Shown piece by piece: positions 1 to 64,000 of a DNA stretch of 64,000 nt. Where the stretch lies: contig NJBN01000001.1 of assembly GCA_005223185.1 (NCBI GenBank), forward strand, positions 441,365 to 505,364. The letters are read 5' to 3'. The notes under the pieces are model-generated. The model did not search any database. It was given only the letters and a program-made list of their open reading frames with translations, and was not told the DNA's origin. Both the position numbers and the translations under genes were made by a program. This DNA is from a candidate division LCP-89 bacterium B3_LCP. Lineage in GTDB: Bacteria > Electryoneota > B3-LCP. Each line of letters begins with the position of its first letter. Positions within the stretch are counted from its first letter, which is position 1.

Positions 1-1559
1 ATGAACAAATCCCCTGGTTAAATGTGAGTCCCGGATACGGCGGACCTGTACCTCCTACTTCAATTGAAACTGTTTCTGCGGATGTGTCTGGATTGGCTAT
101 AGGATCCTATGAAGATGAATTTTACATCATAACAGACTATATCCCAAGTGAACCTGATACTATTCACGTGATTTTGAATGTTACTGATTATGTTCCAATA
201 TCCGGTGCGCTTTGCGGTATTCTTGGAGGCGCAACAACATACGTTGTACGAAATGACATTTCCGTAGAACCCGAAGATTCTCTTTGGATAGAACCCGGAG
301 CATGTTTTATGTTCGATGGAAATTATAATTTCAATATCAATGGGTATTTGCAGGCAGTCGGAGTTGAAGAAGATAGCATTATATTTATGCCCTATGAGGA
401 AATAGAAGCTAATTTCTCTATAATATTTCACGACAGTTCAAATGATATTAGTTATTTAGAGTATTGTACCATTACCGGAAGTGATACTTGTGGACTGTCA
501 ATAAACAGTTCAAATCCGAATATTATGAACTGCACGATATCCGCTAATTCAAGTGGAGGTGTCAGATGCGTGCAAGCCTCACCAAATATCATCGAGTGTA
601 ACATCTTTGGGAATTGCCATGAAGGTGCTTTTGGGGATGGTGGAGGTATGTTAATTGAGGACGGGTCGAGCCCCTATATCAGTTATTGCAATATTGCAAG
701 TAACAGTGCTGAGGGCAAAGGTGGAGGACTGGCAATCAAGGATTTTTCAACTGCGCTGATTGAACATTGTACTGTAGTATATAACTTGTCAAACGCTCTT
801 GGTGGTGGGATATATCTTGAAGATAATTCCAACGCGATATTCAACAATTGTACTGTTAGCGATAACAACGCATTGATGAATGGTGGTGGGATATATATCT
901 GGGATTCTGATCCAACAGTAAAAAGTGCTATTATATCGAGAAATATAAATAAGGGAATCTATTTCAACAGCACCGCGAGTGGAACCCTTATGTATAACGA
1001 TTTTTTCGACAATGAAGGTGGAAATATAACAGGTAATGTTCCCCCCGATATAGGCATCCTCACCACCACAAACATCAACGGCGATTCCTGCGATATCTTC
1101 TACAACATCTTCGAAGATCCACTTTTCGTCGATCCTACAGGCGGGAATTTTAATCTTCAGCAAGGTTCACCCTGCATTGATGCCGGCGATCCGGATAGCC
1201 CACTTGATCCCGACAGCACTATTGCAGATATAGGCGCGTTCTACTTCGATCAATCTGGAACGGGAATTGCCAAGGTAGATGAGCAGATCTTACCAGAGAC
1301 TTTCTCCCTCTCACCCCCCTTCCCCAACCCCTTCAATCCTCAAACCACTATCCGCTTCGGGCTGCCGGTAGCATCGCAGGTTAATCTGACCATCTACAAT
1401 CTGGCAGGTAGAAAAGTAGCAACAATCGTTGATGGCTTCCGGGTTGCAGGCTACCACGAGGTCATTTTCAACGCCACACAACTGTCTTCCGGTCTCTACT
1501 TCTACCGCATCCAGGCTGGCAATTTCACCGATGTGAAGAAGATGATACTGGTGAAGTGA
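1..1559 (+). CDS. Secreted T9SS cargo protein with parallel beta-helix-like repeats; 5' end truncated by window edge
   Basis: Frame is open from position 3 with no in-frame stop before the GTG at 24, and there is no signal peptide, so the gene starts upstream of the window. Gly/Asn/Cys-rich repeated units (NCTISANSSGG, GGGLAIKDFS, GGGIYLEDNS, GGGIYIWDSD). C-terminal Por_Secre_tail-like domain (FPNPFNPQTTIRFGLP…YFYRIQAGNF…KMILVK). Confidence 0.6.
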   Translation, partial: EQIPWLNVSPGYGGPVPPTSIETVSADVSGLAIGSYEDEFYIITDYIPSEPDTIHVILNVTDYVPISGALCGILGGATTYVVRNDISVEPEDSLWIEPGACFMFDGNYNFNINGYLQAVGVEEDSIIFMPYEEIEANFSIIFHDSSNDISYLEYCTITGSDTCGLSINSSNPNIMNCTISANSSGGVRCVQASPNIIECNIFGNCHEGAFGDGGGMLIEDGSSPYISYCNIASNSAEGKGGGLAIKDFSTALIEHCTVVYNLSNALGGGIYLEDNSNAIFNNCTVSDNNALMNGGGIYIWDSDPTVKSAIISRNINKGIYFNSTASGTLMYNDFFDNEGGNITGNVPPDIGILTTTNINGDSCDIFYNIFEDPLFVDPTGGNFNLQQGSPCIDAGDPDSPLDPDSTIADIGAFYFDQSGTGIAKVDEQILPETFSLSPPFPNPFNPQTTIRFGLPVASQVNLTIYNLAGRKVATIVDGFRVAGYHEVIFNATQLSSGLYFYRIQAGNFTDVKKMILVK

Positions 1560-1568
1560 GTTACAAAT

Positions 1569-1619
1569 GTAAGGGCAGGTTTTCGCGTAGCGGCGGCTTT
1601 GCCGCAAACCTGCCCCTAC
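1569..1619. repeat. Palindromic element gtaagggcaggttt…aaacctgcccctac directly after the stop of the first cargo gene
   Basis: 14-nt inverted termini (13/14 complementary) around an inner gcggc…gccgc hairpin. Same terminal sequence family as the in-frame elements at 31587 and 53483. Confidence 0.7.
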
Positions 1620-1767
1620 ACTATCCCAGTAGGGCAGGGAGCCTGTCCTGCTCTGGCGGGACGCTTCCCCCGCCTTTTTACTATCCGGTCCCGCCCATGC
1701 GGGATCGTTTTTTTCAGCCTATCTAAAAAAGAGGAAACCTTGCATGCGAGCCCAAGAAGATATTCTC

Positions 1768-1796
1768 TTGACTTGAACTGTTTGAAGCATTATATT
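1768..1796 (+). promoter_or_regulatory. Sigma-70-like promoter TTGACT-N17-TATATT
   Basis: ttgact at 1768-1773, 17-nt spacer, tatatt at 1791-1796. The ORF-track start at 1795 lies inside the -10 box, so the signal-peptide ATG at 1927 is preferred. Confidence 0.5.
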
Positions 1797-1926
1797 GTGG
1801 TCGCGGATATTCAAATGGATATGTCTGCAGGAATTGAATTGGGGTGCAATCAAATTCATCTCATGGGGGGATGGAGCATGGCTGCGCCTTTTATTATCTC
1901 ACCGAAACCGCTTAAGCACAATCGAA

Positions 1927-4110
1927 ATGCCCTCAATACTTGCACGATTGGTTTTATTACTCATGATTGGCTTATTAGCCATCTTCAGTTGTATAGCCAG
2001 CGAATCCATCGCTCAGTCCAACCGAGAAGGTAAGGTATCTTCAGCTCCGCGTCAGATATATGCTGATGATAGCTGGCATTTCACCAGCGAAGGGAATCTG
2101 GGTTTAACTGTAACCAACTTCGGTGTGTTCGGCCGCACGTTTGATGAATCTTATTCTTTACTTAATCAACCTTCGTGCGTTTACAAGCTGAATTCGAGCC
2201 TGCCGAAAGAACAGGTTGAACATTTTTCTTACGGAGGTATATGGATTGGAGGAGTACGAGGCGGTATCACTCACGTGAGCACCGGGATCACCGATGGTTC
2301 CTTCTCAGCGGGCGAACCCGGGTTGGAATTTACTAATACAGCATCCGAAGCTGACAGCGTGCAGACCCGTTCAAGTATATTGACTTCCCCTCTGTTCGAT
2401 CCTTCAGCCATTTCTCACCAGGATCTTATTTGCGATTACAGCGATACCAACACCGTGCTCCCCGGGACTTTAATACCGATCCCCCAACATGTTCCCTTAG
2501 GGATTGGCGTGCATCAGGAGGTTTACTGCTGGAACTATTCCTACGCAGATGCTTTTGCCATATTGTCTTTTACCATCACTAATCTCACCAATGAACCGAT
2601 AGAGGATCTCCATGTGGCGATTTGGCTGGATGCTTCAGTCGGTAATATGAACTACACTAATTACGAACCCGGCGGGGGTCCTGGAGGTCGCTGGAATTGG
2701 TACGATAACCTGAATAATTTCGTACAGAATGACGAGCAGAAGATCGCTATCTCCTATGACGAAGACAGCGATGACGGCTGGGCTGAGAGCTATTTGGGTG
2801 TGACCGTACTTGGCGGTGAATCCAAGGCGGATTCGTTCGACGTCTATTTCCACCAATGGCCCTGGAATACCTCTTCATCTATGTCGTATCCTCTATGGAT
2901 CATGCCGATCGACGATGAAGAACGTTACACCAAAATGGCAACGCACGGGGAATACGATCAGATTCCAGGTTATGATAATCAGGGGAATCCCACCAATCCC
3001 GGAGAAGTCACCGAGAGTTGGATGCTTTTTCTGTCGTGTGGGCCCTTTGAAACCATCCAGCCGGGTGAATCTGTCGAGGCAATTTTCTCGATTGTGTGCG
3101 GCCGCTGGTCTGGCAATTACCCGGACGACGTTCCCGCCCGGCGCACTGATCTCCTGTTGAATGCCGAATGGGCGCAGACCATTTACAACGGTGAAGACGT
3201 CAACGGTAATGGAATCCTAGACCCGGATGAAGACTTAAACGGCAACGGAATTTTAGACCATTATCTCTTCCCCAAACCGCCACCATCTCCCAGGTTGGAA
3301 GTGGTTCCCGGCGATGGTCAAGTAACTTTATACTGGGATAACAGCGCTGAAGCCGCTGTCGATTCGCTTACAGGGAAGATGGATTTTGAGGGATATAGAG
3401 TATATTCATCACCTAAGACACTCGACTTGGGAGAAGAATATAGTTTACTGGCTCAGTTCGACATTGATTACGACTTAGACCCATTCGATGACGATAGCAC
3501 GTTGGTAGGATTCAATACCGGTTTTTCCGCCATTGAATTGGAAGACTCCGTGTTGATCAACGGCGATTATTACCACTATTCCTTCACCGACAACGGAGTC
3601 TTAAACGGCTGGCCCTCCGCGGCTGGAGGGCTATACTATGCGGTTACAGCTTACGATAGAGGCAATCCTCAGAACAACCTGCCCAGCCTGGAATCGTCAC
3701 CCCTGGAAAACCGCATCTACACCTATCCGGGCACGACGCCTACGGACGATTCAAGGGTGGGTGTCTATCCTAACCCCTACCGCGTTTCTGCCTCCTGGGA
3801 TGGACCCGGTCCTACCCAGAGGATGATATGGTTCCAGTACCTCCCGGCACGAGCGGAGATCCGCATCTTCACCTTGGCTGGCGACCTTGTGGATACCATC
3901 GATCACGATGCGGCGACTTACGATGGTGGAGACGTCGCGCGTATCGGCGGCAGCACTTATGGATCCCAGACCGCTTTTTCCGGCGGCGAACACGCCTGGG
4001 ATCTCTTAAATTCCAACAATCAGGAAATAGCTACGGGACTCTACCTGTACACCGTGGAAAATATGGATTCCGGCAGCATCAAAACCGGCACTTTCATGGT
4101 GATAAAATAA
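1927..4110 (+). CDS. Secreted T9SS cargo protein with Ca-binding-like DxNGNGILD repeats
   Basis: Start moved to ATG 1927 (signal peptide MPSILARLVLLLMIGLLAIFSCIASE). Tandem DVNGNGILDPDEDLNGNGILD motif. C-terminal T9SS-like tail (GVYPNPYRVSASWDG…GLYLYTVEN…GTFMVIK). Confidence 0.6.
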   Translation: MPSILARLVLLLMIGLLAIFSCIASESIAQSNREGKVSSAPRQIYADDSWHFTSEGNLGLTVTNFGVFGRTFDESYSLLNQPSCVYKLNSSLPKEQVEHFSYGGIWIGGVRGGITHVSTGITDGSFSAGEPGLEFTNTASEADSVQTRSSILTSPLFDPSAISHQDLICDYSDTNTVLPGTLIPIPQHVPLGIGVHQEVYCWNYSYADAFAILSFTITNLTNEPIEDLHVAIWLDASVGNMNYTNYEPGGGPGGRWNWYDNLNNFVQNDEQKIAISYDEDSDDGWAESYLGVTVLGGESKADSFDVYFHQWPWNTSSSMSYPLWIMPIDDEERYTKMATHGEYDQIPGYDNQGNPTNPGEVTESWMLFLSCGPFETIQPGESVEAIFSIVCGRWSGNYPDDVPARRTDLLLNAEWAQTIYNGEDVNGNGILDPDEDLNGNGILDHYLFPKPPPSPRLEVVPGDGQVTLYWDNSAEAAVDSLTGKMDFEGYRVYSSPKTLDLGEEYSLLAQFDIDYDLDPFDDDSTLVGFNTGFSAIELEDSVLINGDYYHYSFTDNGVLNGWPSAAGGLYYAVTAYDRGNPQNNLPSLESSPLENRIYTYPGTTPTDDSRVGVYPNPYRVSASWDGPGPTQRMIWFQYLPARAEIRIFTLAGDLVDTIDHDAATYDGGDVARIGGSTYGSQTAFSGGEHAWDLLNSNNQEIATGLYLYTVENMDSGSIKTGTFMVIK

Positions 4111-4152
4111 CTAAAAAAAGTGGCAGTTTTAATACAATCAGGAGGTAATAAA

Positions 4153-6723
4153 ATGAAGCGCATAAGTTTAATCCTGGGGTTCAGCCTGTTATTGGCATGG
4201 GCGGGTTTAGCGAGCGCTGAGACAATTTGGGATATACAGTACACCACCGATCCCGGTGGAGCTTCCCCCTTAATCGGGCAGGAAGTAACCATAACAGGAT
4301 TCGTAACCGCTGAAGGATACGCCTTCGGCGGCGCCTACTACTTCGTGCAGGATGACGATCCCCCCTGGGCTGGTATCAGGGTTGACGATTCCGACCGAGC
4401 TGTTGCTCAGAATGATGAAGTACAGGTGACAGGAACTGTCGCGGAAGTTGACGGCATGACCGTAATACAAAATGTCACCTCATTCGCGATCATAAGCATC
4501 GGCAACACCTTGTACGATCCCATGGTGATCAACACTGGATTAATCGCCGATGAGACTCTTGAAGGATGCCTCATGCAGGTGGAGAGCGTAACCGTTACCA
4601 TCCCCGGCGCGGGACTGGAGGATTTCCAGGTGGACGACGGATCTGGTGTATGCTGGATCGGCGATGAGGCTGAATGGTACCACTGGCCCGAGATGGGCGA
4701 AGCTTTCGATTCCATTGCCGGTGTAGTGAACTATGTTGACGCTGAATTCAAACTCGAACCCCGCCTTACACGGGATATTACACTACCGGGACGAGTTCGC
4801 ACACTACAGTGGGTACAGCAAGTGCGCTACAGCGATCTGATGATACTTGAAGACCAATCATATGCCTTGGATGATACAGTAGAAGTTGTAGGGCTAGTCA
4901 CTTGCCCAACTGGTTTGTGCTATGCAGGATCTGGTGTAAAATTCACCTACACAGATGTTCATGGAGGCCCCTGGTCGGGTATTATGTCTTATGATCAAGA
5001 TCCAACCACGTTCCCAACTCTTCTGATAGGAGATTCGGTTAGAGTCATTGGTCGCATCGCTGAATATTTATCACCACCCTCCTATATGACGGAGCTGTTC
5101 ATAACCGAACCCATTGAAATCCCGGCGATGGGCATCGATATCCCGGAAGAGCCATTATTGACTACCGGCGATCTCCGCTGGCCCACTACCGCAGAACAGT
5201 GGGGAACAGTGATGGTGAAAGTGCAGAATGCAGTGGTTATCAACAATACTTACCAATATGGTGAGTGGGGCATCGATGATGGATCAGGTGAAATTCGAGT
5301 TGACGATGATTCCGATTCATTGTCCAATCCCATATACAACTTCGTCAGACCACCTGTAGGTACTATGATATCAGAGGTACGTGGTTGGGTTTACAACCAT
5401 TACGGTAGTTATCTTCCGGATTCGAGTACATACAAAATTGAGCCCTTAGGTGAGAGTTATATCACCATAGGCTCAGGTCCGCCAGATATCCTCAATGTTA
5501 CCCGTGATCCAGCAGTTCCTCAACAGGCTGATCCGGTAAACCTTGTCTGCGAAATCACCGATAATTCCGTAGTTTTAAGTGCAGCGGTGCATTACAGCGT
5601 CAATGGTGGCGCTTACCAGACGGCAGATTTGGCGTTTTCCGGAGGATTCTACTGGGAAGGGGAAATACCCGAAGCGTTCACCGATGATTGGATCGATTTC
5701 TTCATCACCGCCGAAGATGATTCCGGCAATGTGGGGATGGAACCGGTTGACACAACCTTTGAAATGTTCTGCTACCCGGTCACTGCCGGTGACGTTCTCG
5801 CCATCGAGGACGTACAGTACACCCCCTGGCCCTCCGGTAATAGCCCCTTTAATAGCTATGAAGTAACCATTGAGGGCGTGGTCACCGGTGATACCGCTTT
5901 CAATAACAACTGGGAAGCTTACGCACTGCAGGATGCAGACGCCCCATGGTCGGGGATATGCGTATCCTGGATCACGGAGGAGCTCTATCGTGATCAGGGA
6001 GTGCAGATAACGGGAATCGTAACTGAAGCAGATCCGGACTATACATACAAGTGGGGCGGTTTAACCAAGTTGATAGATTGCAGCGATGTACAGGTTATCG
6101 GAAGTGGCGTTGCTACACCACTGGAAGTTACCACCTGGGATCTTTCTGAGGCTAACCCGGAGGTGGAGTCTTATGAAGGCGTTCTGGTCACGGTGAGGAA
6201 CGTTGAGGTAACTTCGGCTAACCCATACGATTGGTCCATCAATGACGGCAGCGGCGACTGCCTGATGGATGATGACGCTAGCAATTTGTATGAAGTTCTC
6301 TTCGGTTTCGTGCAGGCGGGATCCACCTTCGAACGAATTACCGGTGTGTTTGTATACAGCTTCGGTACGTACAAAATTGAACTTCGCGATGAAGGTGACT
6401 TTGAAGGATTCTTGGGCGTTGAGAAGGATAAGCCTGCTTCAGCTTTCGACTTCAGCCTGGAACCGAACTTCCCCAACCCGTTTAATGCTTCGACCACCAT
6501 CAGCTATACGCTGCCGCAGGTACAACCGGTGAAGCTGATAATCTACAACCTGATGGGGCAGCAGGTACGAACTCTGGTCAATGGTGTACAGACTGCTGGA
6601 AAGCATAACACCATATGGAACGGAAATGATAACTTCGGTCAGACAGTATCATCGGGTGTTTACATCTACCGGATAAAAACCGGAGATTTCCTGGAACATC
6701 ATAAAATGGTGCTCCTCAAGTAA
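4153..6723 (+). CDS. Secreted T9SS cargo protein with three or more OB-fold-like repeats of the kind found at the N-terminus of extracellular nucleases
   Basis: RBS aggagg 7 nt before ATG 4153; signal peptide MKRISLILGFSLLLAWAGLASA. Repeated IxDIQY…G..VT..G.VT…Y.QD….GI.V modules. C-terminal Por_Secre_tail (FPNPFNASTTISYTLP…YIYRIKTGDF…KMVLLK). Confidence 0.6.
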   Translation: MKRISLILGFSLLLAWAGLASAETIWDIQYTTDPGGASPLIGQEVTITGFVTAEGYAFGGAYYFVQDDDPPWAGIRVDDSDRAVAQNDEVQVTGTVAEVDGMTVIQNVTSFAIISIGNTLYDPMVINTGLIADETLEGCLMQVESVTVTIPGAGLEDFQVDDGSGVCWIGDEAEWYHWPEMGEAFDSIAGVVNYVDAEFKLEPRLTRDITLPGRVRTLQWVQQVRYSDLMILEDQSYALDDTVEVVGLVTCPTGLCYAGSGVKFTYTDVHGGPWSGIMSYDQDPTTFPTLLIGDSVRVIGRIAEYLSPPSYMTELFITEPIEIPAMGIDIPEEPLLTTGDLRWPTTAEQWGTVMVKVQNAVVINNTYQYGEWGIDDGSGEIRVDDDSDSLSNPIYNFVRPPVGTMISEVRGWVYNHYGSYLPDSSTYKIEPLGESYITIGSGPPDILNVTRDPAVPQQADPVNLVCEITDNSVVLSAAVHYSVNGGAYQTADLAFSGGFYWEGEIPEAFTDDWIDFFITAEDDSGNVGMEPVDTTFEMFCYPVTAGDVLAIEDVQYTPWPSGNSPFNSYEVTIEGVVTGDTAFNNNWEAYALQDADAPWSGICVSWITEELYRDQGVQITGIVTEADPDYTYKWGGLTKLIDCSDVQVIGSGVATPLEVTTWDLSEANPEVESYEGVLVTVRNVEVTSANPYDWSINDGSGDCLMDDDASNLYEVLFGFVQAGSTFERITGVFVYSFGTYKIELRDEGDFEGFLGVEKDKPASAFDFSLEPNFPNPFNASTTISYTLPQVQPVKLIIYNLMGQQVRTLVNGVQTAGKHNTIWNGNDNFGQTVSSGVYIYRIKTGDFLEHHKMVLLK

Positions 6724-6757
6724 AAAAAAGCAGGGGCTGTTCCTAAAATAAAATAAT

Positions 6758-6800
6758 GTCATTGCGAGGAATCCCGCCACTGCGGGATGACGAAGCAATC
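6758..6800. repeat. GTCATT-type palindromic repeat (gtcattgcgagg…gacgaagcaatc)
   Basis: Imperfect palindrome; related copies at 18637, 36581, 37828 (variant), 38125 and 38307. Confidence 0.6.
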
Positions 6801-6825
6801 TCTTAACACACAAAAGGTGACGAGA

Positions 6826-6872
6826 TCCCGTAGTCGAGGTCGCCTGCGCCCATGGTGTCCCTGACCCCGACA
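6826..6872. repeat. Palindromic repeat cccgtagtcgaggtcgcc…gtccctgaccccgacat
   Basis: Related copies at 36688-36718, 37931-37960, 38385-38414 and, reverse-complemented, near 55640. Confidence 0.6.
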
Positions 6873-6900
6873 TAAGAATAAAAATGTCATAACACATTTC

Positions 6901-8553
6901 ATGCGCAATCTCATCGTAACAATCTTACTGCTGCTGATCGTCTTCCTGTCCGGGTGCCAACAGGATCCCATCAATGCGGATGGAACTACTGGTGGCGGAG
7001 GGCAGGCGTCGGGTAACATCCCGCCGACTACCAATCTCTTCCTCTATCCTGATTCCACCGGATTAGATACCACTACTTCTGTATTGGAAGTGCACTGGTG
7101 GGGTCAGGATCCGGATGGCTGGGTGGTCGGATATTACGTACAGTGGGATTATTTCAGCACTAGTACCCTGGTGGATTCTGTCTGGATGACCTCGGAATAT
7201 GCCACCTTTTACTTACCCTTAGATTCAGCTTACGATGAGTTTGCGCTAAATGTGAACGCGGTGGATAACGCCGCTATATGGGACTGGCCCACAGACGGCA
7301 AAGTTGCCGAAGCCGAAGGCAGCGAAGGTGAAGTTACCGCAGGCATTCAGGATTATGTCGAGTACGAAGCGTTTATCGACAATGGATCGGATGCGGACGT
7401 TTACGATTCCGGCGATAGTCTGCTCTGGGCTGGTAACATTGAAGGGATTCAGACTCAGACTGGCACCGATCTGGAGCCGCTCTTCGGTGGTGATTTTTCA
7501 TTACATGGACTGCCACCCACGAACTCCGAGGGTGCCATCGATCCATTGGGAGATTCACTATTGTTTCGCATCAGGAATACCGCGCCGGTGGTGGAATTCC
7601 GCATTGAATCCAATCCCACGTTAACTCCCGGACAAGTTTATGGCACTTTCCCCACCCGCAGTTTCTTCTGGGAGGTAACCGATTTGGACGGCGAACAGAC
7701 CATAGATTCCTGTTTCTATATTCTCGATCCCGCTCCTGGCGATACCAATTGGGTGGGATTGCCAGGTACAGAGACGTCGGTAACACTGACTGATTTAGCC
7801 TACGATTACCATCGCTTCTTCCTGAAGGTGCAGGATATTGCCGGAGCTTACAGCCCGACCATCAGTTTCCCCGATTCCACGGACAGCTTCTGGGAAGTAC
7901 AGGAACCGATGGGTGATATTTTAATTGTGGATGATTATGCTCTTGATACACCTAATCAAGCTCTGAACCTCTATATCTCAATCTTTGATACTCTTTTTGG
8001 TCAGAATGAGTATTCAGTATGGGAAGTGGGGGAGAACCTACCATATTCAATGGGCGATGTTTTAGCAAACCTCAATTATTTCACCGAAGTGTTCTGGTAC
8101 TGTTTCCAGGGTTCTCCGCACTATGGGGAAGCTATGAGTGCCATTGCGAGTTTCCTTGAAAATGATGGTTCAATTCTTATCAGCGCTGCTCAGATCGATA
8201 CTTCTTCTAGTATTATTCCAATTGCAGATTTCGACAATGGCAATGCACGTATTTCATATCCAAATGGTTTATCGGCGATATCAGGAGATTGGCCTGACCT
8301 GATTGTTGAGCAGGGTAATATTTTTTCCTATGAAGTATCAGGATTTGAAGCTACAACCAATGGTGAGATGCTTTATGAATATGGTTCGGGTGTAATCTGG
8401 TTCAATGGTCCGCCACCTTCTTATATGGGGGTTGGTGTGCAGCGTATAGATGATCTGAATTTGGTTTTTATCGGCATGCCCTTGCACCTTCTCAACGGCA
8501 CCGGTACTTTGCCCGAGTTTTTCGACAAAGTATTCAACGAAGAATTTCAATAA
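6901..8553 (+). CDS. Lipoprotein of unknown function
   Basis: N-terminus MRNLIVTILLLLIVFLSGCQQDP has a lipobox (LSGC). No T9SS tail. Confidence 0.55.
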   Translation: MRNLIVTILLLLIVFLSGCQQDPINADGTTGGGGQASGNIPPTTNLFLYPDSTGLDTTTSVLEVHWWGQDPDGWVVGYYVQWDYFSTSTLVDSVWMTSEYATFYLPLDSAYDEFALNVNAVDNAAIWDWPTDGKVAEAEGSEGEVTAGIQDYVEYEAFIDNGSDADVYDSGDSLLWAGNIEGIQTQTGTDLEPLFGGDFSLHGLPPTNSEGAIDPLGDSLLFRIRNTAPVVEFRIESNPTLTPGQVYGTFPTRSFFWEVTDLDGEQTIDSCFYILDPAPGDTNWVGLPGTETSVTLTDLAYDYHRFFLKVQDIAGAYSPTISFPDSTDSFWEVQEPMGDILIVDDYALDTPNQALNLYISIFDTLFGQNEYSVWEVGENLPYSMGDVLANLNYFTEVFWYCFQGSPHYGEAMSAIASFLENDGSILISAAQIDTSSSIIPIADFDNGNARISYPNGLSAISGDWPDLIVEQGNIFSYEVSGFEATTNGEMLYEYGSGVIWFNGPPPSYMGVGVQRIDDLNLVFIGMPLHLLNGTGTLPEFFDKVFNEEFQ

Positions 8554-8586
8554 AAACGCAGGTATTTAAGGAAAACTACCAAAAAA

Positions 8587-11322
8587 ATGCAAAAAACCTG
8601 CAAAATAACGATATTTTTGTCCATTTTCGCGATTCTACTCCTTTCTGCAACTGCAGCTTGGGGCGGCGTTCTGCGCGGTGTGGTTACCAATGTGGATACC
8701 GGTGAACCTGTATCCGATGCCAATGTGACCATACCGGGAACGTACTTCGGAGCGGCTACCGATCTGAACGGAGCTTTCTACATCATGAACGTCCCGGCGG
8801 GAGCTTACGATGTACGCATAAGCTGCCTGGGCTACACCGAACAGATTATGGGTGGGATTGTTGTACCGCCCACCGGTGAAAAGCTGCTGAAGATAACGCT
8901 GAAGCCCACCCTGCTTTCCGCCGGACAGGAAGTGGTCGTGGTCGGGGAAAGACCATTGATAGATGTTGATGATACGGCATCGCGAACCCGGGTCGGTTCG
9001 GAAGAGATAGAGAACTTAGTGGTAGAAGACGTTGAGGATCTGCTGGCGAATCAACTGGGTGTGGTGAAGGAGAACAACGAAATCCACATTCGCGGCGGCA
9101 GGGCGGATGAACATCTCTACCGCATCGATGGTTTGGACATTAAGGATCCGATTTCCGGCGCAGGTTACGGCATCTATCTTTCCGCCGATGCGATTGAAGA
9201 GCTGGAAGTGATCACCGGCGGCTTCAATGCTGAGTACGGTCAGGCTATGTCCGGTGTCATCGATATAAAGACCAAGGAGGGCGGCGACCGGTATTCGGGT
9301 TCCATGAGCATTAAATCAGATAACTTCGGTTCGAACGTTCCCGTTGAAAACCAGAACATAAAGTCGCTGGAATTTTCGTTGGGGGGTCCCGATAAGCTTC
9401 TCACCAAAATGCTTCCCGGCGAAGGGAATATCTTCATCAACGGCTATGGGTTTGTGTCCGATACCTATCTTCCCCATGCGAACGATCTGGTTCCATACGA
9501 CAATGCCTATGATTTCTTAGCTCCTAACGAAGAGAATAACTGGTCTATATTGAGCAAGTACACCTGGTGGATGACTCCTGTGAGCAAACTGCAGTTTTCC
9601 TATGGACGGTCATTGCAAATAAACCAGGGATACTTTCAGCCTTTGATAGAGGATAAAATCTACTATCCGGAGAGTTACGGGAATATATTAGATAATTACA
9701 ACACCTTCACCTGGGAAGGAATTCAATCCAGCATCACCTATACTCAGACCCTTTCAGCCCGAGCGTTTTTTGAGATACAGTTAGGGCGGTTCTACAACCG
9801 CGTGCATTCCGCTCCTTACGGTTTCAATTACGATGATTCCACTTACGTCGTCGGTCAGCCTTTCGATTTAGGTCCCACCATCTACTTTTCCGATCCTTAC
9901 GGCAACATAATCACCAAAACCGGGGATGATCTGTACGACGTCGGGTACGGTTACTACTGGCATGACCATCATTCCGATACCTATTCAGTCAAGGGTGATT
10001 TCACCTTAAAAGCCGGTAAGAAACACACTATTAAAACCGGTATAGATCTGGAAACCACTGAACTGCAAATGCTTCATATCAATGACCCCTGGTTGGGTGT
10101 TGAACAGGGGCTTTTGGGCGGTGATTGGGATTCCTATAACGCCCATACAGCCGCCGCTGCATTGTACGTTCAGGACAAGATCGAATTTGAGGGGATGATC
10201 GCCAACGTGGGCTTGCGGTTTGATACCTGGTTCCCGGGCAAGTACATAGAAAACGCAGTAGCTGATCCCAACACTGTAGCCTTAACCGATGAAGCGCGAC
10301 AGTATTTCTACGACAACACTTTCGAGTTCCTGGGATACCGGGGTAAAGGCCATCTTTCGCCCCGGCTGGGGATCTCACATCCCATCACCGAAGGTGACGT
10401 TCTCTTTTTATCGTACGGACATTTTTCCCAACGTCCCAAGTACGCCTACGTTTATTCAAAACTGGGCAGTGGAACTCAGTCAACTTTCCAACTGTTCGGC
10501 AACCCCAATTTGGAACCCACCACAACTGTCGCCTACGAGATGGGCGTGCGGCATCGCTTCTCAGCGGACAGAACCATCGAGTTAGTGGCGTTCTACAAAG
10601 ATCTATTCAATTATGCGACTTCCTTCGAAATTCGCGACATAAACAGGGGTACGACTTACTACCAGTACTTCAATATAGATAACGCTCGTGTGCGGGGATT
10701 GGAAATGCGGTTGCGAGCCCGGTGGGAACGCATAACTGCCAGAATAGATGCCACTTACCAGATAGCTACGGGCAAATCGTCCAGCGCCACAGCCAATCTG
10801 CAGGCCGCCGCTGGTAACGTGCTTCTGCAGAATTCGACTCTGGGTGAATCCTATCTGAATTGGGATAGACCTATTCGGTTAGCTTTAGACCTGTATTACC
10901 GGGTCGGTCAGAACGATCACCCGAAACTCTTCGGGATCAGATTACCTTCCGATTGGGGAGCGTCCGTGCGCTGGGAGATTGAGTCAGGGAAACGGTACAC
11001 AACAGCCTTCCTGACGGAAACCGGCGACATTCAATACGATCCTGAGACCAACAATGCCTTGAGCGATCCCTGGAATACAGTCGATGCTAAAGTGTACAAA
11101 GATTTCCGTTTTGGAGGGGTGAGATACACCATCTTCGCGGAAGTGGAAAACCTCTTTAATTTCAAGCGTCCCAAGACTTTAAATTCCTTGACGGGTAGAG
11201 CGTTCGAACCAGGAGATCCATACCCTTTAACCTGGGAGAATAATTTAGGATATGTAACCTTAGATCCATCCAGATATGGTGAACCCAGAAAGATGATATG
11301 TGGGATGTCTGTTAAATTCTGA
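8587..11322 (+). CDS. TonB-dependent-receptor-like outer-membrane barrel with N-terminal carboxypeptidase-regulatory-like domain
   Basis: Signal peptide; CarbopepD_reg-like segment (GVVTNVDTGEPVSDANVTIPG…DLNGAFYIMNVPAGAYDVRISCLGY); plug-like motif (IHIRGGRADEHLYRIDGLDIKDP); long Tyr/Gly-rich C-terminal barrel ending in a terminal aromatic (…KF). Confidence 0.6.
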   Translation: MQKTCKITIFLSIFAILLLSATAAWGGVLRGVVTNVDTGEPVSDANVTIPGTYFGAATDLNGAFYIMNVPAGAYDVRISCLGYTEQIMGGIVVPPTGEKLLKITLKPTLLSAGQEVVVVGERPLIDVDDTASRTRVGSEEIENLVVEDVEDLLANQLGVVKENNEIHIRGGRADEHLYRIDGLDIKDPISGAGYGIYLSADAIEELEVITGGFNAEYGQAMSGVIDIKTKEGGDRYSGSMSIKSDNFGSNVPVENQNIKSLEFSLGGPDKLLTKMLPGEGNIFINGYGFVSDTYLPHANDLVPYDNAYDFLAPNEENNWSILSKYTWWMTPVSKLQFSYGRSLQINQGYFQPLIEDKIYYPESYGNILDNYNTFTWEGIQSSITYTQTLSARAFFEIQLGRFYNRVHSAPYGFNYDDSTYVVGQPFDLGPTIYFSDPYGNIITKTGDDLYDVGYGYYWHDHHSDTYSVKGDFTLKAGKKHTIKTGIDLETTELQMLHINDPWLGVEQGLLGGDWDSYNAHTAAAALYVQDKIEFEGMIANVGLRFDTWFPGKYIENAVADPNTVALTDEARQYFYDNTFEFLGYRGKGHLSPRLGISHPITEGDVLFLSYGHFSQRPKYAYVYSKLGSGTQSTFQLFGNPNLEPTTTVAYEMGVRHRFSADRTIELVAFYKDLFNYATSFEIRDINRGTTYYQYFNIDNARVRGLEMRLRARWERITARIDATYQIATGKSSSATANLQAAAGNVLLQNSTLGESYLNWDRPIRLALDLYYRVGQNDHPKLFGIRLPSDWGASVRWEIESGKRYTTAFLTETGDIQYDPETNNALSDPWNTVDAKVYKDFRFGGVRYTIFAEVENLFNFKRPKTLNSLTGRAFEPGDPYPLTWENNLGYVTLDPSRYGEPRKMICGMSVKF

Positions 11323-11392
11323 GATTGTGGGTGGCATGTTTCTGGCTCTGACGAAGTCAGGGACGAAGCATGTTTCCAATACAAATAATTTT

Positions 11393-12400
11393 ATGAATCT
11401 GAAGAACAATAAAAGCCTATTAGTACTGTTAACAGCCTTCTGGTTGATCCCTCATGCTGTCTTAGCATCAGGGCTTTTCCCTGTATTGGGAGCCGAGCGA
11501 GCTGGCACCACCTCCATGACCTTTCTGAAGATCGGCATCGGAGCTCGTGCGGAAGGATTAGGGGGAGGATTCGTGGCTATTGCGGATGATCCCTCTTGCC
11601 TCTTCTGGAATCCTGCTGGCGGAGTACGTATGCGGGGTAATTCTGGAGTGCTGTTCAATTACCTGCAATGGCCTGCCGATATACAATACAGTTACATAAG
11701 TTGGGTTCACAAGTTGAAGGAAACGTCCGCTATCGGTCTTTTTGCTGGTGCACTGACGCTTCCGAATTTTGAGGAAACGACGGTGACAAAACCTCACGGC
11801 ACGGGACGCTACGTTTCCTATGGCGATTTTCTGATCGGAGCGAGTTATTCACATTCGTTGACTCATCGGTTTTCCGTAGGCGTAACGCTGAAATATGCGC
11901 GTGAGAAGTTAGACGACCTTAATATGTCATCAATATTAGGAGATATCGGCACTCTCTATTTTACCGGTCTGCGCGATATACGTTTGGCAGCATCACTGCA
12001 GCATTTTGGGCCCAATATGCGCCCTGCTGGAAGCTATCAGGCTGATAACGGCAGCCAGCAGTACGAAGAATATCCACCTCCGACTCTGTTTCGTTTAGGA
12101 GTTGCCGGATCGGTGTACCAATCACAATTGCACCAGATTCTCCTGGCTCTGGCATTGGAACATCCCGTGGATAATGCTGAAAGCCTGTCCTTGGGTATGG
12201 AATATGTCGCCCATGATATAATTGTACTGCGCTGGGGACAAAAAATAAATAGGGGGGAAGAGAGCTGGGTAGCGGGCATTGGAGTTAGAATCCCTTATCA
12301 GGGGCTGCAGATTGAATTGGATTTTGCCTATACCAATTTTGGCAGGCTTGATTTGGCAAAGCGTTATTCCAGCCAAATATTTTATGGTGGTATGAACTAG
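11393..12400 (+). CDS. PorV/PorQ-family-like outer-membrane protein (putative T9SS component)
   Basis: Start moved to ATG 11393 (signal peptide MNLKNNKSLLVLLTAFWLIPHAVLA). N-terminal signature TTSMTFLKIGIGARAEGLGGGFVAIADDPSCLFWNPAG recalled as typical of PorV/PorQ-type barrels. Family assignment from memory only. Confidence 0.45.
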   Translation: MNLKNNKSLLVLLTAFWLIPHAVLASGLFPVLGAERAGTTSMTFLKIGIGARAEGLGGGFVAIADDPSCLFWNPAGGVRMRGNSGVLFNYLQWPADIQYSYISWVHKLKETSAIGLFAGALTLPNFEETTVTKPHGTGRYVSYGDFLIGASYSHSLTHRFSVGVTLKYAREKLDDLNMSSILGDIGTLYFTGLRDIRLAASLQHFGPNMRPAGSYQADNGSQQYEEYPPPTLFRLGVAGSVYQSQLHQILLALALEHPVDNAESLSLGMEYVAHDIIVLRWGQKINRGEESWVAGIGVRIPYQGLQIELDFAYTNFGRLDLAKRYSSQIFYGGMN

Positions 12401-12419
12401 GAACAATACAGGATAATAC

Positions 12420-13727
12420 GTGAGATCACCCGAACTAAATAACGAGAGTAATCAGAAAGTACTTGGCATAGTTGCGATTGTGTTTATTCTGGTGGTAATC
12501 AGCGCTTGCGGTACCAAGATGGAGCTACCGTCATCGCCTGCCAGTGTCTCTTTTGGATCTGGAGATACGACGTACATTCATCTGGCGCCTGATTGGACAA
12601 TTAACAACGGGATACCCTTAAATGAACCATGTGATATAGTTGTGGGCCCGGATGGTTATGTGTTCGTGGTAGATCGCGGAAATGAGAGAATCGCAGTTTT
12701 CGACCGCGTTGGCAATTCCATCGAAACCGGATGGACTGACGACCTGGCTGATCTAGATGGATTGGAAGGAATCGGTTCGGGAGATGTAATCGAAGCAATC
12801 GGACAGGATGAGAAGCTCAACCTGTTTATGGTGGCTGGAGGTCCTACGGTTTGGTACTGGAATCAATATATTAATGAAGTCGGCGTGGAATCAGTTCTCG
12901 ATTATTTTGTCGTTTTGGACACCCTTGAACTTGATACGACAAATGCGTCATTCACCGAGTTTGTAGAGTTGGAGACGCAGACGCCGGACAGGTACGTCAT
13001 AATAGACTTTATATTTTCCTACGATCCAGACAGAATCGATTCTGTTTATGCCCCTAAGGTCTTCTATCAGGATCCCAACGGTCTATCCAAGTATCGTGGC
13101 GTTGCCGGAGGGCCGGATGAAACGGTGTACATCACTGATCTAACAGACCGTGTCAGCCGTTTGACTTTGAATTATCACAATATGGTGATGCTGAACAACG
13201 GATTTGTTGCATATACCTATTACGGCGACTTCGAGAGAGATATAGCTGTTCACGGAACCGGCATGGGGACCACTATCGATCCGGCAGGCATTTACGTTCA
13301 GGTACAAGGTGGACAGCATTACATCTATTTCAGTCAAACCGAACCCAATTTCATGGTGCAGAAGATAAGGGAAGAAGGTGTAGGAAATTTCTTCTCAGCA
13401 TTTAGTGCCAACACCGACATTATGGAACTGGAGCGCTTCTCCCGACCTATGGACATCTGGGTTGCTGAACAGTATTTAGGCAGCAACTGGGTCTTCGTAG
13501 CAGATACCGATTCCAACCGAGTGCAGGTGTTCAATCCAGTGGGCGATTTTCTGATGTACGCTGGCGGGCGGAAAACAAGCATTGCCGATCCTGAAATATT
13601 CGATGAGCTTGTCCTACCGGAAGGTGTAGCGCATTTCGAAGGTACACTCTATGTAGCGGATACTGGTAATAACCGCATCGTGCGTTATGCGTTATCTACC
13701 GATGTTGAAAATATTCCCGGACTTTAA
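12420..13727 (+). CDS. NHL-repeat (beta-propeller) lipoprotein
   Basis: GTG start with agga 6 nt upstream; lipobox VISACG; NHL-like repeats (RIAVFDRVGN, RVQVFNPVGDF, TLYVADTGNNRIVRY). Confidence 0.5.
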   Translation: MRSPELNNESNQKVLGIVAIVFILVVISACGTKMELPSSPASVSFGSGDTTYIHLAPDWTINNGIPLNEPCDIVVGPDGYVFVVDRGNERIAVFDRVGNSIETGWTDDLADLDGLEGIGSGDVIEAIGQDEKLNLFMVAGGPTVWYWNQYINEVGVESVLDYFVVLDTLELDTTNASFTEFVELETQTPDRYVIIDFIFSYDPDRIDSVYAPKVFYQDPNGLSKYRGVAGGPDETVYITDLTDRVSRLTLNYHNMVMLNNGFVAYTYYGDFERDIAVHGTGMGTTIDPAGIYVQVQGGQHYIYFSQTEPNFMVQKIREEGVGNFFSAFSANTDIMELERFSRPMDIWVAEQYLGSNWVFVADTDSNRVQVFNPVGDFLMYAGGRKTSIADPEIFDELVLPEGVAHFEGTLYVADTGNNRIVRYALSTDVENIPGL

Positions 13728-13842
13728 TTTCTATAGGTAAGTCCCGATTTAACAATCTGATGGGAAGCACAATCCGCCATGGGTTATTTTTTTCCTGAGC
13801 TGTTATCAAGAATAAAATATCTTACTTATTGAAAAATAATGC

Positions 13843-13871
13843 TTGCATTGCCCCAAATAAATTTGCATATT
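13843..13871 (+). promoter_or_regulatory. Sigma-70-like promoter TTGCAT-N17-CATATT
   Basis: ttgcat 13843-13848, 17-nt spacer, catatt 13866-13871, about 45 nt upstream of ATG 13915. Confidence 0.45.
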
Positions 13872-13914
13872 ACTTATCTAATGTAATTTGAAGTTGCGAA
13901 TTTAGAATATAGCT

Positions 13915-15516
13915 ATGCGCCTGCAAAGAATAACGCTGATTGTAATCGTTCTTGTGCTTTCGATTCCATGTTGGGCTAACCAACTGCAGATAGTCCATTT
14001 CGATATCGGGCAGGGGGATGCCACCCTGATCTGGTCGCCTTCAGGACAGACCATGCTTGTGGATGCCGGATGGGCGTCCGAACCGGATGACATTCGCCTC
14101 TGGATGCAATCTCACGGTATCAACGACTTAACCTATACTCTGGCAACTCACTACCACGCCGATCACATCGGTGAATTCCTGGACCTCTATAATTCGGGTT
14201 ACCTGCCTGACATAGCTTATGACCGCGGCGATAACCCTGGATATACCACCCAGACCTATTATAACTACATCGCTGCCGCAGCGCCTGTAAGACAGACGAT
14301 CGCTCCGGGCGAGATTGTTGATTTGGGTGGGGGCGTTACCGCTACAGCGGTCTGTGTTCAGGGTAACCTGATGAATGGACAATCGATATCGATCCCAACA
14401 TCCAGTTCCTATGAAAATGAACGTAGCATCTGCCTTTTAGTTGAGTACCATAATTTCCGCTACGTTGTATCTGGTGATCTGAGGGGTTCAGGTTCTTATG
14501 AGTTAGAGTCACTCTGTTCGGGGATTATTGGTGATATCGACGTCTTTGAAGTGAATCATCATGGGTCTTATTCTTCGACCAGCAATACATGGTTGAATAA
14601 CCTGCAGGCGGAAGCTGCGGTAGTCTCTCTGTCTGATAACAATAGCTATGGTTACGTGCACACTGAGGTTATTAGTCGGGTTAACAGTAATTATTATCTG
14701 CAGACCTTCTATCACACCGAAGAGGGGCATAATCTGAGCACGAAATCGGTCGTGGTTAACGATCATGTAATTCTGGAAACAAACGGTCTGACTTCCTACA
14801 CGATTGATGGTGATCTGTACGACTTGGGTCCTGATATATTCGTGGATGTCTGGGTCGATCCCATGACTGCATTACCGATTCCGACTTCCGGTGGCACACT
14901 TTTCTGGAATTTGATGGTACAGAATCTGGAAACGAGCACCATACCGGTCAACATCAAATTCTGGCTGGAAGTACCCAATTATGGTCCCTATACGATGATA
15001 GACCTACCCGGTTTCGATCTTCCACCTCTACCCACTGGAGCTGAACGCGAAAGGCAGATTGACATACCATCTGGCGCTCCGGCGGGAATGTACGAGCTTA
15101 TAGGGGAGATAACGGATGAAGATGATCTGATTCTCTATGCCTGCGACCGCGACACCTTCTATAAAGAAGGAACGGATGGAGGCGATTGGTTCGGTTACTT
15201 AAACCCGTATGGTTCAAGTGATTTCCAGATGGATTCTGATGTATCCCAGAGGCGATCTGCCGCTATCATCTCTGCCTACCCGATGCCCTTCAACCCGGAA
15301 GTTACTATCGGGTTTTCACTGGCGGAAATGGGGATGGTTCAACTTGACGTCTTCGATTTGGGTGGACGAAAGGTCGCTACCCTGTATGAGGGTAACCTTT
15401 CCCAAGGTGTGTATTACTTCGACTGGAATGCACAATCACAACCGACCGGAGTGTATTTCGCAAGGTTAACGGGTGATGGTGTAAACAGCATCAAGAAACT
15501 CGTTTATCTTAAATAG
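13915..15516 (+). CDS. Secreted MBL-fold metallo-hydrolase (ComEC-type lactamase_B domain) with T9SS C-terminal domain
   Basis: Signal peptide; VHFDIGQGDATLIWSP…MLVDAGW…THYHADHIG motif set of ComEC-like MBL domains; C-terminal Por_Secre_tail (YPMPFNPEVTIGFSLA…YFARLTGDG…KKLVYLK). Confidence 0.6.
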   Translation: MRLQRITLIVIVLVLSIPCWANQLQIVHFDIGQGDATLIWSPSGQTMLVDAGWASEPDDIRLWMQSHGINDLTYTLATHYHADHIGEFLDLYNSGYLPDIAYDRGDNPGYTTQTYYNYIAAAAPVRQTIAPGEIVDLGGGVTATAVCVQGNLMNGQSISIPTSSSYENERSICLLVEYHNFRYVVSGDLRGSGSYELESLCSGIIGDIDVFEVNHHGSYSSTSNTWLNNLQAEAAVVSLSDNNSYGYVHTEVISRVNSNYYLQTFYHTEEGHNLSTKSVVVNDHVILETNGLTSYTIDGDLYDLGPDIFVDVWVDPMTALPIPTSGGTLFWNLMVQNLETSTIPVNIKFWLEVPNYGPYTMIDLPGFDLPPLPTGAERERQIDIPSGAPAGMYELIGEITDEDDLILYACDRDTFYKEGTDGGDWFGYLNPYGSSDFQMDSDVSQRRSAAIISAYPMPFNPEVTIGFSLAEMGMVQLDVFDLGGRKVATLYEGNLSQGVYYFDWNAQSQPTGVYFARLTGDGVNSIKKLVYLK

Positions 15517-15654
15517 AGTGAGTTTACAGGTAAACAATCCATCTTGTGATTTCTTAATGCGATTCTCATAATGGACTAACAAATCATCAGTAGCTTATCT
15601 TACGATGAAATAACTAAAAAGAAAAACTATGAACCAAACAGAACATGAAGGAGG

Positions 15655-18549
15655 ATGGTTATGAAAAATGGAAAACTACTTTGGTTGTCAATTCTAATGG
15701 TCGGCTTCATTGCTTTCACCGCTTCTGCGGATGTGGTCATCAACGAATTGTACTACGATCACGTTGGCGGCGATACTGATCATGAGTTCATTGAATTGTA
15801 CAATAATGGCGGCAGTGACGTAGATCTCACTGGCTGGCAGATCCAGTGGGGTGGTACCGATTATACCTACGGCACCTATGATTTCCCCTTTGGAACCACC
15901 ATTTACGCAGGCGACTACCTGCTGGTTGGCGGTGCTTTAACTGCCAGTGATTTCGGCGTAACACCCGACTTGATCAATGCGTTCAACTGCCAGAATGCTG
16001 GCAGCGCCACTGATGCAGTACGGCTTTTCAACCTGACGGATTATCATGACACCTGTCCGTATGATTGGCCCAACACGAATAATCTGGAAGGAGATCCCTA
16101 CGGATCTGGCGCAGCGGATTCACTGCAGTGCACCGTTGATGTCGCGTCAGGTTATAGTCTTTCTCGCGTGACTGTCGGTGTCGACAACAATCTGGCCACT
16201 GACTGGGAAGATCTGGATACACCCACACCAACTGCATCTTCATATACCTTGGTTGTCAGCGATATTGGCGACATTCGTGTGAATGATGCAAACGGTGAAC
16301 CCCTGTACGTGGATTCACTGGTTACCATCACTGGAATCATCACCTGTGCCGAAGAATTAGGCAGTAGCGGCCCGGCTTATATGTATGACAACACCGGCGC
16401 GATTGCTGTTTATGATGGAACCGTCACTACTTCCGGTGTGGCCATCGGCGATAGCGTCATTGTGACCGGTTGGGTAGGATTTTACGCCGGCTTGACTGAG
16501 ATCGTAGACGAACCGACGTCAGGCACACCGGATGTGGCTTTCCAGATCGTCTCTACTGGTAATGATGTGACGCCGATAGAAACAGTAATAACGGATATCG
16601 ATGAGGACATGGAAGCTTATCTTGTTCGCATCAACGGTTGTACATTTGTAGAGACAGGGCTTTTCACAGCCAGTACAGTGCACCACGCCTATGTTGGTAC
16701 TGATACCATAGCTATCTACATCGATTCCAGTACCGATATCCCCGGCGAACCTATCCCCATAGGCGAATGTGACATAGTCGGCCAGGTGGGTCAATATGAT
16801 AACACCAGCCCCTATTTTGATGGTTACCAGGTAATCCCACGAACGATTGCTGATATTATCACGGGCGGTGTTGCTGGTCCAACCATCGATGACACAGAAC
16901 CGATTCCATACCTGCCGGATGACATGGAATCCGTCGTTATCAATACCATGATATATGATGACATAGCGGTCAGTTCAGCCTATGTTTACTACGATGCTGG
17001 TGCGGATGATTGGGTTGCGTTGGAAATCTTCGATGACGGTCTGCACAACGACGGAGCCGCCGGCGACAGCATTTACGGCAACACTATCCCGGGTCAGACC
17101 GCAGGTACCGGTGTGAACTTCTACATCGAAGCAACCGATAACGAAGCGAACACTACCTACGATCCACCAGATGCCCCGACGAGCTACTACTTCTATGAGC
17201 ATCATGACTACTCGAACGTCACGGCTATCGCAACGGTACGCGAAGCTGATACCACCGGCTATCCCATCAATATAGACGGGCTTTATACAGTCGAAGGATA
17301 TGTCTCGGCTGCTGACGAGTTCGGTTACGCGGGTCCTGCTCATATCCAGAGTGACCCGGATGGCGGCGATGGTATCGCAGTATACGATAATGAAGTGGAA
17401 AATTACGGTTGGGCTATCGGCGACTACGTCAAGGTGACCGGCTGGGTGGCATTCTACAACGGATTGACACAGATAGTGGATGCCCCCTACAATTCGAGTT
17501 ACAACCCGATTGTAGAAATTAACGCCTCAGGATTCGATATCACTCCGACAGTCATTGGTGACCTCGATGATATCGGTGAAGACGATGAATCCCTGCTGGT
17601 TGAACTCAGAGGGGTGCGCTTTACTGAAACAGGAACATTCGCGGCTTCTACCAATTACTGGGTAACTGACGGCGCCGATTCTGCTCAGGTGCGGATCGAC
17701 TATGACACCAACATACCGGGTACAACTATTCCCGAAGATCCAGTGACCGTCATAGGTGCGATGGGGCAGTACGATTACAGTTCACCGTACTTCTCCGGAT
17801 ACCAGATTCTGCCGCGCTTCGATACCGACATCTACACCCCCCCCCTGTACATCACTGTGATCCCGACTGGACCACCTGTGGTGATCCCGGTGGGTGGTGG
17901 CAGCTTCGAATACAACGTCGATCTGTACAATAACACAGCTACAGCTCAGAATATCGATATCAACCTGATCGCTGAGCTACCCAATGGGAACTACTACTAC
18001 TTCACCCCAACACCGATCAACGTGACCCTTCCAGCCGGACTGCACGCCAACCGCTTGAAGGATCGCAATATCCCGGGTGGCGCCCCAGAAGGTATCTACT
18101 CATACCGCATTACCATGGAAGATCGGATCACAGGTGAAGTTCTCACTTCCGATGGAATGCCCTTCGAAAAGACTGCTACTGATGGCGGCGGTGAATACGT
18201 CGATAACTGGGATGGCCACTGGTTGACCGATTGGATGTGGGAAGAGATCAATCCGGAACTGGACGCCGGCATGGGAATGCTACCAGAGGAATACGCGTTG
18301 GATCAGAATTATCCCAACCCATTCAACCCGGCTACCAACATCAGTTACTCACTGCCTCAGTCGAGCTACACACAATTGCAGATCTACAACCTCCGTGGAC
18401 AGTTAGTTGCCACCGTGGTTGACGGATTCCGCAATGCCGGTTACCACGAAGTAACCTTCGATGCTTCCGGACTGGCTTCCGGGCTGTATATCTACCACCT
18501 GCAAGCTGGTGATTTCGTTGACAGCGGCAAGATGATGCTGATGAAGTAG
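15655..18549 (+). CDS. Secreted lamin-tail-domain (LTD) protein with duplicated OB-fold-like modules and T9SS C-terminal domain; ExeM/NucH-like architecture without a recognisable catalytic domain
   Basis: RBS ggagg; signal peptide; LTD signature VVINELYYDHVGGDTDHEFIELYNNGGSDVDLTGWQIQW; two internally duplicated modules (…GAIAVYDGTVTTSGVAIGDSVIVTGWVGFYAGLTEIVD… and …GIAVYDNEVENYGWAIGDYVKVTGWVAFYNGLTQIVD…); C-terminal Por_Secre_tail. Confidence 0.6.
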   Translation: MVMKNGKLLWLSILMVGFIAFTASADVVINELYYDHVGGDTDHEFIELYNNGGSDVDLTGWQIQWGGTDYTYGTYDFPFGTTIYAGDYLLVGGALTASDFGVTPDLINAFNCQNAGSATDAVRLFNLTDYHDTCPYDWPNTNNLEGDPYGSGAADSLQCTVDVASGYSLSRVTVGVDNNLATDWEDLDTPTPTASSYTLVVSDIGDIRVNDANGEPLYVDSLVTITGIITCAEELGSSGPAYMYDNTGAIAVYDGTVTTSGVAIGDSVIVTGWVGFYAGLTEIVDEPTSGTPDVAFQIVSTGNDVTPIETVITDIDEDMEAYLVRINGCTFVETGLFTASTVHHAYVGTDTIAIYIDSSTDIPGEPIPIGECDIVGQVGQYDNTSPYFDGYQVIPRTIADIITGGVAGPTIDDTEPIPYLPDDMESVVINTMIYDDIAVSSAYVYYDAGADDWVALEIFDDGLHNDGAAGDSIYGNTIPGQTAGTGVNFYIEATDNEANTTYDPPDAPTSYYFYEHHDYSNVTAIATVREADTTGYPINIDGLYTVEGYVSAADEFGYAGPAHIQSDPDGGDGIAVYDNEVENYGWAIGDYVKVTGWVAFYNGLTQIVDAPYNSSYNPIVEINASGFDITPTVIGDLDDIGEDDESLLVELRGVRFTETGTFAASTNYWVTDGADSAQVRIDYDTNIPGTTIPEDPVTVIGAMGQYDYSSPYFSGYQILPRFDTDIYTPPLYITVIPTGPPVVIPVGGGSFEYNVDLYNNTATAQNIDINLIAELPNGNYYYFTPTPINVTLPAGLHANRLKDRNIPGGAPEGIYSYRITMEDRITGEVLTSDGMPFEKTATDGGGEYVDNWDGHWLTDWMWEEINPELDAGMGMLPEEYALDQNYPNPFNPATNISYSLPQSSYTQLQIYNLRGQLVATVVDGFRNAGYHEVTFDASGLASGLYIYHLQAGDFVDSGKMMLMK

Positions 18550-18606
18550 AAAAGTCAATCTTTGCGCGAGTGCTTCGGTACTTTGCACTGTGTAAAGTGA
18601 TACATC

Positions 18607-18636
18607 AAAGGCGGCCGTCTGGCCGCCTTTTTTATT
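18607..18636. terminator. Rho-independent terminator between convergent genes
   Basis: aaaggcggcc-gtct-ggccgcc followed by tttttt: 7-bp GC stem, 4-nt loop, T6. Confidence 0.7.
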
Positions 18637-18660
18637 GTCATTCCTGCGTCCGCAGGAATC
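18637..18660. repeat. GTCATT-type palindromic repeat (gtcattcctgcg…cgcaggaatc)
   Basis: Near-perfect palindrome starting with GTCATT, same family as 6758 and 36581. Confidence 0.55.
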
Positions 18661-18821
18661 AAGAGGTGTAGGGTTTCTCACTAATTTCTACATAAGAAGG
18701 TATCATCCTATCCCGTAGCCAGGGTTCTCCTCGATCCTGACATTAGACTTTTCGCTGCGCCAGAGTGACAATTTAAGGGTAGCCCCTTTTAGTTTTCATA
18801 TTTAGGGTATGGGAAAGTAAT

Positions 18822-19616
18822 TTAAGGTAAGCTGATACGCTCTATACTCAGAGCTTTACCCGTTTCCTGGTTAATAGAAACGAGCACGGCGTTCATGCGG
18901 ATGTTATCGTGTGCCATCTGATAGCGTTGGGGAACACCGCCGATGAAGCGTTGCAGTGCAACTTTCTTATCCAGACCGATTACGGAATCGAACGGTCCCG
19001 TCATCCCCGCATCGGAGATGTATGCCGTTCCTTCGGGGAGAATTCGTTCATCTGCGGTTTGCACGTGCGTATGAGTCCCAATCACCGCTGAAACCATGCC
19101 GTCCAGATACCAGGCTAATGCCTGTTTTTCTGCTGTGGCTTCAGCGTGTATATCGACGATGATCAGAGGGGTCTTCTTTCTCAGTTGTTCAACTTCCTTT
19201 TTCCCCCTACGGAAGGGACAGTCGATGGGGTACATAAAGGTTCGCCCCTGCAGGTTAAGTACGGCGATTTCCCCACCTTTGGATAATGCGTAAACACCTG
19301 ATCCAGAGCCAGGGCTTCCGTCAGGGTAGTTCAGGGGGCGTAATAGTGTAGTCTCATCATCTAAGAGTCTACGTCCTTTGTGGTGATCCCAGATATGATT
19401 GCCGCTGGTGATCACATCGATACCCACCTGCCGAAACACGGAGAATTCCGAAGGAGTGATACTCTTACCTTCATGAGCATTTTCCCCGTTGGCGATGCAG
19501 AAATCCACGTTATATTGGCGCAGAAGAGAAGATAGAAAACGGGAGGTTATATCCAATCCCGGTTTGCCTACGATATCGGCTATGAACAGAACGTTGATCT
19601 TTGGTGATTTTGTCAT
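18822..19616 (-). CDS. ymdB: YmdB-family metallophosphoesterase (2',3'-cyclic-nucleotide phosphodiesterase-like)
   Basis: MTKSPKINVLFIADIVGKPG…IANGENAHEGKSIT…GIDVITSGNHIWDHH matches the YmdB/TIGR00282 pattern; lies directly downstream of rny as in Bacillus. Confidence 0.75.
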   Translation of the reverse strand: MTKSPKINVLFIADIVGKPGLDITSRFLSSLLRQYNVDFCIANGENAHEGKSITPSEFSVFRQVGIDVITSGNHIWDHHKGRRLLDDETTLLRPLNYPDGSPGSGSGVYALSKGGEIAVLNLQGRTFMYPIDCPFRRGKKEVEQLRKKTPLIIVDIHAEATAEKQALAWYLDGMVSAVIGTHTHVQTADERILPEGTAYISDAGMTGPFDSVIGLDKKVALQRFIGGVPQRYQMAHDNIRMNAVLVSINQETGKALSIERISLP

Positions 19617-19630
19617 ATTTGACTACTTCA

Positions 19631-21193
19631 TCATTTGGCGTAATCGACAGCTCTGAATTCACGAATAACCGTAACCTTGATCTGCCCGGGATATTCCATT
19701 TCATCCTGAATTTTCTGAGCTATTTCACTGGCTAACTGCCCGGAAGCGCCGTCGTCCACTTTCTCGGATTCAACCATAACCCGTACTTCACGTCCAGCCT
19801 GGATGGCGAAAGTTTTCGATACGCCGGAAAATGACGTCGCAACTTCTTCCAATCTTTCCAGGCGTTTGACGTAACCTTCCAGGGTTTCCCGTCGTGCTCC
19901 CGGTCGGGACCCGGATATTGCATCAGCAGCTTGCACCAGAACAGAGATCGGTGATATTACTTCCACGTCTTCATGATGCGATGCAATGGCGTTCTGGACG
20001 ATGTCATTCTCGCGATATTTCTTAGCTAAATCTACCCCAATAGTGGTGTGTGTACCTTCAGTATAGCGGTCGATGGCTTTGCCTACATCATGCAATAGAC
20101 CTGCACGTTTGGCAATCTTACCATCAAGCTCGAGTTCAGAAGCCATTAAACCCGACAGGTATGACACTTCTATTGAATGCTGCAATACATTCTGTCCATA
20201 AGAGGTCCTGTAATGAAGTTTGCCCATGAGTTTGATCAGTTCCGGGTGCAGTCCGTGAACGCCAGTGTCCAGACAAGCTTGTTCACCGATCTGAACGATC
20301 TGCTCGTTCATTTCCGTTTCGACCTTGGCAACGACTTCTTCTATGCGGCCTGGATGAATGCGGCCGTCGGTTACCAGTTTTTCCAGGGCGATGCGTGCTA
20401 CTTCCCTGCGGAAAGGATCGAACCCTGATAGTACAACCGTTTCGGGAGTATCGTCCACGATGATTTCGACGCCCGTGGCGTTTTCAAAGGAGCGAATGTT
20501 TCTTCCTTCACGACCGATAATTCTTCCCTTTAGGTCATCGTTGGGCAGATTGACCACTGATACAGTTGTCTCCACGCTGTGCTCCACGGCAGAACACTGT
20601 ATAGCTTGAGTGATGATCTCTTTTGCTTCGCGGTTAGCGGTCAGCTTTGCCTGATCGCGCATCTCCTTCACTGCTTCAGCAGTCTCCTGACGAGCGCGCT
20701 CAGTAAGGTTATGTTTGAGTTGCTCCAGCGCTTCTTCTGCGGTCATCCTGGCAATGCGTTCCAATTGCTGGTTAGCTTCCTGCAACTGTTCTTCCAGGTA
20801 TCCAGCTTTTTTGTCGTATTCTCGCTGTTGATTGGATAGACGATCTTGTTCTGATTTTAGATTGCGGGACGATCTGTCAAGCTCTTCCGTGCGGTGTTTC
20901 AGTGAATGCTCCCGGTCAGCAACTCTCCTTTCATGATCTTCCAGCTTCTTCCTGCGTGCTTCAGCCTGTGATTCGAATTTTGATCTTAACTCGATCTGTT
21001 GATCTTTTGCCTCCAGGATCTTCTCTTTCTTTAAAGTCTCAGCTTCTTTTTCCGCTTCCTGCAGAATACGTTCGGCTGTTCGATTGGCAGAATCGACACG
21101 CTTCTGATCGATTATGTACCGCACAGACCAACCGACTAAGATACCTATCAAAGCCGTTGATAAAGCGAAAACTATTGATGTTATTGAGAACAT
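19631..21193 (-). CDS. rny: Ribonuclease Y
   Basis: N-terminal TM helix, long coiled-coil (EAE/RR-rich), KH segment ([22 protein letters not shown]) and HD domain ([13 protein letters not shown]…LLHDVGK). Confidence 0.85.
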
Positions 21194-21567
21194 GGTATTT
21201 CCGTTAGTTATATAAATTAAATTCCCCCGTCAGCTATCTGCAGACTGGGGGAATGCTACCAAATAAGTTGCCCTGAAGTTGATTCGGTGCTTGTGCTACT
21301 TCAGTTCGGGCATCCATTGTTAAACTGATATATTAAATCCCCGCGAACAGCCTGCGATCATAAAGAGAACCATTTGGCCATAATGGGTGCCTCCCTAAAC
21401 GTTTCTTACGTCCTCCGCCCGGTTGGGTTCCGCTTGCGCGGAATGAGGCCTGTATTACGCGCCTGAGAGGTAGGCTCCCTCTATTTTAGTGTTGGTTCTT
21501 TTTGATCGAAACAGGCCGTCTCTACGGGGATTTTTATTGAATTTCATACTATTTATCTGATTTTTAA

Positions 21568-21876
21568 TTAGATTTGTGAACATAATTCCGCCAACTCTTT
21601 AGAACGGTCAGCGACCTTGCGATAGAAATTGGCAGTCTGATCCTCATAATTGGACAACTGCTTACGAGTCCTCAGTAATTCATCCGCTATATTCAAAGCC
21701 GTTAAGATGGCATTCTTCAATGGTGGTATGTCAGAACGCATCTGTAAAAGTAGCTTCATGCGTTTATCGACTATCTCGGCAACTTCCTTAAGGTATTCCT
21801 CATCATCGTAACCAGTTACCGTGTATTCGATATCAAGAATTTTAATCCGTACCGGTGTTTTCGGTTCAGTTGGCAA
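21568..21876 (-). CDS. zapA: Cell-division protein ZapA
   Basis: About 100-aa protein (VRIKILDIEYTVTGYDDEEYLKEVAEIVDKRM…LNIADELL) in the ZapA position downstream of pheT, as in Bacillus. Confidence 0.6.
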   Translation of the reverse strand: MPTEPKTPVRIKILDIEYTVTGYDDEEYLKEVAEIVDKRMKLLLQMRSDIPPLKNAILTALNIADELLRTRKQLSNYEDQTANFYRKVADRSKELAELCSQI

Positions 21877-21917
21877 TGGTATTCCAAGAAATATTATCGT
21901 CAGCTCGATTCTGAAAA

Positions 21918-22229
21918 CTAAAACTCTTCAAGCTTCTTTAAAATAGCTTGAAGTTTCTCCCTGATTTTCCTCTCCTTTTCGGGATCGAACTGGCTATTAA
22001 GTGTTTCCCCTAGCTGGATTGAATTTGATTTTATCTCTCGATTCGCTGTTTCCAGCTCAGCCTTTAAAACAGCTATCTCATTATTAAGCTTTTCGTTATC
22101 CTGCCGCGCTTCCGCCAGAGCGCTGATTACATTTACTACTTTGAGTTCCAGTTCGTCGAAAGCTGAAAGGTCGCCTAATAGGCTGATTTCGAACTGAATT
22201 TTCTCTTCTTGTTGATCTTCAATTGCCAT
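21918..22229 (-). CDS. Small coiled-coil protein (ZapB-like?)
   Basis: 103 aa, almost entirely heptad-like E/K/L-rich sequence, between pheT and zapA. Confidence 0.35.
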   Translation of the reverse strand: MAIEDQQEEKIQFEISLLGDLSAFDELELKVVNVISALAEARQDNEKLNNEIAVLKAELETANREIKSNSIQLGETLNSQFDPEKERKIREKLQAILKKLEEF

Positions 22230-22231
22230 AG

Positions 22232-24613
22232 TCAGGATCTAAGTTTTCCTCCGAATTTCCCTTCAACTTCGCTGACGATGGCACGGATCAGCTCATCTGC
22301 TTCTTCATCCGTCAGTGTGCGTACGGGAGATTGGAAGTACAAACGGAACGCAATGCTCTTCTTACCTTCCCCAACCTGGGGTCCGCGATAGACGTCAAAG
22401 AGTTCGCATACAGCCAATTGGTCTCCACCAATCGCTTTAATTCTTTCAGAAATATCCCCTGCAGGAATTTCTTCATTCAATGTGAATGCCAGATCCCGCT
22501 GCAGTGGAGGAAACTTCGGGTATGACCTGTATGCCGGTCGGTTCAGCGAAGCTTCCCGCAGAGCATCTATGCCGAACTCAAAGCAGAAGACAGGTTCATC
22601 TATATCAAAGGACTGAGCAACCGATGGGTGAATCTGTCCGAACGTTCCTGCAAGTGCATCTGCAACCTTCAAGCCAACAGCGTCGGCTGTATACGGAGAT
22701 ACCTCATTACTATTATAGTAAAAAAAATCGGCATTGTCAAGTGATATTTCTCGTAGCAGGTTCTGGACAGCACCTTTTAAATCGAGAAAATCGACCGCTT
22801 CTTTGTCCCGATCCCATTGTTGTGGTTCGTGAGAACCGATCATCAACCCCGCGACCACGTCCCATTCAGTTTGATCTGTCCCTTCCCGCGCGAATCCCCT
22901 GCCGATTTCAAAAAGGCGCAAATCCGGCTGACTTCTATTCAGATTGTGGGCTGCTACTTTGAGCAGACCGGGAAGCAATCCGTTACACATAAAAGCCATA
23001 TCATCACTGCCGGGATTTCTTAGTTTTACTGGTTGAGGATATCCGGGAATTTCAGACCTCTTATTAGGGAGAAAGGGAGAGGTTTTAACCTGGAAGAAAC
23101 CTAAGTTTAACAATGCATTCTGCAATCTTCCCTGAAATACCTCTTCAGGCGAATGAGTGATGTATAGAGAAATGCGCGCATCTTCAGCAGACGGAATCTG
23201 GTTGTATCCGTGCAAGCGCGCTACTTCTTCAATTAAGTCTATCTCGCGTTCCAGATCGGGACGAAAAACGGGGACGTTTACTTTTATTGGATCGTTGCCT
23301 TCAATACCACAGCCTAACCGGGACAGGTGAGTTTTAATTTCATCGGTCGGCACTTCGATGCCTAAGATAGCTGTAACTCGTTCCGGTCTCAGTTCGATGC
23401 TCTTGGGTTCGATTTTCCGAGGATATACGTCGGCAACGCCTTTCGCTGCTTCTCCGCCCGCTAAATCCAGGATCATCGCAGCAGCCATGTCCAGTGCTCT
23501 GACAGTCGCTTCGGGATCAGCGCCGCGCTCAAACCTACGAGATGAATCTGTTGATAAGCCCAGCAGTTTAGACGTTCGCCGGGTATTTACGGGGTCGAAA
23601 TAGGCGCTTTCCAGCAGCAAGTCTTTGGTGTCATCGGATATTTCACTATTTAATCCACCCATAACGCCTGCTAATGCCACGCCTTCCTTGCCATCACAAA
23701 TCAGCAGCATTTTGTTGTCAAGTCGGCGTTCTTCCTCATCGAGTGTGATAAATTTCTGCCCAGCTTCAGCACGCCGCACCACGATTCTCTTTTCAACTAA
23801 GCGATCCAGATCGAAGGCGTGCATGGGGTGTCCCATTTCAAGCATCACGTAATTGGTAACGTCAACTACGTTGTTGATGGGTCTGAGTCCCACAGCTTCC
23901 AAACGCCAGCGCAGCCAGTCAGGTGAATCTGTGATTTTAATATTGCGAATTATCCTGGCGCTGTAACGCGGGCAGAGTTCCGATTCTTCTATTGTGATTG
24001 AAGTGAGTTCTCCTATCGAAGGACCAGCCTCCTTTACCTTGAATTGGGGAACTTCAAATGGGATTCCCAGCGTTGCCGCGGCTTCTCTGGCAACGCCAAT
24101 ATGAGACAGGCAATCCGGTCGGTTGAGGGTTACTTCTATCTCCAAAGACCAGTCTCTGGGACCCAGAGCGTCTCTTAGGTGTGCACCAACTTGCACCGAA
24201 GAATCCAGGACCATGATGCCGTCGGCATCTTCGCTTAATCCCAGTTCGACGCCTGAACAGATCATTCCCTCCGAAAGCACGCCGCGGATCTCCCGAGATT
24301 CTAAGGTCAGGCCATTAGGCAGTGTTACCCCCAAACCAGCGAAAGCGATATGCTGATCTTGTGCTACGTTGGGAGCGCCACAGACTACCTCCTTCGTTGA
24401 ATCTCCCAAATCTACTTTGCACAACTTCAGGCGGTCGGCATTGGGGTGAGGTTTTACTTCTAAGACTTTGCCTATAAAGATACCATCAAGATCGGGGCCC
24501 ACCGGTTCCAGGCTCTCGACCTCCAGGCCTGCCATGGTGAGAACTTCGGCTAACTCTTGGGGGGCGAGGGAAAAATCGACAATATCTTTCAACCAAAGGT
24601 AGGAAATACGCAT
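22232..24613 (-). CDS. pheT: Phenylalanine--tRNA ligase beta subunit
   Basis: 793 aa; N-terminal tRNA-binding domain (MRISYLWLKDIVDF…GKVLEVKPHPNADRL), B3/4 and B5 regions; directly downstream of pheS. Confidence 0.9.
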   Translation of the reverse strand: MRISYLWLKDIVDFSLAPQELAEVLTMAGLEVESLEPVGPDLDGIFIGKVLEVKPHPNADRLKLCKVDLGDSTKEVVCGAPNVAQDQHIAFAGLGVTLPNGLTLESREIRGVLSEGMICSGVELGLSEDADGIMVLDSSVQVGAHLRDALGPRDWSLEIEVTLNRPDCLSHIGVAREAAATLGIPFEVPQFKVKEAGPSIGELTSITIEESELCPRYSARIIRNIKITDSPDWLRWRLEAVGLRPINNVVDVTNYVMLEMGHPMHAFDLDRLVEKRIVVRRAEAGQKFITLDEEERRLDNKMLLICDGKEGVALAGVMGGLNSEISDDTKDLLLESAYFDPVNTRRTSKLLGLSTDSSRRFERGADPEATVRALDMAAAMILDLAGGEAAKGVADVYPRKIEPKSIELRPERVTAILGIEVPTDEIKTHLSRLGCGIEGNDPIKVNVPVFRPDLEREIDLIEEVARLHGYNQIPSAEDARISLYITHSPEEVFQGRLQNALLNLGFFQVKTSPFLPNKRSEIPGYPQPVKLRNPGSDDMAFMCNGLLPGLLKVAAHNLNRSQPDLRLFEIGRGFAREGTDQTEWDVVAGLMIGSHEPQQWDRDKEAVDFLDLKGAVQNLLREISLDNADFFYYNSNEVSPYTADAVGLKVADALAGTFGQIHPSVAQSFDIDEPVFCFEFGIDALREASLNRPAYRSYPKFPPLQRDLAFTLNEEIPAGDISERIKAIGGDQLAVCELFDVYRGPQVGEGKKSIAFRLYFQSPVRTLTDEEADELIRAIVSEVEGKFGGKLRS

Positions 24614-24618
24614 GATAG

Positions 24619-25623
24619 TTAAAATTGACGTAAAAAGCGCAGGTCATTCTCATAAAATAGCCGGATATCATCGACGCCGTACCAGACCATGGCAGTTCGT
24701 TCGATGCCCAACCCGAAGGCATATCCGGTCCACACTTCAGGGTCAACGCCTACACCTTCCAGGACTTTAGGATCGACCATACCTGATCCGCCCATTTCGA
24801 TCCAGCCTGTGTGCTTGCAAACGCGGCAACCGTCTCCGCCGCATAGATAGCACGACGCATCCACTTCAGCCGATGGTTCGGTGAAGGGGAAATAATGCGG
24901 GCGGAACCTGATTTCCGTTTCCGGACCGAAAAAACGGCGGTAGAAAGCTAAAAGCGTTCCTTTCAGGTCAGCGAAGGTAACTCCTTTATCTACATATAGT
25001 CCTTCGACCTGGTGAAATACCGGGAAATGGGTAGGGTCCGGTTTATCGTTGCGGTAAACGCGGCCGGGAGCGATCATCCTTACCGGAAGTTTTCCCCGTT
25101 CCAGCACATGGATCTGTACTGGACTGGTTTCGGTTCGCAAGAGCTTTTCGTCATCGAAGTAAAACGTGTCAGCGTCATCGCGCGCCGGATGCCATTCAGG
25201 CGTATTGAGTGCAGTAAAATTGTAGTAAACTGTCTCGATTTCAGGACCGGTTTCCACCGTGAATCCCATGGATCGAAAGATGTCCTTAACGCGCTCTTCA
25301 ATCTGGACTAAAGGGTGTAATTTTCCCACTTGAGAGCGTCTTCCAGGCAGAGTCCTGTCCAACGTAGGCTGGGATAACTGCGCGTTTTGAAGCTGAATCT
25401 GCCGCCGGGAAATGCCTTCCTGCACTCGCTCTTTAAGCAAGTTCAGTTCAGCGCCGCGGGCTGGCCGTTCACGGGGAGACAATTTTCCCAATTGCTTGAA
25501 CTCCTGGGTTACCAGACCCTTCTTACCCAGGAAACGAACGCGCAGATCGTCTAAGGCTTGCGCGTCATTCACTTCCTTCAGTTCGTTTTCGAACTGTTGG
25601 ATTAGATCATTCTGATCGGGCAT
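24619..25623 (-). CDS. pheS: Phenylalanine--tRNA ligase alpha subunit
   Basis: 334 aa with class II aaRS motifs (…FRPHYFPFTEPSAEVD…GWIEMGGSGMVDP…). Confidence 0.9.
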   Translation of the reverse strand: MPDQNDLIQQFENELKEVNDAQALDDLRVRFLGKKGLVTQEFKQLGKLSPRERPARGAELNLLKERVQEGISRRQIQLQNAQLSQPTLDRTLPGRRSQVGKLHPLVQIEERVKDIFRSMGFTVETGPEIETVYYNFTALNTPEWHPARDDADTFYFDDEKLLRTETSPVQIHVLERGKLPVRMIAPGRVYRNDKPDPTHFPVFHQVEGLYVDKGVTFADLKGTLLAFYRRFFGPETEIRFRPHYFPFTEPSAEVDASCYLCGGDGCRVCKHTGWIEMGGSGMVDPKVLEGVGVDPEVWTGYAFGLGIERTAMVWYGVDDIRLFYENDLRFLRQF

Positions 25624-25647
25624 AATCTATATTAGGAAGTGCATTTT

Positions 25648-25995
25648 TTAAGATTTTACCAGTTCTACTATTTGGGCAAAGGATTCCGGGTCGCGAGCGG
25701 CGATATCCGCTAATATGCGGCGATCCAGATCGAATCCTTTCTCTTTAAGCCCATGCAGAAAAGTCGAATAACTCAATCCGTGTTCACGGCAGGCAGCGTT
25801 GATGCGTACTATCCATAGTCTGCGGAACTCGCGTTTACGCTGTCTGCGGTCGCGGTAAGCATACAGGTTAGCTTTATCTACAGCCTGGCGAGCGCTGGTA
25901 ATTAACCTCGATCTCGCGCCCCAATAACCCTTTGCCGACTTGATGATTTTTTTCCGTCGGCGTCGTGAGGCGACAATGTTTGAAGCTCTGGGCAC
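25648..25995 (-). CDS. rplT: 50S ribosomal protein L20
   Basis: 115 aa, [31 protein letters not shown]…. Confidence 0.9.
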
Positions 25996-26009
25996 AGATA
26001 CTCCTTATT

Positions 26010-26204
26010 TCATGTTATAATCATTTTGCGAACTCGGCGCAAATCGGCGTTGTCGATTAAACTGGCTTTACGCAGGTTACGCTTGCGCTTGCTGGTTTTT
26101 TTCGTCAGGATATGCGATGCATACGCCTTTTTACGCTTAATCTTGCCACTGGCGCTGAAACGAAAACGCTTGGCAGCACCCCGTTTTGTCTTCATCTTGG
26201 GCAT
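26010..26204 (-). CDS. rpmI: 50S ribosomal protein L35
   Basis: 64 aa, [26 protein letters not shown]…. Confidence 0.9.
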
Positions 26205-26354
26205 AGTAACCCCGATAGTTTTCTTTGTCTTTTGGTATTTAATAACGACCGATTTATCAATTTGAAATTGTCAGCCGTCTTCGATGAAATTCAATCTATA
26301 TCGATATATGTGAACTAAACAGAAGTCCCCGTTACTGAAATAGGATATGGCGAT

Positions 26355-26891
26355 TTATTTCTTCACCAATATGACAACCATGTTGCGATGACCTTCCATC
26401 TTGGGAGCAGATTCAAGTTTGGCAATATCTTCCAGCGTTTCAACAAATTTCTCAATGATCTTTACGCCAAATTCTTTATGCGTGATTAAACGTCCCCGGA
26501 AAAGAACGGTAACCTTTACTTTATTCCCCTGAACAAGAAATTTTCGAGCTGCTTCAGCTTTGAAATTAAAATCGTGATCGCTGATCTTGGGGCTCAAACG
26601 AATGCCTTTTATCTGACCGGCAGGCTGTTTCTTTGAGCTTTTCTCACGCTTGGCTATTTCATAACGATATTTACCAAAATCCATAACACGGCAGACCGGG
26701 GGTTTAGCTTGCGGTGCTATGAGTACCAGGTCAAGCTCGCTTGAGTCAGCAATACGTCTCGCCTCACCTATATCCACGATCCCGGCCTGCCCGCCATCAG
26801 CATCGATGAGACGGACTGGCGTTACCCTGATCTGATCGTTGATAAAAACCCGCTTTCTCCGTGAGGCTGGAGTGATAGTTTTTTTTCTAAT
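26355..26891 (-). CDS. infC: Translation initiation factor IF-3, probably initiating at AUU
   Basis: The ORF-track entry starts at GTG 26777 (140 aa), but the frame continues upstream as IRKKTITPASRRKRVFINDQIRVTPVRLIDADGGQAGIV, which matches the IF3 N-domain. The first in-frame candidate is ATT at 26889-26891, 2 nt after the thrS stop. AUU initiation of infC is established in E. coli. Confidence 0.75.
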   Translation of the reverse strand: MRKKTITPASRRKRVFINDQIRVTPVRLIDADGGQAGIVDIGEARRIADSSELDLVLIAPQAKPPVCRVMDFGKYRYEIAKREKSSKKQPAGQIKGIRLSPKISDHDFNFKAEAARKFLVQGNKVKVTVLFRGRLITHKEFGVKIIEKFVETLEDIAKLESAPKMEGHRNMVVILVKK

Positions 26892-26893
26892 CC

Positions 26894-28810
26894 CTAACCT
26901 CCTGTGGCTACAGCCTGTTTGTTCTTGATTTTTTCCCTCATGAATGAAACCACCTCTTCTACGGACTGACTCCCCTGATCTCCCTTCCCTTTCAGGCGAA
27001 GCGAAACTGTCGAATCTTCAACTTCCCTTTTCCCCACAATCAGCATAATGGGGATCTTCTGGATTTCCGCCTCACGTATCTTCCGTCCAATCTTCTCATT
27101 ACGAACGTCAATCTCCACCCTCAGGGCAGCGGCGGACATCTCATCATATATCTTCTGCGCGTATTCATTCTGGTCGTCAGTAATGGCTAAAATCCGAGCC
27201 TGTACCGGAGCCAGCCACAGAGGAAAATCACCCGCATATTGTTCAATGAGCAGACCGATGAAACGTTCCAGCGATCCGAAAACGGCGCGATGTATCATCA
27301 CCGGCTGATGTTTGTTACCATCTGAACCGACGTACTCCAACTCGAATCTCTCGGGCATGGAGAAATCGAGCTGAATTGTGCCGCACTGCCAGGATCGTCC
27401 CAGACAATCGCGAATGTGAAAATCAATCTTCGGTCCGTAAAAGGCGCCGTCGCCGGGATTTAAGTCGTACTGGATTTCCGCTTTTGCCAGGGCGTTACCC
27501 AAAGCTGCTTCAGCTTTTTCCCAGGATTCGGCAGATCCGATCGATTTTTCAGGTTTAGTAGATAATTCCACTCGGAATTCATCAAATCCGAAAGCGCGAT
27601 ACACGCCTAAAATCAGGTGTATAACGTCAACGACCTCATTCTCTATCTGTTCCGGCAGGCAGAAGATATGAGCGTCATCGATGGAAAATGCGCGAACGCG
27701 GATAAGTCCGTGCAGTTCACCTGATCTCTCGTAGCGATGAACCAGACCCAACTCCCCCATTTTAAGGGGAAGATCTTTGTAGGAGACCTGGTAGGTTTTA
27801 TATATCAGCAAGCCACCGGGACAGTTCATGGGTTTTATGGCATAATCGCGATCTTCAACACTGGTGAAGTACATGTTCTCCCGGTAATGGTCATAATGAC
27901 CGCTGAGGTGCCAGAGAGAATCGTGCAAAAGCGTCGGGGTTTGAATTAGCTGATACCCAGCCTCCTGATGAACTTCAGTCCAGTACTTGACCACTTCGTT
28001 ATAAAGAACCTGACCCTTGGGATGCCAGAAAGGAGTACCGGGGGCTTCCGGATGGAAACTGAAGAGTTCTAAAGCTTTACCCAGGCGGCGGTGATCGCGC
28101 TTCTTGGCTTCCTCATAGCGATCCAAATGATCCTGTAGCTCTTCCGGAGTGGGATAGCAGGTGCCATATATTCGCTGCAGCATAGCTTGAGATTCATCAC
28201 CGCGCCAGTAAGCTCCAGCTAAAGAAAGCAATTTGAAATTTTTAATCCAATTAATATTGGGAACGTGGGGACCGCGGCAGAGGTCGATAAAATCACCCTG
28301 CTGATAGATGGAAACTGCCTCTTCCATCTCATCTAAAAGCTCAACCTTTAGATTTTCTCCGCGTTTTTCAAAGAGCTTGATCGCCTCTTCACGGCTGATC
28401 TCCAGTCGTTCTATAGGAAGATTTCGTTTGACGATCTTCTGCATGCGTCTCTGAACTTGATCCAGGTCTTCAGGATTTAAAAATTCAGGAAGCAGAATAT
28501 CGTAATAAAACTGGTCTTCCAGAGCTGGTCCTATACCTAGTTGCGCTTCAGGATGAAGTTCCTTCACTGCCTGCGCCATAAGGTGGGCGCAACTATGCAG
28601 CAGCACTTCTCTACCGGTGGGATCATCGAACGATATAAATTCAACCGAAGCTCCCGCTGGTACTGACTGCGTTAAATCAACGGGAATGCCGTCAACTCGT
28701 GCAGCGAAGATACGTGACCGGTTATCCGGATTCTGCTTCTTCAGCAGATCCAGTAATTTGGTATCTTCGGATACGTCAATATCTGATCCATCTTTTACCC
28801 CGGTCTTCAT
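26894..28810 (-). CDS. thrS: Threonine--tRNA ligase
   Basis: 638 aa; TGS-like N-terminus, editing region (HSCAHLMAQAV), class II catalytic core, C-terminal anticodon-binding domain. Confidence 0.9.
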   Translation of the reverse strand: MKTGVKDGSDIDVSEDTKLLDLLKKQNPDNRSRIFAARVDGIPVDLTQSVPAGASVEFISFDDPTGREVLLHSCAHLMAQAVKELHPEAQLGIGPALEDQFYYDILLPEFLNPEDLDQVQRRMQKIVKRNLPIERLEISREEAIKLFEKRGENLKVELLDEMEEAVSIYQQGDFIDLCRGPHVPNINWIKNFKLLSLAGAYWRGDESQAMLQRIYGTCYPTPEELQDHLDRYEEAKKRDHRRLGKALELFSFHPEAPGTPFWHPKGQVLYNEVVKYWTEVHQEAGYQLIQTPTLLHDSLWHLSGHYDHYRENMYFTSVEDRDYAIKPMNCPGGLLIYKTYQVSYKDLPLKMGELGLVHRYERSGELHGLIRVRAFSIDDAHIFCLPEQIENEVVDVIHLILGVYRAFGFDEFRVELSTKPEKSIGSAESWEKAEAALGNALAKAEIQYDLNPGDGAFYGPKIDFHIRDCLGRSWQCGTIQLDFSMPERFELEYVGSDGNKHQPVMIHRAVFGSLERFIGLLIEQYAGDFPLWLAPVQARILAITDDQNEYAQKIYDEMSAAALRVEIDVRNEKIGRKIREAEIQKIPIMLIVGKREVEDSTVSLRLKGKGDQGSQSVEEVVSFMREKIKNKQAVATGG

Positions 28811-29569
28811 ACGCGCAGGGCTGAAATTTCAGGCATATTCGCAAGCATAAATTATATAGAACTTGAAAGATAACTCTTTTCTCCTGCCAGTACAAGTAAA
28901 AAAAGGAAAAAACTGGTTGATAAGATTACCTTTGCAGTCGTTGTAGTTGACATATACGAGGAAAGTTAACTCTCAAGTTCGCTTAAAGTCAACAAAATAG
29001 AGCACAATAAATTGTGATGAAATGGGAATTGGTTCGGGTGCATTAACTAATACATCCGAATAAATTCGGATGCCCAATTTTTAGGTGAAGTCGCTAAAGT
29101 GACTGGTTTGTTCTACGAAATTATTCGGTACAACACAATTAAATATGTTAACAACCAGAAGGATTACCACTCAGATCGAAGTTTTAATAACACGCCATTG
29201 GCTTTAGCCAATTGACCTAAAATTCGGGCATAGGATTTTCCCGAAGGGATTCCCATGGAACAATCCTATGTCAGTAGGGATCTACTTATAATCACTTCGG
29301 GATAAAACTATCGCTTGACTCAAGGGTATAGCACGGCAGCTTGTCTGCCGCCCATTCATAGCGGGGGAAGCACACCCGCTCTACGGATCGATATTTGGAC
29401 TAATTCACCCGTTTGAAATAACAGATAAACGATCACTTCAGTGATCTGAAGTTAAGTAGCCCGGGAAATCTGTTCCCGGGTGTTGGTTGGATAACAGATC
29501 CTTTAATCCTATGACAACAAGAGCCTAGGATATTGACCCAAGCTGAATTCTAAGGCTGAAACAACTTGT

Positions 29570-29594
29570 GCCGCAGAGTCCCTGTACTCTGCAG
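29570..29594. repeat. Palindromic repeat gccgcagagtccctgtactctgcag (copy 1)
   Basis: Stem gcagagt/actctgc with a 6-nt loop; second copy at 29787-29811. Confidence 0.5.
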
Positions 29595-29786
29595 TAATAA
29601 TAACAAATACCCACAGGCTGTCATTCTGGCAAGCGTAGCGCGTCCAGAATCTGACAGCCTTACAATGTTGGGTCTCCACAGTTCAACTGTGGGTTAATCC
29701 TTCCCAAAAGAGCCTCCTTCAGGGGGCTTTAAATATCCGTAGGCCAGTGCTTTAGCGCTGGACTACTTCCCGTCAACTTGACAAGT

Positions 29787-29811
29787 GCCGCAGAGTCCCT
29801 GCACTCTGCGG
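29787..29811. repeat. Palindromic repeat gccgcagagtccctgcactctgcgg (copy 2)
   Basis: 9-bp stem ccgcagagt/actctgcgg; paired with the copy at 29570. Confidence 0.5.
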
Positions 29812-29856
29812 TAGTAATTCCAATTCCCCAGAATCACTTGGGTACAAAACTATCCC

Positions 29857-29885
29857 TTGACTTACCTGTTTAAATTGTTTATATT
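29857..29885 (+). promoter_or_regulatory. Sigma-70-like promoter TTGACT-N17-TATATT
   Basis: ttgact 29857-29862, 17-nt spacer, tatatt 29880-29885. A partial copy of the upstream module (aatcacttSgg…aaaactatc.cttgact) is also present at 29291-29330. Confidence 0.5.
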
Positions 29886-29924
29886 TTGAGTAGAAAAATA
29901 TCGTGTAAAGTAGATGGAGTTGAA

Positions 29925-31754
29925 GTGACTGAATCCTCAAGAAATCGAATAAAACGTTTGTATAAATACATATACATCCTCATATCATTGCTGATATGCA
30001 TACTATTCCTATTCCAGAAAGATACCCAGGCAGAAGCAGCACGGATATACATGGACGGTAATTTCAGCGACTGGGAATCAGTAGAACCACTGCATGTTGA
30101 TCCTGTCGGTGATCAATTAGTTGACAGCCTGGATTTCGGTACTCTCTGGGTGGCTAATGATGAACGATACCTTTTCCTATGCCTGGAACTGGGAACTGAT
30201 ATACTTCTGCAGGAAGAACACGATTTCGATCTCTATCTGGATACGGACAACGACCCATCTACCGGGCAGCCAATCAACGGCATTGGAGCTGATTTCGACT
30301 GGAATTTCAATGATGGAGACGGTCACTTTCGCGTAGGTCCTATTCCCTATCCCGTTGACCATGAAGACTTAAGCTTTGTCACTGCACCCACTGTTTCATC
30401 CGATATCTACGAGATTGTAATCGATCGGTACGCAACTCCTGTGGGTCAGTATGAACTGTTCACCAGCGATACCATATCCATTCTCTTTCATGATAGCGGC
30501 GCCGGGCAGGATTATCTTCCCGATGCGGGAACGACATTACAGTATGTATTCGATGATTCTCCTTTGCCTCCATTTCCGGTATCATCGATTCAAAAGCAGG
30601 ATCCGTCGCATATCCGCGTTCTGTCCTACAACGTACATCTGGATGATTTCTTCGATCCTTACCTTGAAGATGAATACACGCGCATTCTTAATGCTATCGA
30701 ACCGGATGTAATCGCTTTCCAGGAAATCTACGATCACAATGTATTTGAAACAGTTGACCGGGTGACTGCGATGCTGGGTGGGGCATGGTACGGCACCAAG
30801 ATCAACCCGGACATAATCCTGGTCAGCCGATATACATTTGCAGAAACCATTAACATCTACGATGATGGCAACGGAGCTTTCCTCCTCAACCTGCAGCCGG
30901 ATTACGACTGTCAGATGCTGGTTATAAACGCTCACCTGCCCGCTGGACAAGCCAATACAAACAGGCAGAATGAAGTTGACGCCATTATGGCCTTCATCCG
31001 AGATGCCAAAGAACCCGGTGGAGAATTAGAATTGGAAGAGAACACCCCAATTCTCATTACCGGAGATATGAATTTCGTGGGTTACGCGCAACAACTGGTA
31101 ACCATGGTTACCGGGCAGATCTACTTCACGGGCCCGTTCGGCCCTCCCTTCGATCCCGATTGGGATGGAACCGATTTTACCGATCTGACCCCACGCCATA
31201 CAGATACGCCCTTCTATTTCACCTGGTATAACGATTGGAGCTACTATACCCCTGGCCGCTTCGATTTTATGATATACAGCGATTCGGTCCTGGAAGCCTG
31301 GAATAACTTCGTCCTGTTCACTCCGGGAATGTCACCCGATTCCTTAGCCGCCAATGGTCTGCAGGCTGATGACGTTTTAGATGCTTCAGATCACCTCCCC
31401 GTCGTCTGCGATTTCGTGCCTAATCCGGAAATGGGTGTATCTGGCAAGGATGACAGCCACAAACCAGCTGAATACGCTCTGTTACAGAACTTCCCCAACC
31501 CCTTCAACCCCACAACAGTTATCAGTTTTTCTATGCCAGTTTCGAGTTGGGTGAAACTGGATGTGTTCGATATAAACGGACGCAATGTAGGGGCGGGTTT
31601 GTCCCGCAGGGACGCCGAAGGCGAAACCCGCCCTTATACCCCCGGCACCCACCAAATCACCTTCGATGGATCTGGTCTTCCCTCTGGTATCTACTTCTAC
31701 CGTCTGACGGCGGATGATTTCACAGCGATAGGTAAGATGGTGCTGATCAAGTAA
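29925..31754 (+). CDS. Secreted endonuclease/exonuclease/phosphatase (EEP)-family protein with T9SS C-terminal domain
   Basis: Start moved to GTG 29925 (GGAG 5 nt upstream; the TTG at 29886 sits at the predicted transcription start). Signal peptide. EEP motif set: LSYNV, DVIAFQEI, INAHL, TGDMNF, YSD, SDHLPV. C-terminal Por_Secre_tail. Paralog of the C-terminal half of the 33227 gene. Confidence 0.7.
   Translation: MTESSRNRIKRLYKYIYILISLLICILFLFQKDTQAEAARIYMDGNFSDWESVEPLHVDPVGDQLVDSLDFGTLWVANDERYLFLCLELGTDILLQEEHDFDLYLDTDNDPSTGQPINGIGADFDWNFNDGDGHFRVGPIPYPVDHEDLSFVTAPTVSSDIYEIVIDRYATPVGQYELFTSDTISILFHDSGAGQDYLPDAGTTLQYVFDDSPLPPFPVSSIQKQDPSHIRVLSYNVHLDDFFDPYLEDEYTRILNAIEPDVIAFQEIYDHNVFETVDRVTAMLGGAWYGTKINPDIILVSRYTFAETINIYDDGNGAFLLNLQPDYDCQMLVINAHLPAGQANTNRQNEVDAIMAFIRDAKEPGGELELEENTPILITGDMNFVGYAQQLVTMVTGQIYFTGPFGPPFDPDWDGTDFTDLTPRHTDTPFYFTWYNDWSYYTPGRFDFMIYSDSVLEAWNNFVLFTPGMSPDSLAANGLQADDVLDASDHLPVVCDFVPNPEMGVSGKDDSHKPAEYALLQNFPNPFNPTTVISFSMPVSSWVKLDVFDINGRNVGAGLSRRDAEGETRPYTPGTHQITFDGSGLPSGIYFYRLTADDFTAIGKMVLIK
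31587..31638 (+). repeat. Palindromic element embedded in frame in the T9SS C-terminal domain coding sequence
   Basis: gtaggggcgggttt-gtcccgcagggacgccgaaggcg-aaacccgccc: inverted termini plus an inner gtccc…gggac hairpin. Encodes VGAGLSRRDAEGETRPY, which replaces the shorter canonical loop (ATxVDGFRNA). Confidence 0.7.
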
Positions 31755-31821
31755 TTAAATAATATGTGGACGTTAAACTTCCTATTGTATTCCCTGAAAA
31801 AGATTTCACCCTGATAATTAC

Positions 31822-31850
31822 TTGATAAATGAAGTGTGATTGAGTATATT
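31822..31850 (+). promoter_or_regulatory. Sigma-70-like promoter TTGATA-N17-TATATT
   Basis: ttgata 31822-31827, 17-nt spacer, tatatt 31845-31850. The ORF-track start at 31836 lies inside this promoter. Confidence 0.45.
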
Positions 31851-31889
31851 CTGGGAAAGAAAGTAGTACCTTCCTGTTTTGAGGTTCTT

Positions 31890-33049
31890 ATGAAAGCTAT
31901 CTTGCTTAGTCTTCTTCTTTTCACATTAACATTAGCCGCTCCCGCCCAACCACCTATCCTCTGGTTCCAAACCTTCGGTGGATCCAATTATGATTACGGT
32001 AAAAGTGTCCAACAGACAGGCGACGGTGGGTATATCATTGGAGGATATACCGAATCCTATGGTGCAGGTTCAAAAGACGTCTATTTAGTCAAAACCCACG
32101 CTTTTGGTATAGAGCAGTGGAGTCAAACCTACGGTGGAAGCTCCGATGATGGTGGCTGGAGTGTTCAGCAGACGAATGACGGAGGATATGTCATAGCGGG
32201 CGAGACCAATTCTTTTGGTGCTGGTGGTAGTGATGTATATTTAATCAAGACAGACGCTTCTGGGATAGAACAATGGAATCAGACCTACGGTGGAAGCGAT
32301 TATGAAGAGGGCTTCAGTGTACAGCAAACCTACGACGGCGGTTATATTGTTACTGGATATACCCTATCATACGGTGTTGATTATGAAGATGTATATTTAG
32401 TCAAGACCAACGCTTCAGGCATACAACAATGGAATCAGACCTACGGTACAACCATATCTGATTATGGTAGAAACGTACAGCAGACCTCCGACGGTGGTTA
32501 TATCATAGCGGGATGGACCTTATCTTATGATAGTGATGTCTATCTAATTAAAACATCTCCCTCTGGTAATTATCAATGGAGTAAGACTTTCGGTGGGGAA
32601 GCGCGTCGGATTGGGGAAACAGTGTTCAGCAGACTTCTGACGGCGGGTATATCGTTGCGGGGTCGACCACTTCCTACGGCGCTGGAGAAACTGACGTTTG
32701 CCTGATCCGCCTGGATGCTGAGGGGACACCTGTAAAAGATCCAGGCTTCATACAGGATATCCCCAACGATTTCGCTTTGTACGAAGCCCACCCCAACCCC
32801 TTCAACCCCACCACAACCATCAACTTCGAGTTACCAGTCGCCAGTTTAGTGGAACTGGATGTGTTCGACATCTCCGGTTCCCGCGTAGGGGTCGCCTGCC
32901 CCTTCGGGGGTCTTGCGCCGACCCGTATCTACACCCCCGGCACCCACCAGATCACCTTCGATGGATCTGGTCTTCCCTCTGGTATCTACATCTACCGCTT
33001 ACAAGCTGGCGAGTTTTCAGCGATAGGTAAGATGGTGCTACTCAAGTAA
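31890..33049 (+). pseudogene. T9SS cargo gene with tandem ~48-aa beta-propeller-like repeats, interrupted by a -1 frameshift near 32598
   Basis: Start ATG 31890 (gagg 5 nt upstream; signal peptide MKAILLSLLLFTLTLAAPAQ). Repeats of YGGSxxDxGxSVQQTxDGGYIIxGxTxSYGAGxxDVYLIKT. Frame 0 derails after TFGG at about 32598 and stops at 32705. Frame 2 continues the repeat (SASDWGNSVQQTSDGGYIVAGSTTSYGAGETDVCLIRL…) into the C-terminal domain ORF 32777-33049. The slip is in a gggg/aa run; a sequencing error is not excluded. Confidence 0.55.
32885..32926 (+). repeat. Palindromic element embedded in frame in the T9SS C-terminal domain coding sequence
   Basis: gtaggggtcgcctgcccc-ttcg-ggggtcttgcgccgaccc: outer gggtcg/cgaccc stem with an inner cccc-UUCG-gggg hairpin; encodes GVACPFGGLAPTR. 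A 60-nt stretch around it is identical to 36391-36450 in the next gene. Confidence 0.65.
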
Positions 33050-33074
33050 TGAACCAGCTTAAAAGTGATTGTAG

Positions 33075-33102
33075 GGGCGGACCTCTGTGTCCGCCCTTTT
33101 TT
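33075..33102 (+). terminator. Rho-independent terminator
   Basis: gggcggac-ctctgt-gtccgccc followed by tttttt. Confidence 0.65.
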
Positions 33103-33163
33103 CTTTCGGAGTCCCTTCTTATGATTACCCCACTGTTTCATTTCCCACAAAAATTTTCTTCGC

Positions 33164-33192
33164 TTGACTAAGCGATTTATTTTTTGTATATT
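33164..33192 (+). promoter_or_regulatory. Sigma-70-like promoter TTGACT-N17-TATATT
   Basis: ttgact 33164-33169, 17-nt spacer, tatatt 33187-33192. The ORF-track start at 33164 lies inside the -35 box. Confidence 0.5.
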
Positions 33193-33226
33193 ATGTCCAC
33201 ACACTTCCATAAGAAAGGATGAGAAA

Positions 33227-36200
33227 ATGAACCGTCTGATGTTATCTATTTACATACTACTGTTCGGGTTTATTTCTGCCGTTCGTGCAGACACCACATT
33301 TGTTGCTTCAGGTCCGGTATCCGGCGCCTGGACTTCAGCCGGCAACCCTTACTTCGTCTATGAAGGTGATATCGTGGTTCCGGACGGCAGAAGCCTGACC
33401 GTTCTGCCCGGTGTTGAGGTGCTGTTCACCGGCAACTACAAACTGACTGTAGAAGGATTGCTGAACGCCGAAGGCACTGAAGCAGATTCGATAACTTTCA
33501 CCAGGGCTTATTCAACCGAAGAATCCAAGTGGCGCGGTTTCCGCTTCGATGCTGCAGATGATGGCTGTACTCTAAAATACTGCCGCATAGAATACGCCAA
33601 AGGCACCGGCCCTTATCCCGATGTGCGCGGTGGAGGGGTGTGGATCGAAAACTGTTCGGTGCTGATAAGGAATTGTACCATAGCGCATAATTACACGCAT
33701 AACGAAAACTACAACGGTTCTGGTGGTGGTATCTTCTTAAATCAGAGTGATCAGAGTATCATCGAATACAACTATATAACCCAAAACCAGGCAGACAATG
33801 GCGGCGGTATATGTGTCGGGCAGAATTGCTACACCATAATCCGGCATAATACTTTCGATAACAACCAAACCTACTCATCCGGGGGAGGTATATACGTCTC
33901 AGCCAACGGAGAATCCGTCATCAATGATAATATATTCGTGGACAATCACTCCAGCGGCATTTACGGCGGAGGAGCTATAAACCTGTGGAGCGCTACCTGG
34001 ATATACGGAACGTTTTCCTATGTGTACAACAACCTGATAATGAACAATACCGCCTCTTCAGCCGGCGGAGGCATCTATCATCGCTACGAATCTTCGATAG
34101 TTTATAATAACACTCTGGTTGGCAATCAGGCCAATCAGGGAGGTGGAATTTACGTTTTGACTTTTTCCGATCTGCCGCCTACTATTTATAATTCCATAAT
34201 TTGGGGAAACAATGCCCCGGTGGGCAGCCAGATTTATCTCGATCCTCAATCGGGGAGCGTCGCCAATATCAGCTATTGCGACGTACATGCCGGATGGCCA
34301 GGTGTGGGAAATATCAATTCCGATCCGGAATTCGTGTCAGGGTCCGGTGGCGATTACTACTTGAGTCAGATCGCTGCAGGACAGCCTGTGCAGAGTCCCT
34401 GTGTGGATGCCAGCGATCCCATTTCAACCATGATAACCGGCACTACCAGAACGGACGGCGTCCAGGATGAGGGTATCGTGGATATGGGGTATCATTATGC
34501 CATCGAAACGGTTGTCAGTATGAACGTGGTTCTGACGCCTTTGAACCCGCCCATCCAGATTCCGGCTATAGGGGGAACTTTCGAATTTGACGTCTTAATC
34601 GAAAATCTGGAGTCATCGCCCGTTCTTTGCGATATCTGGACAGAAGCTATCTTACCCAGTGGACAACCATATCCGCTGATCTTACGGGAAGACGTGAATA
34701 TCCCTGCAGGGGGCAGTATTGAGAGGACGTTATCTCAGAACGTACCCGAGAGCGCCCCAGCAGGATCGTACAGCTACCATGCCTATGTCGGTGATCATCC
34801 GAACATGGTTTACGCAGAGGACAGCTTTACTTTCGAGAAGTTGACCGGTTTAGAAGCCACACGGATATACATGGACGGCGATTTCAGCGATTGGGAATCA
34901 GTTGAGCCACTGCACATCGACCCGGTTGGTGATCAATTGGCCGACAGCCTGGATTTTGGCACCCTCTGGGTGACTAACGATGAACGCTACCTGTTCCTCT
35001 GTCTGGAAGTGGGAGCGGAGATGATGATACAGGTGGAGCATGACTTCGATCTCTACCTGGATACGGATAACGACATCTCCACCGGGCTGTCCATCAACGG
35101 AATAGGTGCTGATCTGGATTATAATTTCAACGATGGAACCGGCAACTTTCTCGCGGGAGGAACTACCTATACTATCTACCATGAAGATCTGGGACTTGCC
35201 ACCGCACCCACCTACTCATCAAATATCTACGAGATCGTAATCGACAGGGAAGCCTATCCAGCGGGTCAATATGAACTGTTCACCAGCGATACCATATCCG
35301 TTCTCTTCCACGATAGCGGTCCCGGGCAGGATTACCTTCCCGATGAGGGGACTACTATCCAGTATGTGTTCGATGATTCCCCCTTACCAACACTACCGGT
35401 TTTATCGCTTCAGAAGCAAGATCCATCGCATATCCGCATCATGTCCTACAATGTCTGGACGGATAACCTCTTTGAACCCGACCTTGAAGATGAGTACACG
35501 CGCATTCTGAATGCCATCGAACCGGACATAATCGCTTTCCAGGAAATCTACAATCACAATGCTTCCCAGACAGTTGACCAGGTGACTTCAATGTTAGGAG
35601 GACAGTGGTACGGCTACAAGATCAATCCCGACATAGTCCTGGTCAGCCGATATGAAATAGCGGAGACATTCAACGTCAACAATGACGGCAACGGAGCATT
35701 CCTCCTCGATCTGCAGCCTGACTACGACTGCCAGATGCTGGTTATAAATGCCCATTTGCCAGCAGGACAATCCAATACTGGCAGGCAGCATGAAGTTGAC
35801 GCCATAATGGAATTCATCCGGGAAGCCAGAGAACCCGGCGGTGAACTGGAGCTGGAAGTGAACACCCCTATCCTGATCACAGGTGATATGAATTTCGTGG
35901 GTTATTATCAGCAGTTGTTTACCATGGTTACAGGTCAGATCTACTACACAGGTACGTATGGACCGCCGTTTGAACCTGACTGGGACGGCACCAATCTTAC
36001 CGATCTGATTCCACGTCATACTGATACTCCCTTCTATTTCACCTGGTATAATGAATCGAGTTACTACTGCCCCGGCCGCCTGGATTTCATGATATACAGC
36101 GATTCCGTGCTGGAAGCCTGGAACAATTTTGTCCTCTTCACGCCGGGAATGTCACCCGATTCCTTAGCTGCCAACGGCCTGCAATGGGATGACGTTGTAA

Positions 36201-36571
36201 ATGCTTCTGACCATTTACCCGTAGTAGGTGATTTTGTACCCAATCCGGGCACAGTCTTGGCGGGAAATTATAACAGCCAGCAACCAGCCCGGTTCGCACT
36301 ATTACAGAACTATCCCAATCCGTTTAATGCATCAACAACAATCAGTTTCCAGTTGCCAGTTTCGAGTCTGGTAGAACTGGATGTCTTTGACATCTCCGGT
36401 TCCCGCGTAGGGGTCGCCTGCCCCTTCGGGGGTCTTGCGCCGACCCGTCAATATTCACCCGGCACCCATCAAATCACTTTCGATGCATCGGGATTAGCAT
36501 CTGGTATATACCTTTACCGACTGCAGGCTGGCGAGTTTTCCGCGATAGGGAAGATGGTGCTGGTGAAGTAA
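33227..36571 (+). CDS. Secreted multidomain protein: parallel beta-helix region + EEP (endonuclease/exonuclease/phosphatase) domain + T9SS C-terminal domain
   Basis: Start ATG 33227 (aagga RBS; signal peptide MNRLMLSIYILLFGFISAVRA). Beta-helix-like repeats (GGGVWIENCSVL, GGGIFLNQSD, GGGICVGQNC, GGGIYVSANG). C-terminal half is paralogous to the 29925 gene with the full EEP motif set (MSYNV, DIIAFQEI, INAHL, TGDMNF, SDHLPV). C-terminal Por_Secre_tail. Confidence 0.7.
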   Translation: MNRLMLSIYILLFGFISAVRADTTFVASGPVSGAWTSAGNPYFVYEGDIVVPDGRSLTVLPGVEVLFTGNYKLTVEGLLNAEGTEADSITFTRAYSTEESKWRGFRFDAADDGCTLKYCRIEYAKGTGPYPDVRGGGVWIENCSVLIRNCTIAHNYTHNENYNGSGGGIFLNQSDQSIIEYNYITQNQADNGGGICVGQNCYTIIRHNTFDNNQTYSSGGGIYVSANGESVINDNIFVDNHSSGIYGGGAINLWSATWIYGTFSYVYNNLIMNNTASSAGGGIYHRYESSIVYNNTLVGNQANQGGGIYVLTFSDLPPTIYNSIIWGNNAPVGSQIYLDPQSGSVANISYCDVHAGWPGVGNINSDPEFVSGSGGDYYLSQIAAGQPVQSPCVDASDPISTMITGTTRTDGVQDEGIVDMGYHYAIETVVSMNVVLTPLNPPIQIPAIGGTFEFDVLIENLESSPVLCDIWTEAILPSGQPYPLILREDVNIPAGGSIERTLSQNVPESAPAGSYSYHAYVGDHPNMVYAEDSFTFEKLTGLEATRIYMDGDFSDWESVEPLHIDPVGDQLADSLDFGTLWVTNDERYLFLCLEVGAEMMIQVEHDFDLYLDTDNDISTGLSINGIGADLDYNFNDGTGNFLAGGTTYTIYHEDLGLATAPTYSSNIYEIVIDREAYPAGQYELFTSDTISVLFHDSGPGQDYLPDEGTTIQYVFDDSPLPTLPVLSLQKQDPSHIRIMSYNVWTDNLFEPDLEDEYTRILNAIEPDIIAFQEIYNHNASQTVDQVTSMLGGQWYGYKINPDIVLVSRYEIAETFNVNNDGNGAFLLDLQPDYDCQMLVINAHLPAGQSNTGRQHEVDAIMEFIREAREPGGELELEVNTPILITGDMNFVGYYQQLFTMVTGQIYYTGTYGPPFEPDWDGTNLTDLIPRHTDTPFYFTWYNESSYYCPGRLDFMIYSDSVLEAWNNFVLFTPGMSPDSLAANGLQWDDVVNASDHLPVVGDFVPNPGTVLAGNYNSQQPARFALLQNYPNPFNASTTISFQLPVSSLVELDVFDISGSRVGVACPFGGLAPTRQYSPGTHQITFDASGLASGIYLYRLQAGEFSAIGKMVLVK
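36407..36446 (+). repeat. Palindromic element embedded in frame in the T9SS C-terminal domain coding sequence
   Basis: Same element as 32885-32926 (gtaggggtcgcctgccccttcgggggtcttgcgccgaccc); encodes GVACPFGGLAPTR. Confidence 0.65.
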
Positions 36572-36580
36572 AAACAAACC

Positions 36581-36618
36581 GTCATTGCGAGGACGGCGCA
36601 GCCGGACGAAGCAATCCC
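36581..36618. repeat. GTCATT-type palindromic repeat (gtcattgcgaggacggcgcagccggacgaagcaatccc)
   Basis: Same family as 6758-6800. Confidence 0.55.
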
Positions 36619-36839
36619 ATAATAATTAATACTATAGGGTGGGGGTGCTTGTCTGCCTCGGGCAGGCTTCTCCCGCCTTTTCTAATTCCGTAGTCGGGGT
36701 CGTCCCTGACCCCGACATGAGGTAGCGCGGGAGCTATATGGGCAGGCCAATCCCTGCGCGAGATATTCACAGGATTTTCCCTTATCAGGGACAATGAGCG
36801 GTTTGGATGCTGCGAAAATTTGCCTTTTTTTTAAAATCC

Positions 36840-36868
36840 TTGACAATATGCTATATTATTTGTATATT
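36840..36868 (+). promoter_or_regulatory. Sigma-70-like promoter TTGACA-N17-TATATT
   Basis: ttgaca 36840-36845, 17-nt spacer, tatatt 36863-36868. Confidence 0.5.
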
Positions 36869-36915
36869 GCACTGTGATCGCAGCAGATTTAAATTCAATT
36901 AATCATGGAGGAGTT

Positions 36916-37734
36916 ATGAGAAATGCTATGCTATTTATAACCGTCCTGATTACTGCAGGTGTAGTGATTTGCTCCGCTGGTACGCAGGGCGTTATAAATC
37001 CCATTCCAACGGTAGTTGACGGCACTACCCAGGGAGATTTCATGGACTGGAATTGTTGGGAGGGTTTCCGACCCATTGATGATCCGACCGACGTGATTGA
37101 TACCTTGTGGTGGACAGGCAATATCGAATACCACATCTTCGGCACTCAGTCCATAAGCTGGGATCCTGATTTACCGGAGATCGGTGGGGTGGTAATGGAG
37201 ATCAAGTACGGTCTATGGAATTCGCCGCAGGTGGGATTGGCAGTTTCGGTTAATGGTAATCCAGTGGGAGTTTGCATGGCCAATTATGGCTATATATCGC
37301 CAGGGCCAAAATACGGGCGAGCACACATTTCCGACTACATCGTAGCGGGGCCTGACCTGATCGAGATCGTAGCTTCCTATGGTGGTGAGGCTGTAATCGG
37401 TTATGTAGCAACCGCAGTTTGGGTTGATGGAGATAATCTTGCTGGTGAGGTTGAAGACACTTTCAAGCCGATGGATTTTGAATTAATAGGTCCTGCTCCT
37501 AACCCCTTCAATCCGACCACGGTGATTGGTTTCCAACTGCCAAATGCCGGGAAAGTCAACCTGGCCATTTACGATATTTCGGGCAGACAGGTCGCCGAAT
37601 TGGTCAACGGCTGGCGCGATGCAGGTATGCATGAAGTAACCTTCGATGCATCTGATTTAGCTTCAGGCATCTACCTTTACCGCTTACAGGCAGGAGAGTT
37701 TTCAGGGGTAGGAAAGATGGTGTTAGTGAAGTGA
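36916..37734 (+). CDS. Small secreted protein of unknown function with T9SS C-terminal domain
   Basis: Start ATG 36916 (ggaggag RBS; signal peptide MRNAMLFITVLITAGVVICSAG). C-terminal Por_Secre_tail (APNPFNPTTVIGFQLP…YLYRLQAGEFS…KMVLVK). Confidence 0.55.
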   Translation: MRNAMLFITVLITAGVVICSAGTQGVINPIPTVVDGTTQGDFMDWNCWEGFRPIDDPTDVIDTLWWTGNIEYHIFGTQSISWDPDLPEIGGVVMEIKYGLWNSPQVGLAVSVNGNPVGVCMANYGYISPGPKYGRAHISDYIVAGPDLIEIVASYGGEAVIGYVATAVWVDGDNLAGEVEDTFKPMDFELIGPAPNPFNPTTVIGFQLPNAGKVNLAIYDISGRQVAELVNGWRDAGMHEVTFDASDLASGIYLYRLQAGEFSGVGKMVLVK

Positions 37735-37784
37735 CGCACTGTGTGCGTCATCCTGAACGTAGTGAAGGATCTCATTTCAATTGT

Positions 37785-37814
37785 AGGGGCAGACCTCTGT
37801 GTCTGCCCTTTTTG
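37785..37814 (+). terminator. Rho-independent terminator
   Basis: gggcagac-ctctgt-gtctgccc followed by ttttt. Confidence 0.6.
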
Positions 37815-37894
37815 TTTGCTCCCTACCGTCATCGCGAGGAATCCGTCAGCCGACGGATGACGAAGCGATCCCAAAGCTCTTCAGATAAATCTCA

Positions 37895-38002
37895 TTTTCA
37901 CTGCTGTCGGGTCTCCGTACCCGACAGATCCCGTAGTCGGGGTCGCCCCTGACCCCGATACCATGCCGTAGGGCGGGGGTGTCCGTAAGGACTCCAATGG
38001 AG
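37895..38002. repeat. 108-bp direct repeat, copy 1 (composite of palindromic modules)
   Basis: ttttcactgctgtcgggtctccgtacccgacagatcccgtagtcggggtcg.ccctgaccccgataccatgccgtagggcgggggtgtccgtaaggactccaatggag; near-identical to 38349-38456. Confidence 0.8.
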
Positions 38003-38348
38003 TAGGCGGGGTGGCATGCTTCTGGATCGCCTAAGGCGAATCGAAGCATGTTTAAATCGTCCAGATATTGACCCCACAGCAGATCTGTGGGGCACCTAAC
38101 AGACGAATTCAAGTTTGTCATTCCGCACTTGATGCGGAATCCAGAATACCCGGAAATATCCGAACGGCTCCTATGGAGAATTCCTGAGCTAACCAATTTC
38201 TGTCCCGTGAAGCGGGACGTAAAGGTTTAAGCATCCCGCTTGAGCGGGATAGCATAAAATTAGCCCGGAAATTCATTTCCGGGTGGTGTAAGGTAATTAA
38301 TCAAAATGTCATTCTGAGCAAGCCGAAGGCGCAGCGAAGAATCTCCTG

Positions 38349-38456
38349 TTTTCACTGCTGTCGGGTCTCCGTACCCGACAGATCCCGTAGTCGGGGTCGT
38401 CCCTGACCCCGATACCATGCCGTAGGGCGGGGGTGTCCGTAAGGACTCCAATGGAG
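38349..38456. repeat. 108-bp direct repeat, copy 2
   Basis: Near-identical to 37895-38002. Confidence 0.8.
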
Positions 38457-38750
38457 CTTCCCCCGCCCTTTATTTATCGTTCCACTGGTACAAATTTGTC
38501 CGCCAATTTGTATTGTCCGCTAATTCTGTCATCGGTATTAAGATTACGGTAGATCGCCTGGATGACTAAAATGTCGTAGTCAGGGGTGGATGGGATAGTT
38601 TTCATGTGCATTATATAGTTGGATTATGAGGGGAGATTGTTGTATTTGAACAAACAATTGAGGTGAGTACTTATATATAATATACAACAATTCATCAGAA
38701 AATGCAAGGAGTTTTGGCAGAAATATGGAGTGGGTGGTGGTTCTTTAAAG

Positions 38751-38915
38751 GTTTCAAATCCCCCTTGGTCCCCCTTTGGAAAAGGGGGAAACTGCGTAAT
38801 TCCCTGCATACCCACTAACACCCCCCTTTCCCAAAGGGGGGAGTCCCAACTTGTTGGGACGGGGGGATTTCGGGACGGGGGGATTTCGGGACGGGGGGAT
38901 TTGGGCGGGGGGATT
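38751..38915. repeat. G/C-tract-rich ~165-bp direct repeat flanking the 3' side of the DUF559 gene
   Basis: ggtttcaaatcccccttggtccccc…ccctgcatacccactaa…cccccctttcccaaaggggggag…, then 3 tandem units of gggacggggggatttc. About 85-90% identical to 39275-39425. Confidence 0.8.
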
Positions 38916-39261
38916 ACAGATGATTCCAAATCACCTGCAGCACCCCCTCAATATTATTCATAACCTCCAGGTTGCTGAATCGCAACACTTGAAATCCTAA
39001 TTCATTCAGATATGAATCTCGTTTACGGTCTTTGATCTTACCCTGAGGGGTAAAATGTTGTTCACCATCTAATTCAATAATTATTTTCGCTTTAGGACAA
39101 TAAAAATCAACAATGTAATTTCCAATTACTCTTTGACGATAAAATTGGGTACGTTTTAGTTGTTTGCGTCGTATTCTGTTCCAGAGCCGTTTCTCTGCTT
39201 CAGTGGCATTATTTCTTAACTCTCTGGCAAGAAGTTTCAATTTGGGATTATAATAGATCAT
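38914..39261 (-). CDS. DUF559-family endonuclease-domain protein (Vsr-like PD-(D/E)xK fold)
   Basis: 115 aa; strong match to the remembered DUF559 pattern (YIVDFYCPKAKIIIELDGEQH…FQVLRFSNLEVMNNIEGVLQVI). Confidence 0.8.
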   Translation of the reverse strand: MIYYNPKLKLLARELRNNATEAEKRLWNRIRRKQLKRTQFYRQRVIGNYIVDFYCPKAKIIIELDGEQHFTPQGKIKDRKRDSYLNELGFQVLRFSNLEVMNNIEGVLQVIWNHL

Positions 39262-39274
39262 GCTTCATTGTTGA

Positions 39275-39425
39275 GGTTTCAAATCCCCCTTGATCCCCCT
39301 TTTCCAAAGGGGGAAACTGCATCTTTCCCTGCATACCCACTAATTCCCCCCTTTCCCAAAGGGGGGAGCCCCGACTTGTCGGGGCGGGGGGATTGGACGG
39401 GGGGATTTTAGACAGGGGGATTAAA
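39275..39425. repeat. G/C-tract-rich ~150-bp direct repeat flanking the 5' side of the DUF559 gene
   Basis: ggtttcaaatcccccttgatccccc…ccctgcatacccactaa…cccccctttcccaaaggggggag…gggcggggggatt…; same orientation as 38751-38915. Confidence 0.8.
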
Positions 39426-39509
39426 ACAGCAACCTAACCCACCCCAGAGGGGTGGGGCACCGGTGCGAGGGCACTCCTTCAGAGCTTCCACCTTCGGCGA
39501 AGGCTTTCG

Positions 39510-40412
39510 TCATTGAGTTGATGTTGGTACATCGGTTCTTTCGAGATCGTCCACATCTGCTTCAATTGTTCTTAACCGGTCATCACGCTGAATTCTCCAC
39601 ATAGCGATGACTAATTCTGAAATCAATATCGTCATGAACATCAATACATAAGCTACCAGACTCCAGTTATCAGATCCGCTCTTACTGGATATACATGCAA
39701 AAACAAATGCAGTAGATGAGAAAAAAAGGATTATTACATGACGCAGCTTATGGGACCGCTTGAGAAAGTAATATTCTAGCTCATCTATGGCACTATTATA
39801 CAGCAGAAGGCGTCGATCGTTTTGGTGTAATAGTAATTCATCATATAGCTGCTGTCTACTCTTCTCTATGGCTGCTAGAATTTCCTTATTAAGATATTGG
39901 TTTGTTAGCAGGCTGACAACGCCATAAATGGAAAAGAATATAGAGTAGAAAAACACATCCCTTGAAGCGAAGAATAGGACACTCAGGAGGACACCCAGCG
40001 AAAGTATCATTGCGGTTTCTCGCAAATCGGATGGCGGCTTGTATCTCCTAGGATCAAGCCACCGCCATAAGATAATTAATTCATGCCTTGTTGCCCACAC
40101 CCATAACCAAACAAGGACTCCTGTTAAGGCAAATAGTGCTACATAACATATAACTAGAATATCCGGCCAGGATTCCTTGATACGGTCGATCTCAGATAGC
40201 AACATTCCTGCTCCGAGCAGAGATGTGATAATACCTATGCCCCAACGCCGCGCAACGATCAGCCCTTCACTCTTTTCCTTAAGATTTGGTTTGTAGTTCA
40301 CGATGGTTCTCAGTTTATATTGATTTATATTCTTTCCTGTCAGGTTTTGATCGCCGAAGGCGGGTGTGACCTGATGGCTTTTATCATGCTGTAACGTCTG
40401 GTCGCGGTTCAA
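39510..40412 (-). CDS. Polytopic membrane protein of unknown function (third gene of the three-gene operon)
   Basis: 300 aa with about 6 hydrophobic helices (e.g. ILVICYVALFALTGVLVWLWVWA, LVAYVLMFMTILISELVIAMW); no recognisable motif. Confidence 0.5.
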   Translation of the reverse strand: MNRDQTLQHDKSHQVTPAFGDQNLTGKNINQYKLRTIVNYKPNLKEKSEGLIVARRWGIGIITSLLGAGMLLSEIDRIKESWPDILVICYVALFALTGVLVWLWVWATRHELIILWRWLDPRRYKPPSDLRETAMILSLGVLLSVLFFASRDVFFYSIFFSIYGVVSLLTNQYLNKEILAAIEKSRQQLYDELLLHQNDRRLLLYNSAIDELEYYFLKRSHKLRHVIILFFSSTAFVFACISSKSGSDNWSLVAYVLMFMTILISELVIAMWRIQRDDRLRTIEADVDDLERTDVPTSTQ

Positions 40413-40462
40413 GCAATACAGAGCCTTGAACTTACGAATAAAAAAATGTAAATATCAGGATT

Positions 40463-41050
40463 TTACTCTTCTGCATTCTTTTTATTGGTACACCGCCCAG
40501 CGTAACATTCCCATCCCCTTTCATTCATCGCTCTTTGGTCACTAATTCTCCTCTCAATAAATTCATTTAAACGACTATGGACATACCAGCTATCTAAATA
40601 GATCTGTGCAAAACAATCTGGATCCTCGGATGGATCACGCCCTTTGTATTTGATACTGCCGGTTTTTTTATGAGCAAATTCATTTCTGAGATTGTTTATG
40701 ACTGGAATATATTCATCTAATTCGGTTGCAACAAATGATTTAAAGCAAGGACGTAGAAGTTTATGCACTTGACTAAATGACATTCGTTTGACAATTCTAT
40801 CTAGTTCCTTTAGGCAACTTTCATGAAGTTCGTCATACCCTTCCATCCATAAAATTAGATCGGAAAGGTGCTCATATAGAATTTCTTTCATCATTGATTC
40901 AATTGATGCGTGAATGTCAAGTACAATAGAACGAACAATGTGATTCATATCTGTTCTATCAGAAGTCCAGGATTTCACTAATGCAAGTACTTCTTCTTTC
41001 GTTGAACAGCCTAATATGTTGATATATTTTCTATGATCGGTCTTAGTCAT
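40463..41050 (-). CDS. Hypothetical protein with a HEPN-like Rx4H motif (second gene of the three-gene operon)
   Basis: 195 aa, helical-looking; motif INNLRNEFAHKK fits the HEPN Rx4-6H signature. Motif-level inference only. Confidence 0.45.
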   Translation of the reverse strand: MTKTDHRKYINILGCSTKEEVLALVKSWTSDRTDMNHIVRSIVLDIHASIESMMKEILYEHLSDLILWMEGYDELHESCLKELDRIVKRMSFSQVHKLLRPCFKSFVATELDEYIPVINNLRNEFAHKKTGSIKYKGRDPSEDPDCFAQIYLDSWYVHSRLNEFIERRISDQRAMNERGWECYAGRCTNKKNAEE

Positions 41051-41149
41051 AGTTTATTAGACTCCCTCCGATACAACATCCATTTCTTCGTCGAGTTTGT
41101 ATGACATAGTTTTAGGTGCTTAACGAACGCTGGTATAAAACGGGTACTT

Positions 41150-41893
41150 TTAAGGACTTGTGGTGCCCGTAGAGGTAACCGTTGTTGTTATACCGTTGGG
41201 ATCGGTCGGATAAGGATAAGTTTGTGGATCATTACCAAGTATTTTTTCAATTTCTTCTTTGAAATGATTTCGTATATTCGCAGTGCTAGAGGGTGGATCA
41301 CAATCCAATATGCTGAACATACTGTGTGACCGTGCGTGTAATGGTTTTCCTGAATGTAGTGTATCTAGTCTTTTGAGAGCTGCATCAATAGAATTCACAG
41401 CTATTAGTTTTGAGTACCAATTGCCTAGTTTAACAGCGTTGTCACTGTTTTCTCTAAAGTAGATTTCTATTGCAGCAGCAATCTCGGATACAAAGTCAGG
41501 CAGATTTAAAAAAACACGATGTCCAGCACCATTTACTTGTTTTCTCAAATGCATAGGTGATTGATCGTGGTGTAAGATAAAACGAAGCTTTACTTGTTGT
41601 GTCGCATTCGACTGTCCATACGTATGAATCAATGAATTTCGTATTCGCCATAGATCATCATCCAGACTACCATACTTTGCATTTAGTTTCTTCATATATT
41701 CAGAAATAAATTTCTTAAAATCATTTCCTGTGTTTCTGTCTTTTGTAGGGTCCAGCCCTAATCCCATATAGTCTATACAGCAAAATGAAAGAATATATGC
41801 GCCCATTAGAGATCTTCCTTCAATTGCCCTTATGATATCAGCCACTGCCGTATCAAAGAAATTAAATTTTAATATGTTATAATCATATGCCAT
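41150..41893 (-). CDS. Hypothetical protein with a HEPN-like Rx4H motif (first gene of the three-gene operon)
   Basis: 247 aa; agggag RBS; motif DLWRIRNSLIHTYG fits Rx4H; C-terminal low-complexity Thr/Pro tail. Motif-level inference only. Confidence 0.45.
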   Translation of the reverse strand: MAYDYNILKFNFFDTAVADIIRAIEGRSLMGAYILSFCCIDYMGLGLDPTKDRNTGNDFKKFISEYMKKLNAKYGSLDDDLWRIRNSLIHTYGQSNATQQVKLRFILHHDQSPMHLRKQVNGAGHRVFLNLPDFVSEIAAAIEIYFRENSDNAVKLGNWYSKLIAVNSIDAALKRLDTLHSGKPLHARSHSMFSILDCDPPSSTANIRNHFKEEIEKILGNDPQTYPYPTDPNGITTTVTSTGTTSP

Positions 41894-41960
41894 TGGAATT
41901 ACTCCCTGATTTAATTTTGGTTTATGCCTGCTTTACGTGATTCTCAATCACTATCCCTAA

Positions 41961-41989
41961 AATATACCCCAATTCATAACACAAGTCAA
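41961..41989 (-). promoter_or_regulatory. Sigma-70-like promoter TTGACT-N17-TATATT for the three-gene operon
   Basis: Minus-strand reading cttgact-tgtgttatgaattgggg-tatatt; about 60 nt upstream of ATG 41893. Confidence 0.5.
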
Positions 41990-42019
41990 GAAGAATATTT
42001 ACCAGATGTGTTTCATTCA

Positions 42020-42048
42020 ATAAAAAAGGCACCCCAGCGGGGCGCCTT
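42020..42048 (-). terminator. Rho-independent terminator (minus strand)
   Basis: Minus-strand hairpin ggcgccccgctggggtgcc followed by ttttttatt; about 450 nt downstream of the P5C dehydrogenase stop and just upstream of the operon promoter. Confidence 0.6.
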
Positions 42049-42156
42049 CTGTCCTCTGTTCTCAATTCCCCCACTTTACCCTTGCATTCCAGGCAATTTT
42101 GTTGTATATTATATATATACTCCAATTATCAAATTTCCATCCTCAATCCTCTCACC

Positions 42157-42191
42157 AACTGCTAACTGCTAACTGCTAACTGCTAACTGCC
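42157..42191. repeat. Tandem heptamer (aactgct/ctaactg) x5
   Basis: Five perfect contiguous 7-bp units in the non-coding region downstream of the P5C dehydrogenase gene. Confidence 0.9.
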
Positions 42192-42487
42192 AAAAACCAT
42201 CTTCTTGACAACGACACATCTGTCACAGGCGACAAATATGACCGACAACCTAAGACGCATGAAAAACAATCACATAACCCCCAAAAACGACAGATATGGC
42301 GCAATTTCAGATTTTGTGCGTGGGAGTCAAAATTTCTGTCGCTTTTGTGCTGAAAGGCAAAGTCACCTTCGTCAAATCTGTCGCCAATCTGAAATGTAAA
42401 ATAATCGGCTTCGCGCCCATAAAATAATCCCTCTGACTCCAGGAGCCGGGGGATTATTCTGTCTTCTGTCTTCTTTATTCTTTTTCC

Positions 42488-44035
42488 CTAAAACTGCTCA
42501 CACACCGCCTTACCCTGAGTGAAGAGCGCTAAATAATCTCTGCCGCCAGCTTTGGAATCGGTGCCGGACATGTTGAAACCACCGAAGGGTTGAACGCCCA
42601 CCAGAGCGCCCGTACACTTGCGGTTCAGGTAGAGGTTGCCTGCATGCAGTTCCCTGCGCCCGACTTCCAAATTGCCGCGGTTACCGCTGTATAAAGCGCC
42701 GGTCAATCCGAATTCAGTGCCGTTTGCGATGGCTATGATATGCTCGAAATCCTTCGCTTTGATGAAAGCCAGAACCGGCCCGAAGATCTCCTCCTGAGCG
42801 ATGCGCGCTTCCTCATCTACGTCCTTGATGATGGTTGGCTGAATGAAATACCCGCCGTCGGGACCCTTGCCTCCACCCAGAACCAGTTCGCCTTCCTTCT
42901 TACCGATTTCGATGTATTCCAAAATCTTGTTGTAGGCAGCTTCATCCACCACGCCGCCCATGAAGTTGTCCTGATCCTTCACTTCACCGATGGTGATGGG
43001 CTTAGCCTTTTCAACCACTTTCGCCACCACTTCATCATAAACCGATTCGTGAACGATGGCACGGGAACAGGCGGAACACTTCTGCCCCTGAAATCCAAAA
43101 GCAGCAGCGACGATCCCCTGTGCCGCCGCATCCAGATCGGCAGATTCATCGACCGCGATGAAGTCCTTACCGCCCATCTCCAGAACGGTGCGCTTGATCC
43201 AGATCTGACCTTCGGATTTCTTGGCAGCACGTTCATGGATGCGCAAACCTACTTCCATAGAGCCGGTAAAGGCGATGAAACGGGTGCGGGGATGATCGAC
43301 TATGGTATCACCGATTTTACTGCCGGGTCCGGGGAGGAAATTCAGCACGCCGTCAGGCAGACCGGCTTCCTTCATGATCAGATAAAACTGGTATCCGATC
43401 GCCGGAGCGGTTGACGCCGGTTTCAGGATTACGGTGTTGCCTGCAACTATGGCAGCCGAAGTCATCCCGCAGAGGATAGCTAAGGGGAAGTTCCAGGGAG
43501 GGATTACGGCGCCCACACCTAAAGGTATGTAATACAGTTCGTTCTCTTCGCCGGGGTAGGGGATAACCGGCTGAGGCTGACCGTAGCGCATCATCTCTCT
43601 GCCGTAGAATTCCAGAAAGTCGATAGCTTCGGCTACGTCGGCGTCCGCTTCTAACCAGTTTTTGCCGACTTCATATATCATCCAGGCGGCTAATTCGCGG
43701 CGGCGGCGCTTCATTATGGCTGCGGCTTTGATCAAATAGCGGGCGCGATCATCGGGAGCAACGCGGCTCCAGAGCTTGAAAGTCTCATCCGCAGTAGCTA
43801 TGGCTTTTTCAGCTTGTTCCTTGCTTCCTTTGGAACAGTTGGCTACGACTTCATCGTACTTGGAGCAGTTCAAAGATACGATCTTATCATCGGTGACGAT
43901 CTCCTTTCCGCCGATGACTAAAGGTATGGTAATTCCTAACTGCTTCTGGACTTTATCCAGCGCAGCTATCATTTCCTGCCGGTTTTCGCTTTTGGAAAAA
44001 TCGGTAAAGGGGGTTGGTACAAATTCGGGGAGCAT
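42488..44035 (-). CDS. L-glutamate gamma-semialdehyde (1-pyrroline-5-carboxylate) dehydrogenase
   Basis: 515 aa aldehyde dehydrogenase with catalytic-Cys region GFQGQKCSACSRAIV and Glu motif LEMGGKD; size and sequence match RocA/PruA-type P5CDH. Confidence 0.85.
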   Translation of the reverse strand: MLPEFVPTPFTDFSKSENRQEMIAALDKVQKQLGITIPLVIGGKEIVTDDKIVSLNCSKYDEVVANCSKGSKEQAEKAIATADETFKLWSRVAPDDRARYLIKAAAIMKRRRRELAAWMIYEVGKNWLEADADVAEAIDFLEFYGREMMRYGQPQPVIPYPGEENELYYIPLGVGAVIPPWNFPLAILCGMTSAAIVAGNTVILKPASTAPAIGYQFYLIMKEAGLPDGVLNFLPGPGSKIGDTIVDHPRTRFIAFTGSMEVGLRIHERAAKKSEGQIWIKRTVLEMGGKDFIAVDESADLDAAAQGIVAAAFGFQGQKCSACSRAIVHESVYDEVVAKVVEKAKPITIGEVKDQDNFMGGVVDEAAYNKILEYIEIGKKEGELVLGGGKGPDGGYFIQPTIIKDVDEEARIAQEEIFGPVLAFIKAKDFEHIIAIANGTEFGLTGALYSGNRGNLEVGRRELHAGNLYLNRKCTGALVGVQPFGGFNMSGTDSKAGGRDYLALFTQGKAVCEQF

Positions 44036-44073
44036 TGTGCCTCCGTTAGGTTATTTTAGTTATATTTATAAGT

Positions 44074-44125
44074 CTGAAAATATAAGCAAAAACCCTTGAA
44101 AATTCAAGGGATTTTAGGGAAAAAG
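44074..44125. repeat. ~50-bp direct repeat, copy 1, with central inverted repeat cccttgaa-aa-ttcaaggg
   Basis: tctgaaaatataagcaaaaacccttgaaaattcaagggattttagggaaaaag; about 85% identical to 45516-45568. The pair brackets the DUF3800-like gene. Confidence 0.75.
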
Positions 44126-44343
44126 AATGTAAAATGTAGAATGGTGAATTTTAAATTAGGAATTTGTAATGGGAGGGAGAATCAGGGACATCTCCAAAGG
44201 TGCAGGCAAGCCGCTGAGGGAGCTTACGCCCTGTCCCGAGCACACACGTTTTTGTTGTAAGCAATATGATTTTGGGATAGATTAAATATTTATTTCATCA
44301 ATAAATCTTCTCAAATAGTCATATTTCTGATTACTAAGAATAT

Positions 44344-45447
44344 CTAGTTGGCGCTTACTCGCAATAGAATGTCTTCGCGAGCCTTCTTCAACCTACTAAG
44401 CATCGGGCCAATCTGACCACTCATTTGCCCCACAAAATCATATAAATCTTGCTCGGAGTCCGGTATTTTATAACCTTTTGGACTACTTGCTATAATCACT
44501 CCTTTATCTCTAAGCTTTGCAATTACCTTTGAGCGCAAGTAATGAGTAGTTACTTTATTCGGGCTAACCTGATTTAGAATTCTCTTTAGCTGTTCAGTAA
44601 ATATGTACCTTTTTGAATTTACATATCTAAAGTGGTAAAGTAAATATTTCAACGCTTCTAGCTGATCTGTTATAACTTCATCTTTAGTGTCCATATTTTC
44701 TTCAATAAAATTTGATGCTTTATAAAGTGCTAGCTCACAGATAAGATTATCAAAATCGTTTCCTTTAGTAATCCATGACTTATTTGTAGAAGGGTGACTT
44801 ATTGGTGGCCATGTGTCAATTAGCAAAGTCCGATTTAATAAAATATTCATAAAATCTTTTGAAACGGTTGTGGATTTTTTGGGATCAAAATGTCTTGCGA
44901 GTGTTCCAGATATAAAGTCAGCAAGTTGAACTATTGGTTGTTCATGACTCGCAACAAATCCGAATTCTGCTCGGATGAATAGATCAGGTACATGATTCTC
45001 GTTTACATATTTTTGAAAGCCTTCCATAAAAGATCTTCCCCCGTATTCATCGGATATTATAAACATTTCGGGGAAGGTACGATATAACTTTCTGTAAAGC
45101 AATCCATGCGTAAACTTAATAAATGGCTCTCTGTAAATTAATCCACTGCTTTCCCATACCTCACGTTTATCAATTATAATAGAATAAAATTTAAAATCTA
45201 ATCCAGCAATATCCTTTAATATCTTTCTCCTTCTTTCATCATTTGAACCAACATTCTTGGACTTCATCTCCCCAGTGCGAAAATGGATTTTTCGTATTTC
45301 ATCTGCATCCCGTTCCAATTCTACTAAATGATCGTGTTCTACTATAATAGCAGTAATAATAAAGCATGTTGACACTCCTCCTTTTGAAACATCCAAGTTA
45401 GGGTCTCCATACGCGTCAACGAATGCATACTGAGGTTCTAAGTTCAT
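44344..45447 (-). CDS. DUF3800-like protein with C-terminal extension
   Basis: 367 aa; N-terminal YAFVDAYGDP and later SHEQPIVQLADFISGTLARHF resemble remembered DUF3800 signatures (DESG-like start, Q.AD..AG…R). Family call from memory only. Confidence 0.5.
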   Translation of the reverse strand: MNLEPQYAFVDAYGDPNLDVSKGGVSTCFIITAIIVEHDHLVELERDADEIRKIHFRTGEMKSKNVGSNDERRRKILKDIAGLDFKFYSIIIDKREVWESSGLIYREPFIKFTHGLLYRKLYRTFPEMFIISDEYGGRSFMEGFQKYVNENHVPDLFIRAEFGFVASHEQPIVQLADFISGTLARHFDPKKSTTVSKDFMNILLNRTLLIDTWPPISHPSTNKSWITKGNDFDNLICELALYKASNFIEENMDTKDEVITDQLEALKYLLYHFRYVNSKRYIFTEQLKRILNQVSPNKVTTHYLRSKVIAKLRDKGVIIASSPKGYKIPDSEQDLYDFVGQMSGQIGPMLSRLKKAREDILLRVSAN

Positions 45448-45515
45448 TTCTTCTTTAAATCCTATTCTTTGTATGGCACAACAATTCGGATCATATTTTA
45501 TATATCTCTAGACGT

Positions 45516-45568
45516 TTTAAAATATAAGCAAAAACCCCTGCAATTTCAAGGGGTTTTGGGGGTAAAGC
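45516..45568. repeat. ~50-bp direct repeat, copy 2
   Basis: ttttaaaatataagcaaaaacccctgcaatttcaaggggttttgggggtaaag; same orientation as 44074-44125. Confidence 0.75.
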
Positions 45569-45645
45569 GTGTTTATAAAGATTATTATACAATCGATCTT
45601 TAGCATTTCATGTTCCCAAAAAGGGAAAATAGTTCTTGACTTCTA

Positions 45646-45674
45646 TTTGGGAACTTCTTATCTTATATATAGTA
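45646..45674 (+). promoter_or_regulatory. Sigma-70-like promoter TTGACT-N17-TATCTT upstream of higB
   Basis: ttgact 45646-45651, 17-nt spacer, tatctt 45669-45674, about 40 nt upstream of ATG 45714. Confidence 0.4.
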
Positions 45675-45713
45675 TATAAGGTAGAATATTTATGAATCCA
45701 GCTATAGCGCACA

Positions 45714-45998
45714 ATGGAAATAATTAATCTACAAGCGTTAGAAAGATATATCAAGAAGCACAGGACTGCGGAAGAAGTAATAAAGAACTGGGTGGTGTTT
45801 GTCGAAAATGCAGATTGGGATCGTCCTTACGATGTCAAACAGGATTACGATGCAAGATTTATTAGTTCTAAGCGTGTGATCTTCAAATTAGGTAACTCTT
45901 GGCGTATTGATACACGAATTGCTTATAACAGTAGAAAGATTTACGTTATCCGTATTGGAACTCACGAAGAGTACAATAAATGGAAATATAAAGATTAA
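45714..45998 (+). CDS. higB: Type II toxin HigB (E. coli YgjN-like RelE-fold mRNA interferase)
   Basis: 94 aa; C-terminal KRVIFKLGNSWRIDTRIAYNSRKIYVIRIGTHEEYNK aligns with E. coli HigB (HYVFNVGGNELRVVAMVFFESQKCYIREVMTHKEYD). Confidence 0.8.
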   Translation: MEIINLQALERYIKKHRTAEEVIKNWVVFVENADWDRPYDVKQDYDARFISSKRVIFKLGNSWRIDTRIAYNSRKIYVIRIGTHEEYNKWKYKD

Positions 45999-46012
45999 CT
46001 AGAGAGTCAGAT

Positions 46013-47542
46013 ATGAGCCTAAAAGTTATAAAGACTCAAAATGATTACGATGAGGCTCTTCGGGAAATTGAAGAGTTCATCATACTCGATCCCGTTCCTG
46101 GGACAGAAGAAGCCAATCGCCTGGAAGTCCTGTCGGTGCTGATAAAGGCGTATGAGGATGAGCATTTCCATTTTGACCTCCCCGATCCGATTTCAGCAAT
46201 CAAATTTGTTATGGAGCAACGTGGCCTTAAGCGGTCTGATTTGGTGCCCTTTATTGGTTCCCCTTCAAAAGTGTCAGAAATACTATCTGGGAAAAGGCAA
46301 CTCAGTCTCTCAATGATGAGACGACTCAATGAAGGATTGAATATACCCGCAGAAGTTTTGATGAAAGAACGTCAAAAGGAAATACCTGAAGAAACTGATA
46401 TTCAGTGGAGTAAGTTTCCGTTAACCGAGCTGAGTAAAAGAAACTGGTTCCCCGAGTTCTCTGGGACGCTACCTAAACTTAAGGAATACGCTGAGGATTT
46501 AATGCGACCGAAAATAGAGTTACTTTTAAAAAATTGTACGATGATTCCTCTTCAAAGGACTTCAAGTATAAATCTGCGAAGTGACAAAGTGATAGATCTT
46601 TATTCGTTAGTTGCATGGCAAACCAGAGTTGTTGAAAAAGCTAAAGGAATCAGCCTTGAAGTGCCTTATTCTGGGAAAATTGCCAAAGCACTTCTCAAGC
46701 AAATTGCAAGTCTGACAGTTCTGGATGAAGGACCTCTAGCAGCACGAGAGATATTATATAAAAACGGTATTCATCTTGTTGTTGAACCGCATCTAAAGAG
46801 TACATACTTAGATGGTGCAGTAATGCTTCTCAATGATGGCACACCAATAATCGCTTTGACACTTAGATACAACCGACTTGATAATTTCTGGTTTAGCCTT
46901 ATTCATGAATTAGTACACTTGCATAAACATCTAGATGAGGAAAACTCATACTTTTTTGATGATTTTGAAGGAACAGAGAATCTACTAGAAATTGAGGTTG
47001 AAGCAGACAAACATGCGGGTGAGATTTTAATACCAAAGAGTAGTTGGAGTATAGAAAGATCCATTTATTATTCTACAAGAGGAACTTTTGATGAGATTAA
47101 ACAATTGGCCAGAAAACTAAATGTACATCCCGCAGTCTTAGTAGGCCGAATTCATCATGATTCTGGGGATTTTAGGAGATATCATAGGCTTCTGGGGAAA
47201 GGTATCCCCCAAGAGCTATTTTCAGATTCGTCTGTTAACTATTTGATTAGACAGCCAAATATAATAAATAACAGAAAGGGTACAAAAATGGGAAGAATGC
47301 GTAAAACAATTCGTTATAAGCTTTACGATGGTAGAAAAGACGTTTACCATGGTATCACAAAAAACCTTGAGCGAAGAGAACAAGAACACGAACGGGATGG
47401 CAAAAAGTTTTCACGGGTAGAGAGGGTGGGACCTGCCGTAACAGTTGAAACTGCAAAACAATGGGAAGAACAATCTCTGAAGAGTTACCGGAAGAATCAC
47501 GGGGGTAAGAATCCAAAGTATAATGAGGATAAAACTGGATAA
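46013..47542 (+). CDS. Fusion protein: HigA-like HTH antitoxin + ImmA/IrrE (DUF955, COG2856) HEXXH metallopeptidase + C-terminal GIY-YIG-like module
   Basis: Residues 1-120 match HigA (IGSPSKVSEILSGKRQLSLSMMRRLNEGLNIPAEVL vs E. coli IGSKSMVSRVLSGKRKLTLEHAKKLATRFGISPALF). Central region carries LIHELVHLHKH and EADKHAGEILIP, typical of ImmA/IrrE Zn-peptidases. C-terminal ~90 aa carries IRYKLYDGRKDVYHGITKNLERREQEH, resembling the GIY…YIG…R…E/H core. One uninterrupted 509-codon ORF starting 15 nt after higB. Confidence 0.7.
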   Translation: MSLKVIKTQNDYDEALREIEEFIILDPVPGTEEANRLEVLSVLIKAYEDEHFHFDLPDPISAIKFVMEQRGLKRSDLVPFIGSPSKVSEILSGKRQLSLSMMRRLNEGLNIPAEVLMKERQKEIPEETDIQWSKFPLTELSKRNWFPEFSGTLPKLKEYAEDLMRPKIELLLKNCTMIPLQRTSSINLRSDKVIDLYSLVAWQTRVVEKAKGISLEVPYSGKIAKALLKQIASLTVLDEGPLAAREILYKNGIHLVVEPHLKSTYLDGAVMLLNDGTPIIALTLRYNRLDNFWFSLIHELVHLHKHLDEENSYFFDDFEGTENLLEIEVEADKHAGEILIPKSSWSIERSIYYSTRGTFDEIKQLARKLNVHPAVLVGRIHHDSGDFRRYHRLLGKGIPQELFSDSSVNYLIRQPNIINNRKGTKMGRMRKTIRYKLYDGRKDVYHGITKNLERREQEHERDGKKFSRVERVGPAVTVETAKQWEEQSLKSYRKNHGGKNPKYNEDKTG

Positions 47543-47601
47543 CAGGTGTTAAATGCAGATTGTCCCCCATATTTTCAGCTGTAGATTAGACTGAGTTCCC
47601 C

Positions 47602-48375
47602 TCACACCTCAAACATCTCCGTGGCGCAGTGCTGCTGGGCGACGATGACGTCTATGTGGTTGTGTCCTGCCTTTTTCAGGTGGGATTTTACGCTTTTTAG
47701 GGCCACTTTGGCGTCGTTGTTCTGCTGGCTCAGGTGAGCTAAGACCACCCTCTTCAGGCGGGGTGAGGCGATCTGTGCCAGCGCTTCACCAGCCTGTTCG
47801 TTGGAAAGATGCCCGTGCTGGCCCTTTATGCGCTGTTTCAGATCCCAGGGATAGGGTCCGTCTAAAAGCATGGAGACGTCGTGGTTGGCTTCCAGCACGA
47901 TGGCATCACAATCACGCATCCAGTTCAAAGTAGCCAGATCGACGATACCCAGGTCGGTGGCGATAACCAGCCTTTTATCTCCTTCCACAATCAGAAAACC
48001 CATCGTTTCAGAAGCGTCGTGGTTGACTGAAAATGATTCCACCTGAAGATTACCAAATTCGAGTGTTTCGCTGTTTAAGCTGAAGAACCGGGTGAAATTA
48101 TTGATATGCCGCTTGACAGTGGCGATTGTACCTTCACTGGCGTAAATGGGCAGATCCTGGCGGCGGGCGATAACGGCAGCTCCGCGCAAGTGATCGGAAT
48201 GTTCATGACTGATCAACATCGCCTGGATGCAGTTGTAATCGCGGTCGAATTCCTTAAGACGTTCACCAATCCTGCGCATGGAAAGACCAACGTCAATTAA
48301 GACGCCGGCGCCGTTATCATCTTCGACAAAGGCGCAATTCCCTTCCGAACCGGATGCCAGTATGCTAAATTTCAT
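47602..48375 (-). CDS. MBL-fold metallo-hydrolase
   Basis: 257 aa with HxHxDH motif (LISHEHSDHLRG) and later His/Asp ligands. Confidence 0.75.
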   Translation of the reverse strand: MKFSILASGSEGNCAFVEDDNGAGVLIDVGLSMRRIGERLKEFDRDYNCIQAMLISHEHSDHLRGAAVIARRQDLPIYASEGTIATVKRHINNFTRFFSLNSETLEFGNLQVESFSVNHDASETMGFLIVEGDKRLVIATDLGIVDLATLNWMRDCDAIVLEANHDVSMLLDGPYPWDLKQRIKGQHGHLSNEQAGEALAQIASPRLKRVVLAHLSQQNNDAKVALKSVKSHLKKAGHNHIDVIVAQQHCATEMFEV

Positions 48376-48780
48376 AGTGTAGTTTCCACTGCCCTGTTGC
48401 TGTTATTACCCGTATGTGGTATGCTGGGGGGGGGTATCTATAATGGACATTGATTAGTTATTTTTGACAGGTAGAGCGGGGGCTTGCCCCCGCTGGCGGT
48501 AGCAAGCTACCGCGCTACTTCTAAGTGTGCCGTCAGGTGCCCTCACCTGACGGAATAACAATGACTAATGTGTCCGCGGGGGCGCATGACACCACTATAA
48601 TATGAAGAATTTGAGCTTGCTTCGTCATCCGTCGGCCGACAATGGGACACAGGATTGCTCCAAGGGAGTCCCTATGGGAAAATCCTATGCCCAATTTTTA
48701 TCTCAAAGTGGATAAATCCACTAACCTGATTACTCAGGACAGTCTGGGATAATAAGTATCAATCTTATAGCTTATGAACT

Positions 48781-49374
48781 TCATTTGCCCTTAATTCCTT
48801 TACTGCCGGGTGCTATAAGAGCAACGTTATCGCGGCAGAGGGGGCAATCTGCTGGATCATACGTGGCGATGTTCATCTCCAGCAAAGCTATCGCTTCCGT
48901 TCCTAATTCCAGAGGCTTGCCGGAACGGTTGACCAGTACGGCTGCACCGATGGGGTCGGCTCCCGCTTCCCGCACCGCTTCCACCACCTGCCGCGCGGAA
49001 CCACCAGTAGTAACGATATCTTCCACCACCAGGACTCTTTCACCCGGTTGAAAGGCGAAACCCCTGCGGAATTCCAGTTTGTCGCCAACTCTTTCAGCGA
49101 AGGCACAGGGGACATTCAGTGATCTGGCGACTTCGTACGCTATTACTACTCCACCAAGAGCGGGTCCCGCTACCCGCTCTACATTGCGGTCCCGGAATGC
49201 GTCAGCCATGGCGCTGCAGAGTTCTCCGGCGATTTCCGGGCGTTCCAGCAAACGGAATTTCTCCACGTACTGCCCGCTGTGTTTCCCCGAACGGAGTTCG
49301 AAATGTCCTTCCAAGTAGGCGCCGCATTTCTTCAGTAGTTCTTGCACTCGTTGGGGTGAAATAGGTTCGATCAT
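48781..49374 (-). CDS. pyrE: Orotate phosphoribosyltransferase
   Basis: 197 aa; PRPP-binding motif VLVVEDIVTTGGS. Confidence 0.85.
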   Translation of the reverse strand: MIEPISPQRVQELLKKCGAYLEGHFELRSGKHSGQYVEKFRLLERPEIAGELCSAMADAFRDRNVERVAGPALGGVVIAYEVARSLNVPCAFAERVGDKLEFRRGFAFQPGERVLVVEDIVTTGGSARQVVEAVREAGADPIGAAVLVNRSGKPLELGTEAIALLEMNIATYDPADCPLCRDNVALIAPGSKGIKGK

Positions 49375-49395
49375 ATGGTAATATCCGTTTGACGG

Positions 49396-50202
49396 TTATC
49401 CATTTATCTTAAGCTGCTTTTTATAGTCTAAGCAGGCACTTTCGATGCTTTCTTGAAAATCAAGGTCATTATCCGGATAGAGAATCCCCCGTGAAACGTT
49501 GACCAGAAGCGGTTCACCTTGTACATCCTCAGCAATTTGCGCCACTGTTTCTGCATCTCCACCTTGAGCTCCGATTCCGGGAATGAGTAAGGGGACTGAA
49601 GGGTAAGCACGACGGATCTTCACCAGTTCATCTGGATGGGTAGCGCCCACAACTGCTCCCAGATTTCCCTGTGGAGCCCAGTGTGAAATCATGTCAAGCA
49701 CTCTCTCGTACAGATTGAACTTGCCATCGGAAAAACGCTGCAGATCCTTCGATCCCGGGTTGGTGGTTAGAGCCAGCACAAAAGCTCCCTTGTGAGGATT
49801 TCTGAGAAATGGCTGCAGGGTATCTCCACCCATGTATGGATTAAGGGTGATGGCATCGAAGGGTATCCGTTCCAGGAACGCATGTGCATACCGCTTGGCT
49901 GTATTGCCGATATCACCCCGCTTAGCGTCCGCTATCCGCAACGAAGATTCGGGGAGATCATGTGCGATTTTTTCCAACAGAGCCCACCCTTCAGCGCCCC
50001 AGGCTTCATAAAAGGCGGTGTTGACTTTATATGCCGCTGCATGGGGAGTGCTGATTGAGATTACTTCAGTTAGAAAGGAGGAAATCCCTTGCAAATCAGG
50101 GGAATATCCTTCAGGCAAGCGGGCGGGATCAGGATCGAGACCGATGCACAAGCCTACCGCACCAGAACCGGTAACAAGGTGAAGTTTTTCGCGGAAAGTC
50201 AT
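49396..50202 (-). CDS. pyrF: Orotidine 5'-phosphate decarboxylase (long type-2 form)
   Basis: 268 aa; IGLDPDPARLP and ADAKRGDIGNT motifs; adjacent to pyrE. Confidence 0.8.
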   Translation of the reverse strand: MTFREKLHLVTGSGAVGLCIGLDPDPARLPEGYSPDLQGISSFLTEVISISTPHAAAYKVNTAFYEAWGAEGWALLEKIAHDLPESSLRIADAKRGDIGNTAKRYAHAFLERIPFDAITLNPYMGGDTLQPFLRNPHKGAFVLALTTNPGSKDLQRFSDGKFNLYERVLDMISHWAPQGNLGAVVGATHPDELVKIRRAYPSVPLLIPGIGAQGGDAETVAQIAEDVQGEPLLVNVSRGILYPDNDLDFQESIESACLDYKKQLKING

Positions 50203-50273
50203 GTTGGAAGTAATCGATACGATCTCTTTAGATTATTTTCATTTTATTGTCTGTAGGCACAATTACATGTGAA

Positions 50274-50714
50274 TCAACCACCCAAGTCGTCCTTTTCCTG
50301 GCATTTGCTGCAGACGCCGTAAATCTGCTGTGTATGAGACAGCATCTTGAAATCAAATTCTGAGCAGACTTTTTGCTGTAGATCTTCTATGGCGGAATTG
50401 CGAAATTCTAAAATACTTCCGCACCTTACGCATACCAGGTGATCGTGATGAGGATGTCCCAGTACGTGTTCGAACGTACTGCGACCTTCACCTAAGTCCA
50501 TTTTACGGACTAAATCGCTCTCTACCAATAAAGCCAGGGTACGGTAAACCGTCGCTCGTGAAACTCCCGCACGACGATTCTTAAGGCGCAAATAGAGATC
50601 GTCCGCATCAAAATGATGATGACAGCGGAAGACCTCTTGCAGCACTTCCCGCCGGGCTTGGGTATTTTTTAGCCCGGTTCGACGCAGATAATTTACGAAT
50701 TTCTTCTCTTCCAA
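50274..50714 (-). CDS. fur: Fur-family metal-responsive transcriptional regulator
   Basis: 146 aa; winged-helix N-terminus, HPHHDHLVCVRCG metal-site motif and C-terminal CSKC. Confidence 0.8.
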   Translation of the reverse strand: MEEKKFVNYLRRTGLKNTQARREVLQEVFRCHHHFDADDLYLRLKNRRAGVSRATVYRTLALLVESDLVRKMDLGEGRSTFEHVLGHPHHDHLVCVRCGSILEFRNSAIEDLQQKVCSEFDFKMLSHTQQIYGVCSKCQEKDDLGG

Positions 50715-50957
50715 GGTTGATCCTACGAATCATCGACTGGGAAAACAATTTAGGGAATATTCATTTTATTTGCAAGTGATTTTTTTAAACAAGTCCTTTT
50801 GAAGTAATAATCGCATAAATTCACTTGACAGAAAGGTTGGTCGTGCCGTAAATTTATGCAAATATGCTCTGGATCACTAACGTATTTCTTTTTAGAGCTT
50901 ATAATTACTCTGATAGATGGGACAGACCAATCAACTTTAGAAAGAAATTGAGGAGGC

Positions 50958-53151
50958 ATGATGAGGGTAATAGGACGGTTAACACTACTTTGGGCGGCTT
51001 TGATCGTTGCGGTTTCCGTGAATGCGGGCACGCTTCATCCTGATCTTAGAGCCAAGATGAATTCAAGTTCTGATGGAGAATTCATCAGAATTTTAATAAC
51101 ACTGGAAGAACAAGCCGACTTTAACACGCTGATGGCTGCTACCACAGGTCTGTCAAAACAGGAAGCCCGGACTTTGGTAGTCGGACACTTGAAAGAATTG
51201 GCTAATTCAACACAACGGGAAATAAGGGAGTATTTGGAAGCACAGAAAAACCTGGGTCGAGTCAAGGAACTCAGATCTGTGTGGATAGCTAATATAATGT
51301 ACGGTCTGGCAACTCCTGAGGTCATTCGGACTCTGGATGAATTCCCCGGAATAGCCAATGTTTCCTGGGATCCACAACGCTACCTACTCTTTCATGAACG
51401 ACCAAACGAAGTTCATCCTCCTAACAATCCCCCTACGGATGAGATTGCCTGGGGCATTGCGGATATCAATGCCGATGACGTATGGGGTATGGGCTACACC
51501 GGAGCTGGCATAATTGTAGGTATGATCGATACAGGTGTAAATTACAATCATGTGGATCTGGCTGACCATATGTGGAACGGAGGTCCCCAATACCCCAATC
51601 ACGGTTGGGATTTTCACAATAACGATAACGACCCCATGGATGACGGAAGCGCCTTCATGGGTGGTCATGGCACTCATACTGCCGGATCAGTGGCGTCCGA
51701 TGGAACGGGCAGGTTCGCGGTGCGGCGTTGCTCCTGATGCCAATATCATGGCTATCAAGGTGCTTTCCGGAAATGGGTACGGCAGCGAAGGACCCGTAAT
51801 CGCCGGAATCGGTTTTGCGGTTGATCAGGGAGCCGAAATTTTCAGTATGTCCCTGGGATTTGTCAGTACTTCTCAGCATTACCAGTTTAGAACTGCTTGT
51901 AATAATGCTTTGGCAGCCGGTGTAATTGGTGCTATTGCGGCGGGTAATGAAGGTAACCAGCAGTGGTCGTATCCCATCCCCGGAAATGTACGGACGCCTG
52001 GGAACGTTCCGCCGCCGTGGCTTCATCCCGATCAAGTGCTTACTGGTGGTTTAAGCTGTGTGGTGACTTGTGGGGCAACCAATATGTACCAATCTTTAGC
52101 GGGATTTTCCAGCCGCGGGCCGGTTACCTGGGAAGGAATTAACCCCTGGTATGATTATCCATATGCAGGCGGATCTCAGATGGGATTGATAGATCCGGAC
52201 GTCAGTGCACCCGGTGAAGACGTAAAATCGTGCTGGTTCATGGATAACTGGGGATATGCGGACGGCTGGGATGGTACTTCCATGGCGACTCCGCATGTGG
52301 CGGGCACATTCGCGTTGATGCTGCATAAAGATCCCAGTTTGACTCCGGCTGACCTTGACATGTACCTGGAAACAACGGCAATTGACTGGGGTTCGCCCGG
52401 AAAAGATAACGATCATGGAGCGGGCAAGATCGATGCTTTGGTTGCGGTTTCTGCAGTTCCCGGCGGTACTCTGCCTGATGTTATCATAACGACTACACCT
52501 ACAGGATCTACGTCATTACCATCTTCCGGTGGTACATTATATCATGACGTTAATCTGGTGAATAACGAAACATACGGTGTGCCCATGGCTGCCTGGCTGG
52601 ATTTGGAATACCCCAATGGCAGTTGGTCTGGCGCACTGATTTTGCGTAATCTCACCCTCATGGTGGGAGTGAACGTAACCCGTTCACTGACAACTACCAT
52701 TGCAGGTAGTGAGCCAGATGGCAATTATAACCTCTGGGTTCACATGGGGTCGTCTTACGGGGGGACTATATACTCAGAAGACAGCTTCCCCTTTACCAAG
52801 GGTCTGCCTGACAGTGATCCGGGTGAATGGGTATCCGAAACGGCTGTTTACGGCTGGGAAGAGGAACTTGTTTCCATGCAGACGCCGGAATCGTACAGTT
52901 TGGGAAGCGCTTATCCCAATCCCTTCAACCCGTCCACGACTATACCTTTCAGTCTGGCTGATAACGGTTATGTTTCGCTGAAAATTTTCGATCTACAGGG
53001 ACGTGAAGTTGCTACCATAGCTGAAGGTGAGATGTCTGCGGGACAGTATAAAGTTACTTTCGATGGGACGAACTTCGGTTCGGGAATTTACCTGTACCAG
53101 TTGAAGACAGCGGATTTCTCTCAGACCATGAAGATGACGCTGATAAAGTAG
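50958..53151 (+). pseudogene. Subtilisin-like S8 serine peptidase with T9SS C-terminal domain, interrupted by a +1 frameshift near 51723
   Basis: RBS aggagg; signal peptide. Frame 0 carries the Asp and His catalytic regions (GMIDTGV, GGHGTHTAGSVA) and stops at 51737. Frame +1 continues with GVAPDANIMAIKVL and the Ser region (GTSMATPHVAG), ending in a Por_Secre_tail. Removing 1 nt around gtgCggc gives the natural …GRFAVGVAPDAN…. May be a true pseudogene or a sequence error. Confidence 0.65.
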
Positions 53152-53171
53152 CGAGAATGATCTGCATACAA

Positions 53172-53201
53172 ACGCCCAACCGGTTGGTTGGGCGTTTTTT
53201 T
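53172..53201. terminator. Rho-independent terminator
   Basis: acgcccaacc-ggtt-ggttgggcgt followed by ttttttt: 10-bp stem, 4-nt loop, T7. Confidence 0.75.
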
Positions 53202-53349
53202 GTCAAGAAAGTTGGTGGACTGCGCTCGTCCGTCAAGGGACGTACTTAGTCCACCCTACATCTGAACGCTCATCTGTCATTCTCTCTTGGTCGGAAATTG
53301 GACGGATGAGCAATGTCAGACTCCGGACAAGCCGGAGTGACATTGCTCT

Positions 53350-55248
53350 TTATTTCAGCAGCACCATCTTCCCTGATGCCGTATATTCCTCAGCCGTCAG
53401 GCGATAGATGTAGATGCCGGAAGACAGGTTCGATCCATCGAAGGTGATTTGGTGGGTGCCGGGAGGATGCCATGCGCCCTGTGTAGGGGCGGGTTTACCC
53501 TTATAAAGGGTGCCTTCGGCAAAACCCGCCCCTACATTGCGCCCGTTGATGTCGAACACATCAAGTTTCACTAAACTCGCAACTGGCAGGGAGAAGCTGA
53601 TGGTTGTGGTGGGGTTGAAGGGGTTGGGGTAGGCGCCGTTCAGGGTAAACTCATTTATGGTAAAATCTGTAAATTTATTGAGATACTCATCAGGTAGTTT
53701 ATCCCACCCCGTCAATATCCAGTTCGATACTGTGTGAGAATCTGATGAACCTGGCAGTTTCTCAAAGGGAAAATGATCCTCAGCTAAGAGCTCGATGGTA
53801 TTATGGTCATAGATGTAAGCATTGTAAACATAGTCTCCAGCAAGCGCATAGCCGGGGACGTTCTGGGCAATACTATCCCGCTGGATGACAGACCCTGGGA
53901 CTAAATTAATCCCCTGGCGATTGAAAACCTGATAGATAGCACCGCTCGGCAAAGTAATATCGTTCCGAATATCAACAATGTAGGTAATACTATCATTATT
54001 GGCAATTTCAATATCGTAGGTAAACGAACCGCCCGCTGCAGGAATCTGAATCGGAGGATTATGGGGATTAAGTACAACTGATATGTACTGTTGTTCAGGT
54101 TCAAGGCATATCATCAGGAAGTCTGCTATTCCAGCGCCAAGCGTATTTGTCCATCCAGCAATAAAATAACCTTCGTTATTCGTTTGATCAACCGCATATC
54201 CGACACTACTGTATCCACATGCAAACATTTTATGCCATTCTTCACTGCCGGAGGCATCTGTCTTTAATAAATAGACTCCTGGAGGCGAATAAGAAAGCGA
54301 ATACCCCGTCACTATGAATCCGTTATCGGACGTAAGATCAACGCTATGACCTTCTTCAGCTGAAGTTCCCCCGTACGTTTGTGTCCATGTTGGGTTCCCA
54401 TCAGCATCGGTCCTCAGCAAACACACATCGTACATGCCTGCCCCGGATGAATTGGTCGCGCCGGTGATAATATAACCTCCATCAGGCGTTTGCATAACGT
54501 CATGTCCAACGTCTGACCCACTGCCGCCATAAGTCCTCGACCATTGTTCAATACCAAAAGCATCGGTTTTTATCAAATACATATCATAAAACGAGGAAGA
54601 CATTGAAAAGGAATTGGTGCAGCCGGCGATAACGAAACCATCGTCTGAGGTTTGTCTAATACTGAATCCCTCATCACAATTGGAACCACCGAAAGTCCTC
54701 TCCCACTGTGTAATACCGTTGCTGTCAGTTCTAATGATAAAAATACTCTCTTCGCCGGGACCATATGACCAGGTTTCAGCAACAAGAATATATCCGTTAT
54801 CACTGGTTTGTATTACGTCATTACCAGCGTCTCTGCCTGTACCACCGTATGCTTCAGACCATTCTTCGTTTCCGTTTTCATCAGTTTTTATCAAATAAAT
54901 ATCGCAATCTCCCGGTCCGAATGAGAAGGTGTCACCAATGATGATATATCCACCATCTGTGGTCTGTATTATACCAGTTCCGCTTTCATATGAAAACCCA
55001 CCGAAAGTTTTTGTCCAGACGGTGTCACCATTGGCATCAACTTTCACAAGATATACATCAGCAGAACCATTACCGAAAGACGCTGTTTGTCCCACAGTAA
55101 TAAAACCACCGTCCGTTGTCTGCTGCCCATCGAAGCAGAAGTCACTTTCAATCCCTCCACAGGTTTGAATCCATTGGGTATTTGGCTGAGCATTAATTGA
55201 GAAAGCGAGAATAAAAATCGCTAACAAAGAAGTATGAAATCTATGCAT
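53350..55248 (-). CDS. Secreted protein with tandem ~48-aa beta-propeller-like repeats and T9SS C-terminal domain
   Basis: Start moved to ATG 55248 (aggaggtg RBS; signal peptide MHRFHTSLLAIFILAFSINAQ). Repeats of TFGGxxxExGxxIIQTxDGGYIIxGxTxSFGxGxxDIYLIKTD, paralogous to the 31890 gene. C-terminal Por_Secre_tail containing the in-frame palindrome. Confidence 0.6.
   Translation of the reverse strand: MHRFHTSLLAIFILAFSINAQPNTQWIQTCGGIESDFCFDGQQTTDGGFITVGQTASFGNGSADVYLVKVDANGDTVWTKTFGGFSYESGTGIIQTTDGGYIIIGDTFSFGPGDCDIYLIKTDENGNEEWSEAYGGTGRDAGNDVIQTSDNGYILVAETWSYGPGEESIFIIRTDSNGITQWERTFGGSNCDEGFSIRQTSDDGFVIAGCTNSFSMSSSFYDMYLIKTDAFGIEQWSRTYGGSGSDVGHDVMQTPDGGYIITGATNSSGAGMYDVCLLRTDADGNPTWTQTYGGTSAEEGHSVDLTSDNGFIVTGYSLSYSPPGVYLLKTDASGSEEWHKMFACGYSSVGYAVDQTNNEGYFIAGWTNTLGAGIADFLMICLEPEQQYISVVLNPHNPPIQIPAAGGSFTYDIEIANNDSITYIVDIRNDITLPSGAIYQVFNRQGINLVPGSVIQRDSIAQNVPGYALAGDYVYNAYIYDHNTIELLAEDHFPFEKLPGSSDSHTVSNWILTGWDKLPDEYLNKFTDFTINEFTLNGAYPNPFNPTTTISFSLPVASLVKLDVFDINGRNVGAGFAEGTLYKGKPAPTQGAWHPPGTHQITFDGSNLSSGIYIYRLTAEEYTASGKMVLLK
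53483..53535. repeat. Perfect 53-bp palindromic element embedded in frame in the T9SS C-terminal domain coding sequence
   Basis: gtaggggcgggttt (53483-53496) and aaacccgcccctac (53522-53535) are exact reverse complements, enclosing two small hairpins (ccctt-ata-aaggg and gcc-ttc-ggc). Encodes the extra loop VGAGFAEGTLYKGKPAPTQGAWH. Confidence 0.8.
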
Positions 55249-55741
55249 GATAGCACCTCCTAAACTTATTAATTGCATAACGAATGTCACTAAGTTGTTG
55301 ACTCGTGTGCTGTAGGATATATTATCTCAAATTCTGTGCCGTATAATTTAATCGACACAACTTTCCTGGTGTAATTATTTCCGCCTATAGTCAGGGATAA
55401 GAGAATTATCCCACTGAGTAGGTTTCCTGTTGTGTCAGGCTTTGCCTTCGAAGTCTTGACCTGCTCCAGCGGGATGAAGCCTGCCCTCAACCGAATTACC
55501 TCTAATATACACAATATTTTCGGTTTTGTCAAGTGGTTTGTTTTTTTGGGGGGATTTTCTCGAAAAAAGCGTCAGGTCTCCGTTGCACTAAGGACCTAAC
55601 GCAACATGTAAAGCGGGGGCAAGCCCCCGCGCTACCTTTTGTCGGGGTCAGGGACGGCCCATGCCGAAGGACAGGCAAGCCCGAATACGGGATAAGGAAA
55701 GGGCGGACACAGAGGTCTGCTCGGGGGAAGCCTTGTGAATT

Positions 55742-55772
55742 AAAAAAAGGGCAGACACATAGGTCCGCCCCT
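55742..55772 (-). terminator. Rho-independent terminator (minus strand) downstream of acyl-CoA dehydrogenase
   Basis: Minus-strand gggcggac-ctatgt-gtctgccc followed by ttttttt; same hairpin family as 33075 and 37785. Confidence 0.6.
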
Positions 55773-55797
55773 ACAGTATTTCAGAGTCAGTGTGGGA

Positions 55798-56958
55798 TTA
55801 TCTGGCTCTCTGCTGTGCTTCTTTGATCAGGCTCTTGCCTATAACCACTCGCTGGATCTGGTTGGTGCCTTCGTAGATCTGGGTGATCTTGGCGTCGCGC
55901 ATGTATTTCTCTATGGGATAGTCCTTCATGTAACCATAACCACCGAACAACTGCACTGCGTCAGTGGTTACTTTCATGGCTACATCTGAACACTTCAGCT
56001 TGGACATGGCGGAGAGCTTGGCAACGTTCTTTTCACCAGCATCAATAGCGCGGGAAGCTTTATATAGAAGCGCTCGAGCGGATTCTATTTCCGTAGCCAT
56101 GTCAGCCAACATCCACTGAATACCCTGGAAATCGGCGATCGCCTGCCCGAACTGTTCCCGCTGACGGACGTAATCAATAGCCAGATCAAAAGCACCCTGA
56201 GCGATCCCCAACGCTTGTGCGGCTACTCCGGGGCGCGAACGATCCAGAGTCTGCATAGCAGTGATAAAGCCCCGCCCGGTTTTGCCCAGCAGGTTTTCCT
56301 TGGGAACCTTGCAATCCTGAAAGATCAGCTCGCGGGTTGCGGAGGCGCGGATTCCTAATTTGTCCTCTTCCTTGCCGTAAGAAAACCCTTCCATGCCATC
56401 TTCAACGATGAAAGCGGAAGTGCCCATAACGCCCTTACTCTGATCCGTAGAAGCAATCACCGTATAGACTTTAGCCACTCCGGCGTTGGTGATGAAATGC
56501 TTCAAACCGTTCAGAATATAGTAATCACCCTCTTCACGAGCGGTGGTTTGCATATTAGATGCATCTGATCCGGCAGCAGGTTCAGTCAATCCAAATCCAG
56601 CCAGGATTTCACCACTGGCTAATTTGGGCAGAAAGCGTCTCTTCTGTTCCTCTGTACCTGATATGATGATCGGAAAAGTACCCAGGGCAGTAGCAGCTAC
56701 AGCAAGAGCGATACCGCCGCATGCTCGGGACAGTTCTTCGATGATCAGCACCAAATCGAGGACTCCGCCAACACTGCCACCGTATTCTTCATCGATATAG
56801 CAGCCGTAGAAACCAGCCTGGGCAAAAACTTTGACCAAGTCCCAGGGGAATTCACCGGTACGGTCACATTCGGCAGCTCTAGGGCGCACTTTTTCTTCAG
56901 CGATGCGTCGCGCTAACCGACGCAGCTCCTGTTGATCTTCAGTAAGGAGGTCGGACAT
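55798..56958 (-). CDS. Acyl-CoA dehydrogenase (short/medium-chain type)
   Basis: 386 aa; typical ACAD fold sequence (…GFGLTEPAAGSDASNMQTTA…YEGTNQIQRVVIGK…). Confidence 0.85.
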   Translation of the reverse strand: MSDLLTEDQQELRRLARRIAEEKVRPRAAECDRTGEFPWDLVKVFAQAGFYGCYIDEEYGGSVGGVLDLVLIIEELSRACGGIALAVAATALGTFPIIISGTEEQKRRFLPKLASGEILAGFGLTEPAAGSDASNMQTTAREEGDYYILNGLKHFITNAGVAKVYTVIASTDQSKGVMGTSAFIVEDGMEGFSYGKEEDKLGIRASATRELIFQDCKVPKENLLGKTGRGFITAMQTLDRSRPGVAAQALGIAQGAFDLAIDYVRQREQFGQAIADFQGIQWMLADMATEIESARALLYKASRAIDAGEKNVAKLSAMSKLKCSDVAMKVTTDAVQLFGGYGYMKDYPIEKYMRDAKITQIYEGTNQIQRVVIGKSLIKEAQQRAR

Positions 56959-57335
56959 CTTATGAACTCCAAGAATCTTAGGTTATTTTTACTTTCTATG
57001 AACAACATGATTAGGATGAGCATCTGGAATGGTTGTTCATGTCGATTGATGACTAATTATTTGATATTAACTCGTTAACTGCCGTGAAAGTCTCACTGGC
57101 GATAAAGGCATGCCCTGCCTTATTTGGATGATACCCGTCGTCAACGAATAGATGTGAGTTACGGCCGTGCCCGAAGACGATTTCCAACTACCAAAATTAA
57201 TCTGTGTATGATACGCATCTTTCGTTCAATGTAAAGCTGACTTGGGTATCACTAACTGGATTTCTGTGTGGAGGGTGTCCATGTGAAACTCCTAAGAATT
57301 GTTAAAAACTAAGCCATATAAGGCTTGCTGGCATC

Positions 57336-58088
57336 TTATGCACCTTCAGTTTTTAACGATTTTGAGAACTTTACACCTTTTCTTGCAGCTTGTTGTTCTG
57401 CTTCTTTCTTAGTCCTCCCGGAACCAGTCCCTACTAAAGTATCATCGAGGTAAACTTCGATCAAATAGCGTTTATCGTGATCCGGTCCTGATTCATCAAT
57501 GACTTTGTATATCGGAGGATTGCCGCCGCGTGCTTGAGAATATTCCTGCAATACGCTTTTGTAGTTTCGATGCGACTTTTTGTTCAGAATGTGGCTCGCA
57601 TCAGTAAGCAGGAAACGGTGGATGAAGGCAGCGGCAAGTTCTAAGCCGCGATCTAAAAAGATGGCACCGACTAAAGCTTCAAAGGCATCCTCTAATATGG
57701 AATCCCGGTCGCGTCCACCAGATTTAGCTTCATTTTCGCTTAGGAAGATATACTTCCCCAGTTCTATTTTGCGTGCCTGTTCCGCCAATACCGTACCACT
57801 GACGATAGTGGATTTCCAGGTAGTCATGACTCCTTCAGCATCACCGGAACCTGATCGGAAGAAATGATCCGAAACGACCAGGTTAATAACTGCATCTCCC
57901 AAGAATTCAAGCCGTTCGTTGGAATGAATACGCCTTTCACCGGTAGTGTCCAGATAGGAACGGTGCTTTAGCGCGTTCAATAACAGTGCCGGATCGCGAA
58001 AGTGATAGTCAATACGTTTTTCGAGACTCCGGAGCTGCGGGCGAAATTGCGATGAAACTCTGGAATATTTCCACCAGTGCCAGAACAA
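57336..58088 (-). CDS. rnc: Ribonuclease III
   Basis: 250 aa; RNase III signature NERLEFLGDAV and C-terminal dsRBD with a Lys/Gly-rich end. Confidence 0.85.
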   Translation of the reverse strand: MFWHWWKYSRVSSQFRPQLRSLEKRIDYHFRDPALLLNALKHRSYLDTTGERRIHSNERLEFLGDAVINLVVSDHFFRSGSGDAEGVMTTWKSTIVSGTVLAEQARKIELGKYIFLSENEAKSGGRDRDSILEDAFEALVGAIFLDRGLELAAAFIHRFLLTDASHILNKKSHRNYKSVLQEYSQARGGNPPIYKVIDESGPDHDKRYLIEVYLDDTLVGTGSGRTKKEAEQQAARKGVKFSKSLKTEGA

Positions 58089-58103
58089 TCCAGATACCCC
58101 GCT

Positions 58104-59345
58104 CTACTCGTCAAAAGAAGTGAAGATCAAGCACGCATTGTGACCGCCGAAACCGAAGGCGTTGTTCAAAGCAGCTCCAATTTTTCGACTCTTAGGTTCA
58201 TTTGGCGTCACATCCAGATCGCATTCGGGATCGGGTGTAGTGTAATTGATAGTGGGTGGAACCGTTTCGTTTTGAATCGCTAACGCACACACTATCGATT
58301 CTGCAGCACCGGCAGCGCCTAAAAGGTGCCCTGTCATTGATTTGGTTGAGCTTATACTCAACTTGCGGGCATGCTCGCCGAAGACAGTCTTAAGCGCTTC
58401 AGTTTCGGTCTTGTCATTGAACGGAGTAGAAGTGCCGTGAGCATTCACGTAATCGATATCTTCCGTATTTAATCCGGCAGTTTTCAGGGCAGCTCGCATA
58501 GCTCGCACCGCGCCTTCGCCACCCGGCGCCGGAGCGGTAATATGATGTGCATCAGCGGAAATTCCCAGACCACTCAGTTCGCAGATGATTTCAGCGCCAC
58601 GATTTCGAGCATGTTCCAAGGTTTCCAATACCAGCATTCCTGAGCCTTCCCCCATGACGAATCCATCACGATCCAGGTCAAAGGGACGGCTGGCGCGTTC
58701 TGGTTCATCATTGCGTGTGGAAAGAGCCCTCATAGCATTGAAGCCTCCCAATCCAATCTCGGTGATGGCACCTTCGGACCCTCCAGCCAGCATTACGTCA
58801 GCGTCACCAAACTGCAGATGACGCATTGCCGCGCCGATAGCGTGACTGCCGGTGGCACAGGCAGACGTAGTGGCGTAATTGGGCCCTCGCAGTTGATGTT
58901 TCATGGATATCTGACCAGCGGCGATGTCCGAAATCATAGTAGGGATGAAGAAGGGACTGATGCGGCGCGGACCATGTTCAAACACTTCATAGCACTGTGC
59001 CGCGAAAATGTGAATCCCACCGATACCAGATCCCACAATTACGCCGACGCGATCTTTATCGCAGCTATCTTCATTGACATTGGCTTGTTCAAGCGCTTGT
59101 GCCGCTGCCGCCATAGCGTACTGACAGAACGGATCCATGCGTTTTGCTTCGCGTGGATGCAGATATTCCTTAATGTCAAAGTCTCTTATCTCGCAGGCGA
59201 AATGCGTGGCATGATTGGAAGTATCGAAGCCAGTAATCGATGCGGCCCCGCTTTTCCCAGCCATCAGATTTTTCCAGAAATCAGGCACACTATTGCCGAT
59301 AGGAGTTATTACCCCCATCCCAGTAACAACGACCCGGTTATTCAT
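58104..59345 (-). CDS. fabF: 3-oxoacyl-ACP synthase II
   Basis: 413 aa; active-site Cys region ([13 protein letters not shown]) and His/His region ([21 protein letters not shown]). Confidence 0.9.
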
Positions 59346-59374
59346 ATCAATCTCAGGTAAAATTTGAATTACAG

Positions 59375-59620
59375 TTAACCGATGCGTTCTTTTAGATAAT
59401 TAATTGCATCCCCGACGCTGGTCATCTTTTCAGCATCCTCTTCGGGAATTTCAATTCCGAATTCTTTCTCGAAGGCGAGAACTAATTCGACCGTGCCCAG
59501 AGAATCTGCGCCCAGATCATTGATAAAGGATGCTTCGGGTACCACTTCCGTAACGTCCACACCGAGTTCATTAACGATAATTTCCTTAACTTTGTCCTCA
59601 AGTGCCATGTTTGCCTCCAT
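59375..59620 (-). CDS. acpP: Acyl carrier protein
   Basis: 81 aa; phosphopantetheine-attachment motif [11 protein letters not shown]. Confidence 0.9.
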
Positions 59621-59645
59621 GATTTGTTGAACTTGTATCTAATTT

Positions 59646-60578
59646 CTAATTAATTACTTGGTTAACTCCATCAAATGACTCAACAGTTCCAACTGCGATT
59701 CCAGTTAGACCGCGATCAATTCGTTTCAACAGACCGGTAAGTACCTGTCCGGGTCCGATTTCCATAAATGTTGCAGCGCCATCGTTAATCATCGCCTGGA
59801 TGGACTGCAGCCACAATACTGGCGATAGAAGCTGCTCTTTTAAAGCGTGCCGGATCTCATCTGGTTCGATCAGTGGAGAAGCATTCGCATTTGCGTAAAC
59901 CGGACAACGCGGTGGATTTATTTCTACATTATCCAAAGCCTCGAACAACGATTCCCGGGCAGGTTCCATTAAGGGTGAGTGAAATGCTCCAGAAACGACC
60001 AATTGCTTTGCCAACTTAGCGCCGCTGTCTTTGGCAATCTCCATCGCCTTTATTACGCCTTCGATACTCCCTGATATAGCCACCTGACCGGGAGAATTGA
60101 AGTTTGCGGGCTGCACGATGCCGTATTCTTTAGCTTGATCGCAGACAGCGCGAACCTGCGTTTCCTCTAACCCGATAATTGCTGCCATCGTTCCCGGATT
60201 GGTTTCACCTGCACTTTGCATTCCCAGTCCGCGGACTTTAACGACTTTCAGCGCTGCTTCAAAATCCAAGGCGCCAGCGGCATACAGGGCTGAATATTCT
60301 CCAAGGCTGTGGCCGGCGGACATATCGGGACTTATCTCCCTTTCCGCCAGAAGGTCTGCTACAATAGCGCTATGAACAAACAGAGCGGGTTGCGTGTATT
60401 TAGTCTGTTTTAAAGTCTCTTCTGGACCTTCAAAACAGATCTTTGAAAGCGGTTCACCTAATAGTTCATCCGCTTGTTGGAACCTTCGTTGTGCTAAAGT
60501 AAAATTATCAACTAAGTCCTTTCCCATACCTACGACTTGTGAAGCCTGACCGGGGCACAGGTAAGCTAGTTTTGGCAT
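59646..60578 (-). CDS. fabD: Malonyl-CoA-ACP transacylase
   Basis: 310 aa; GHSLGEYSA active-site motif. Confidence 0.9.
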   Translation of the reverse strand: MPKLAYLCPGQASQVVGMGKDLVDNFTLAQRRFQQADELLGEPLSKICFEGPEETLKQTKYTQPALFVHSAIVADLLAEREISPDMSAGHSLGEYSALYAAGALDFEAALKVVKVRGLGMQSAGETNPGTMAAIIGLEETQVRAVCDQAKEYGIVQPANFNSPGQVAISGSIEGVIKAMEIAKDSGAKLAKQLVVSGAFHSPLMEPARESLFEALDNVEINPPRCPVYANANASPLIEPDEIRHALKEQLLSPVLWLQSIQAMINDGAATFMEIGPGQVLTGLLKRIDRGLTGIAVGTVESFDGVNQVIN

Positions 60579-60591
60579 AAATTAATGCTCC

Positions 60592-61575
60592 TTAGAACTT
60601 GACAATGGCAGAAGCCCAGGTGAATCCGCCGCCGAAGACCACCATGAGGCAGGTCATCCCGGGTAGAAGGCGACCTGTCCGGCGTGCTTCATTCAAGGCG
60701 ATGGGAATGGAAGCGGCTGAAGTATTACCATAGCGGTCAATATTAATGACTACCTTCTCACGGGGAATGCCGATGCGCTTTGCCGTGGCGTCCATTATGC
60801 GGACATTCGCCTGATGTGGGATCAATAGATCAATGTCGTTTCCTGTCAATCCGGCTTCATCAAGCGCTCGCTGGGCGGAATCTCCCATAGCTTTAACAGC
60901 ATGGAGAAACACATCTCGCCCCGCCATTTTCAGATAATGATCCCTGTTATCGACAGACTCATAGGAGGCGGGCGAAACTGTTCCCCCACCTGAACTGTAC
61001 AGCAAGTGAGCCAGTCTGCCGTCAGACCCCATGTACGAGGCGATGATTCCTTTTTCGCTATCCGATTTTGTCACCACCGCCGCGCCTGCGCCATCGCCGA
61101 ACAGAACACAGGTGTTGCGATCACTCCAGTCTGTAACATGCGTCATACACTCCGAGCCAATGACGAGGATCTTGGTATATTTCCCAGTTGCTATCATATT
61201 ATCAGCGATGCTTAAGGCGTAAAGAAACCCCGAACAGGCAGCGCCAATATCAAATACAACTGCGTTGTGAGCACCCAACCGAGCTTGCACAAAAATTGAA
61301 GTGGAAGGAAAACGCATATCGCCTGTGACAGTTGCCAGTATGATCATATCAAGTTCGGATGCGCCCAGCCCTGCTTCTTCAAGTGCCTGCCGGGAAGCTT
61401 CTACACAGAAATCAGAGTTATTCTGTTCTGGTTCTTTGATATGTCTTTCATGGATGCCGGTGCGTTCAATGATCCATTGATCGGTAGTATCGACCATCTT
61501 TTCTAAGTCAAAATTGGTCAGTATTCTTTCAGGAACGCTATGGCCAGTTCCTATTATCTTTGTACGAGGTGTCAC
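60592..61575 (-). CDS. fabH: 3-oxoacyl-ACP synthase III
   Basis: 327 aa; AACSGFLYAL active-site Cys region and terminal GGGFTWAS; start overlaps the plsX stop by 4 nt. Confidence 0.9.
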   Translation of the reverse strand: MTPRTKIIGTGHSVPERILTNFDLEKMVDTTDQWIIERTGIHERHIKEPEQNNSDFCVEASRQALEEAGLGASELDMIILATVTGDMRFPSTSIFVQARLGAHNAVVFDIGAACSGFLYALSIADNMIATGKYTKILVIGSECMTHVTDWSDRNTCVLFGDGAGAAVVTKSDSEKGIIASYMGSDGRLAHLLYSSGGGTVSPASYESVDNRDHYLKMAGRDVFLHAVKAMGDSAQRALDEAGLTGNDIDLLIPHQANVRIMDATAKRIGIPREKVVINIDRYGNTSAASIPIALNEARRTGRLLPGMTCLMVVFGGGFTWASAIVKF

Positions 61576-62621
61576 TGTTTATCTCCTGAAGGCCGCCACC
61601 GGAAGCGCCCCAATAGGGCTTTGGTCTTAATGATGGCTGACCACTGACCCATTTCAGTTAGCTGTTCACGAATTTTTTCATTGACGCGCAGATTAACCAT
61701 CTTTATGGCTTCACCTATTGCATTGGTAATCGCTTTCGGCGTAGAATGACCATGGCTGATGATCGATACGCCGTTCACCCCTAAGAGAGGCACTCCACCA
61801 AATTCCTGATAATCGAAAGAGGGAATCAAATCGTTTATAAGTGGGTCATAGTCTTTATCACCCGATTTATGACTTTTATAGCTATGAGTAAGCATTTCAG
61901 GAATGGATTCGGCGAATTTTAGCAGGACATTTCCCATAAACCCATCGCAAACGATGACATCCGCCTTATCACTATAAATATCGTGTCCCTCGATGTTGCC
62001 GATGAAATTCAATTCCGGGACGATCTCCAATAACTCGTAAGCATCTCTGGTAATATTGCTCCCTTTGCGGCTCTCTTCTCCGTTTGACAGCAAAGCTACC
62101 TTAGGCTTTTCGATCCCATCCAGATGCTGCCTGAAGATTGTACCCATAGCAGCAAACTGCAGGAGATGTATGGGACGACTTGAAGTGTTGGCTCCGACGT
62201 CCAAAATGAAAGTATTGCCACCAGGCGTGGGGAAATAGCTTCCGATTGCCGGCCGTAAAACGGATTCAAGCAGCCCTAATTCCTGAATAGAAGCAACGAT
62301 CTGCGCACCAGTACTCCCGGCTGATACGACTGCATCGACTTCACCCCGTCGGCAGGAACCCAAGGCTACCAAGATCGAGGCATCAGGCTTAGATATCAGA
62401 GCTTCAACAGGGCTCTCGGTATCTGAGATCAGACTGGGTCCATCCTGAAAAGAAAATCTCTTCGGATCACCCTCATATCTGTGCAATAGAGACTTAAGAG
62501 TGCCGGGATCACCAACCAGCTTGAGAGATAAATCTTCCCAGCGCCTGGAAGCTTCTATCGCTCCCTGAATGATGGCATCAGGTGCATTTTCCCCCCCTAA
62601 TGTGTCAAGGGCAATTCGCAT
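61572..62621 (-). CDS. plsX: Phosphate acyltransferase PlsX
   Basis: 349 aa; MRIALDTLGGENAP N-terminus typical of PlsX. Confidence 0.9.
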   Translation of the reverse strand: MRIALDTLGGENAPDAIIQGAIEASRRWEDLSLKLVGDPGTLKSLLHRYEGDPKRFSFQDGPSLISDTESPVEALISKPDASILVALGSCRRGEVDAVVSAGSTGAQIVASIQELGLLESVLRPAIGSYFPTPGGNTFILDVGANTSSRPIHLLQFAAMGTIFRQHLDGIEKPKVALLSNGEESRKGSNITRDAYELLEIVPELNFIGNIEGHDIYSDKADVIVCDGFMGNVLLKFAESIPEMLTHSYKSHKSGDKDYDPLINDLIPSFDYQEFGGVPLLGVNGVSIISHGHSTPKAITNAIGEAIKMVNLRVNEKIREQLTEMGQWSAIIKTKALLGRFRWRPSGDKQ

Positions 62622-62709
62622 GTTGCGGGTTGCTGAAGCAGCGTTCCACCTTCTTATAAAGATACGACTCAGGTGGACGGATTTTCTCTTTACTTCCTGG
62701 GTATAGGTA

Positions 62710-62892
62710 TTAAGCTTCTTCGGGGATAATTACCTTGCGATCCCGATAGAATCCACAATTGGGGCAAACGTGGTGGGGCAGCTTGGGTTCACCACAACTC
62801 GGGCAAGTCGATAAATTCGGCGCTTCGAGTTTGAAGTGAGTTCTCCGCTTGTCACGTCTTGATTTAGATAATCTTCTTTTCGGTACAGCCAC
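62710..62892 (-). CDS. rpmF: 50S ribosomal protein L32
   Basis: 60 aa; MAVPKRRLSKSRRDKRR… with CPSCG…CPNCG zinc ribbon. Confidence 0.85.
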   Translation of the reverse strand: MAVPKRRLSKSRRDKRRTHFKLEAPNLSTCPSCGEPKLPHHVCPNCGFYRDRKVIIPEEA

Positions 62893-62940
62893 TATTTACT
62901 CCATATTTCATGACAGGTACAGTATCTGTCATTGCCATTC

Positions 62941-63444
62941 TCATTTTTTCTTCTTTTTAAGCTCTTTTAACGCTTCCCAGCGCGGTTCAACATTATCATG
63001 CTGGCATTTGCACTCTTTTTTGTTCAGATCAACGCCGCATTTGGGACAGATTCCGCGGCAATCCTCGGTGCAGAAATGCTGATAGGGAAGTGTCAAGATA
63101 ATCGTATCCCTAATTTCCTGGCTGATATCTAATTCCAGTGCACCTCGAGGAATGATCCCCGATTCGTGATCTTCCAAAGAGTGATCATCTTCTTCAAACA
63201 TGAAGAAGAATTCTTCACGACAATGATATTGATTTTTTAAGGGAGCGCCGCATCTATCACAGTTGAAACAGCCGGTCAATTCAGCATCGATGAGGAGGCG
63301 AAGTGAATTACCTTCTCTATTTACCGTTGCTCTGATGCTGAGGTCGTCCGGAAATGTTTCTATATCATCGAAGTAAATCACCGCAGAACATTTCCTGTTG
63401 AATGTATGCGGTTCTTCGTGCAATCCCGAGAGTTGGATTCGCAT
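62941..63444 (-). CDS. YceD/DUF177-family protein
   Basis: 167 aa acidic protein with Cys pairs, directly upstream of rpmF as in the conserved yceD-rpmF-plsX arrangement. Confidence 0.7.
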   Translation of the reverse strand: MRIQLSGLHEEPHTFNRKCSAVIYFDDIETFPDDLSIRATVNREGNSLRLLIDAELTGCFNCDRCGAPLKNQYHCREEFFFMFEEDDHSLEDHESGIIPRGALELDISQEIRDTIILTLPYQHFCTEDCRGICPKCGVDLNKKECKCQHDNVEPRWEALKELKKKKK

Positions 63445-63553
63445 TAAACCAAAATATAGCCAAAGTCCTATTCTAAGTCAAGGCTTTTTTAGGTCAAACC
63501 CGCTTTCAACAGTTGAAATGCAGTAAGCGTGGAGAATCCCTGACTAGAAGGGA

Positions 63554-64000
63554 CTATTTCTTCTCTTTTACTTCTTCCTTTTCTTCCTCTTTCTCTTCAA
63601 CTGGCTCAGGGATGCCCATCATATAACGGTGCATGGCGGCGGCGGCAATTTTTCCCGCGCCCATGGCTAAGATCACAGTTGCGGCACCGATGACAATATC
63701 CCCACCCGCATAAACGCCAGGTATGGAAGTGACAGCCGTCTTGGCATCTGCTAAGATATTACCCCATTTATTAGTATCCAGACCGGGGGTGGTTTGAGGA
63801 ATAAGAGGATTAGCTCCATTTCCGATGGAGACCACAACCGTATCCACTTCAATGATATATTCCGATCCTTCAATCGGTATGGGACGACGCCTTCCTGACG
63901 AATCAGGTGCACCTAATTCCATACGGATGCATCTCATGCCTGTGACCCAGCCCTCTTCGTCGCCCAATAGTTCAGTCGGGTTTGTGAGCAACTGGAAGTT
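63554..64000 (-). CDS. Glutamate synthase small-subunit-like (GltD-family) pyridine-nucleotide oxidoreductase, C-terminal part; gene continues beyond window end
   Basis: Frame open to 64000; RMELGAPDSSGRRRPIPIEGSE…PGVYAGGDIVIGAATVILAMGAGKIAAAAM resembles the GltD C-terminus; unusual Glu/Lys-rich tail. Confidence 0.6.
   Translation of the reverse strand, partial: NFQLLTNPTELLGDEEGWVTGMRCIRMELGAPDSSGRRRPIPIEGSEYIIEVDTVVVSIGNGANPLIPQTTPGLDTNKWGNILADAKTAVTSIPGVYAGGDIVIGAATVILAMGAGKIAAAAMHRYMMGIPEPVEEKEEEKEEVKEKK

Follow-up and report, generated by a model that had tools for sequence, protein, structure and literature searches.

A proposed role in capture and import of extracellular DNA for an undescribed gene cluster around an outer-membrane transporter, shared by many uncultured phyla

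Background

What is the function of a run of secreted proteins built from nuclease-associated domains when their genes share an operon with an outer-membrane transporter? The question is raised by a 64,000-nt stretch of the genome of the candidate division LCP-89 bacterium B3_LCP (GCA_005223185.1 NJBN01000001.1:441365-505364), which was analysed as a whole and is called the window below; all coordinates refer to it, and features lie on the plus strand unless stated otherwise. In sediments and in the deep ocean, extracellular DNA constitutes a large reservoir of phosphorus, nitrogen and carbon, and its consumers and their machinery are poorly known (PMC8289736). Here we describe the locus as part of an outer-membrane transporter gene cluster that has so far gone undescribed, is conserved across many uncultured phyla, and may well capture and import extracellular DNA.

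Results and discussion

Organization of the locus

The sequence-only reading of the interval 4153-18549 had presented it as a block of cargo proteins. The interval instead contains four non-cargo genes, encoding a lipoprotein, a TonB-dependent transporter (TBDT), a PorV/PorQ-family barrel and an NHL lipoprotein, and is better described as an operon centred on the transporter and the PorV paralogue. It makes up seven-eighths, at the 3' end, of a unit of eight genes (1927-18549), the first six of which encode, in order, a cargo protein of an unannotated family, a cargo protein with OB modules, the lipoprotein, the TBDT, the PorV paralogue and the NHL lipoprotein. The OB cargo gene at 4153-6723 is the second gene of this six-gene operon, and the functional unit begins one gene upstream, at 1927.

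The boundaries of the unit are marked on both sides. Upstream, two strong terminator-like hairpins (1655-1707; stems of 6 and 9 pairs, with 6 and 7 G-C pairs, and a T run after each) close the preceding gene (24-1559). Downstream lies the strongest terminator-like hairpin of the region (18607-18630; 10 pairs, 7 of them G-C, and a T run), beyond which the next gene is a convergent YmdB gene (18822-19616, minus strand). A hairpin scan of the region found strong terminators at these two places only. The sequence TTGACT-17-TATATT just 5' of gene 1 (1768-1796) is a sigma-70-like promoter candidate by its consensus match only (10/12), and promoter-like sites across the region are not enriched relative to shuffled sequences.

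Gene 1 (1927-4110, 727 aa), for which we take ATG 1927 as the start, is annotated by NCBI as CEE37_01785 from TTG 1795. Its product combines a beta-supersandwich (galactose-mutarotase-like) domain, Asp-rich DxNGNG repeats and a C-terminus resembling PorZ and T9SS C-terminal domains (CTDs). The family is large, with 1543 matches in our search, and none of these carries a Pfam domain. In solved structures the supersandwich fold mostly accompanies carbohydrate-active enzymes.

Gene 3 (6901-8553, 550 aa) encodes a conserved lipoprotein (lipobox FLSGC) with no family assignment; some of its orthologues show weak Y_Y_Y or fn3 matches. The TBDT is encoded by gene 4 (8587-11322) and has an N-terminal CarboxypepD_reg domain, a plug and a beta-barrel (Pfam TonB_dep_Rec_b-barrel, E = 3.9e-27; Plug, E = 4.8e-11; CarbopepD_reg_2, E = 3.5e-14), with profile matches in the PDB to PhuR, CirA and PirA. 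A conserved QEVVVVGE before the plug may correspond to the SusC-type TonB box, which it resembles. Gene 5 (11393-12400, probable start ATG 11393) encodes an outer-membrane barrel of the PorV/PorQ family (NF033709 PorV_fam, 175.4 bits, cut-off 90); since it scores below both equivalog cut-offs (63.7 bits against 250 for PorV, 73 against 220 for PorQ), we regard it as a distinct paralogue within that family. Gene 6 (12420-13727) encodes an NHL-repeat beta-propeller lipoprotein (lipobox VISAC; PF01436 NHL, E = 6.4e-12).

The products of genes 2, 7 and 8 are T9SS cargo, as had been proposed: each has an N-terminal signal peptide, read from its sequence, and a T9SS type A CTD scoring above the 23-bit cut-off of TIGR04183 (38.4, 27.7 and 37.8 bits, respectively).

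Tandem OB modules of the conserved cargo protein

The 856-aa product of gene 2 (4153-6723) comprises the signal peptide, two OB modules, an Ig-like domain, a third OB module and the CTD (6469-6720; also matched by PF18962 and FlgD_ig). The "three or more" OB-like repeats suspected earlier proved to be three: profile-profile self-comparison with a 63-member family alignment gave homologous modules of ~190-200 aa at residues 24-209, 236-430 and 550-750 (module pairs, E = 1e-35 to 1e-38), and a module-1 HMM recovered residues 20-216, 219-431 and 546-751. These correspond to module 1 (4210-4800), module 2 (4807-5445; HMM E = 1.9e-21, hhalign E = 1e-38) and module 3 (5788-6405; HMM E = 2.5e-38, hhalign E = 6e-37 against module 1). 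The Ig-like or CBM56-like beta-sandwich spacer (5470-5787, residues ~440-545) has a match to PF22184 CBM_56 under the cut-off (E = 2.6e-4) and aligns with the "choice-of-anchor X" region of gene 8. No catalytic domain was found in gene 2 by Pfam and NCBIfam searches.

The relatives of the module are linked to nucleases. In NCBIfam, gene 2 matches ExeM_NucH_DNase over the N-terminal OB region of that model (positions 37-108 of 546, E = 4.3e-12), and in other proteins the module is also found N-terminal of PLD-like (P0025, P0036) and Endonuclease_1 (P0082) catalytic domains. Gene 2 is homologous to gene 8 over positions 219-667 (BLASTP E = 1e-13); it scores 16.8 bits with Pfam DUF5689, under the gathering threshold of 28.6, and 10 of its 43 module-1 orthologues match that family.

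Module 1 is confidently predicted to form a tandem of two five-stranded OB barrels. Its structural neighbours in Foldseek are exclusively nucleic-acid binders, with no sugar-binding OB fold among them. The best near-full-length matches (E = 7e-5 to 4e-4) are the dsDNA-binding HIN-200 domains (AIM2, IFI16, p202, p204, MNDA), which share the two-OB tandem and the length of ~190-200 aa at a sequence identity of 8-14%. In HIN domains, which are basic, binding to the dsDNA backbone is electrostatic and goes through basic residues, whereas the present modules are extremely acidic (3-10 K+R against 30-37 D+E per ~200 aa), and the mature gene 2 protein has a net charge of -93. Nucleic-acid binding by the modules would therefore need cation bridging or local patches. 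DNA is the ligand that we infer for the OB modules, and their extreme acidity is a real caveat. The modules also contain invariant residues of the W/E/D/Q type.

Lineage-specific cargo proteins

Gene 7 (13915-15516) encodes a candidate secreted phosphodiesterase or nuclease with a ComEC-type MBL domain (residues ~23-262), a beta-sandwich spacer (302-450) shared with gene 8, and the CTD (455-533). It matches the MBL domain only of TIGR00361 ComEC_Rec2 (positions 424-651, E = 6.8e-20), and its whole-protein score of 70.8 bits against a cut-off of 190 places it outside that family. Residues 5-255 align with the solved ComEC MBL domains 30bt (E = 2.5e-13) and 9ic4 (E = 1.7e-12). All metal-binding positions are occupied (DIGQGD, HYHADH, an Asn in the motif III region, SGD and HHGS). 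The protein thus shares DxGQGD, motif II, SxD and HHGS with ComEC MBL domains (PMC8579336; PMC12455585; PDB 30bt, 9ic4, 9vc6), although its motif II is the canonical HxHxDH where ComEC has HxDxDH. In contrast to ComEC, it has neither a transmembrane domain with the competence channel nor a ComEC OB domain; it carries a signal peptide and T9SS CTD instead.

Gene 8 (15655-18549, 964 aa) encodes a lamin tail domain (LTD; residues 22-~195), an OB module (199-406), an Ig-like choice-of-anchor X domain (410-510), a second OB module (511-732), a beta-sandwich spacer (735-880) and the CTD (886-964). The LTD is supported by PF00932 (residues 22-126, 62.6 bits, E = 5.4e-17, cut-off 34.3) and by a weak direct match to lamin A/C Ig-fold structures (E = 0.02-0.06). 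Both modules were recovered by the module-1 HMM, and DUF5689 (PF18942) matches twice (74.4 bits, E = 1.6e-20, threshold 28.6), the best stretch covering positions 2-217 of 217. Searches of Pfam and NCBIfam gave no catalytic family.

The ComEC-like MBL domain of gene 7, and the LTD, duplicated OB modules and missing catalytic domain of gene 8, had all been recognised in the sequence-only reading and are borne out here. Its collective term, nuclease-associated accessory domains, suits the OB modules, which precede PLD-like and Endonuclease_1 domains elsewhere. It does not suit the MBL domain, because in ComEC this domain is itself an Mn-dependent nuclease (PMC8579336) and every metal-motif position is retained here.

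Conservation and recruitment of nuclease-type genes

Relatives of gene 2 number 635 proteins at E <= 1e-5; among the matches listed, length coverage is 97-100% and identity 41-47% across phyla, with closer orthologues at 59-71%. Identity of gene 4 across phyla is 44-47%, and a relative of this TBDT is encoded in 579 of 600 pattern-matched stretches of species-representative genomes. Synteny was counted in 44 informative species-representative loci from KSB1, Marinimicrobia, Fidelibacterota and others. Gene 1, the OB cargo, the gene 3 lipoprotein and the PorV paralogue are kept around the TBDT in 43 of them, and the NHL lipoprotein is present in 40. The exact six-gene order is preserved in 37/44, the same number in which the TBDT is the second gene after the OB cargo; in the canonical order gene 3 is always directly 5' of the transporter. 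Gene 2 is a fixed part of a cross-phylum six-gene unit, and genes 7 and 8 are add-ons specific to the LCP-89 lineage. The MBL gene occurs in L001/L010 and L003, is absent from L004, and is found in one of the 44 loci. Orthologues of gene 8 occupy the same position in L001, L003 and L004 and stand in unrelated contexts in L002, L005 and L006. In the Marinimicrobia locus L008, LTD-OB cargo flanks the operon on both sides. More distant paralogous triads of a TBDT, a gene-1-like and a PorV-like gene form tandem, PUL-like repeats without OB cargo. Adjacency to pst genes was seen in one locus only and is not conserved.

The recurrent same-strand additions to the operon are nuclease-type genes, and no glycoside hydrolase was found among the attached genes. 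In a Marinimicrobia/Fidelibacterota clade, 13 loci have an ExeM-like cargo protein with an EEP (Exo_endo_phos) domain, an LTD and a CTD, and in 10-11 of the 13 its gene directly precedes gene 1 and is co-oriented with it. The EEP domain of this cargo matches ExeM_NucH over the catalytic half of the model (E = 3.7e-9), and also the MnuA nuclease. LCP-89, with the MBL and LTD-OB genes, and this clade, with EEP+LTD, have attached nuclease-type genes independently. In most loci, no recognisable nuclease was found within 10 kb.

Candidate catalytic partners are also encoded apart from the unit. A T9SS cargo gene with an EEP domain lies 11 kb away (29886-31754), and a paralogue with an extra N-terminal beta-helix follows at 33164-36571. 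The EEP domain of the former matches that of locus L056 (E = 6e-26) and shares 23% identity over 304 aa with the operon-linked EEP domain of locus L041; it belongs to the same broad subfamily as the operon-heading EEP+LTD cargo of Marinimicrobia/Fidelibacterota. Searching the 44 loci with the EEP type of the window found an EEP domain in two.

Comparison with known systems

The closest known systems are the ddbABCDEF loci of gut Bacteroidales and the Riemerella transformation genes, each combining a TBDT or TBDT-like barrel with a DUF5689 protein. In the ddb loci, DdbD has been placed by modelling on the transporter DdbC, and its likeness to a HIN domain in complex with DNA has been noted (PDB 4JBM; Sharan et al., bioRxiv 10.1101/2025.03.18.642099). 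As here, a TBDT is paired with an extracellular DUF5689/HIN-like tandem-OB partner in a PUL-like logic; gene 8 is a bona fide Pfam DUF5689 member, like DdbD and RA0C_RS04920, and our fold search reproduces the HIN similarity reported for DdbD. The TBDT shares its domain architecture (CarboxypepD_reg, Plug and barrel) with DdbC and RA0C_RS04915. The ddb partner is a single-domain SPII lipoprotein, whereas the OB proteins described here are secreted as T9SS cargo and combine two or three modules with a CTD. The PorV paralogue, the supersandwich cargo, the NHL lipoprotein and the further lipoprotein are not listed in the accessible part of the ddb description. The ddb loci encode secreted nucleases; the putative counterparts here are of other types, the candidate ComEC-type MBL protein or, in 13 other loci, EEP+LTD cargo, and the hosts are FCB phyla other than Bacteroidota.

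In R. anatipestifer, RA0C_RS04915 (CarboxypepD_reg TBDT-like) and RA0C_RS04920 (DUF5689) are both genetically required for DNA uptake (PMC8459023). This pair likewise joins an outer-membrane barrel with a carboxypeptidase-regulatory-like N-domain to a DUF5689 protein, but it consists of two genes against six to eight here, T9SS signals and a PorV paralogue are not reported for it, and it serves transformation, whereas competence genes were not seen near the present locus.

The building blocks of the ExeM/NucH/Xds nucleases (NF033681), namely an LTD, a YhcR-like two-OB region and an EEP domain, recur here split over separate polypeptides. The two-OB region, which is essential for the nuclease activity of ExeM (PMC6085458), is present in the modules. 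Genes 2 and 8 reach 45.7 and 32.2 bits of the 300-bit cut-off, over the OB part only (model positions ~27-108). Neither has an ExeM-type EEP domain (no PF03372 match), which in the window is confined to the genes at 29886 and 33164, and surface anchoring in the ExeM family relies on a GlyGly-CTERM/rhombosortase signal instead of a T9SS CTD.

Like SusC/SusD loci, the operon places a CarboxypepD_reg TBDT beside surface binding proteins and degradative enzymes. It differs in that gene 4 scores 57.3 bits against 368 with the SusC/RagA model TIGR04056, over its N-terminal part only, no neighbouring gene matches a SusD family, its binding proteins are secreted as T9SS cargo, and it includes a gene for a PorV paralogue. 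In Porphyromonas, PorV and PorQ bind cargo, PorU and PorZ by way of their C-terminal domains; gene 5 lies in a transporter operon and not with T9SS core genes, and we infer a comparable docking role for it.

Proposed function and alternatives

We propose that the six core genes encode a cell-surface complex of the TBDT, a dedicated PorV-family barrel, two lipoproteins and two T9SS cargo proteins. The best reading is a machine displayed through the T9SS for capturing, cutting and importing nucleic acid, to which we assign a probability of roughly 0.45. The cargo proteins, which carry T9SS signals, would be exported through the T9SS and held by their C-terminal domains at the surface, beside the transporter, by the PorV paralogue of the operon. 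The OB modules would then capture extracellular nucleic acid, to be cut by co-encoded or unlinked secreted nucleases. In LCP-89 this could be the MBL protein, which retains all its motifs, aided by the LTD-OB protein of gene 8 and possibly by the EEP cargo encoded at 29886 and 33164; in Marinimicrobia/Fidelibacterota it could be the ExeM-like EEP+LTD cargo. The TBDT would import the fragments, presumably for nutritional use. The identities of the domains, the predicted OB fold, the conserved synteny and the recurrent recruitment of nuclease-type genes are consistent with such a sequence of events.

Some observations count against this reading. The most conserved partner, gene 1, has a galactose-mutarotase-like supersandwich fold; most loci lack a recognisable nuclease within 10 kb; and strict synteny with 40-50% cross-phylum identity is seldom seen in nutrient-uptake loci and might point to a core function in the envelope.

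OB folds can also bind oligosaccharides, and the OB modules and the supersandwich protein might bind a glycan or another polymer, making the operon a T9SS-dependent analogue of a PUL. The acidic modules with their invariant residues, the weak CBM_56 match of gene 2 and the PUL-like triads without OB cargo would fit this explanation. We consider it unlikely, given that the structural neighbours of the module are all nucleic-acid binders, that its sequence relatives are nuclease-linked (ExeM/NucH, the PLD and Endonuclease_1 fusions, and DUF5689 proteins of DNA-uptake systems), and that the genes attached to the operon are of nuclease type and include no glycoside hydrolase.

Natural transformation, in which the same hardware would bring DNA through the outer membrane intact, to be recombined and not fed on, appears decidedly unlikely. 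A pair of proteins homologous in kind is essential in R. anatipestifer (PMC8459023), and the ddb loci have been argued to have evolved from such a transformation system (Sharan et al., bioRxiv 10.1101/2025.03.18.642099); the scarcity of linked nucleases and the high conservation would also suit a core DNA-uptake function. However, the degradative MBL and EEP genes attached to the operon in B3_LCP and the Marinimicrobia clade fit degradation better than preservation, no ComEC, DprA or ComF genes were found in the window or in the flanks examined, and competence is not known from these phyla.

It is quite improbable that the core is instead an Oar-like protein-exporting TBDT or a specialised T9SS attachment module, with OB domains that are structural or bind a surface polymer. 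Conservation and synteny closer to those of core machinery than of nutrient loci, the PorV/PorQ-family protein in the operon and the PorZ- and PorU-like C-termini of the cargo would agree with this, as would the precedent of Oar, a CarboxypepD_reg-type TBDT required for protein secretion in Myxococcus according to the accessible part of the source (PMC6434023). Such a role leaves unexplained the repeated recruitment of nuclease-type genes and LTD-OB proteins and the use of a nuclease-associated OB module by the cargo, and the plug and barrel look like those of the ordinary importers PhuR, CirA and PirA.

That the OB and LTD cargo are catalytically inert adhesins tethering the cell to extracellular DNA in a sediment or biofilm matrix, with the transporter unrelated or loosely coupled, is very improbable: genes 2 and 8 both lack a catalytic domain, their architecture is multivalent (six or four OB folds), and gene 8 orthologues also occur alone, but the OB cargo, unlike gene 8, is almost never found apart from the TBDT, the PorV paralogue and the lipoproteins (43/44 loci; order in 37/44), a rigid linkage that argues for one complex.

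Nucleic-acid capture and import by a T9SS-displayed machine may also be extended to a broader scheme, which we regard as possible but doubtful. The six-gene core would be an unrecognised, phylum-spanning uptake machine and a T9SS-dependent counterpart of SusCD, in which cargo binding subunits sit on a dedicated PorV-family barrel. The OB version might then be the main apparatus by which abundant uncultured lineages, among them Marinimicrobia/Fidelibacterota, KSB1, Calditrichota and LCP-89, capture and import extracellular DNA, and the triads without OB cargo would be sister systems for other substrates.

Conclusions

If the proposed function is true, one conserved operon would mark the capacity for DNA foraging or DNA uptake in several abundant uncultured phyla, and the newly described TBDT and DUF5689 DNA systems of Bacteroidota would extend to a much wider group. 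It would also represent a new assembly of a TBDT complex, in which T9SS cargo and a PorV paralogue replace SusD-type lipoproteins, and would provide the first functional handle on the gene 1 family, which is large and lacks any annotation. Should the ligand prove not to be DNA, the operon, conserved as rigidly as it is, still represents a core feature of these phyla that has received no study.

Genomic organization of the locus

The forward strand of the region encodes a beta-helix T9SS cargo protein (24-1559), gene 1, which has no family assignment (1927-4110), the OB-repeat T9SS cargo protein 4153 (4153-6723), a lipoprotein without family assignment (6901-8553), a TonB-dependent transporter (TBDT) with CarboxypepD_reg, Plug and barrel domains (8587-11322), a PorV/PorQ-family barrel (11393-12400), an NHL lipoprotein (12420-13727), the MBL protein 13915 with a T9SS C-terminal sorting domain (CTD) (13915-15516), and 15655, which combines a lamin-tail domain (LTD), OB modules and a T9SS CTD (15655-18549). 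Since the only strong terminator-like hairpins in the region lie at 1655-1707 and 18607-18630, a promoter-like site is present at 1768-1796 and the gene after 15655 is convergent, the eight genes in 1927-18549 plausibly form one transcription unit. The window genes 15655, 4153 and 1795 match CEE37_01820, CEE37_01790 and CEE37_01785, respectively, of candidate division LCP-89 bacterium B3_LCP at 100% identity. The database places the start of CEE37_01785 at a TTG (1795; 771 aa), probably 44 codons ahead of the true one (1795-1926); the ATG at 1927 lies in front of a signal-peptide-like helix and gives a length matching that of the 700-750 aa homologues.

T9SS type A cargo is unusually abundant in the window, with at least nine CTD proteins in its 64 kb including the studied locus; further examples, besides the beta-helix protein at 24-1559, are a small uncharacterized protein (36874-37734), a subtilase S8 (51550-53151) and a 646-aa uncharacterized protein (53350-55290). 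The ORF at 31836-32705 is built of repeated ~40-aa 'YGGS..D.G.SVQQT.DGGYI' units resembling delta-60/DUF5122 propeller repeats and, as it ends without a CTD, could represent a cargo gene that has been truncated or frameshifted. Two low-GC patches (40000-42000 and 44000-46000; 0.38 and 0.35 versus ~0.48 elsewhere) look like small defence or mobile islets, and contain or adjoin genes for a HEPN RiboL-PSP protein (40463-41050), a DUF3800 protein (44344-45447) and an HTH + M78 (ImmA/IrrE-like) protein (46013-47542).

Conservation of the operon across phyla

Orthologues of 15655 (55-70% identity) are found within the full gene row in two MAGs (loci L003 and L001) and within the same row minus the MBL gene in L004, and the LTD-OB gene is solitary in unrelated contexts in L002, L005 and L006. 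The search for the 4153 family gave 635 proteins at E <= 1e-5, and the neighbourhood of the gene is unchanged across phyla; carriers of the operon include MAGs labelled Caldithrix and Fidelibacterota. Among the matches listed, which stem from Marinimicrobia/Fidelibacterota, KSB1 and Calditrichota, the cross-phylum relatives of 4153 show 97-100% length coverage and 41-47% identity; closer orthologues reach 59-71%.

A wider survey, in which the transporter alignment was searched against one genome per species, yielded at least 600 matching stretches, and a transporter relative is encoded in 579 of the 600 among the matches listed. For the best 80 loci, six-frame ORFs were searched with the proteins of the window and the module HMM, and the counts rest on the 44 loci with sufficient flanking sequence. 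Of these 44 loci, 43 carry a gene-1 family member together with an OB cargo, the lipoprotein and the PorV paralogue, 40 have the NHL protein, and 37 preserve gene 1, OB cargo, lipoprotein, TBDT, PorV and NHL protein in exactly this order. The OB cargo has three modules in 22 loci, two in eight and four in another eight, and MBL and LTD occur in one locus only. From these counts we conclude that the actual unit is an operon of six genes shared by multiple phyla, to which 13915 and 15655 are additions of the LCP-89 lineage. The sequence-only reading had taken 4153-18549 as a block of OB, LTD and MBL cargo proteins; the observation stands, and the interpretation is upheld in part and much extended by the conserved operon context, which it had missed.

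A Pfam scan of 46 gene-1 orthologues and a comparison of the family profile with the PDB gave no match; the supersandwich fold of gene 1 is typical of carbohydrate-associated domains. The 44 lipoprotein orthologues gave nothing but weak Y_Y_Y or fn3 matches in Pfam, and only chance-level Ig-like matches to the PDB.

In L009 a pstSCAB-phoU cluster and a porin O/P gene lie divergently upstream of the operon (1-5200). This adjacency would fit phosphorus scavenging, but a phosphate-starvation link was rejected, as the adjacency is not kept in other loci. Recurrent neighbours 3' of the NHL gene in the Marinimicrobia clade (L028-L048; e.g. L048 15081-16055, L037 16623-17402 and L030 17181-17741) include a 325-aa protein without family match (16 loci), a small OMP beta-barrel (16), a NUDIX hydrolase (11) and a TPR protein (7).

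OB modules of the cargo proteins

The proposal of three or more OB-like repeats in 4153 is borne out by three modules (residues 24-209, 236-430 and 550-750), mutually homologous far beyond chance (E 1e-35 to 1e-38 in profile-profile self-comparison of a 63-sequence family alignment). The module-1 HMM recovers these three and, in agreement with the suspected duplication, two modules in 15655 (199-406 and 511-732); a common 'OB - Ig-like - OB' core makes the two proteins paralogous (BLASTP E 1e-13). The lamin-tail signature of 15655 is likewise confirmed (LTD, 62.6 bits), and its membership of DUF5689 is genuine (74.4 bits). Type A sorting domains score above cut-off in 4153, 13915 and 15655, as expected of T9SS cargo.

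A PDB sequence search with 4153 gave no match. An AlphaFold2 model of module 1 (4153 residues 20-216, 43-sequence alignment; pLDDT 93.1, pTM 0.89) is all-beta with two five-stranded halves, and its best near-whole-module Foldseek matches are the tandem-OB HIN-200 domains of MNDA, p204 and IFI16, plus Teb1 AB (158-199 alignment columns, E 6e-5 to 4e-4). No carbohydrate-binding module or Ig fold is found among the Foldseek matches of module 1; modelling and fold searches thus rule out carbohydrate-binding or Ig-like repeats and favour the OB fold of the sequence-only reading. If every module is taken, by homology to the modelled module 1, to consist of two OB barrels paired as in HIN domains, 4153 would contain six OB folds and 15655 four.

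Both 4153 (E 4.3e-12) and 15655 (E 5.2e-8) match the OB segment at the N-terminus of the ExeM/NucH model. ExeM has no nuclease activity without its equivalent two-OB region, and its LTD is partly dispensable (PMC6085458). Neither protein is itself an ExeM/NucH nuclease, as scores are far below cut-off and no Exo_endo_phos (EEP) domain is found, in line with the suspected lack of a recognizable catalytic domain in 15655. Among database relatives, the module stands N-terminal of true nuclease catalytic domains, which are PLD-like in P0025 and P0036 and of the Endonuclease_1 type in P0082. Extreme acidity is common to all secreted proteins of the locus, with a net charge of -93 for mature 4153 and -122 for 15655; each module has 3-10 K+R versus 30-37 D+E, in contrast to the basic HIN domains, and the nuclease-fused modules are likewise acidic, but less so. 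A ~150-aa beta-sandwich 'spacer' without family assignment precedes the T9SS CTD in 13915 (residues 302-450; 14818-15264) and 15655 (residues 716-880; 17800-18294), and was also seen by eye within the 33164-36571 protein.

MBL enzyme and linked nuclease genes

The ComEC-like MBL domain noticed in 13915 is confirmed by family (TIGR00361, ComEC/Rec2, positions 424-651, E 6.8e-20) and by solved ComEC MBL domains (E 2.5e-13), and in the alignment to ComEC structures DIGQGD, HYHADH, SGD and HHGS occupy the motif positions. The term 'accessory' does not suit this domain, which in ComEC is a C-terminal Mn-dependent nuclease whose motif II reads HxDxDH and whose motif III has Asn (PMC8579336). ComEC itself is ruled out for 13915, in which the MBL domain alone is present. 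Unlike ComEC, 13915 has a canonical HxHxDH, no transmembrane channel and a score below the ComEC cut-off; it is therefore a stand-alone secreted ComEC-type MBL enzyme, probably active.

The remaining flank ORFs were clustered, leaving out the top clusters of antisense shadow ORFs. A T9SS cargo of 570-600 aa with EEP, LTD and CTD was found in 13 loci, in 10-11 of which (Marinimicrobia/Fidelibacterota) it directly precedes gene 1 in the same orientation, ~0-150 bp away; the linkage is looser in L058. Its EEP domain matches MnuA, a membrane nuclease, as well as the catalytic half of ExeM_NucH (positions 284-545, E 3.7e-9), so that in this clade the LTD, OB and EEP parts of an ExeM-type nuclease are spread across adjacent operon genes. 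This recruitment of nuclease genes is independent of that in the LCP-89 lineage. In the Marinimicrobia locus L008 an LTD-OB cargo flanks the operon on both sides. No recognizable nuclease is present within 10 kb in most loci. The window itself encodes two paralogous EEP T9SS cargo proteins 11-15 kb downstream of the locus (29886-31754 and 33164-36571, the latter with an extra N-terminal beta-helix); their ExoIII similarity is weak, and they share a broad subfamily with the operon-heading EEP+LTD cargo.

Comparison with known systems and functional interpretation

SusC/SusD PUL identity of the locus was ruled out by family searches. Bacteroides thetaiotaomicron requires its ddbABCDEF locus to deplete exogenous DNA. 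Besides three nucleases, the locus codes for DdbC (WP_008762511.1), a TonB-dependent transporter, and DdbD (WP_048698952.1), a DUF5689 protein; DdbD was modelled in complex with DdbC and likened to the DNA-bound HIN domain PDB 4JBM (bioRxiv 10.1101/2025.03.18.642099). Natural transformation of R. anatipestifer cannot proceed without a homologous pair, RA0C_RS04920 and the carboxypeptidase-regulatory-like barrel RA0C_RS04915 (PMC8459023). The operon shares with them the logic of a TBDT, a tandem-OB partner and secreted nucleases, a likeness of architecture in which the nucleases here are predicted, and by this analogy it would be a variant of the TBDT + DUF5689 DNA systems. The differences are: i) OB proteins that are multi-module T9SS cargo, not lipoproteins; ii) inclusion of a PorV paralogue and three further conserved proteins; and iii) hosts from non-Bacteroidota phyla.

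From the domains, fold, motifs, secretion signals, synteny and nuclease-gene recruitment observed here, we infer the ligand, docking, transport direction and physiological use in a tentative reading (probability of about 0.45) of the locus as a system of nucleic-acid capture and import. The cargo would be exported by the T9SS and kept next to the transporter by the operon's own PorV paralogue; nucleic acid would be captured by the OB modules and cut by the secreted MBL or EEP nucleases, and the fragments imported through the TBDT. The probability is set no higher because of the acidity, the gene 1 fold, the few nucleases, an operon rigidity and conservation closer to core machinery than to nutrient-uptake loci, the ability of the TBDT Oar to act in protein export, and a transporter likeness to DdbC that is one of architecture.

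A ligand other than nucleic acid is unlikely: it would suit the carbohydrate-associated type of the gene 1 fold, but no carbohydrate-binding module appears among the matches of module 1. Natural transformation, the process served by the R. anatipestifer pair, is improbable as the role of the operon. A slightly smaller chance is given to an envelope or secretion machine, a reading favoured by Oar, a CarboxypepD_reg-type TBDT that can act in protein export (PMC6434023). Adhesion to eDNA without import is very improbable.

Distant paralogous loci (L082, L084 and L089, also L085-L088) carry tandem triads of TBDT, gene-1-like and PorV-like genes in two to three copies without OB cargo, with TBDTs of 28-31% identity and gene-1-like proteins of 1100-1250 aa. 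These triads suggest that a TBDT, a supersandwich T9SS cargo and a PorV paralogue form a general PUL-like architecture and that the OB version is a specialized form of it. No publication on this operon was found in the literature on T9SS + TonB + PorV + eDNA, Marinimicrobia and Caldithrix. The cargo proteins fall into known domain families as new members or variants, and the main interest lies in the undescribed phylum-spanning operon that contains 4153.

Follow-up and report, generated by a model that had tools for sequence, protein, structure and literature searches.

The GC-rich palindromes in the C-terminal sorting domains (CTDs) of three adjacent cargo genes of type IX secretion (T9SS), together with a fourth one at 53482-53536, are most probably GTAG-tagged REP copies of the REP-RAYT kind that are translated in frame within the CTDs. 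We rate this reading at about 85%. All positions refer to the window, by which we mean the whole stretch of 64,000 nucleotides from the candidate division LCP-89 bacterium B3_LCP that was analysed.

Results

All four in-frame copies open with GTAGGGG. Protein and DNA alignments place the start of the insert at the same codon in genes 1 to 3, directly after the Val of a 'G(R/S)xV' motif. The CTDs of these genes comprise 92, 91, and 91 residues, compared to 84 for canonical CTDs of the window (+8, +7, +7). This agrees with a previous sequence-only reading, which had described them as 7-8 residues longer and whose coordinates and sequences for the palindromes in the CTDs ending at 31754, 33049, and 36571 were also found to be correct. 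Taking the window as a whole, in-frame REPs add 7-14 residues to the CTDs. They occupy a whole number of codons and contain no stops in the frame used, and the host ORFs stay open throughout; gene 2 (31836-33049) shows a frameshift ∼250 nt upstream of its REP. REPs in the window measure 26-55 nt, with stems of 8-15 bp.

Gene 1 (29886-31754) harbors a Y-shaped nested palindrome at 31587-31637 (plus strand; GTAG-GGGCGGGTTT / GTCCC-GCA-GGGAC / GCC-GAA-GGC / AAACCCGCCC-TTAT), which encodes VGAGLSRRDAEGETRPY. It folds into a 13-bp outer stem and two inner hairpins (-34.2 kcal/mol, z = -3.3), and none of 200 shuffled sequences was equally stable. The arms of this element recur at 1568-1620, with a compensated G>A / C>T pair, and in the fourth in-frame copy (53482-53536, minus strand), which adds 14 residues to the CTD encoded by gene 53350-55290 and consists of perfect 15-bp arms (TGTAGGGGCGGGTTT / AAACCCGCCCCTACA) enclosing two inner hairpins (-41.9 kcal/mol, z = -5.6). 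The elements of gene 2 (32882-32932, plus strand; CGC-GTAG-GGGTCG[CCTGCCCCTTCGGGGGT]CTTGCGCCGACCC-GTAT-CTAC) and gene 3 (gene 33164-36571; element 36404-36448, plus strand) belong to a different, RAYT-associated family. Both represent REP GCGTAGGGGTCGGYCTTGCGCCGACCC (GGGTCGG..CCGACCC) interrupted in its 5' arm by a nested CCCC-TTCG-GGGG mini-hairpin, and the gene 3 copy has lost the 3' CTAC tail. An exact scan of metagenome contigs did not return any match for this nested composite. In RNA folding, 31587 exceeded chance, but the elements at 32885 and 36407 on their own are no more stable than shuffled sequences (z = -0.9 and -0.6); these two count as palindromes only as interrupted copies of a known hairpin.

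Genes 2 and 3 are otherwise unrelated, yet they have 60 nt in common. The run 32867-32926 is exactly identical to 36389-36448 (both plus strand), compared to 72% identity for the rest of the two CTDs, and the probability of such a run arising by chance is ∼2.5e-7. The earlier claim of complete identity despite diverged flanks, and its explanation by gene conversion or a shared element, stand. The tract is wider than the palindrome, since it starts 18 nt upstream of GTAG and thus includes CTD codons (DISGSR) in addition to the REP. Genes 1 and 3 are ∼80% identical paralogues that differ completely at the element and the preceding 18 nt. It appears that the REP plus 18 upstream nt recently moved between the CTD paralogues of genes 2 and 3, most simply as a short gene-conversion tract. 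The true paralogue of gene 3 is gene 1, in which the same codon holds another REP.

REP GCGTAGGGGTCGGYCTTGCGCCGACCC is linked to RAYT genes in other genomes. In an LCP-89 metagenome-assembled genome (L008), inverted copies flank an ORF scoring 102 bits on NCBIfam NF047646 'REP-associated tyrosine transposase' (cutoff 80). The same REP flanks a 63%-identical RAYT on a metagenome contig (L047), and a compensated variant follows a RAYT with 51% identity (L048/L049). Both inverted copies are present at two of the three RAYT loci (the related LCP-89 genome and two metagenome contigs). Another locus, L003, carries an E. coli-like RAYT gene flanked by the REP family of window position 53214-53259, as well as an uninterrupted copy of the gene 2/3 REP at the same CTD site (10094-10171). 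An exact-match scan of metagenomes yielded 17 copies of REP GCGTAGGGGTCGGYCTTGCGCCGACCC. Sixteen of them are extragenic, one directly after a CTD stop, while the remaining one (L041 180) resides inside a CTD, where it occupies the same codon and is inverted. The window itself did not yield a RAYT gene, and tblastn with E. coli RayT gave no match. Among the 4 and 120 matches listed for two LCP-89 RAYT queries, none was labelled B3_LCP. For the gene 1 element family, no link to a RAYT was established.

The same hairpin families also occur outside of genes, in agreement with the notion that the palindromes are elements, and they recur at other LCP-89 loci and in metagenomes. We identified 17 GTAG-headed hairpins in the 64 kb, 13 of which are extragenic, with 12 of these 13 located between unidirectional or convergent ORFs. 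Nearly all extragenic hairpins are found just downstream of ORFs, often 8-120 nt past the stop codon. GTAGGGG occurs 14 times (5.6 expected), a number reached by no shuffle, and 6.2% of GTAG sites head a hairpin of ≥8 bp, compared to 1.3-3.9% for permuted tags (5.4% for the overlapping TAGG). The Y-shaped relative of the 31587 element at 1568-1620 (minus strand, z = -3.75) lies 8 nt past the stop of a CTD gene. Hairpins followed by a T-run are located 21 nt past the stop of gene 2 (33071-33096, plus strand, terminator-like) and downstream of the CTD gene 36874-37734 (37783-37808, plus strand). Gene 3 is followed by a copy of the family CCGTAG-TCGGGGTCG-N5-GACCCCGA-CAT (36690-36716, plus strand), and the CTD gene 4120-6723 by a GTAG-tagged REP (GTAGTCGAGGTCG...GACCCCGAC; 6830-6871, plus strand). 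A REP cluster at 37933-38469 (plus strand) contains two GTAGTCGGGGTCG..GACCCCGA copies (37933-37958 and 38387-38412) and a Y-shaped GTAGGGCGGGGG..CCCCCGCCCT element (38422-38469); a 108-nt direct repeat (37895-38002 = 38349-38456) holds both copies as well as the 5' part of the Y-shaped element. Further extragenic copies are a GTAGGGTGGACTAAG..CAGTCCACC REP between two convergent CTD genes (53214-53259, minus strand), two tandem GTAGGGGCGGAC-type hairpins downstream of gene 55798-56958 (55701-55774, minus strand), and, with no strand assigned, a double hairpin in a GTAG...CTAC frame (48471-48518) and the palindrome GTAGGCCAGTGC..GCGCTGGACTAC upstream of gene 1 (29739-29766). The hairpin at 49157-49182 (ORF 48781-49374) was rejected as a fifth intragenic REP: judged by eye, it codes for part of a conserved sequence of phosphoribosyltransferase type, without any additional residues.

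We surveyed the CTD site in the 120 best database matches, in which the canonical segment comprises 24 residues. Exactly this length was found in 81 of the 120, and about 36 bear a REP-type peptide at the site (VGARHAVPLQ, VGVGLAPTR, SGSGTTPTT, and others). Since most CTDs from other taxa are canonical as well, the additional residues are derived, as had been suggested, and not ancestral. In other uncultured bacteria, the site is occupied by other REP families, by tandem and nested copies, and in both orientations; in related genomes it holds perfect 28-nt palindromes (GTAGGGGCACGGCATGCCGTGCCCCTAC), tandem pairs, and further families. The CCGTAG-TCGGGGTCG family is found in frame in the CTDs of L005, L006, L007, and L041, and in a LutB-family gene of L001, whose ORF gave no match in a PDB sequence search. 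L006 and L041 represent clean insertions with an intact canonical strand (V[GMSGSGTTPTT]ALVNGWR). At the L006 junction (GTT|33 nt|GCATTG, with an inferred empty site), reading by eye revealed no convincing target-site duplication. Most copies at the CTD site replace 4-8 canonical residues rather than simply inserting, which implies a deletion after insertion or another process.

Despite the additional residues, the host domains are still recognizable as T9SS type A CTDs (PF18962, TIGR04183). Genes 1 and 3 and gene 53350-55290 score 31.3, 36.5, and 40.3 bits on Pfam PF18962 Por_Secre_tail (cutoff 27), and the C-terminal ORF of gene 2 (P0001) is annotated as PF18962. They share with this family the KMVLLK-type final strand and the predicted Ig-like β-sandwich, and solved T9SS CTDs (8glk_D, 8qb1) ranked near the top of the fold matches, although their E-values were weak. 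They differ in that strand β3 is largely replaced by element-encoded residues. In the AlphaFold model of a canonical CTD, β3 spans residues 37-46 (pLDDT ∼97). The model of the gene 1 CTD retains every other strand; confidence is low for residues 36-50, and the 3' arm of the REP codes for a strand of 4 residues. According to these models, the β-sandwich is kept in the element-bearing CTD and strand 3 is shortened. The elements had been assigned to the same loop position. The codon is indeed identical, but the element begins at the β2-β3 turn and displaces most of β3.

Discussion

Our results point to short GC-rich stem-loops of the sort mobilised by, or co-evolving with, RAYT/TnpA(REP) HUH tyrosine transposases. 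These sit right after the Val codon that opens strand β3. Because they comprise whole codons and are stop-free in the frame used, they would be read as a Gly/Ala/Arg/Pro-rich excursion at the β2-β3 turn, and the remaining β-sandwich would stay. One RAYT lineage would have as its cognate REP the element of genes 2 and 3, whose 5' arm houses a second small hairpin. The element of gene 1 comes from another REP family, in which the complex loop contains two hairpins. For an L008-type RAYT, single-stranded GCGTAGGGGTCGGTCTTGCGCCGACCC would be the expected target of binding and cleavage. RAYT activity presumably placed the elements in the CTDs. That the site is a hot spot probably reflects its tolerance together with its occurrence in very many paralogues, and the elements presumably ride along as neutral or selfish passengers that serve no function in the cargo genes.

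In one rival reading, a single ancient insertion into one CTD was spread by domain duplication, and active REP families later replaced the hairpin by conversion between shared GTAGGGG/CCCCTAC ends, without any site-specific targeting. We consider this a possible but rather unlikely history. Element-bearing CTDs, in the window as well as among the metagenome matches, do have common flank signatures (VFDI..., LDVFDI.GR.VG ... PGTHQITFDGS), which fits partial common descent better than many independent hits. The 60-nt tract demonstrates that conversion between paralogues occurs, and the paralogues gene 1 and gene 3 hold different REPs at one codon. But at least three events require separate origins: the CCGTAG-TCGGGGTCG family within the fully canonical flank ALVNGWRGAGSHEVTFD (L006, L041), the reversed RAYT-linked family (L041 180 and, judged from the peptide, P0013 of B3_LCP), and the insertion in P0116, which is located after strand β3 instead of before it. 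Moreover, related genomes carry in-frame REPs at a second CTD site, in a linker, and in the LutB-family gene. The codon after 'GRxV' might even be a genuine site at which REPs processed by RAYTs are preferentially integrated or repaired. REPs there would drive short conversion tracts, and the many CTD paralogues would swap the 3' half of their secretion signal like a cassette. We regard this as a speculative extension that is probably not correct in this form.

Alternatively, the hairpins could be under selection as RNA or DNA structures that act in cis on the cargo genes, with their REP-likeness being secondary. Conceivable roles are ribosome pausing ∼120 nt before the stop, stabilisation of the mRNA 3' end, attenuation, or a recombination site for swapping the 3' half of the sorting signal. 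RNA hairpins of -34 to -42 kcal/mol are very stable, the extragenic relatives resemble terminators, and effects of REPs on mRNA stability and termination have been reported (PMC3733652). In L001, the 3' part of the CTD is partially duplicated right after the stop, with the duplicate beginning exactly at the REP, and a REP is also at the centre of the 60-nt identical tract. All four in-frame copies of the window end 117-132 nt before the stop codon, but this constant distance is explained by a fixed site within a domain of fixed length. The site shows free variation in REP family and orientation, in the number of copies (single, tandem, nested), and even in length, and the copies in genes 2 and 3 lack significant structure. 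No element is present in five of the nine full window CTDs aligned or in most CTDs elsewhere, and a search of the whole window against Rfam at the gathering threshold matched no family. Taken together, this makes a cis-acting function improbable. Intrinsic termination was rejected for the in-frame copies, which lack the T-run found at the extragenic hairpins 33071 and 37783.

A protein-level adaptation, that is, a lineage-specific surface loop with merely incidental DNA symmetry, is already contradicted by the present evidence and very improbable. It would account for the intact frame, the Pfam scores above threshold, and the fold kept in the AlphaFold model. But the encoded peptides are mutually unrelated, in contrast to the DNA with its perfect or nearly perfect palindromes; one and the same element is read both ways to give different peptides; non-coding DNA and the surroundings of RAYT genes contain identical DNA families; and model confidence is low exactly across the element. 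The identical 60 nt could in principle stem from repeat-induced chimeric joins during assembly or binning, given a metagenome-assembled genome and a frameshifted gene 2, but this can be practically dismissed, as the same architecture is found in independent NCBI, ENA, JGI, and Logan assemblies and the tract is internal to two otherwise collinear, differently diverged genes. MITEs were also rejected, based on the missing target-site duplication at the L006 junction and the elements (26-55 nt) being shorter than MITEs. Integron attC sites, T-shaped parvovirus-like hairpins, 'byp' bypass elements, and archaeal-type mRNA introns have no supporting feature; these were dropped because the elements are in frame and stop-free and the associated genes are absent nearby.

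The elements resemble the GTAG-tagged REPs and REPtrons described for E. coli (REP/BIME), Pseudomonas (REP/REPIN), and Stenotrophomonas (SMAG) (Di Nocera et al. 2013, PMC3733652; Corneloup et al. 2021, PMC8266576). Common features are GC-rich stem-loops with GTAG at the foot, several families per genome, a location mostly downstream of ORFs, singleton, tandem, and clustered copies, compensated stem variants, and, at RAYT loci of other genomes, a cognate RAYT gene between inverted copies. Published REPs are chiefly extragenic, downstream of ORFs and between unidirectional or convergent genes (PMC3733652), a distribution that the hairpins of the window follow. As differences, about one quarter of the window copies are located within one protein domain family, and our searches located no RAYT for B3_LCP. 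Many copies are also fully symmetric (GTAG...CTAC), and the host belongs to an FCB-group candidate phylum, LCP-89, that is not on the phylum list consulted in PMC3733652. GTAG-3 and GTAG-14 REPs with complex loops (PMC3733652) likewise have an outer stem enclosing further pairing, as seen at 31587, 53482, 1568, and 38422. Here, the loop consists of two separate mini-hairpins forming a three-way junction, and the extra hairpin of genes 2 and 3 breaks the stem of the REP, not the loop.

In-frame REPs as such are already known. According to PMC3733652, GTAG repeats of Opitutus terrae and the RPEs of Rickettsia conorii (Ogata et al. 2000, cited therein) are palindromic repeats translated in frame, which occur as single, double, or clustered inserts of ∼10-30 residues in presumably tolerant surface regions. 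As described there, they are scattered over unrelated proteins, many of them involved in DNA repair and replication, at varied positions. In our case, one T9SS CTD codon is hit repeatedly, by several families, in both orientations, and in many paralogues and uncultured lineages. A recurrent hot spot of this kind appears to be unreported: our search for T9SS CTDs combined with palindromic repeats found no such report within the limited literature covered.

These observations bear on three questions. For annotation, REPs provide an explanation for the odd motifs rich in Gly, Ala, Arg, and Pro that form a large class in metagenomic 'T9SS type A sorting domain' proteins, with VGARHAVPLQ, VGVGLAPTR, and SGSGTTPTT as examples. 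For secretion, the sorting domain apparently tolerates, judging from the structural models, 9-23 arbitrary residues in place of most of β3, which is relevant for recognition by the translocon. Lastly, regarding the spread of REPs, RAYTs cleave REPs in vitro, but transposition has never been demonstrated in vivo, not even in E. coli (PMC8266576). A domain with many paralogues, in which one position is either empty or filled with a REP, represents a natural experiment on target choice, orientation, nesting, and conversion. If the codon after 'GRxV' were indeed a preferred site, its empty, filled, tandem, nested, and inverted alleles could reveal the mechanism of REP dissemination.

GC-rich extensions in T9SS sorting domains

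At least nine full type A C-terminal sorting domains (CTDs) of the T9SS are encoded in the window, which has a GC content of 47%. On the plus strand, these domains (…PNPFNP…KMVLLK*) end at positions 1559, 6723, 18549, 31754, 33049, 36571, 37734 and 53151; a further one, encoded on the minus strand, ends at 53350. Every one tested passed the Pfam model PF18962. Extra GC-rich sequence is present in four of them (ends 31754, 33049, 36571 and 53350). According to protein and DNA alignments, it starts at a common codon, directly 3' of the Val in 'G(R/S)xV'. The first three belong to adjacent plus-strand cargo genes (gene 1, 29886-31754; gene 2, 31836-33049; gene 3, 33164-36571), the fourth to the minus-strand gene 53350-55290. 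The four domains comprise 92, 91, 91 and 98 residues, compared to 84 in the canonical CTDs of the window, in agreement with the extra residues that the sequence-only reading had noticed in the three cargo genes.

All four in-frame elements open with GTAGGGG and end 117-132 nt 5' of the stop codon. The gene 1 element (31587-31637) folds into two small hairpins enclosed by an outer stem of 13 bp (-34.2 kcal/mol, z = -3.3), and the fourth element (53482-53536) has perfect arms of 15 bp (z = -5.6). The elements starting at 32885 (gene 2) and 36407 (gene 3) do not exceed shuffled sequence in stability (z = -0.9 and -0.6, respectively). Hence, of the palindromes described earlier for the three cargo genes, the one in gene 1 is structured, whereas the significance of those in genes 2 and 3 is limited to their being a known hairpin in interrupted form.

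AlphaFold, run with an alignment, predicts six strands for the canonical CTD of gene 36874-37734, with β3 formed by residues 37-46 (pLDDT ~97). In the model of the gene 1 CTD, β3 is supplanted by a strand of four residues (TRPY) that the 3' arm of the palindrome encodes. The remaining strands are all retained, and the element-encoded residues 36-50 have a pLDDT of ~57. The best Foldseek matches included the solved T9SS CTDs 8glk_D and 8qb1, with weak E-values. The models thus place the beginning of the element at the β2-β3 turn and predict that it eats into β3, so that the loop position first assigned to it is accurate for its start but not for its extension into the strand.

The elements are GTAG-tagged REPs

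GTAG-tagged REPs are short, GC-rich, GTAG-tagged palindromes that occur in several families per genome and mostly lie just 3' of ORFs (Di Nocera et al. 2013, PMC3733652). The elements of the window, to which our REP survey of the B3_LCP genome refers (64 kb), match this definition. GTAGGGG occurs 14 times compared to 5.6 expected, a number reached by no shuffle, and the majority of the occurrences outside the four CTDs head GC-rich extragenic hairpins. In a systematic scan of the window, 6.2% of all GTAG occurrences lay at the foot of hairpins with 8 bp or more, compared to 1.3-3.9% for permuted tetranucleotides with the exception of the overlapping TAGG (5.4%). Seventeen tagged hairpins were catalogued, four in-frame and 13 extragenic; 12 of the latter lie between unidirectional or convergent ORFs, and several are only 8-120 nt past a CTD-gene stop codon. 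The extragenic element 1568-1620 has the same arms and architecture as 31587 and 53482, except for one G>A exchange, for which C>T in the other arm compensates. For the CTD as a hot spot, uniform placement as a crude null gives a binomial P of ~8e-7 (4 of 16 elements inside ten 30-nt sites).

Other repeats were found in the same region. A dense BIME-like cluster of small hairpins (37780-38470) lies 3' of gene 36874-37734 and contains a 108-nt direct repeat (37895-38002 and 38349-38456, 99% identity), each copy containing CTGTCGGGTCTCCGTACCCGACAG, a REP of the GTAGTCGGGGTCG type and the beginning of a Y-shaped GTAGGGCGGGGG element. A 121-nt direct repeat with CCCCCCTTTCCCAAAGGGGGG hairpins (38749-38869 and 39274-39394, 89% identity) brackets a DUF559/restriction-endonuclease-like gene on the minus strand (38914-39261), and together they may represent a small mobile or duplicated unit. 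A repeat family without GTAG, GTCATTGCGAGG...CGAAGCAATCC / GTCATTCTGAGC...GAAGAATCTC, is present at 36581-36620, 37817-37870 and 38310-38345; similar sequences are widespread in metagenomic DNA.

RAYT genes and their REPs

The window and the retrieved database loci were searched for REP-associated tyrosine transposases (RAYTs) by tblastn with E. coli RayT as query, using NCBIfam NF047646 (cutoff 80) as model. Two RAYT genes were identified in a related LCP-89 MAG, at loci L003 and L008. The L008 protein (152 aa from the ATG at 3703) scores 102 bits, and inverted copies of CCGCGTAGGGGTCGGTCTTGCGCCGACCC are located on the flanks of its gene. The same pair flanks a RAYT gene on an unrelated ENA contig (L047, 63% identical to the L008 protein), and a compensated variant, GGGTCGGGGCAAGCCCGACCCCTACGC, follows the gene of a RAYT with 51% identity (L048/L049). 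The L008 hairpin is also found uninterrupted at the CTD site of L003 (…TCCCGCGTAGGGGTCGGTCTTGCGCCGACCCGC…), and in genes 2 and 3 the 17 nt CCTGCCCCTTCGGGGGT replace two bases in its 5' arm. In the consensus of this REP, (C)GC precedes GTAG, which explains why the element is accompanied by 'SGSR' codons, not only in the window but also in L003 and in the database proteins P0005 and P0012.

The L003 RAYT (2993-3511) reaches 181 bits on NF047646 ('REP-associated tyrosine transposase') and is 50% identical to RayT of E. coli K-12. It is flanked by GTAGGGTAGACT… repeats, to which the GTAGGGTGGACTAAG… hairpin at window 53214-53259 is related. Its closest relatives in the database are for the most part proteobacterial (~50-55% identity), which suggests acquisition of this REPtron by horizontal transfer. 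None of the RAYTs found could be linked to the element family of gene 1.

Probable exchange of elements between genes 2 and 3

A 60-nt stretch had been reported as identical between genes 2 and 3 despite diverged flanks, with recent gene conversion or a shared element insertion as suggested causes. The identity of 32867-32926 and 36389-36448 is exact, compared to 72% identity over the other 216 aligned positions of the CTDs (chance P ~2.5e-7 for the tract); together with the alignments and folds described, this confirms the observation. Gene 1 is a paralogue of gene 3, and both encode an endonuclease/exonuclease/phosphatase domain and a CTD. Their nucleotide identity is ~80% up to the CTD and is lost completely in the element and the preceding 18 nt. 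Gene 2 has no similarity to gene 3 5' of the CTD and is identical to it exactly where genes 1 and 3 differ. The simplest reading of this pattern is a short conversion tract, or an element replacement, between CTD paralogues.

Gene 2 contains a one-base frame change in its last β-propeller-like repeat, near 'ggggaagcgcgtcggattggggaaacagtgttcag' (32560-32705). It may be a pseudogene, or the change may be a homopolymer sequencing error. The NCBI annotation comprises the 132-aa C-terminal ORF alone (CEE37_01885), and this B3_LCP protein, the best database match (P0001), is identical to the gene 2 C-terminus, which assigns the window to this MAG or to one nearly identical to it. Near-identical promoter-like sequences, TTGAC(T/A)-17-TATATT, precede each of four tandem cargo genes (29857-29885, 31822-31850, 33164-33192 and 36840-36868). 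For gene 3, the site at 33164 implies a start at the ATG at 33228 instead of the TTG at 33164.

Several REP families occupy the same CTD site

An exact-match scan of JGI metagenome contigs with GTAGGGGTCGGYCTTGCGCCGACCC yielded 17 loci with 16 extragenic copies, one of them immediately 3' of a …KMVLMK* stop codon. The remaining copy, at the metagenomic locus L041 180, is located in a CTD at the same codon in reverse orientation (V[GSAQGRPLR]EGWMEAGSH). A B3_LCP protein from another contig (P0013) has VGSAQDRPLRDGW at the CTD site, and its peptide points to the same reverse-oriented REP. Other occupants are perfect 28-nt palindromes (GTAGGGGCACGGCATGCCGTGCCCCTAC in L010; GTAGGGGCGAGGCATGCCTCGCCCCTAC in L004 and L009), tandem REP pairs (L001, L005, L007) and the CCGTAG-TCGGGGTCG family, a clean 33-nt insertion that keeps the canonical strand (V[GMSGSGTTPTT]ALVNGWR; L006, L041). 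Scanning species-representative genomes revealed CTD-site elements also in the LCP-89 MAG that contains the two RAYT genes and in one further MAG. In L001, a second, promoterless copy of the 3' part of a CTD (3568-3790) directly follows the CTD-gene stop codon; it starts exactly at the tandem REP pair (…AGTAGGGGCGCATGGCGGTGCGCCC…), ends at its own KMVLMK* stop and resembles a breakpoint of recombination or duplication at a REP.

Of the 120 best matches that a profile of element-bearing CTDs gave in the database, ~36 have REP-type peptides at the site and 81 the exactly canonical 24-residue segment, proportions biased upward for the elements since the searches were seeded with element-bearing CTDs. 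None of the CTDs recovered from Balneola, Ignavibacteria, Cloacimonadales, Chitinophagales and others contains such an element, and nearly all have the canonical segment. Both observations show that the extension is derived and not ancestral, in line with the sequence-only reading.

Proposed origin and precedents

RAYTs bind single-stranded REP hairpins, for which GTAG has a guide-like role, and their cleavage sites are CT or CA dinucleotides on the 5' or 3' side of the hairpin; how REPs disseminate in vivo is not understood (PMC8266576). We propose that REPs of several families would reach the CTD either through RAYT-dependent strand transfer or through repair with other copies as template, and that only copies that preserved the frame, contained no stop codon and lay at a tolerant position would survive. 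Conversion could then swap them among the many CTD paralogues. Later deletions would have trimmed the displaced β3 codons, which could explain why most copies resemble replacements and not pure insertions.

Nested or complex-loop REPs are already documented, and in-frame REPs are on record as well, for example in Opitutus terrae and in Rickettsia conorii (RPEs); in contrast to the elements described here, the latter are spread over unrelated proteins (PMC3733652). Our literature search retrieved neither a link between REPs and T9SS sorting domains nor a description of REPs for LCP-89. Therefore, while in-frame and nested REPs themselves are known, we regard the preference for the CTD site as unreported and striking.

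In-frame REPs also occur at further places in related genomes. L005 and L007 contain a second site within the CTD, 5' of GKMVLLK. In two neighbouring genes of L007, an identical nested REP, GGGCGAGGC-ATCCGTCGATAGACGGAC-AGGCAGCCTCGCCCCTAC (8016-8056 and 9946-9986), lies in the linker adjoining the CTD upstream and is translated as GKGEASVDRRTGSLAPT. A LutB/LldF-family iron-sulfur protein (L001 7748-9346; TIGR00273, 452 bits) carries two in-frame REPs (~8160-8230; peptides SGSGATPTT and VGATRASPS), which cut its TIGR00273 profile alignment into two stretches. Judged from these sequences, intragenic REP insertion appears to be general, with the CTD as a hot spot.

What the first reader, a model, noticed from the sequence alone, without database searches (positions are those of the whole stretch)
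29925..36571. Paralogous T9SS-secreted EEP (DNase I-like) proteins created by partial gene duplication
The 29925-31754 protein is a paralog of the C-terminal half of the 33227-36571 protein. Both have the complete EEP catalytic motif set, and the shared N-terminal module (RIYMDGxFSDWESVEPLHxDPVGDQL…) is highly similar at nucleotide level. Together with the cargo genes at 4153-18549 this points to an arsenal of secreted nucleases or phosphoesterases. Some EEP members are phosphatases or sphingomyelinases, so the substrate is open.
Basis: partly seen in the sequence, partly recalled or inferred. Interest (0 to 1): 0.5.

Follow-up and report, generated by a model that had tools for sequence, protein, structure and literature searches.

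The report
Paralogous secreted phosphoesterases, one a gene fusion
Two neighbouring genes of an uncultured sediment bacterium (candidate division LCP-89) encode secreted enzymes of the DNase I/exonuclease III-like (EEP) phosphoesterase superfamily; the shorter has the standard form of a widespread but unstudied family, the longer is a fusion of a copy of it to an unrelated beta-helix surface protein, and the substrate (probably nucleic acid) is still unproven.

Summary
ORF 29925-31754 (609 aa) and the C-terminal 582 aa of ORF 33227-36571 (1114 aa) are 76% identical. Both pass the Pfam EEP and T9SS sorting-domain thresholds and keep every catalytic residue.

Three refinements:
- **Family.** The shared unit is a sandwich module with no Pfam family (CBM9/DOMON-like fold) packed on an EEP domain. 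This ~600-aa form is widespread: at least 818 homologues, in FCB phyla, Planctomycetota and others.
- **Origin.** The long gene is a chimera. Its residues 1-540 are 73% identical to a separate ~650-aa beta-helix cargo family. The EEP copy starts exactly where the short protein's signal peptide ends. The duplication is old (dS about 1.1) and both copies are under purifying selection (dN/dS 0.13).
- **"DNase I-like" is only a fold name.** The nearest solved structures are PDE12, CNOT6L, nocturnin, TDP2 and ExoIII. No nuclease subfamily model is matched.

A nucleic-acid substrate is favoured by fusions in relatives (ComEC-type MBL nuclease domain, LTD) and by a ddb-like DNA-utilisation cluster upstream, but a glycan phosphoesterase role is not excluded.

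In passing: GTAG-headed REP-like hairpins lie in frame at one fixed site in four of the eleven sorting-domain coding regions.

Verdict: an ordinary finding with some interesting detail.

The parts
29925..31754 (+). Short EEP cargo gene (609 aa; NCBI CEE37_01875). It has the canonical architecture of the family: signal peptide, N-module, EEP domain, T9SS sorting domain.
29857..29885 (+). Promoter-like site (TTGACT-17-TATATT) upstream of the short gene. This is a consensus match only.
29925..30038 (+). Signal peptide of the short protein (basic n-region, hydrophobic core, AEA|A cleavage-type motif). Read from the sequence, not predicted with a dedicated tool.
30042..30599 (+). N-module of the short protein. 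It is a beta sandwich with no Pfam family and a CBM9/CBM74/DOMON-like fold. W50, D106 and D108 are invariant in the family.
30600..31424 (+). EEP catalytic domain of the short protein. Catalytic codons: N236 30630, E267 30723, H337 30933, D381 31065, N383 31071, D447 31263, D489 31389, H490 31392.
31491..31754 (+). T9SS type A C-terminal sorting domain of the short protein, including the stop codon.
31587..31633 (+). GTAG-headed REP-like palindrome in frame inside the short gene's sorting domain. It forms a three-way junction and encodes VGAGLSRRDAEGETRP.
30032..31754 (+). Duplicated DNA segment, copy 1. It runs from the codons at the signal-peptide cleavage site to the stop codon.
34852..36571 (+). 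Duplicated DNA segment, copy 2 (78-80% nucleotide identity in the two enzyme domains; dS 1.1; dN/dS 0.13).
33227..36571 (+). Long chimeric cargo gene (1114 aa; NCBI CEE37_01890).
33164..33192 (+). Promoter-like site (TTGACT-17-TATATT) upstream of the long gene. This is a consensus match only.
33227..34846 (+). Part derived from the beta-helix cargo: signal peptide (to 33289), parallel beta-helix (about 33290-34501) and Ig-like domain (about 34502-34846). It is 73% identical to the stand-alone 655-aa protein P0122 up to 'FEKLTG'.
34847..34858 (+). Fusion junction (aa 541-544, LEAT). Similarity to the beta-helix family ends here and similarity to the short EEP gene begins.
34853..35419 (+). N-module (CBM9/DOMON-like) of the long protein.
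35420..36244 (+). EEP catalytic domain of the long protein. Catalytic codons: N742 35450, E773 35543, H843 35753, D887 35885, N889 35891, D953 36083, D995 36209, H996 36212.
36311..36571 (+). T9SS type A sorting domain of the long protein. It carries an in-frame REP-like hairpin at 36407-36446.
31836..33049 (+). Gene between the paralogues: a repeat (delta-60/DUF5122-like) cargo split by a frameshift near 32600. Its sorting domain is a mosaic: 60 nt are identical to the long gene's (32867-32926 = 36389-36448) and 39 nt are identical to the short gene's (32951-32989 = 31656-31694).
33073..33098 (+). Intrinsic-terminator-like GTAG-headed hairpin followed by a T run, after the middle gene.

Best explanation
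Both genes encode cargo of the type IX secretion system: a Sec signal peptide at the start and a type A sorting domain at the end. Their working part is a rigid two-domain unit, a CBM9/DOMON-like beta sandwich packed against a catalytically intact, metal-dependent EEP phosphoesterase domain.

The 609-aa gene has the ancestral, widespread stand-alone architecture. A lineage-specific duplication produced a second copy. Its mature coding part, starting exactly after the signal-peptide cleavage site, was joined in frame to the 3' end of the beta-helix+Ig part of a neighbouring ~650-aa cargo gene. That fusion displaced the beta-helix gene's own sorting domain and gave the 1114-aa chimera. The simplest route (inferred) is one deletion spanning the 3' end of the upstream gene, the spacer and the 5' end of the copy. 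Both copies have since been kept under purifying selection.

Functionally (inferred), they are extracellular or cell-surface Mg2+-dependent phosphodiesterases or phosphatases. The most likely substrate is extracellular nucleic acid or nucleotide-type phosphoesters, scavenged together with the ddb-like DNA-utilisation genes upstream. The sandwich module, and in the chimera the beta-helix, would serve to bind or position substrate or surface.

Shown: paralogy, domain content, conserved catalytic residues, chimeric origin, purifying selection.
Inferred: secretion, metal dependence, substrate.
For: **Paralogy and selection**
- 76% identity over 582 aa.
- dS 1.12, dN 0.15, dN/dS 0.13.
- The two copies are 80% identical to each other but only 65% identical to the nearest outside homologue.

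**Family**
- 818 homologues at E <= 1e-3, mostly 580-630 aa with the same layout.
- 80 loci in genomes of FCB phyla, Planctomycetota, Myxococcales, Gammaproteobacteria and Anaerolineales, with variable C-terminal tags.
- N-module residues are invariant in all 90 aligned members.

**Catalysis**
- Pfam EEP scores are above the gathering score.
- N/E/H/D/N/D/D/H are invariant.
- E267 and D381/N383 align to ExoIII E34 and D151/N153.

**Structure**
- AF2 model with pLDDT 95 and pTM 0.93 for the two-domain unit.

**Chimera**
- Long aa 1-540 are 73% identical to the 655-aa beta-helix+Ig+sorting-domain protein P0122, and about 20 further ~650-aa relatives exist.
- The Ig-like piece recurs before the sorting domains of two other cargo genes in the window.

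**Secretion**
- TIGR04183 scores 29.5 and 31.2 bits against a cut-off of 23.
- A PorV/PorQ-family gene lies at 11300-12400.

**Nucleic-acid lead**
- A relative fuses the unit to a ComEC-type MBL domain that is 32% identical to the window's own MBL cargo. The ComEC MBL domain is a DNA nuclease (PMC8579336).
- Another relative fuses the unit to an LTD.
- The upstream TonB receptor plus DUF5689 cargo resembles ddbCD of the Bacteroides DNA-utilisation locus and the Riemerella transformation genes.
Against: - No characterised nuclease subfamily model is matched.
- Sequence similarity to any solved EEP is insignificant: the best is TDP2 at E 0.058 with the family profile.
- The accessory domains (a CBM9-like sandwich and a NosD/CASH-type beta-helix) are typical of carbohydrate-active proteins, not of nucleases.
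- The enzyme unit is extremely acidic: net charge about -66 and pI 4.05, with a family median of -39. That is awkward for binding a polyanion, although all cargo proteins of this organism are acidic.
- The family has no conserved gene neighbours: the best neighbour family occurs in 7 of 72 loci and is generic.
- The ddb-like cluster is 11 kb away, behind housekeeping genes.
- The fusions to MBL and LTD are single cases.
- Secretion, activity and expression are untested.
- The absence of other fused proteins is weakly supported, because the two homology searches each failed to return the known paralogue.
Confidence: 0.6

Rival explanations
1. The enzymes act on phosphorylated or phosphodiester-linked glycans (phosphomannan-type, teichoic-acid-like or capsular polymers), not on nucleic acids. 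The CBM9-like module, and in the chimera the CASH-type beta-helix, would bind the carbohydrate while the EEP domain removes or cleaves the phosphate.
For: - The long protein carries a NosD/Beta_helix domain.
- The strongly acidic surface fits a neutral substrate better than DNA.
Against: - There is no sequence match to CBM9 or any other CBM family, even at E <= 10.
- DOMON-type relatives of this fold bind haem rather than sugar.
- No glycoside hydrolases or SusC/D-type genes flank family members.
- The fusions seen in relatives are to ComEC-type MBL and LTD domains, which go with nucleases.
- The top structural neighbours act on nucleotides or nucleic acids.
- Teichoic-acid-like polymers are polyanions too, so the charge argument does not separate them from DNA.
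Confidence: 0.25
2. The enzymes are lipid-directed EEP members, of the sphingomyelinase, phospholipase C or inositol-phosphate phosphatase type, attacking membranes of other cells.
Against: - No sphingomyelinase or inositol phosphatase appears in the Foldseek top 50.
- I noticed no hydrophobic membrane-insertion hairpin in the sequence (not formally tested).
- The protein is extremely acidic, which disfavours binding to anionic membranes.
Confidence: 0.07
3. The direction of evolution is the reverse. The 1114-aa multi-domain gene is ancestral, and the 609-aa gene arose by duplication of its 3' half and acquisition of a new signal peptide.
For: The DNA similarity alone is symmetrical. A few codons upstream of the junction show faint similarity (F-Q/E-K ... 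EA).
Against: - The ~600-aa architecture is the norm in hundreds of homologues across many phyla.
- The ~650-aa beta-helix+Ig+sorting-domain architecture is the norm for the N-terminal half.
- No other protein with both halves was seen.
- The sorting domain of the long protein is closer to that of the short one (63% aa) than to that of the beta-helix orthologue (51%).
Confidence: 0.05

Closest known systems
EEP superfamily enzymes of the CCR4/nocturnin/PDE12/ANGEL2 and TDP2 branches, and ExoIII (PDB 4ZKF, 3NGN, 6BT1, 6RW0, 4GYZ, 1AKO)
   Different: Sequence identity is only 13-20%. No sequence model of these families is matched. The known enzymes are intracellular and eukaryotic (ExoIII is bacterial and cytoplasmic). 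Here the domain is secreted, carries a family-specific aromatic-rich insert (FGPxFxPDWDG...W) and is fused to a CBM9-like module.
ExeM/NucH/Xds-type extracellular nucleases (LTD + OB-like + EEP)
   Same: They are secreted bacterial EEP enzymes with an N-terminal beta-sandwich accessory domain. One relative of the present family also carries an LTD (P0054). Pieces similar to the ExeM/NucH N-terminal region occur in two upstream cargo genes.
   Different: NCBIfam's ExeM_NucH_DNase model does not match either EEP protein. The accessory domain is CBM9/DOMON-like rather than LTD/OB. Export is through a T9SS sorting domain.
BT3783 (PDB 3MPR/4C1R), the EEP-fold sugar phosphatase of the Bacteroides thetaiotaomicron yeast-mannan locus (PMC4978465)
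   Different: It is a single-domain protein encoded inside a polysaccharide utilisation locus. The present family has no such context, and it has an extra sandwich module and a T9SS tag.
ddbABCDEF DNA-utilisation loci of Bacteroidales and the related Riemerella natural-transformation genes (bioRxiv 10.1101/2025.03.18.642099; PMC8459023; PMC8851478)
   Same: The window has a TonB-dependent receptor with a carboxypeptidase-regulatory-like domain, a DUF5689 protein and secreted nuclease-type domains clustered at 4-18.5 kb. EEP-superfamily genes are drawn in the BT3563 region.
   Different: The two EEP genes lie 11 kb outside that cluster. Proteins here are anchored by T9SS sorting domains instead of lipoprotein signals. 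Homology of the receptor to DdbC was not tested, and no activity data exist.
CBM9 / CBM74 / DOMON beta-sandwich modules
   Different: No sequence-level match to any Pfam family. The ligand is unknown. The module is predicted to be rigidly packed on the catalytic domain (pTM 0.93) rather than tethered by a linker.
GTAG-tagged REP elements, including intragenic ones and Rickettsia palindromic elements (PMC3733652)
   Same: The hairpins inside the sorting-domain coding regions have the GTAG head and a GC-rich palindrome. They are translated in frame, and related copies act as terminator-like hairpins after genes.
   Different: They sit at one fixed position of one protein domain in several different cargo genes and in several metagenomes. 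No RAYT gene is in the window.

Membership tests
EEP superfamily (Pfam PF03372 Exo_endo_phos) | Score at or above the Pfam gathering score (24.5 bits) | tested here: met
   30.6 bits (short) and 34.5 bits (long), covering profile positions 1-225.
EEP superfamily (Pfam PF03372 Exo_endo_phos) | Complete catalytic and metal-binding residue set (N, E, H, D-x-N, D, D-H) | tested here: met
   N236, E267, H337, D381, N383, D447, D489 and H490 in the short protein, and the equivalents in the long one. They are invariant in 90 homologues. E267 and D381/N383 align with ExoIII E34 and D151/N153.
EEP superfamily (Pfam PF03372 Exo_endo_phos) | Four-layer alpha/beta sandwich fold | tested here: met
ExeM/NucH extracellular endonucleases (NCBIfam NF033681, NF033680) | Match to the family model at its cut-off (300 bits) | tested here: not met
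   Neither EEP protein gives a hit at E <= 0.1.
Exodeoxyribonuclease III / Xth (TIGR00633, NF008733) | Match at the curated cut-off (99 and 280 bits) | tested here: not met
   18.3-20.4 bits only.
DNase I family proper | Closer to DNase I-type enzymes than to other EEP branches | tested here: not met
Sphingomyelinase / inositol 5-phosphatase branches of EEP | Closest structural or sequence neighbours belong to these branches | tested here: inconclusive
T9SS type A cargo | C-terminal sorting domain above threshold (TIGR04183 cut-off 23 bits; PF18962 cut-off 27 bits) | tested here: met
   TIGR04183 scores 29.5 and 31.2 bits. PF18962 scores 31.3 and 36.5 bits. Both domains are at the extreme C-terminus.
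T9SS type A cargo | N-terminal Sec signal peptide | tested here: inconclusive
   Both N-termini read as classical signal peptides: KRLYKYIYILISLLICILFLF...AEA|A and MNRLMLSIYILLFGFISAVRA|D. No dedicated predictor was available.
T9SS type A cargo | T9SS machinery encoded in the genome | tested here: met
   A PorV/PorQ family protein lies at 11300-12400 (NF033709, 175.4 bits against a cut-off of 90). Eleven ORFs in the window bear a sorting domain. Only the window was available, so the core PorK/L/M/N/Sov genes were not seen.
T9SS type A cargo | Actual T9SS-dependent export | not testable with these tools
   This needs a secretome or a mutant, and the organism is uncultured.
CBM9 (Pfam PF06452) / DOMON | Sequence match to the family model | tested here: not met
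   No CBM or DOMON family appears even at E <= 10 for either N-module.
CBM9 (Pfam PF06452) / DOMON | Same beta-sandwich fold | tested here: met
CBM9 (Pfam PF06452) / DOMON | Carbohydrate (or haem) binding | not testable with these tools
   This needs binding assays.
Parallel beta-helix cargo family (~650 aa; PF13229/NosD + Ig + sorting domain) | The N-terminal half of the long protein belongs to this family | tested here: met
   PF13229 scores 59.7-63.8 bits. There is 73% identity over 562 aa to P0122 and 47-60% to about 20 others of 620-670 aa.
ddb-type DNA-utilisation locus | EEP genes encoded within a cluster holding a DdbC-like TonB receptor and a DUF5689 (DdbD-like) protein | tested here: not met
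   The receptor (8587-11322) and the DUF5689 protein (15655-18549, 74.4 bits) exist. However, the EEP genes are 11 kb downstream, separated by YmdB, RNase Y, PheST and ThrRS on the other strand.
GTAG-tagged REP elements (for the in-frame hairpins) | GTAG head followed by a GC-rich palindrome; repeated in the genome | tested here: met
   GTAGGGGCGG occurs 9 times in the window against 2.5 expected. Hairpins are shown.
GTAG-tagged REP elements (for the in-frame hairpins) | Associated RAYT (Y1 transposase) gene | tested here: inconclusive
   None was found among the ORFs of the window scanned with Pfam. The rest of the genome was not available.

The most novel reading that the evidence does not exclude
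The GTAG-headed REP-like palindromes lie in frame at one fixed site of the T9SS sorting-domain coding sequence. They occur in four of the eleven sorting domains in this window, in the closest EEP homologues, and in three further metagenome contigs.

On this reading they are not passive passengers. They would be recombination or gene-conversion hot spots (or functional mRNA structures) that drive cassette-like exchange of sorting domains and fusion of neighbouring cargo genes. The mosaic sorting domain of the middle gene and the beta-helix-EEP chimera would be products of that process.
Probability: 0.1. Interest if true: 0.6.

Novelty: new variant of a known kind. Interest (0 to 1): 0.35.

Why it matters
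The CBM9-like + EEP unit defines a large secreted enzyme family with no studied member (at least 818 homologues). It occurs across FCB phyla, Planctomycetota and others from sediments and waters, and its N-terminal module has no Pfam family.

If it is a nuclease, it adds a widespread player to extracellular DNA and phosphorus turnover in sediments. It would also extend the recently described DNA-utilisation loci of Bacteroidales beyond that order. If it is a glycan phosphoesterase, it would be a new enzyme class for phosphorylated polysaccharides.

The chimera is a clean, datable example of how T9SS cargo genes are built by joining whole mature modules at the signal-peptide and sorting-domain boundaries.

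None of this overturns current knowledge. It is a good target for enzymology rather than a surprise.

Tried and rejected
- **Gene-neighbourhood inference.** I called and clustered ORFs of 80 genome loci. No neighbour family occurs in more than 7 of 72 loci, and the top ones are generic (TPR histidine kinase, ABC ATPase). Contigs of P0005 and P0012 were equally uninformative.
- **Sequence search of the PDB.** The single protein gave only ExoIII (E 0.16). The family profile gave TDP2 (E 0.058) and nocturnin (E 0.25). Neither assigns a subfamily.
- **NCBIfam.** No subfamily reached its cut-off.
- **Pfam on the isolated N-module and Ig-like piece at E <= 10.** Nothing meaningful was found.
- **AlphaFold-database fold search.** The library was not available.
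- **Look-up of the short protein's contig.** It is not on record, so other parts of the genome could not be read.
- **Search for other fused beta-helix-EEP proteins.** None was seen. However, each homology search failed to return the known paralogue from the same contig, so this absence is weak. The four long family members from genomes have other extensions: MBL, MopE repeats, dockerin or unknown.
- **Rfam scan of the window at gathering thresholds.** No family matched, so the hairpins are not a described RNA.
- **Metagenome pattern scan for sorting-domain-embedded hairpins.** There were only 3 hits, because the pattern was strict.
- **Net charge as a substrate discriminator.** I rejected it as decisive, because all cargo proteins of this organism are similarly acidic.
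- **Mis-assembly as the origin of the chimera.** I considered it. The copies differ at about 21% of nucleotides and are in frame with intact domains, which argues against a collapsed or chimeric assembly. It cannot be excluded without reads.

Full report
**Source and observation.**
The window comes from a 636-kb contig of the metagenome-assembled genome 'candidate division LCP-89 bacterium B3_LCP'. The two ORFs are NCBI hypothetical proteins CEE37_01875 (609 aa, 29925-31754) and CEE37_01890 (1114 aa, 33227-36571).

- BLASTP aligns short aa 28-609 with long aa 534-1114 at 76% identity with a single gap.
- At DNA level the similarity begins at 30032 / 34852, a few codons before 'RIYMDG', and ends at the stop codons. 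The flanks are unrelated.
- A codon-wise comparison gives dS 1.12, dN 0.15 and dN/dS 0.13.
- Nucleotide identity is 78% in the N-module, 80% in the EEP domain and 66% in the sorting domain.

The paralogy is therefore real and far beyond chance, but it is an old duplicate kept under purifying selection, not a recent near-identical copy. Profile searches of the six-frame translation find only these two copies in the window. The two are closer to each other (80%) than to any outside homologue (65% at best), so the duplication is lineage-specific.

**Domain content.**
- Both proteins exceed the Pfam gathering scores for Exo_endo_phos and for the T9SS sorting domain Por_Secre_tail, and the cut-off of TIGR04183.
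- Both begin with sequences that read as Sec signal peptides.
- A PorV/PorQ-family protein (175 bits against a cut-off of 90) is encoded at 11300-12400, and eleven ORFs of the window end in a sorting domain.
- Export by a type IX system is thus a sound inference, though untested.
- The long protein has in addition a parallel beta-helix (PF13229/NosD) and an Ig-like domain in its first 540 residues.

**The shared unit.**
About 185 residues between the signal peptide and the EEP domain match no Pfam family even at E <= 10. An AlphaFold2 model of aa 40-502, built on 90 homologues, is very confident (pLDDT 95.2). Its pTM of 0.93 implies a fixed arrangement of the two domains.

- *Foldseek.* It ranks PDE12, nocturnin, CNOT6L, TDP2, ANGEL2 and ExoIII first, with no sphingomyelinase or inositol phosphatase in the top 50.
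- *Sequence models.* NCBIfam's ExeM/NucH model does not match, and xth reaches only 18-20 bits against a cut-off of 99. A family profile finds no solved EEP with a significant E-value.

'DNase I-like' is therefore correct only as the name of the fold. The domain belongs to an unclassified EEP clade.

Its catalytic machinery is intact. N236, E267, H337, D381, N383, D447, D489 and H490, and the corresponding long-protein residues, are invariant in all 90 aligned homologues. The alignment to ExoIII pairs E267 with E34 and D381/N383 with D151/N153.

**The family.**
The short protein has at least 818 homologues at E <= 1e-3. Most are 580-630 aa with the same N-module + EEP + sorting-domain layout, and they are annotated only as 'EEP family' or 'T9SS sorting domain' proteins.

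A scan of one genome per species returned 80 loci:
- Saprospiraceae, Balneolaceae, Salinibacter, Melioribacteraceae, Marinimicrobia, Calditrichaceae, WOR-3, Fermentibacteria, Eisenbacteria and Krumholzibacteria;
- also Planctomycetota, Myxococcales, Gammaproteobacteria, Anaerolineales and Sumerlaeota.

The N-module + EEP core is constant, while the C-terminal tag varies: a T9SS sorting domain, nothing, or dockerin-like repeats. Tandem paralogues also occur elsewhere, in L037 and L064. No gene family is a conserved neighbour.

**Origin of the long gene.**
A search with the long protein showed that its first half belongs to a separate, populous family of ~650-aa cargo proteins with the layout signal peptide, beta-helix, Ig-like domain, sorting domain.

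- The best member, P0122 (655 aa), is 73% identical over residues 1-540. That similarity stops at 'FEKL(T)G', exactly where similarity to the short EEP protein starts ('ATRIYMDG'). In P0122 a short linker and the sorting domain follow instead.
- In the short protein the same point is the signal-peptide cleavage site (AEA|ARIYMDG).
- The sorting domain of the long protein is closer to that of the short protein (63%) than to that of P0122 (51%).
- The Ig-like piece recurs just before the sorting domains of two other cargo genes in the window.

The long gene is thus a chimera of two complete cargo architectures. The whole mature part of a duplicated EEP gene replaced the sorting domain of the beta-helix gene. 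A single in-frame deletion between two adjacent genes would suffice; this route is my inference. I saw no second protein with this fusion. The two large homology searches each missed the known paralogue, however, so that absence is weak. Other long family members carry different additions.

**Function.**
What is shown is a conserved, catalytically complete EEP domain under purifying selection, with export signals. The substrate is inferred.

*For nucleic acid:*
- The nearest structural relatives act on nucleotides or nucleic-acid ends.
- One family member (L006) is fused to a metallo-beta-lactamase domain that is 32% identical to the window's own MBL cargo at 13915-15516. That cargo is in turn a homologue of the ComEC nuclease domain: E 2.5e-13 to solved ComEC, and 70.8 bits to TIGR00361, which is below that model's cut-off of 190 (PMC8579336 for the nuclease activity).
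- Another member (P0054) carries a lamin-tail domain, as extracellular nucleases often do (the association is from my own knowledge).
- The cluster at 4-18.5 kb combines three elements: a TonB-dependent receptor with a carboxypeptidase-regulatory-like domain; a DUF5689 + LTD cargo; and fragments resembling the N-terminal part of ExeM/NucH.
- That signature matches the ddbABCDEF DNA-utilisation loci of Bacteroidales and the Riemerella transformation genes.

*Against, or for a glycan phosphoester:*
- The accessory domains (a CBM9-like sandwich and a NosD-type beta-helix) are those of carbohydrate-active proteins.
- The Bacteroides EEP-fold enzyme BT3783 is a sugar phosphatase and an almost equally good structural match.
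- The enzyme unit is very acidic, with a net charge of about -66 and a family median of -39. All cargo proteins here are acidic, though.
- The ddb-like cluster is separated from the EEP genes by 11 kb of housekeeping genes on the other strand.

My estimates are roughly 0.45 for nucleic-acid or nucleotide-type substrates, 0.25 for glycan-linked phosphoesters, under 0.1 for lipids, and the rest unknown.

**Transcription.**
Each of the four genes between 29.9 and 37.7 kb is preceded by a TTGACT/TTGACA-17-TATATT promoter-like site. Strong hairpin terminators follow the middle gene and the 286-aa gene. These are consensus matches only.

**Things noticed.**
- *A split gene between the paralogues.* The ORFs 31836-32705 and 32777-33049 are one repeat-protein cargo gene split by a frameshift near 32600.
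- *A mosaic sorting domain.* The sorting domain of that gene shares 60 nt exactly with the long gene's sorting domain, and the next 39-nt tract exactly with the short gene's. This is against a background dS of about 1.1, and so indicates gene conversion.
- *In-frame hairpins in this window.* The sorting-domain coding regions of the short, middle and long genes, and of a fourth cargo gene at 53350-55290, contain a GC-rich palindrome. It is in frame, always after 'D-[IV]-x-G-[RS]-x-V', and starts GTAGGGG.
- *The same insert elsewhere.* It appears at the same place in the closest EEP homologues (P0002, P0003), in a CotH/LTD cargo, and in three JGI contigs.
- *What they resemble.* Their stems differ but stay complementary. 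Sister copies followed by a T run serve as terminator-like hairpins after genes.
- *How new this is.* They have the hallmarks of GTAG-tagged REP elements, and intragenic in-frame REP copies are already known (PMC3733652). The fixed position within one domain type is the unusual part.
- *Counts and negatives.* Four of the eleven sorting domains in the window carry the insert. No Rfam family matches, and no RAYT gene is in the window.

**Verdict.**
It needs three corrections: the long gene is a chimera rather than a simple partial duplication, the event is old rather than recent, and there is no specific DNase I kinship. This is an unstudied variant of a known enzyme kind. It is of moderate interest mainly as an enzymology target and as a tidy example of modular cargo-gene evolution.

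Noticed in passing
window 31587-31633, 32885-32924, 36407-36446, 53483-53535; L083, L084, L085-L087: GTAG-headed, GC-rich REP-like palindromes lie in frame at one fixed position of the T9SS sorting-domain coding sequence, after D-[IV]-x-G-[RS]-x-V. They are translated as VGAG..., VGVACPFGG..., VGARHA(S/V)PL... Four of the eleven sorting domains in the window carry one, as do close homologues and three metagenome contigs. The stems differ but remain complementary, and the two three-way-junction copies (31587 and 53483) have their inner hairpins in opposite order relative to the gene.
   Followed up: partly
window 32867-32926 = 36389-36448; 32951-32989 = 31656-31694: The sorting domain of the middle gene is a mosaic. 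One 60-nt tract is identical to the long EEP gene's sorting domain, and a following 39-nt tract is identical to the short EEP gene's, against a background dS of about 1.1. This points to gene conversion among neighbouring sorting-domain segments.
   Followed up: partly
window 31836-33049 (+): ORFs 31836-32705 and 32777-33049 are one cargo gene (SVQQTxDGGY repeats, delta-60/DUF5122-like, plus a sorting domain) broken by a frameshift near 32590-32620. It is either a pseudogene or a sequencing or assembly error.
   Followed up: partly
window 50958-53151 (+): A second split cargo gene. An S8 subtilase with a T9SS sorting domain is divided between overlapping ORFs 50958-51737 and 51550-53151.
   Followed up: no
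window 4120-18549 (+): A ddb-like cluster holding these genes:
- a cargo with an ExeM/NucH N-terminal-like piece (4120-6723);
- a TonB-dependent receptor with a CarboxypepD_reg domain (8587-11322);
- a PorV/PorQ-family protein (11300-12400);
- an NHL protein;
- a ComEC-type MBL cargo (13915-15516);
- an LTD+DUF5689 cargo (15655-18549).

It resembles the DNA-utilisation loci of Bacteroidales, but with T9SS tags instead of lipoprotein signals.
   Followed up: partly
L006 62-3622 (MAG Meg22_46_Bin_89); P0054: Two relatives of the EEP family are fused to other hydrolase-associated domains. One has N-module+EEP+ComEC-type MBL+sorting domain (1186 aa). The other has N-module+EEP+LTD+sorting domain (769 aa).
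   Followed up: partly
window 33071-33098, 37783-37810, 55745-55774 (-), 1587-1619: Nearly identical GTAGGGGCRGACCTMTGTGTCYGCCC hairpins followed by a T run sit just downstream of genes, as terminator-like REP copies. The motif GTAGGGGCGG occurs 9 times in the window against 2.5 expected.
   Followed up: partly
window 38914-47542: A low-GC stretch (GC 0.35-0.38 at 40-46 kb) with defence or mobile-type genes: a DUF559 endonuclease-like protein, HEPN RiboL-PSP, DUF3800, and an HTH+M78 peptidase-like protein. It is probably an acquired island.
   Followed up: no
(database behaviour): Each of the two large protein searches failed to list the other paralogue from the same contig, despite 76% identity over about 580 aa. 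Negative results from that tool should be read with care.
   Followed up: no
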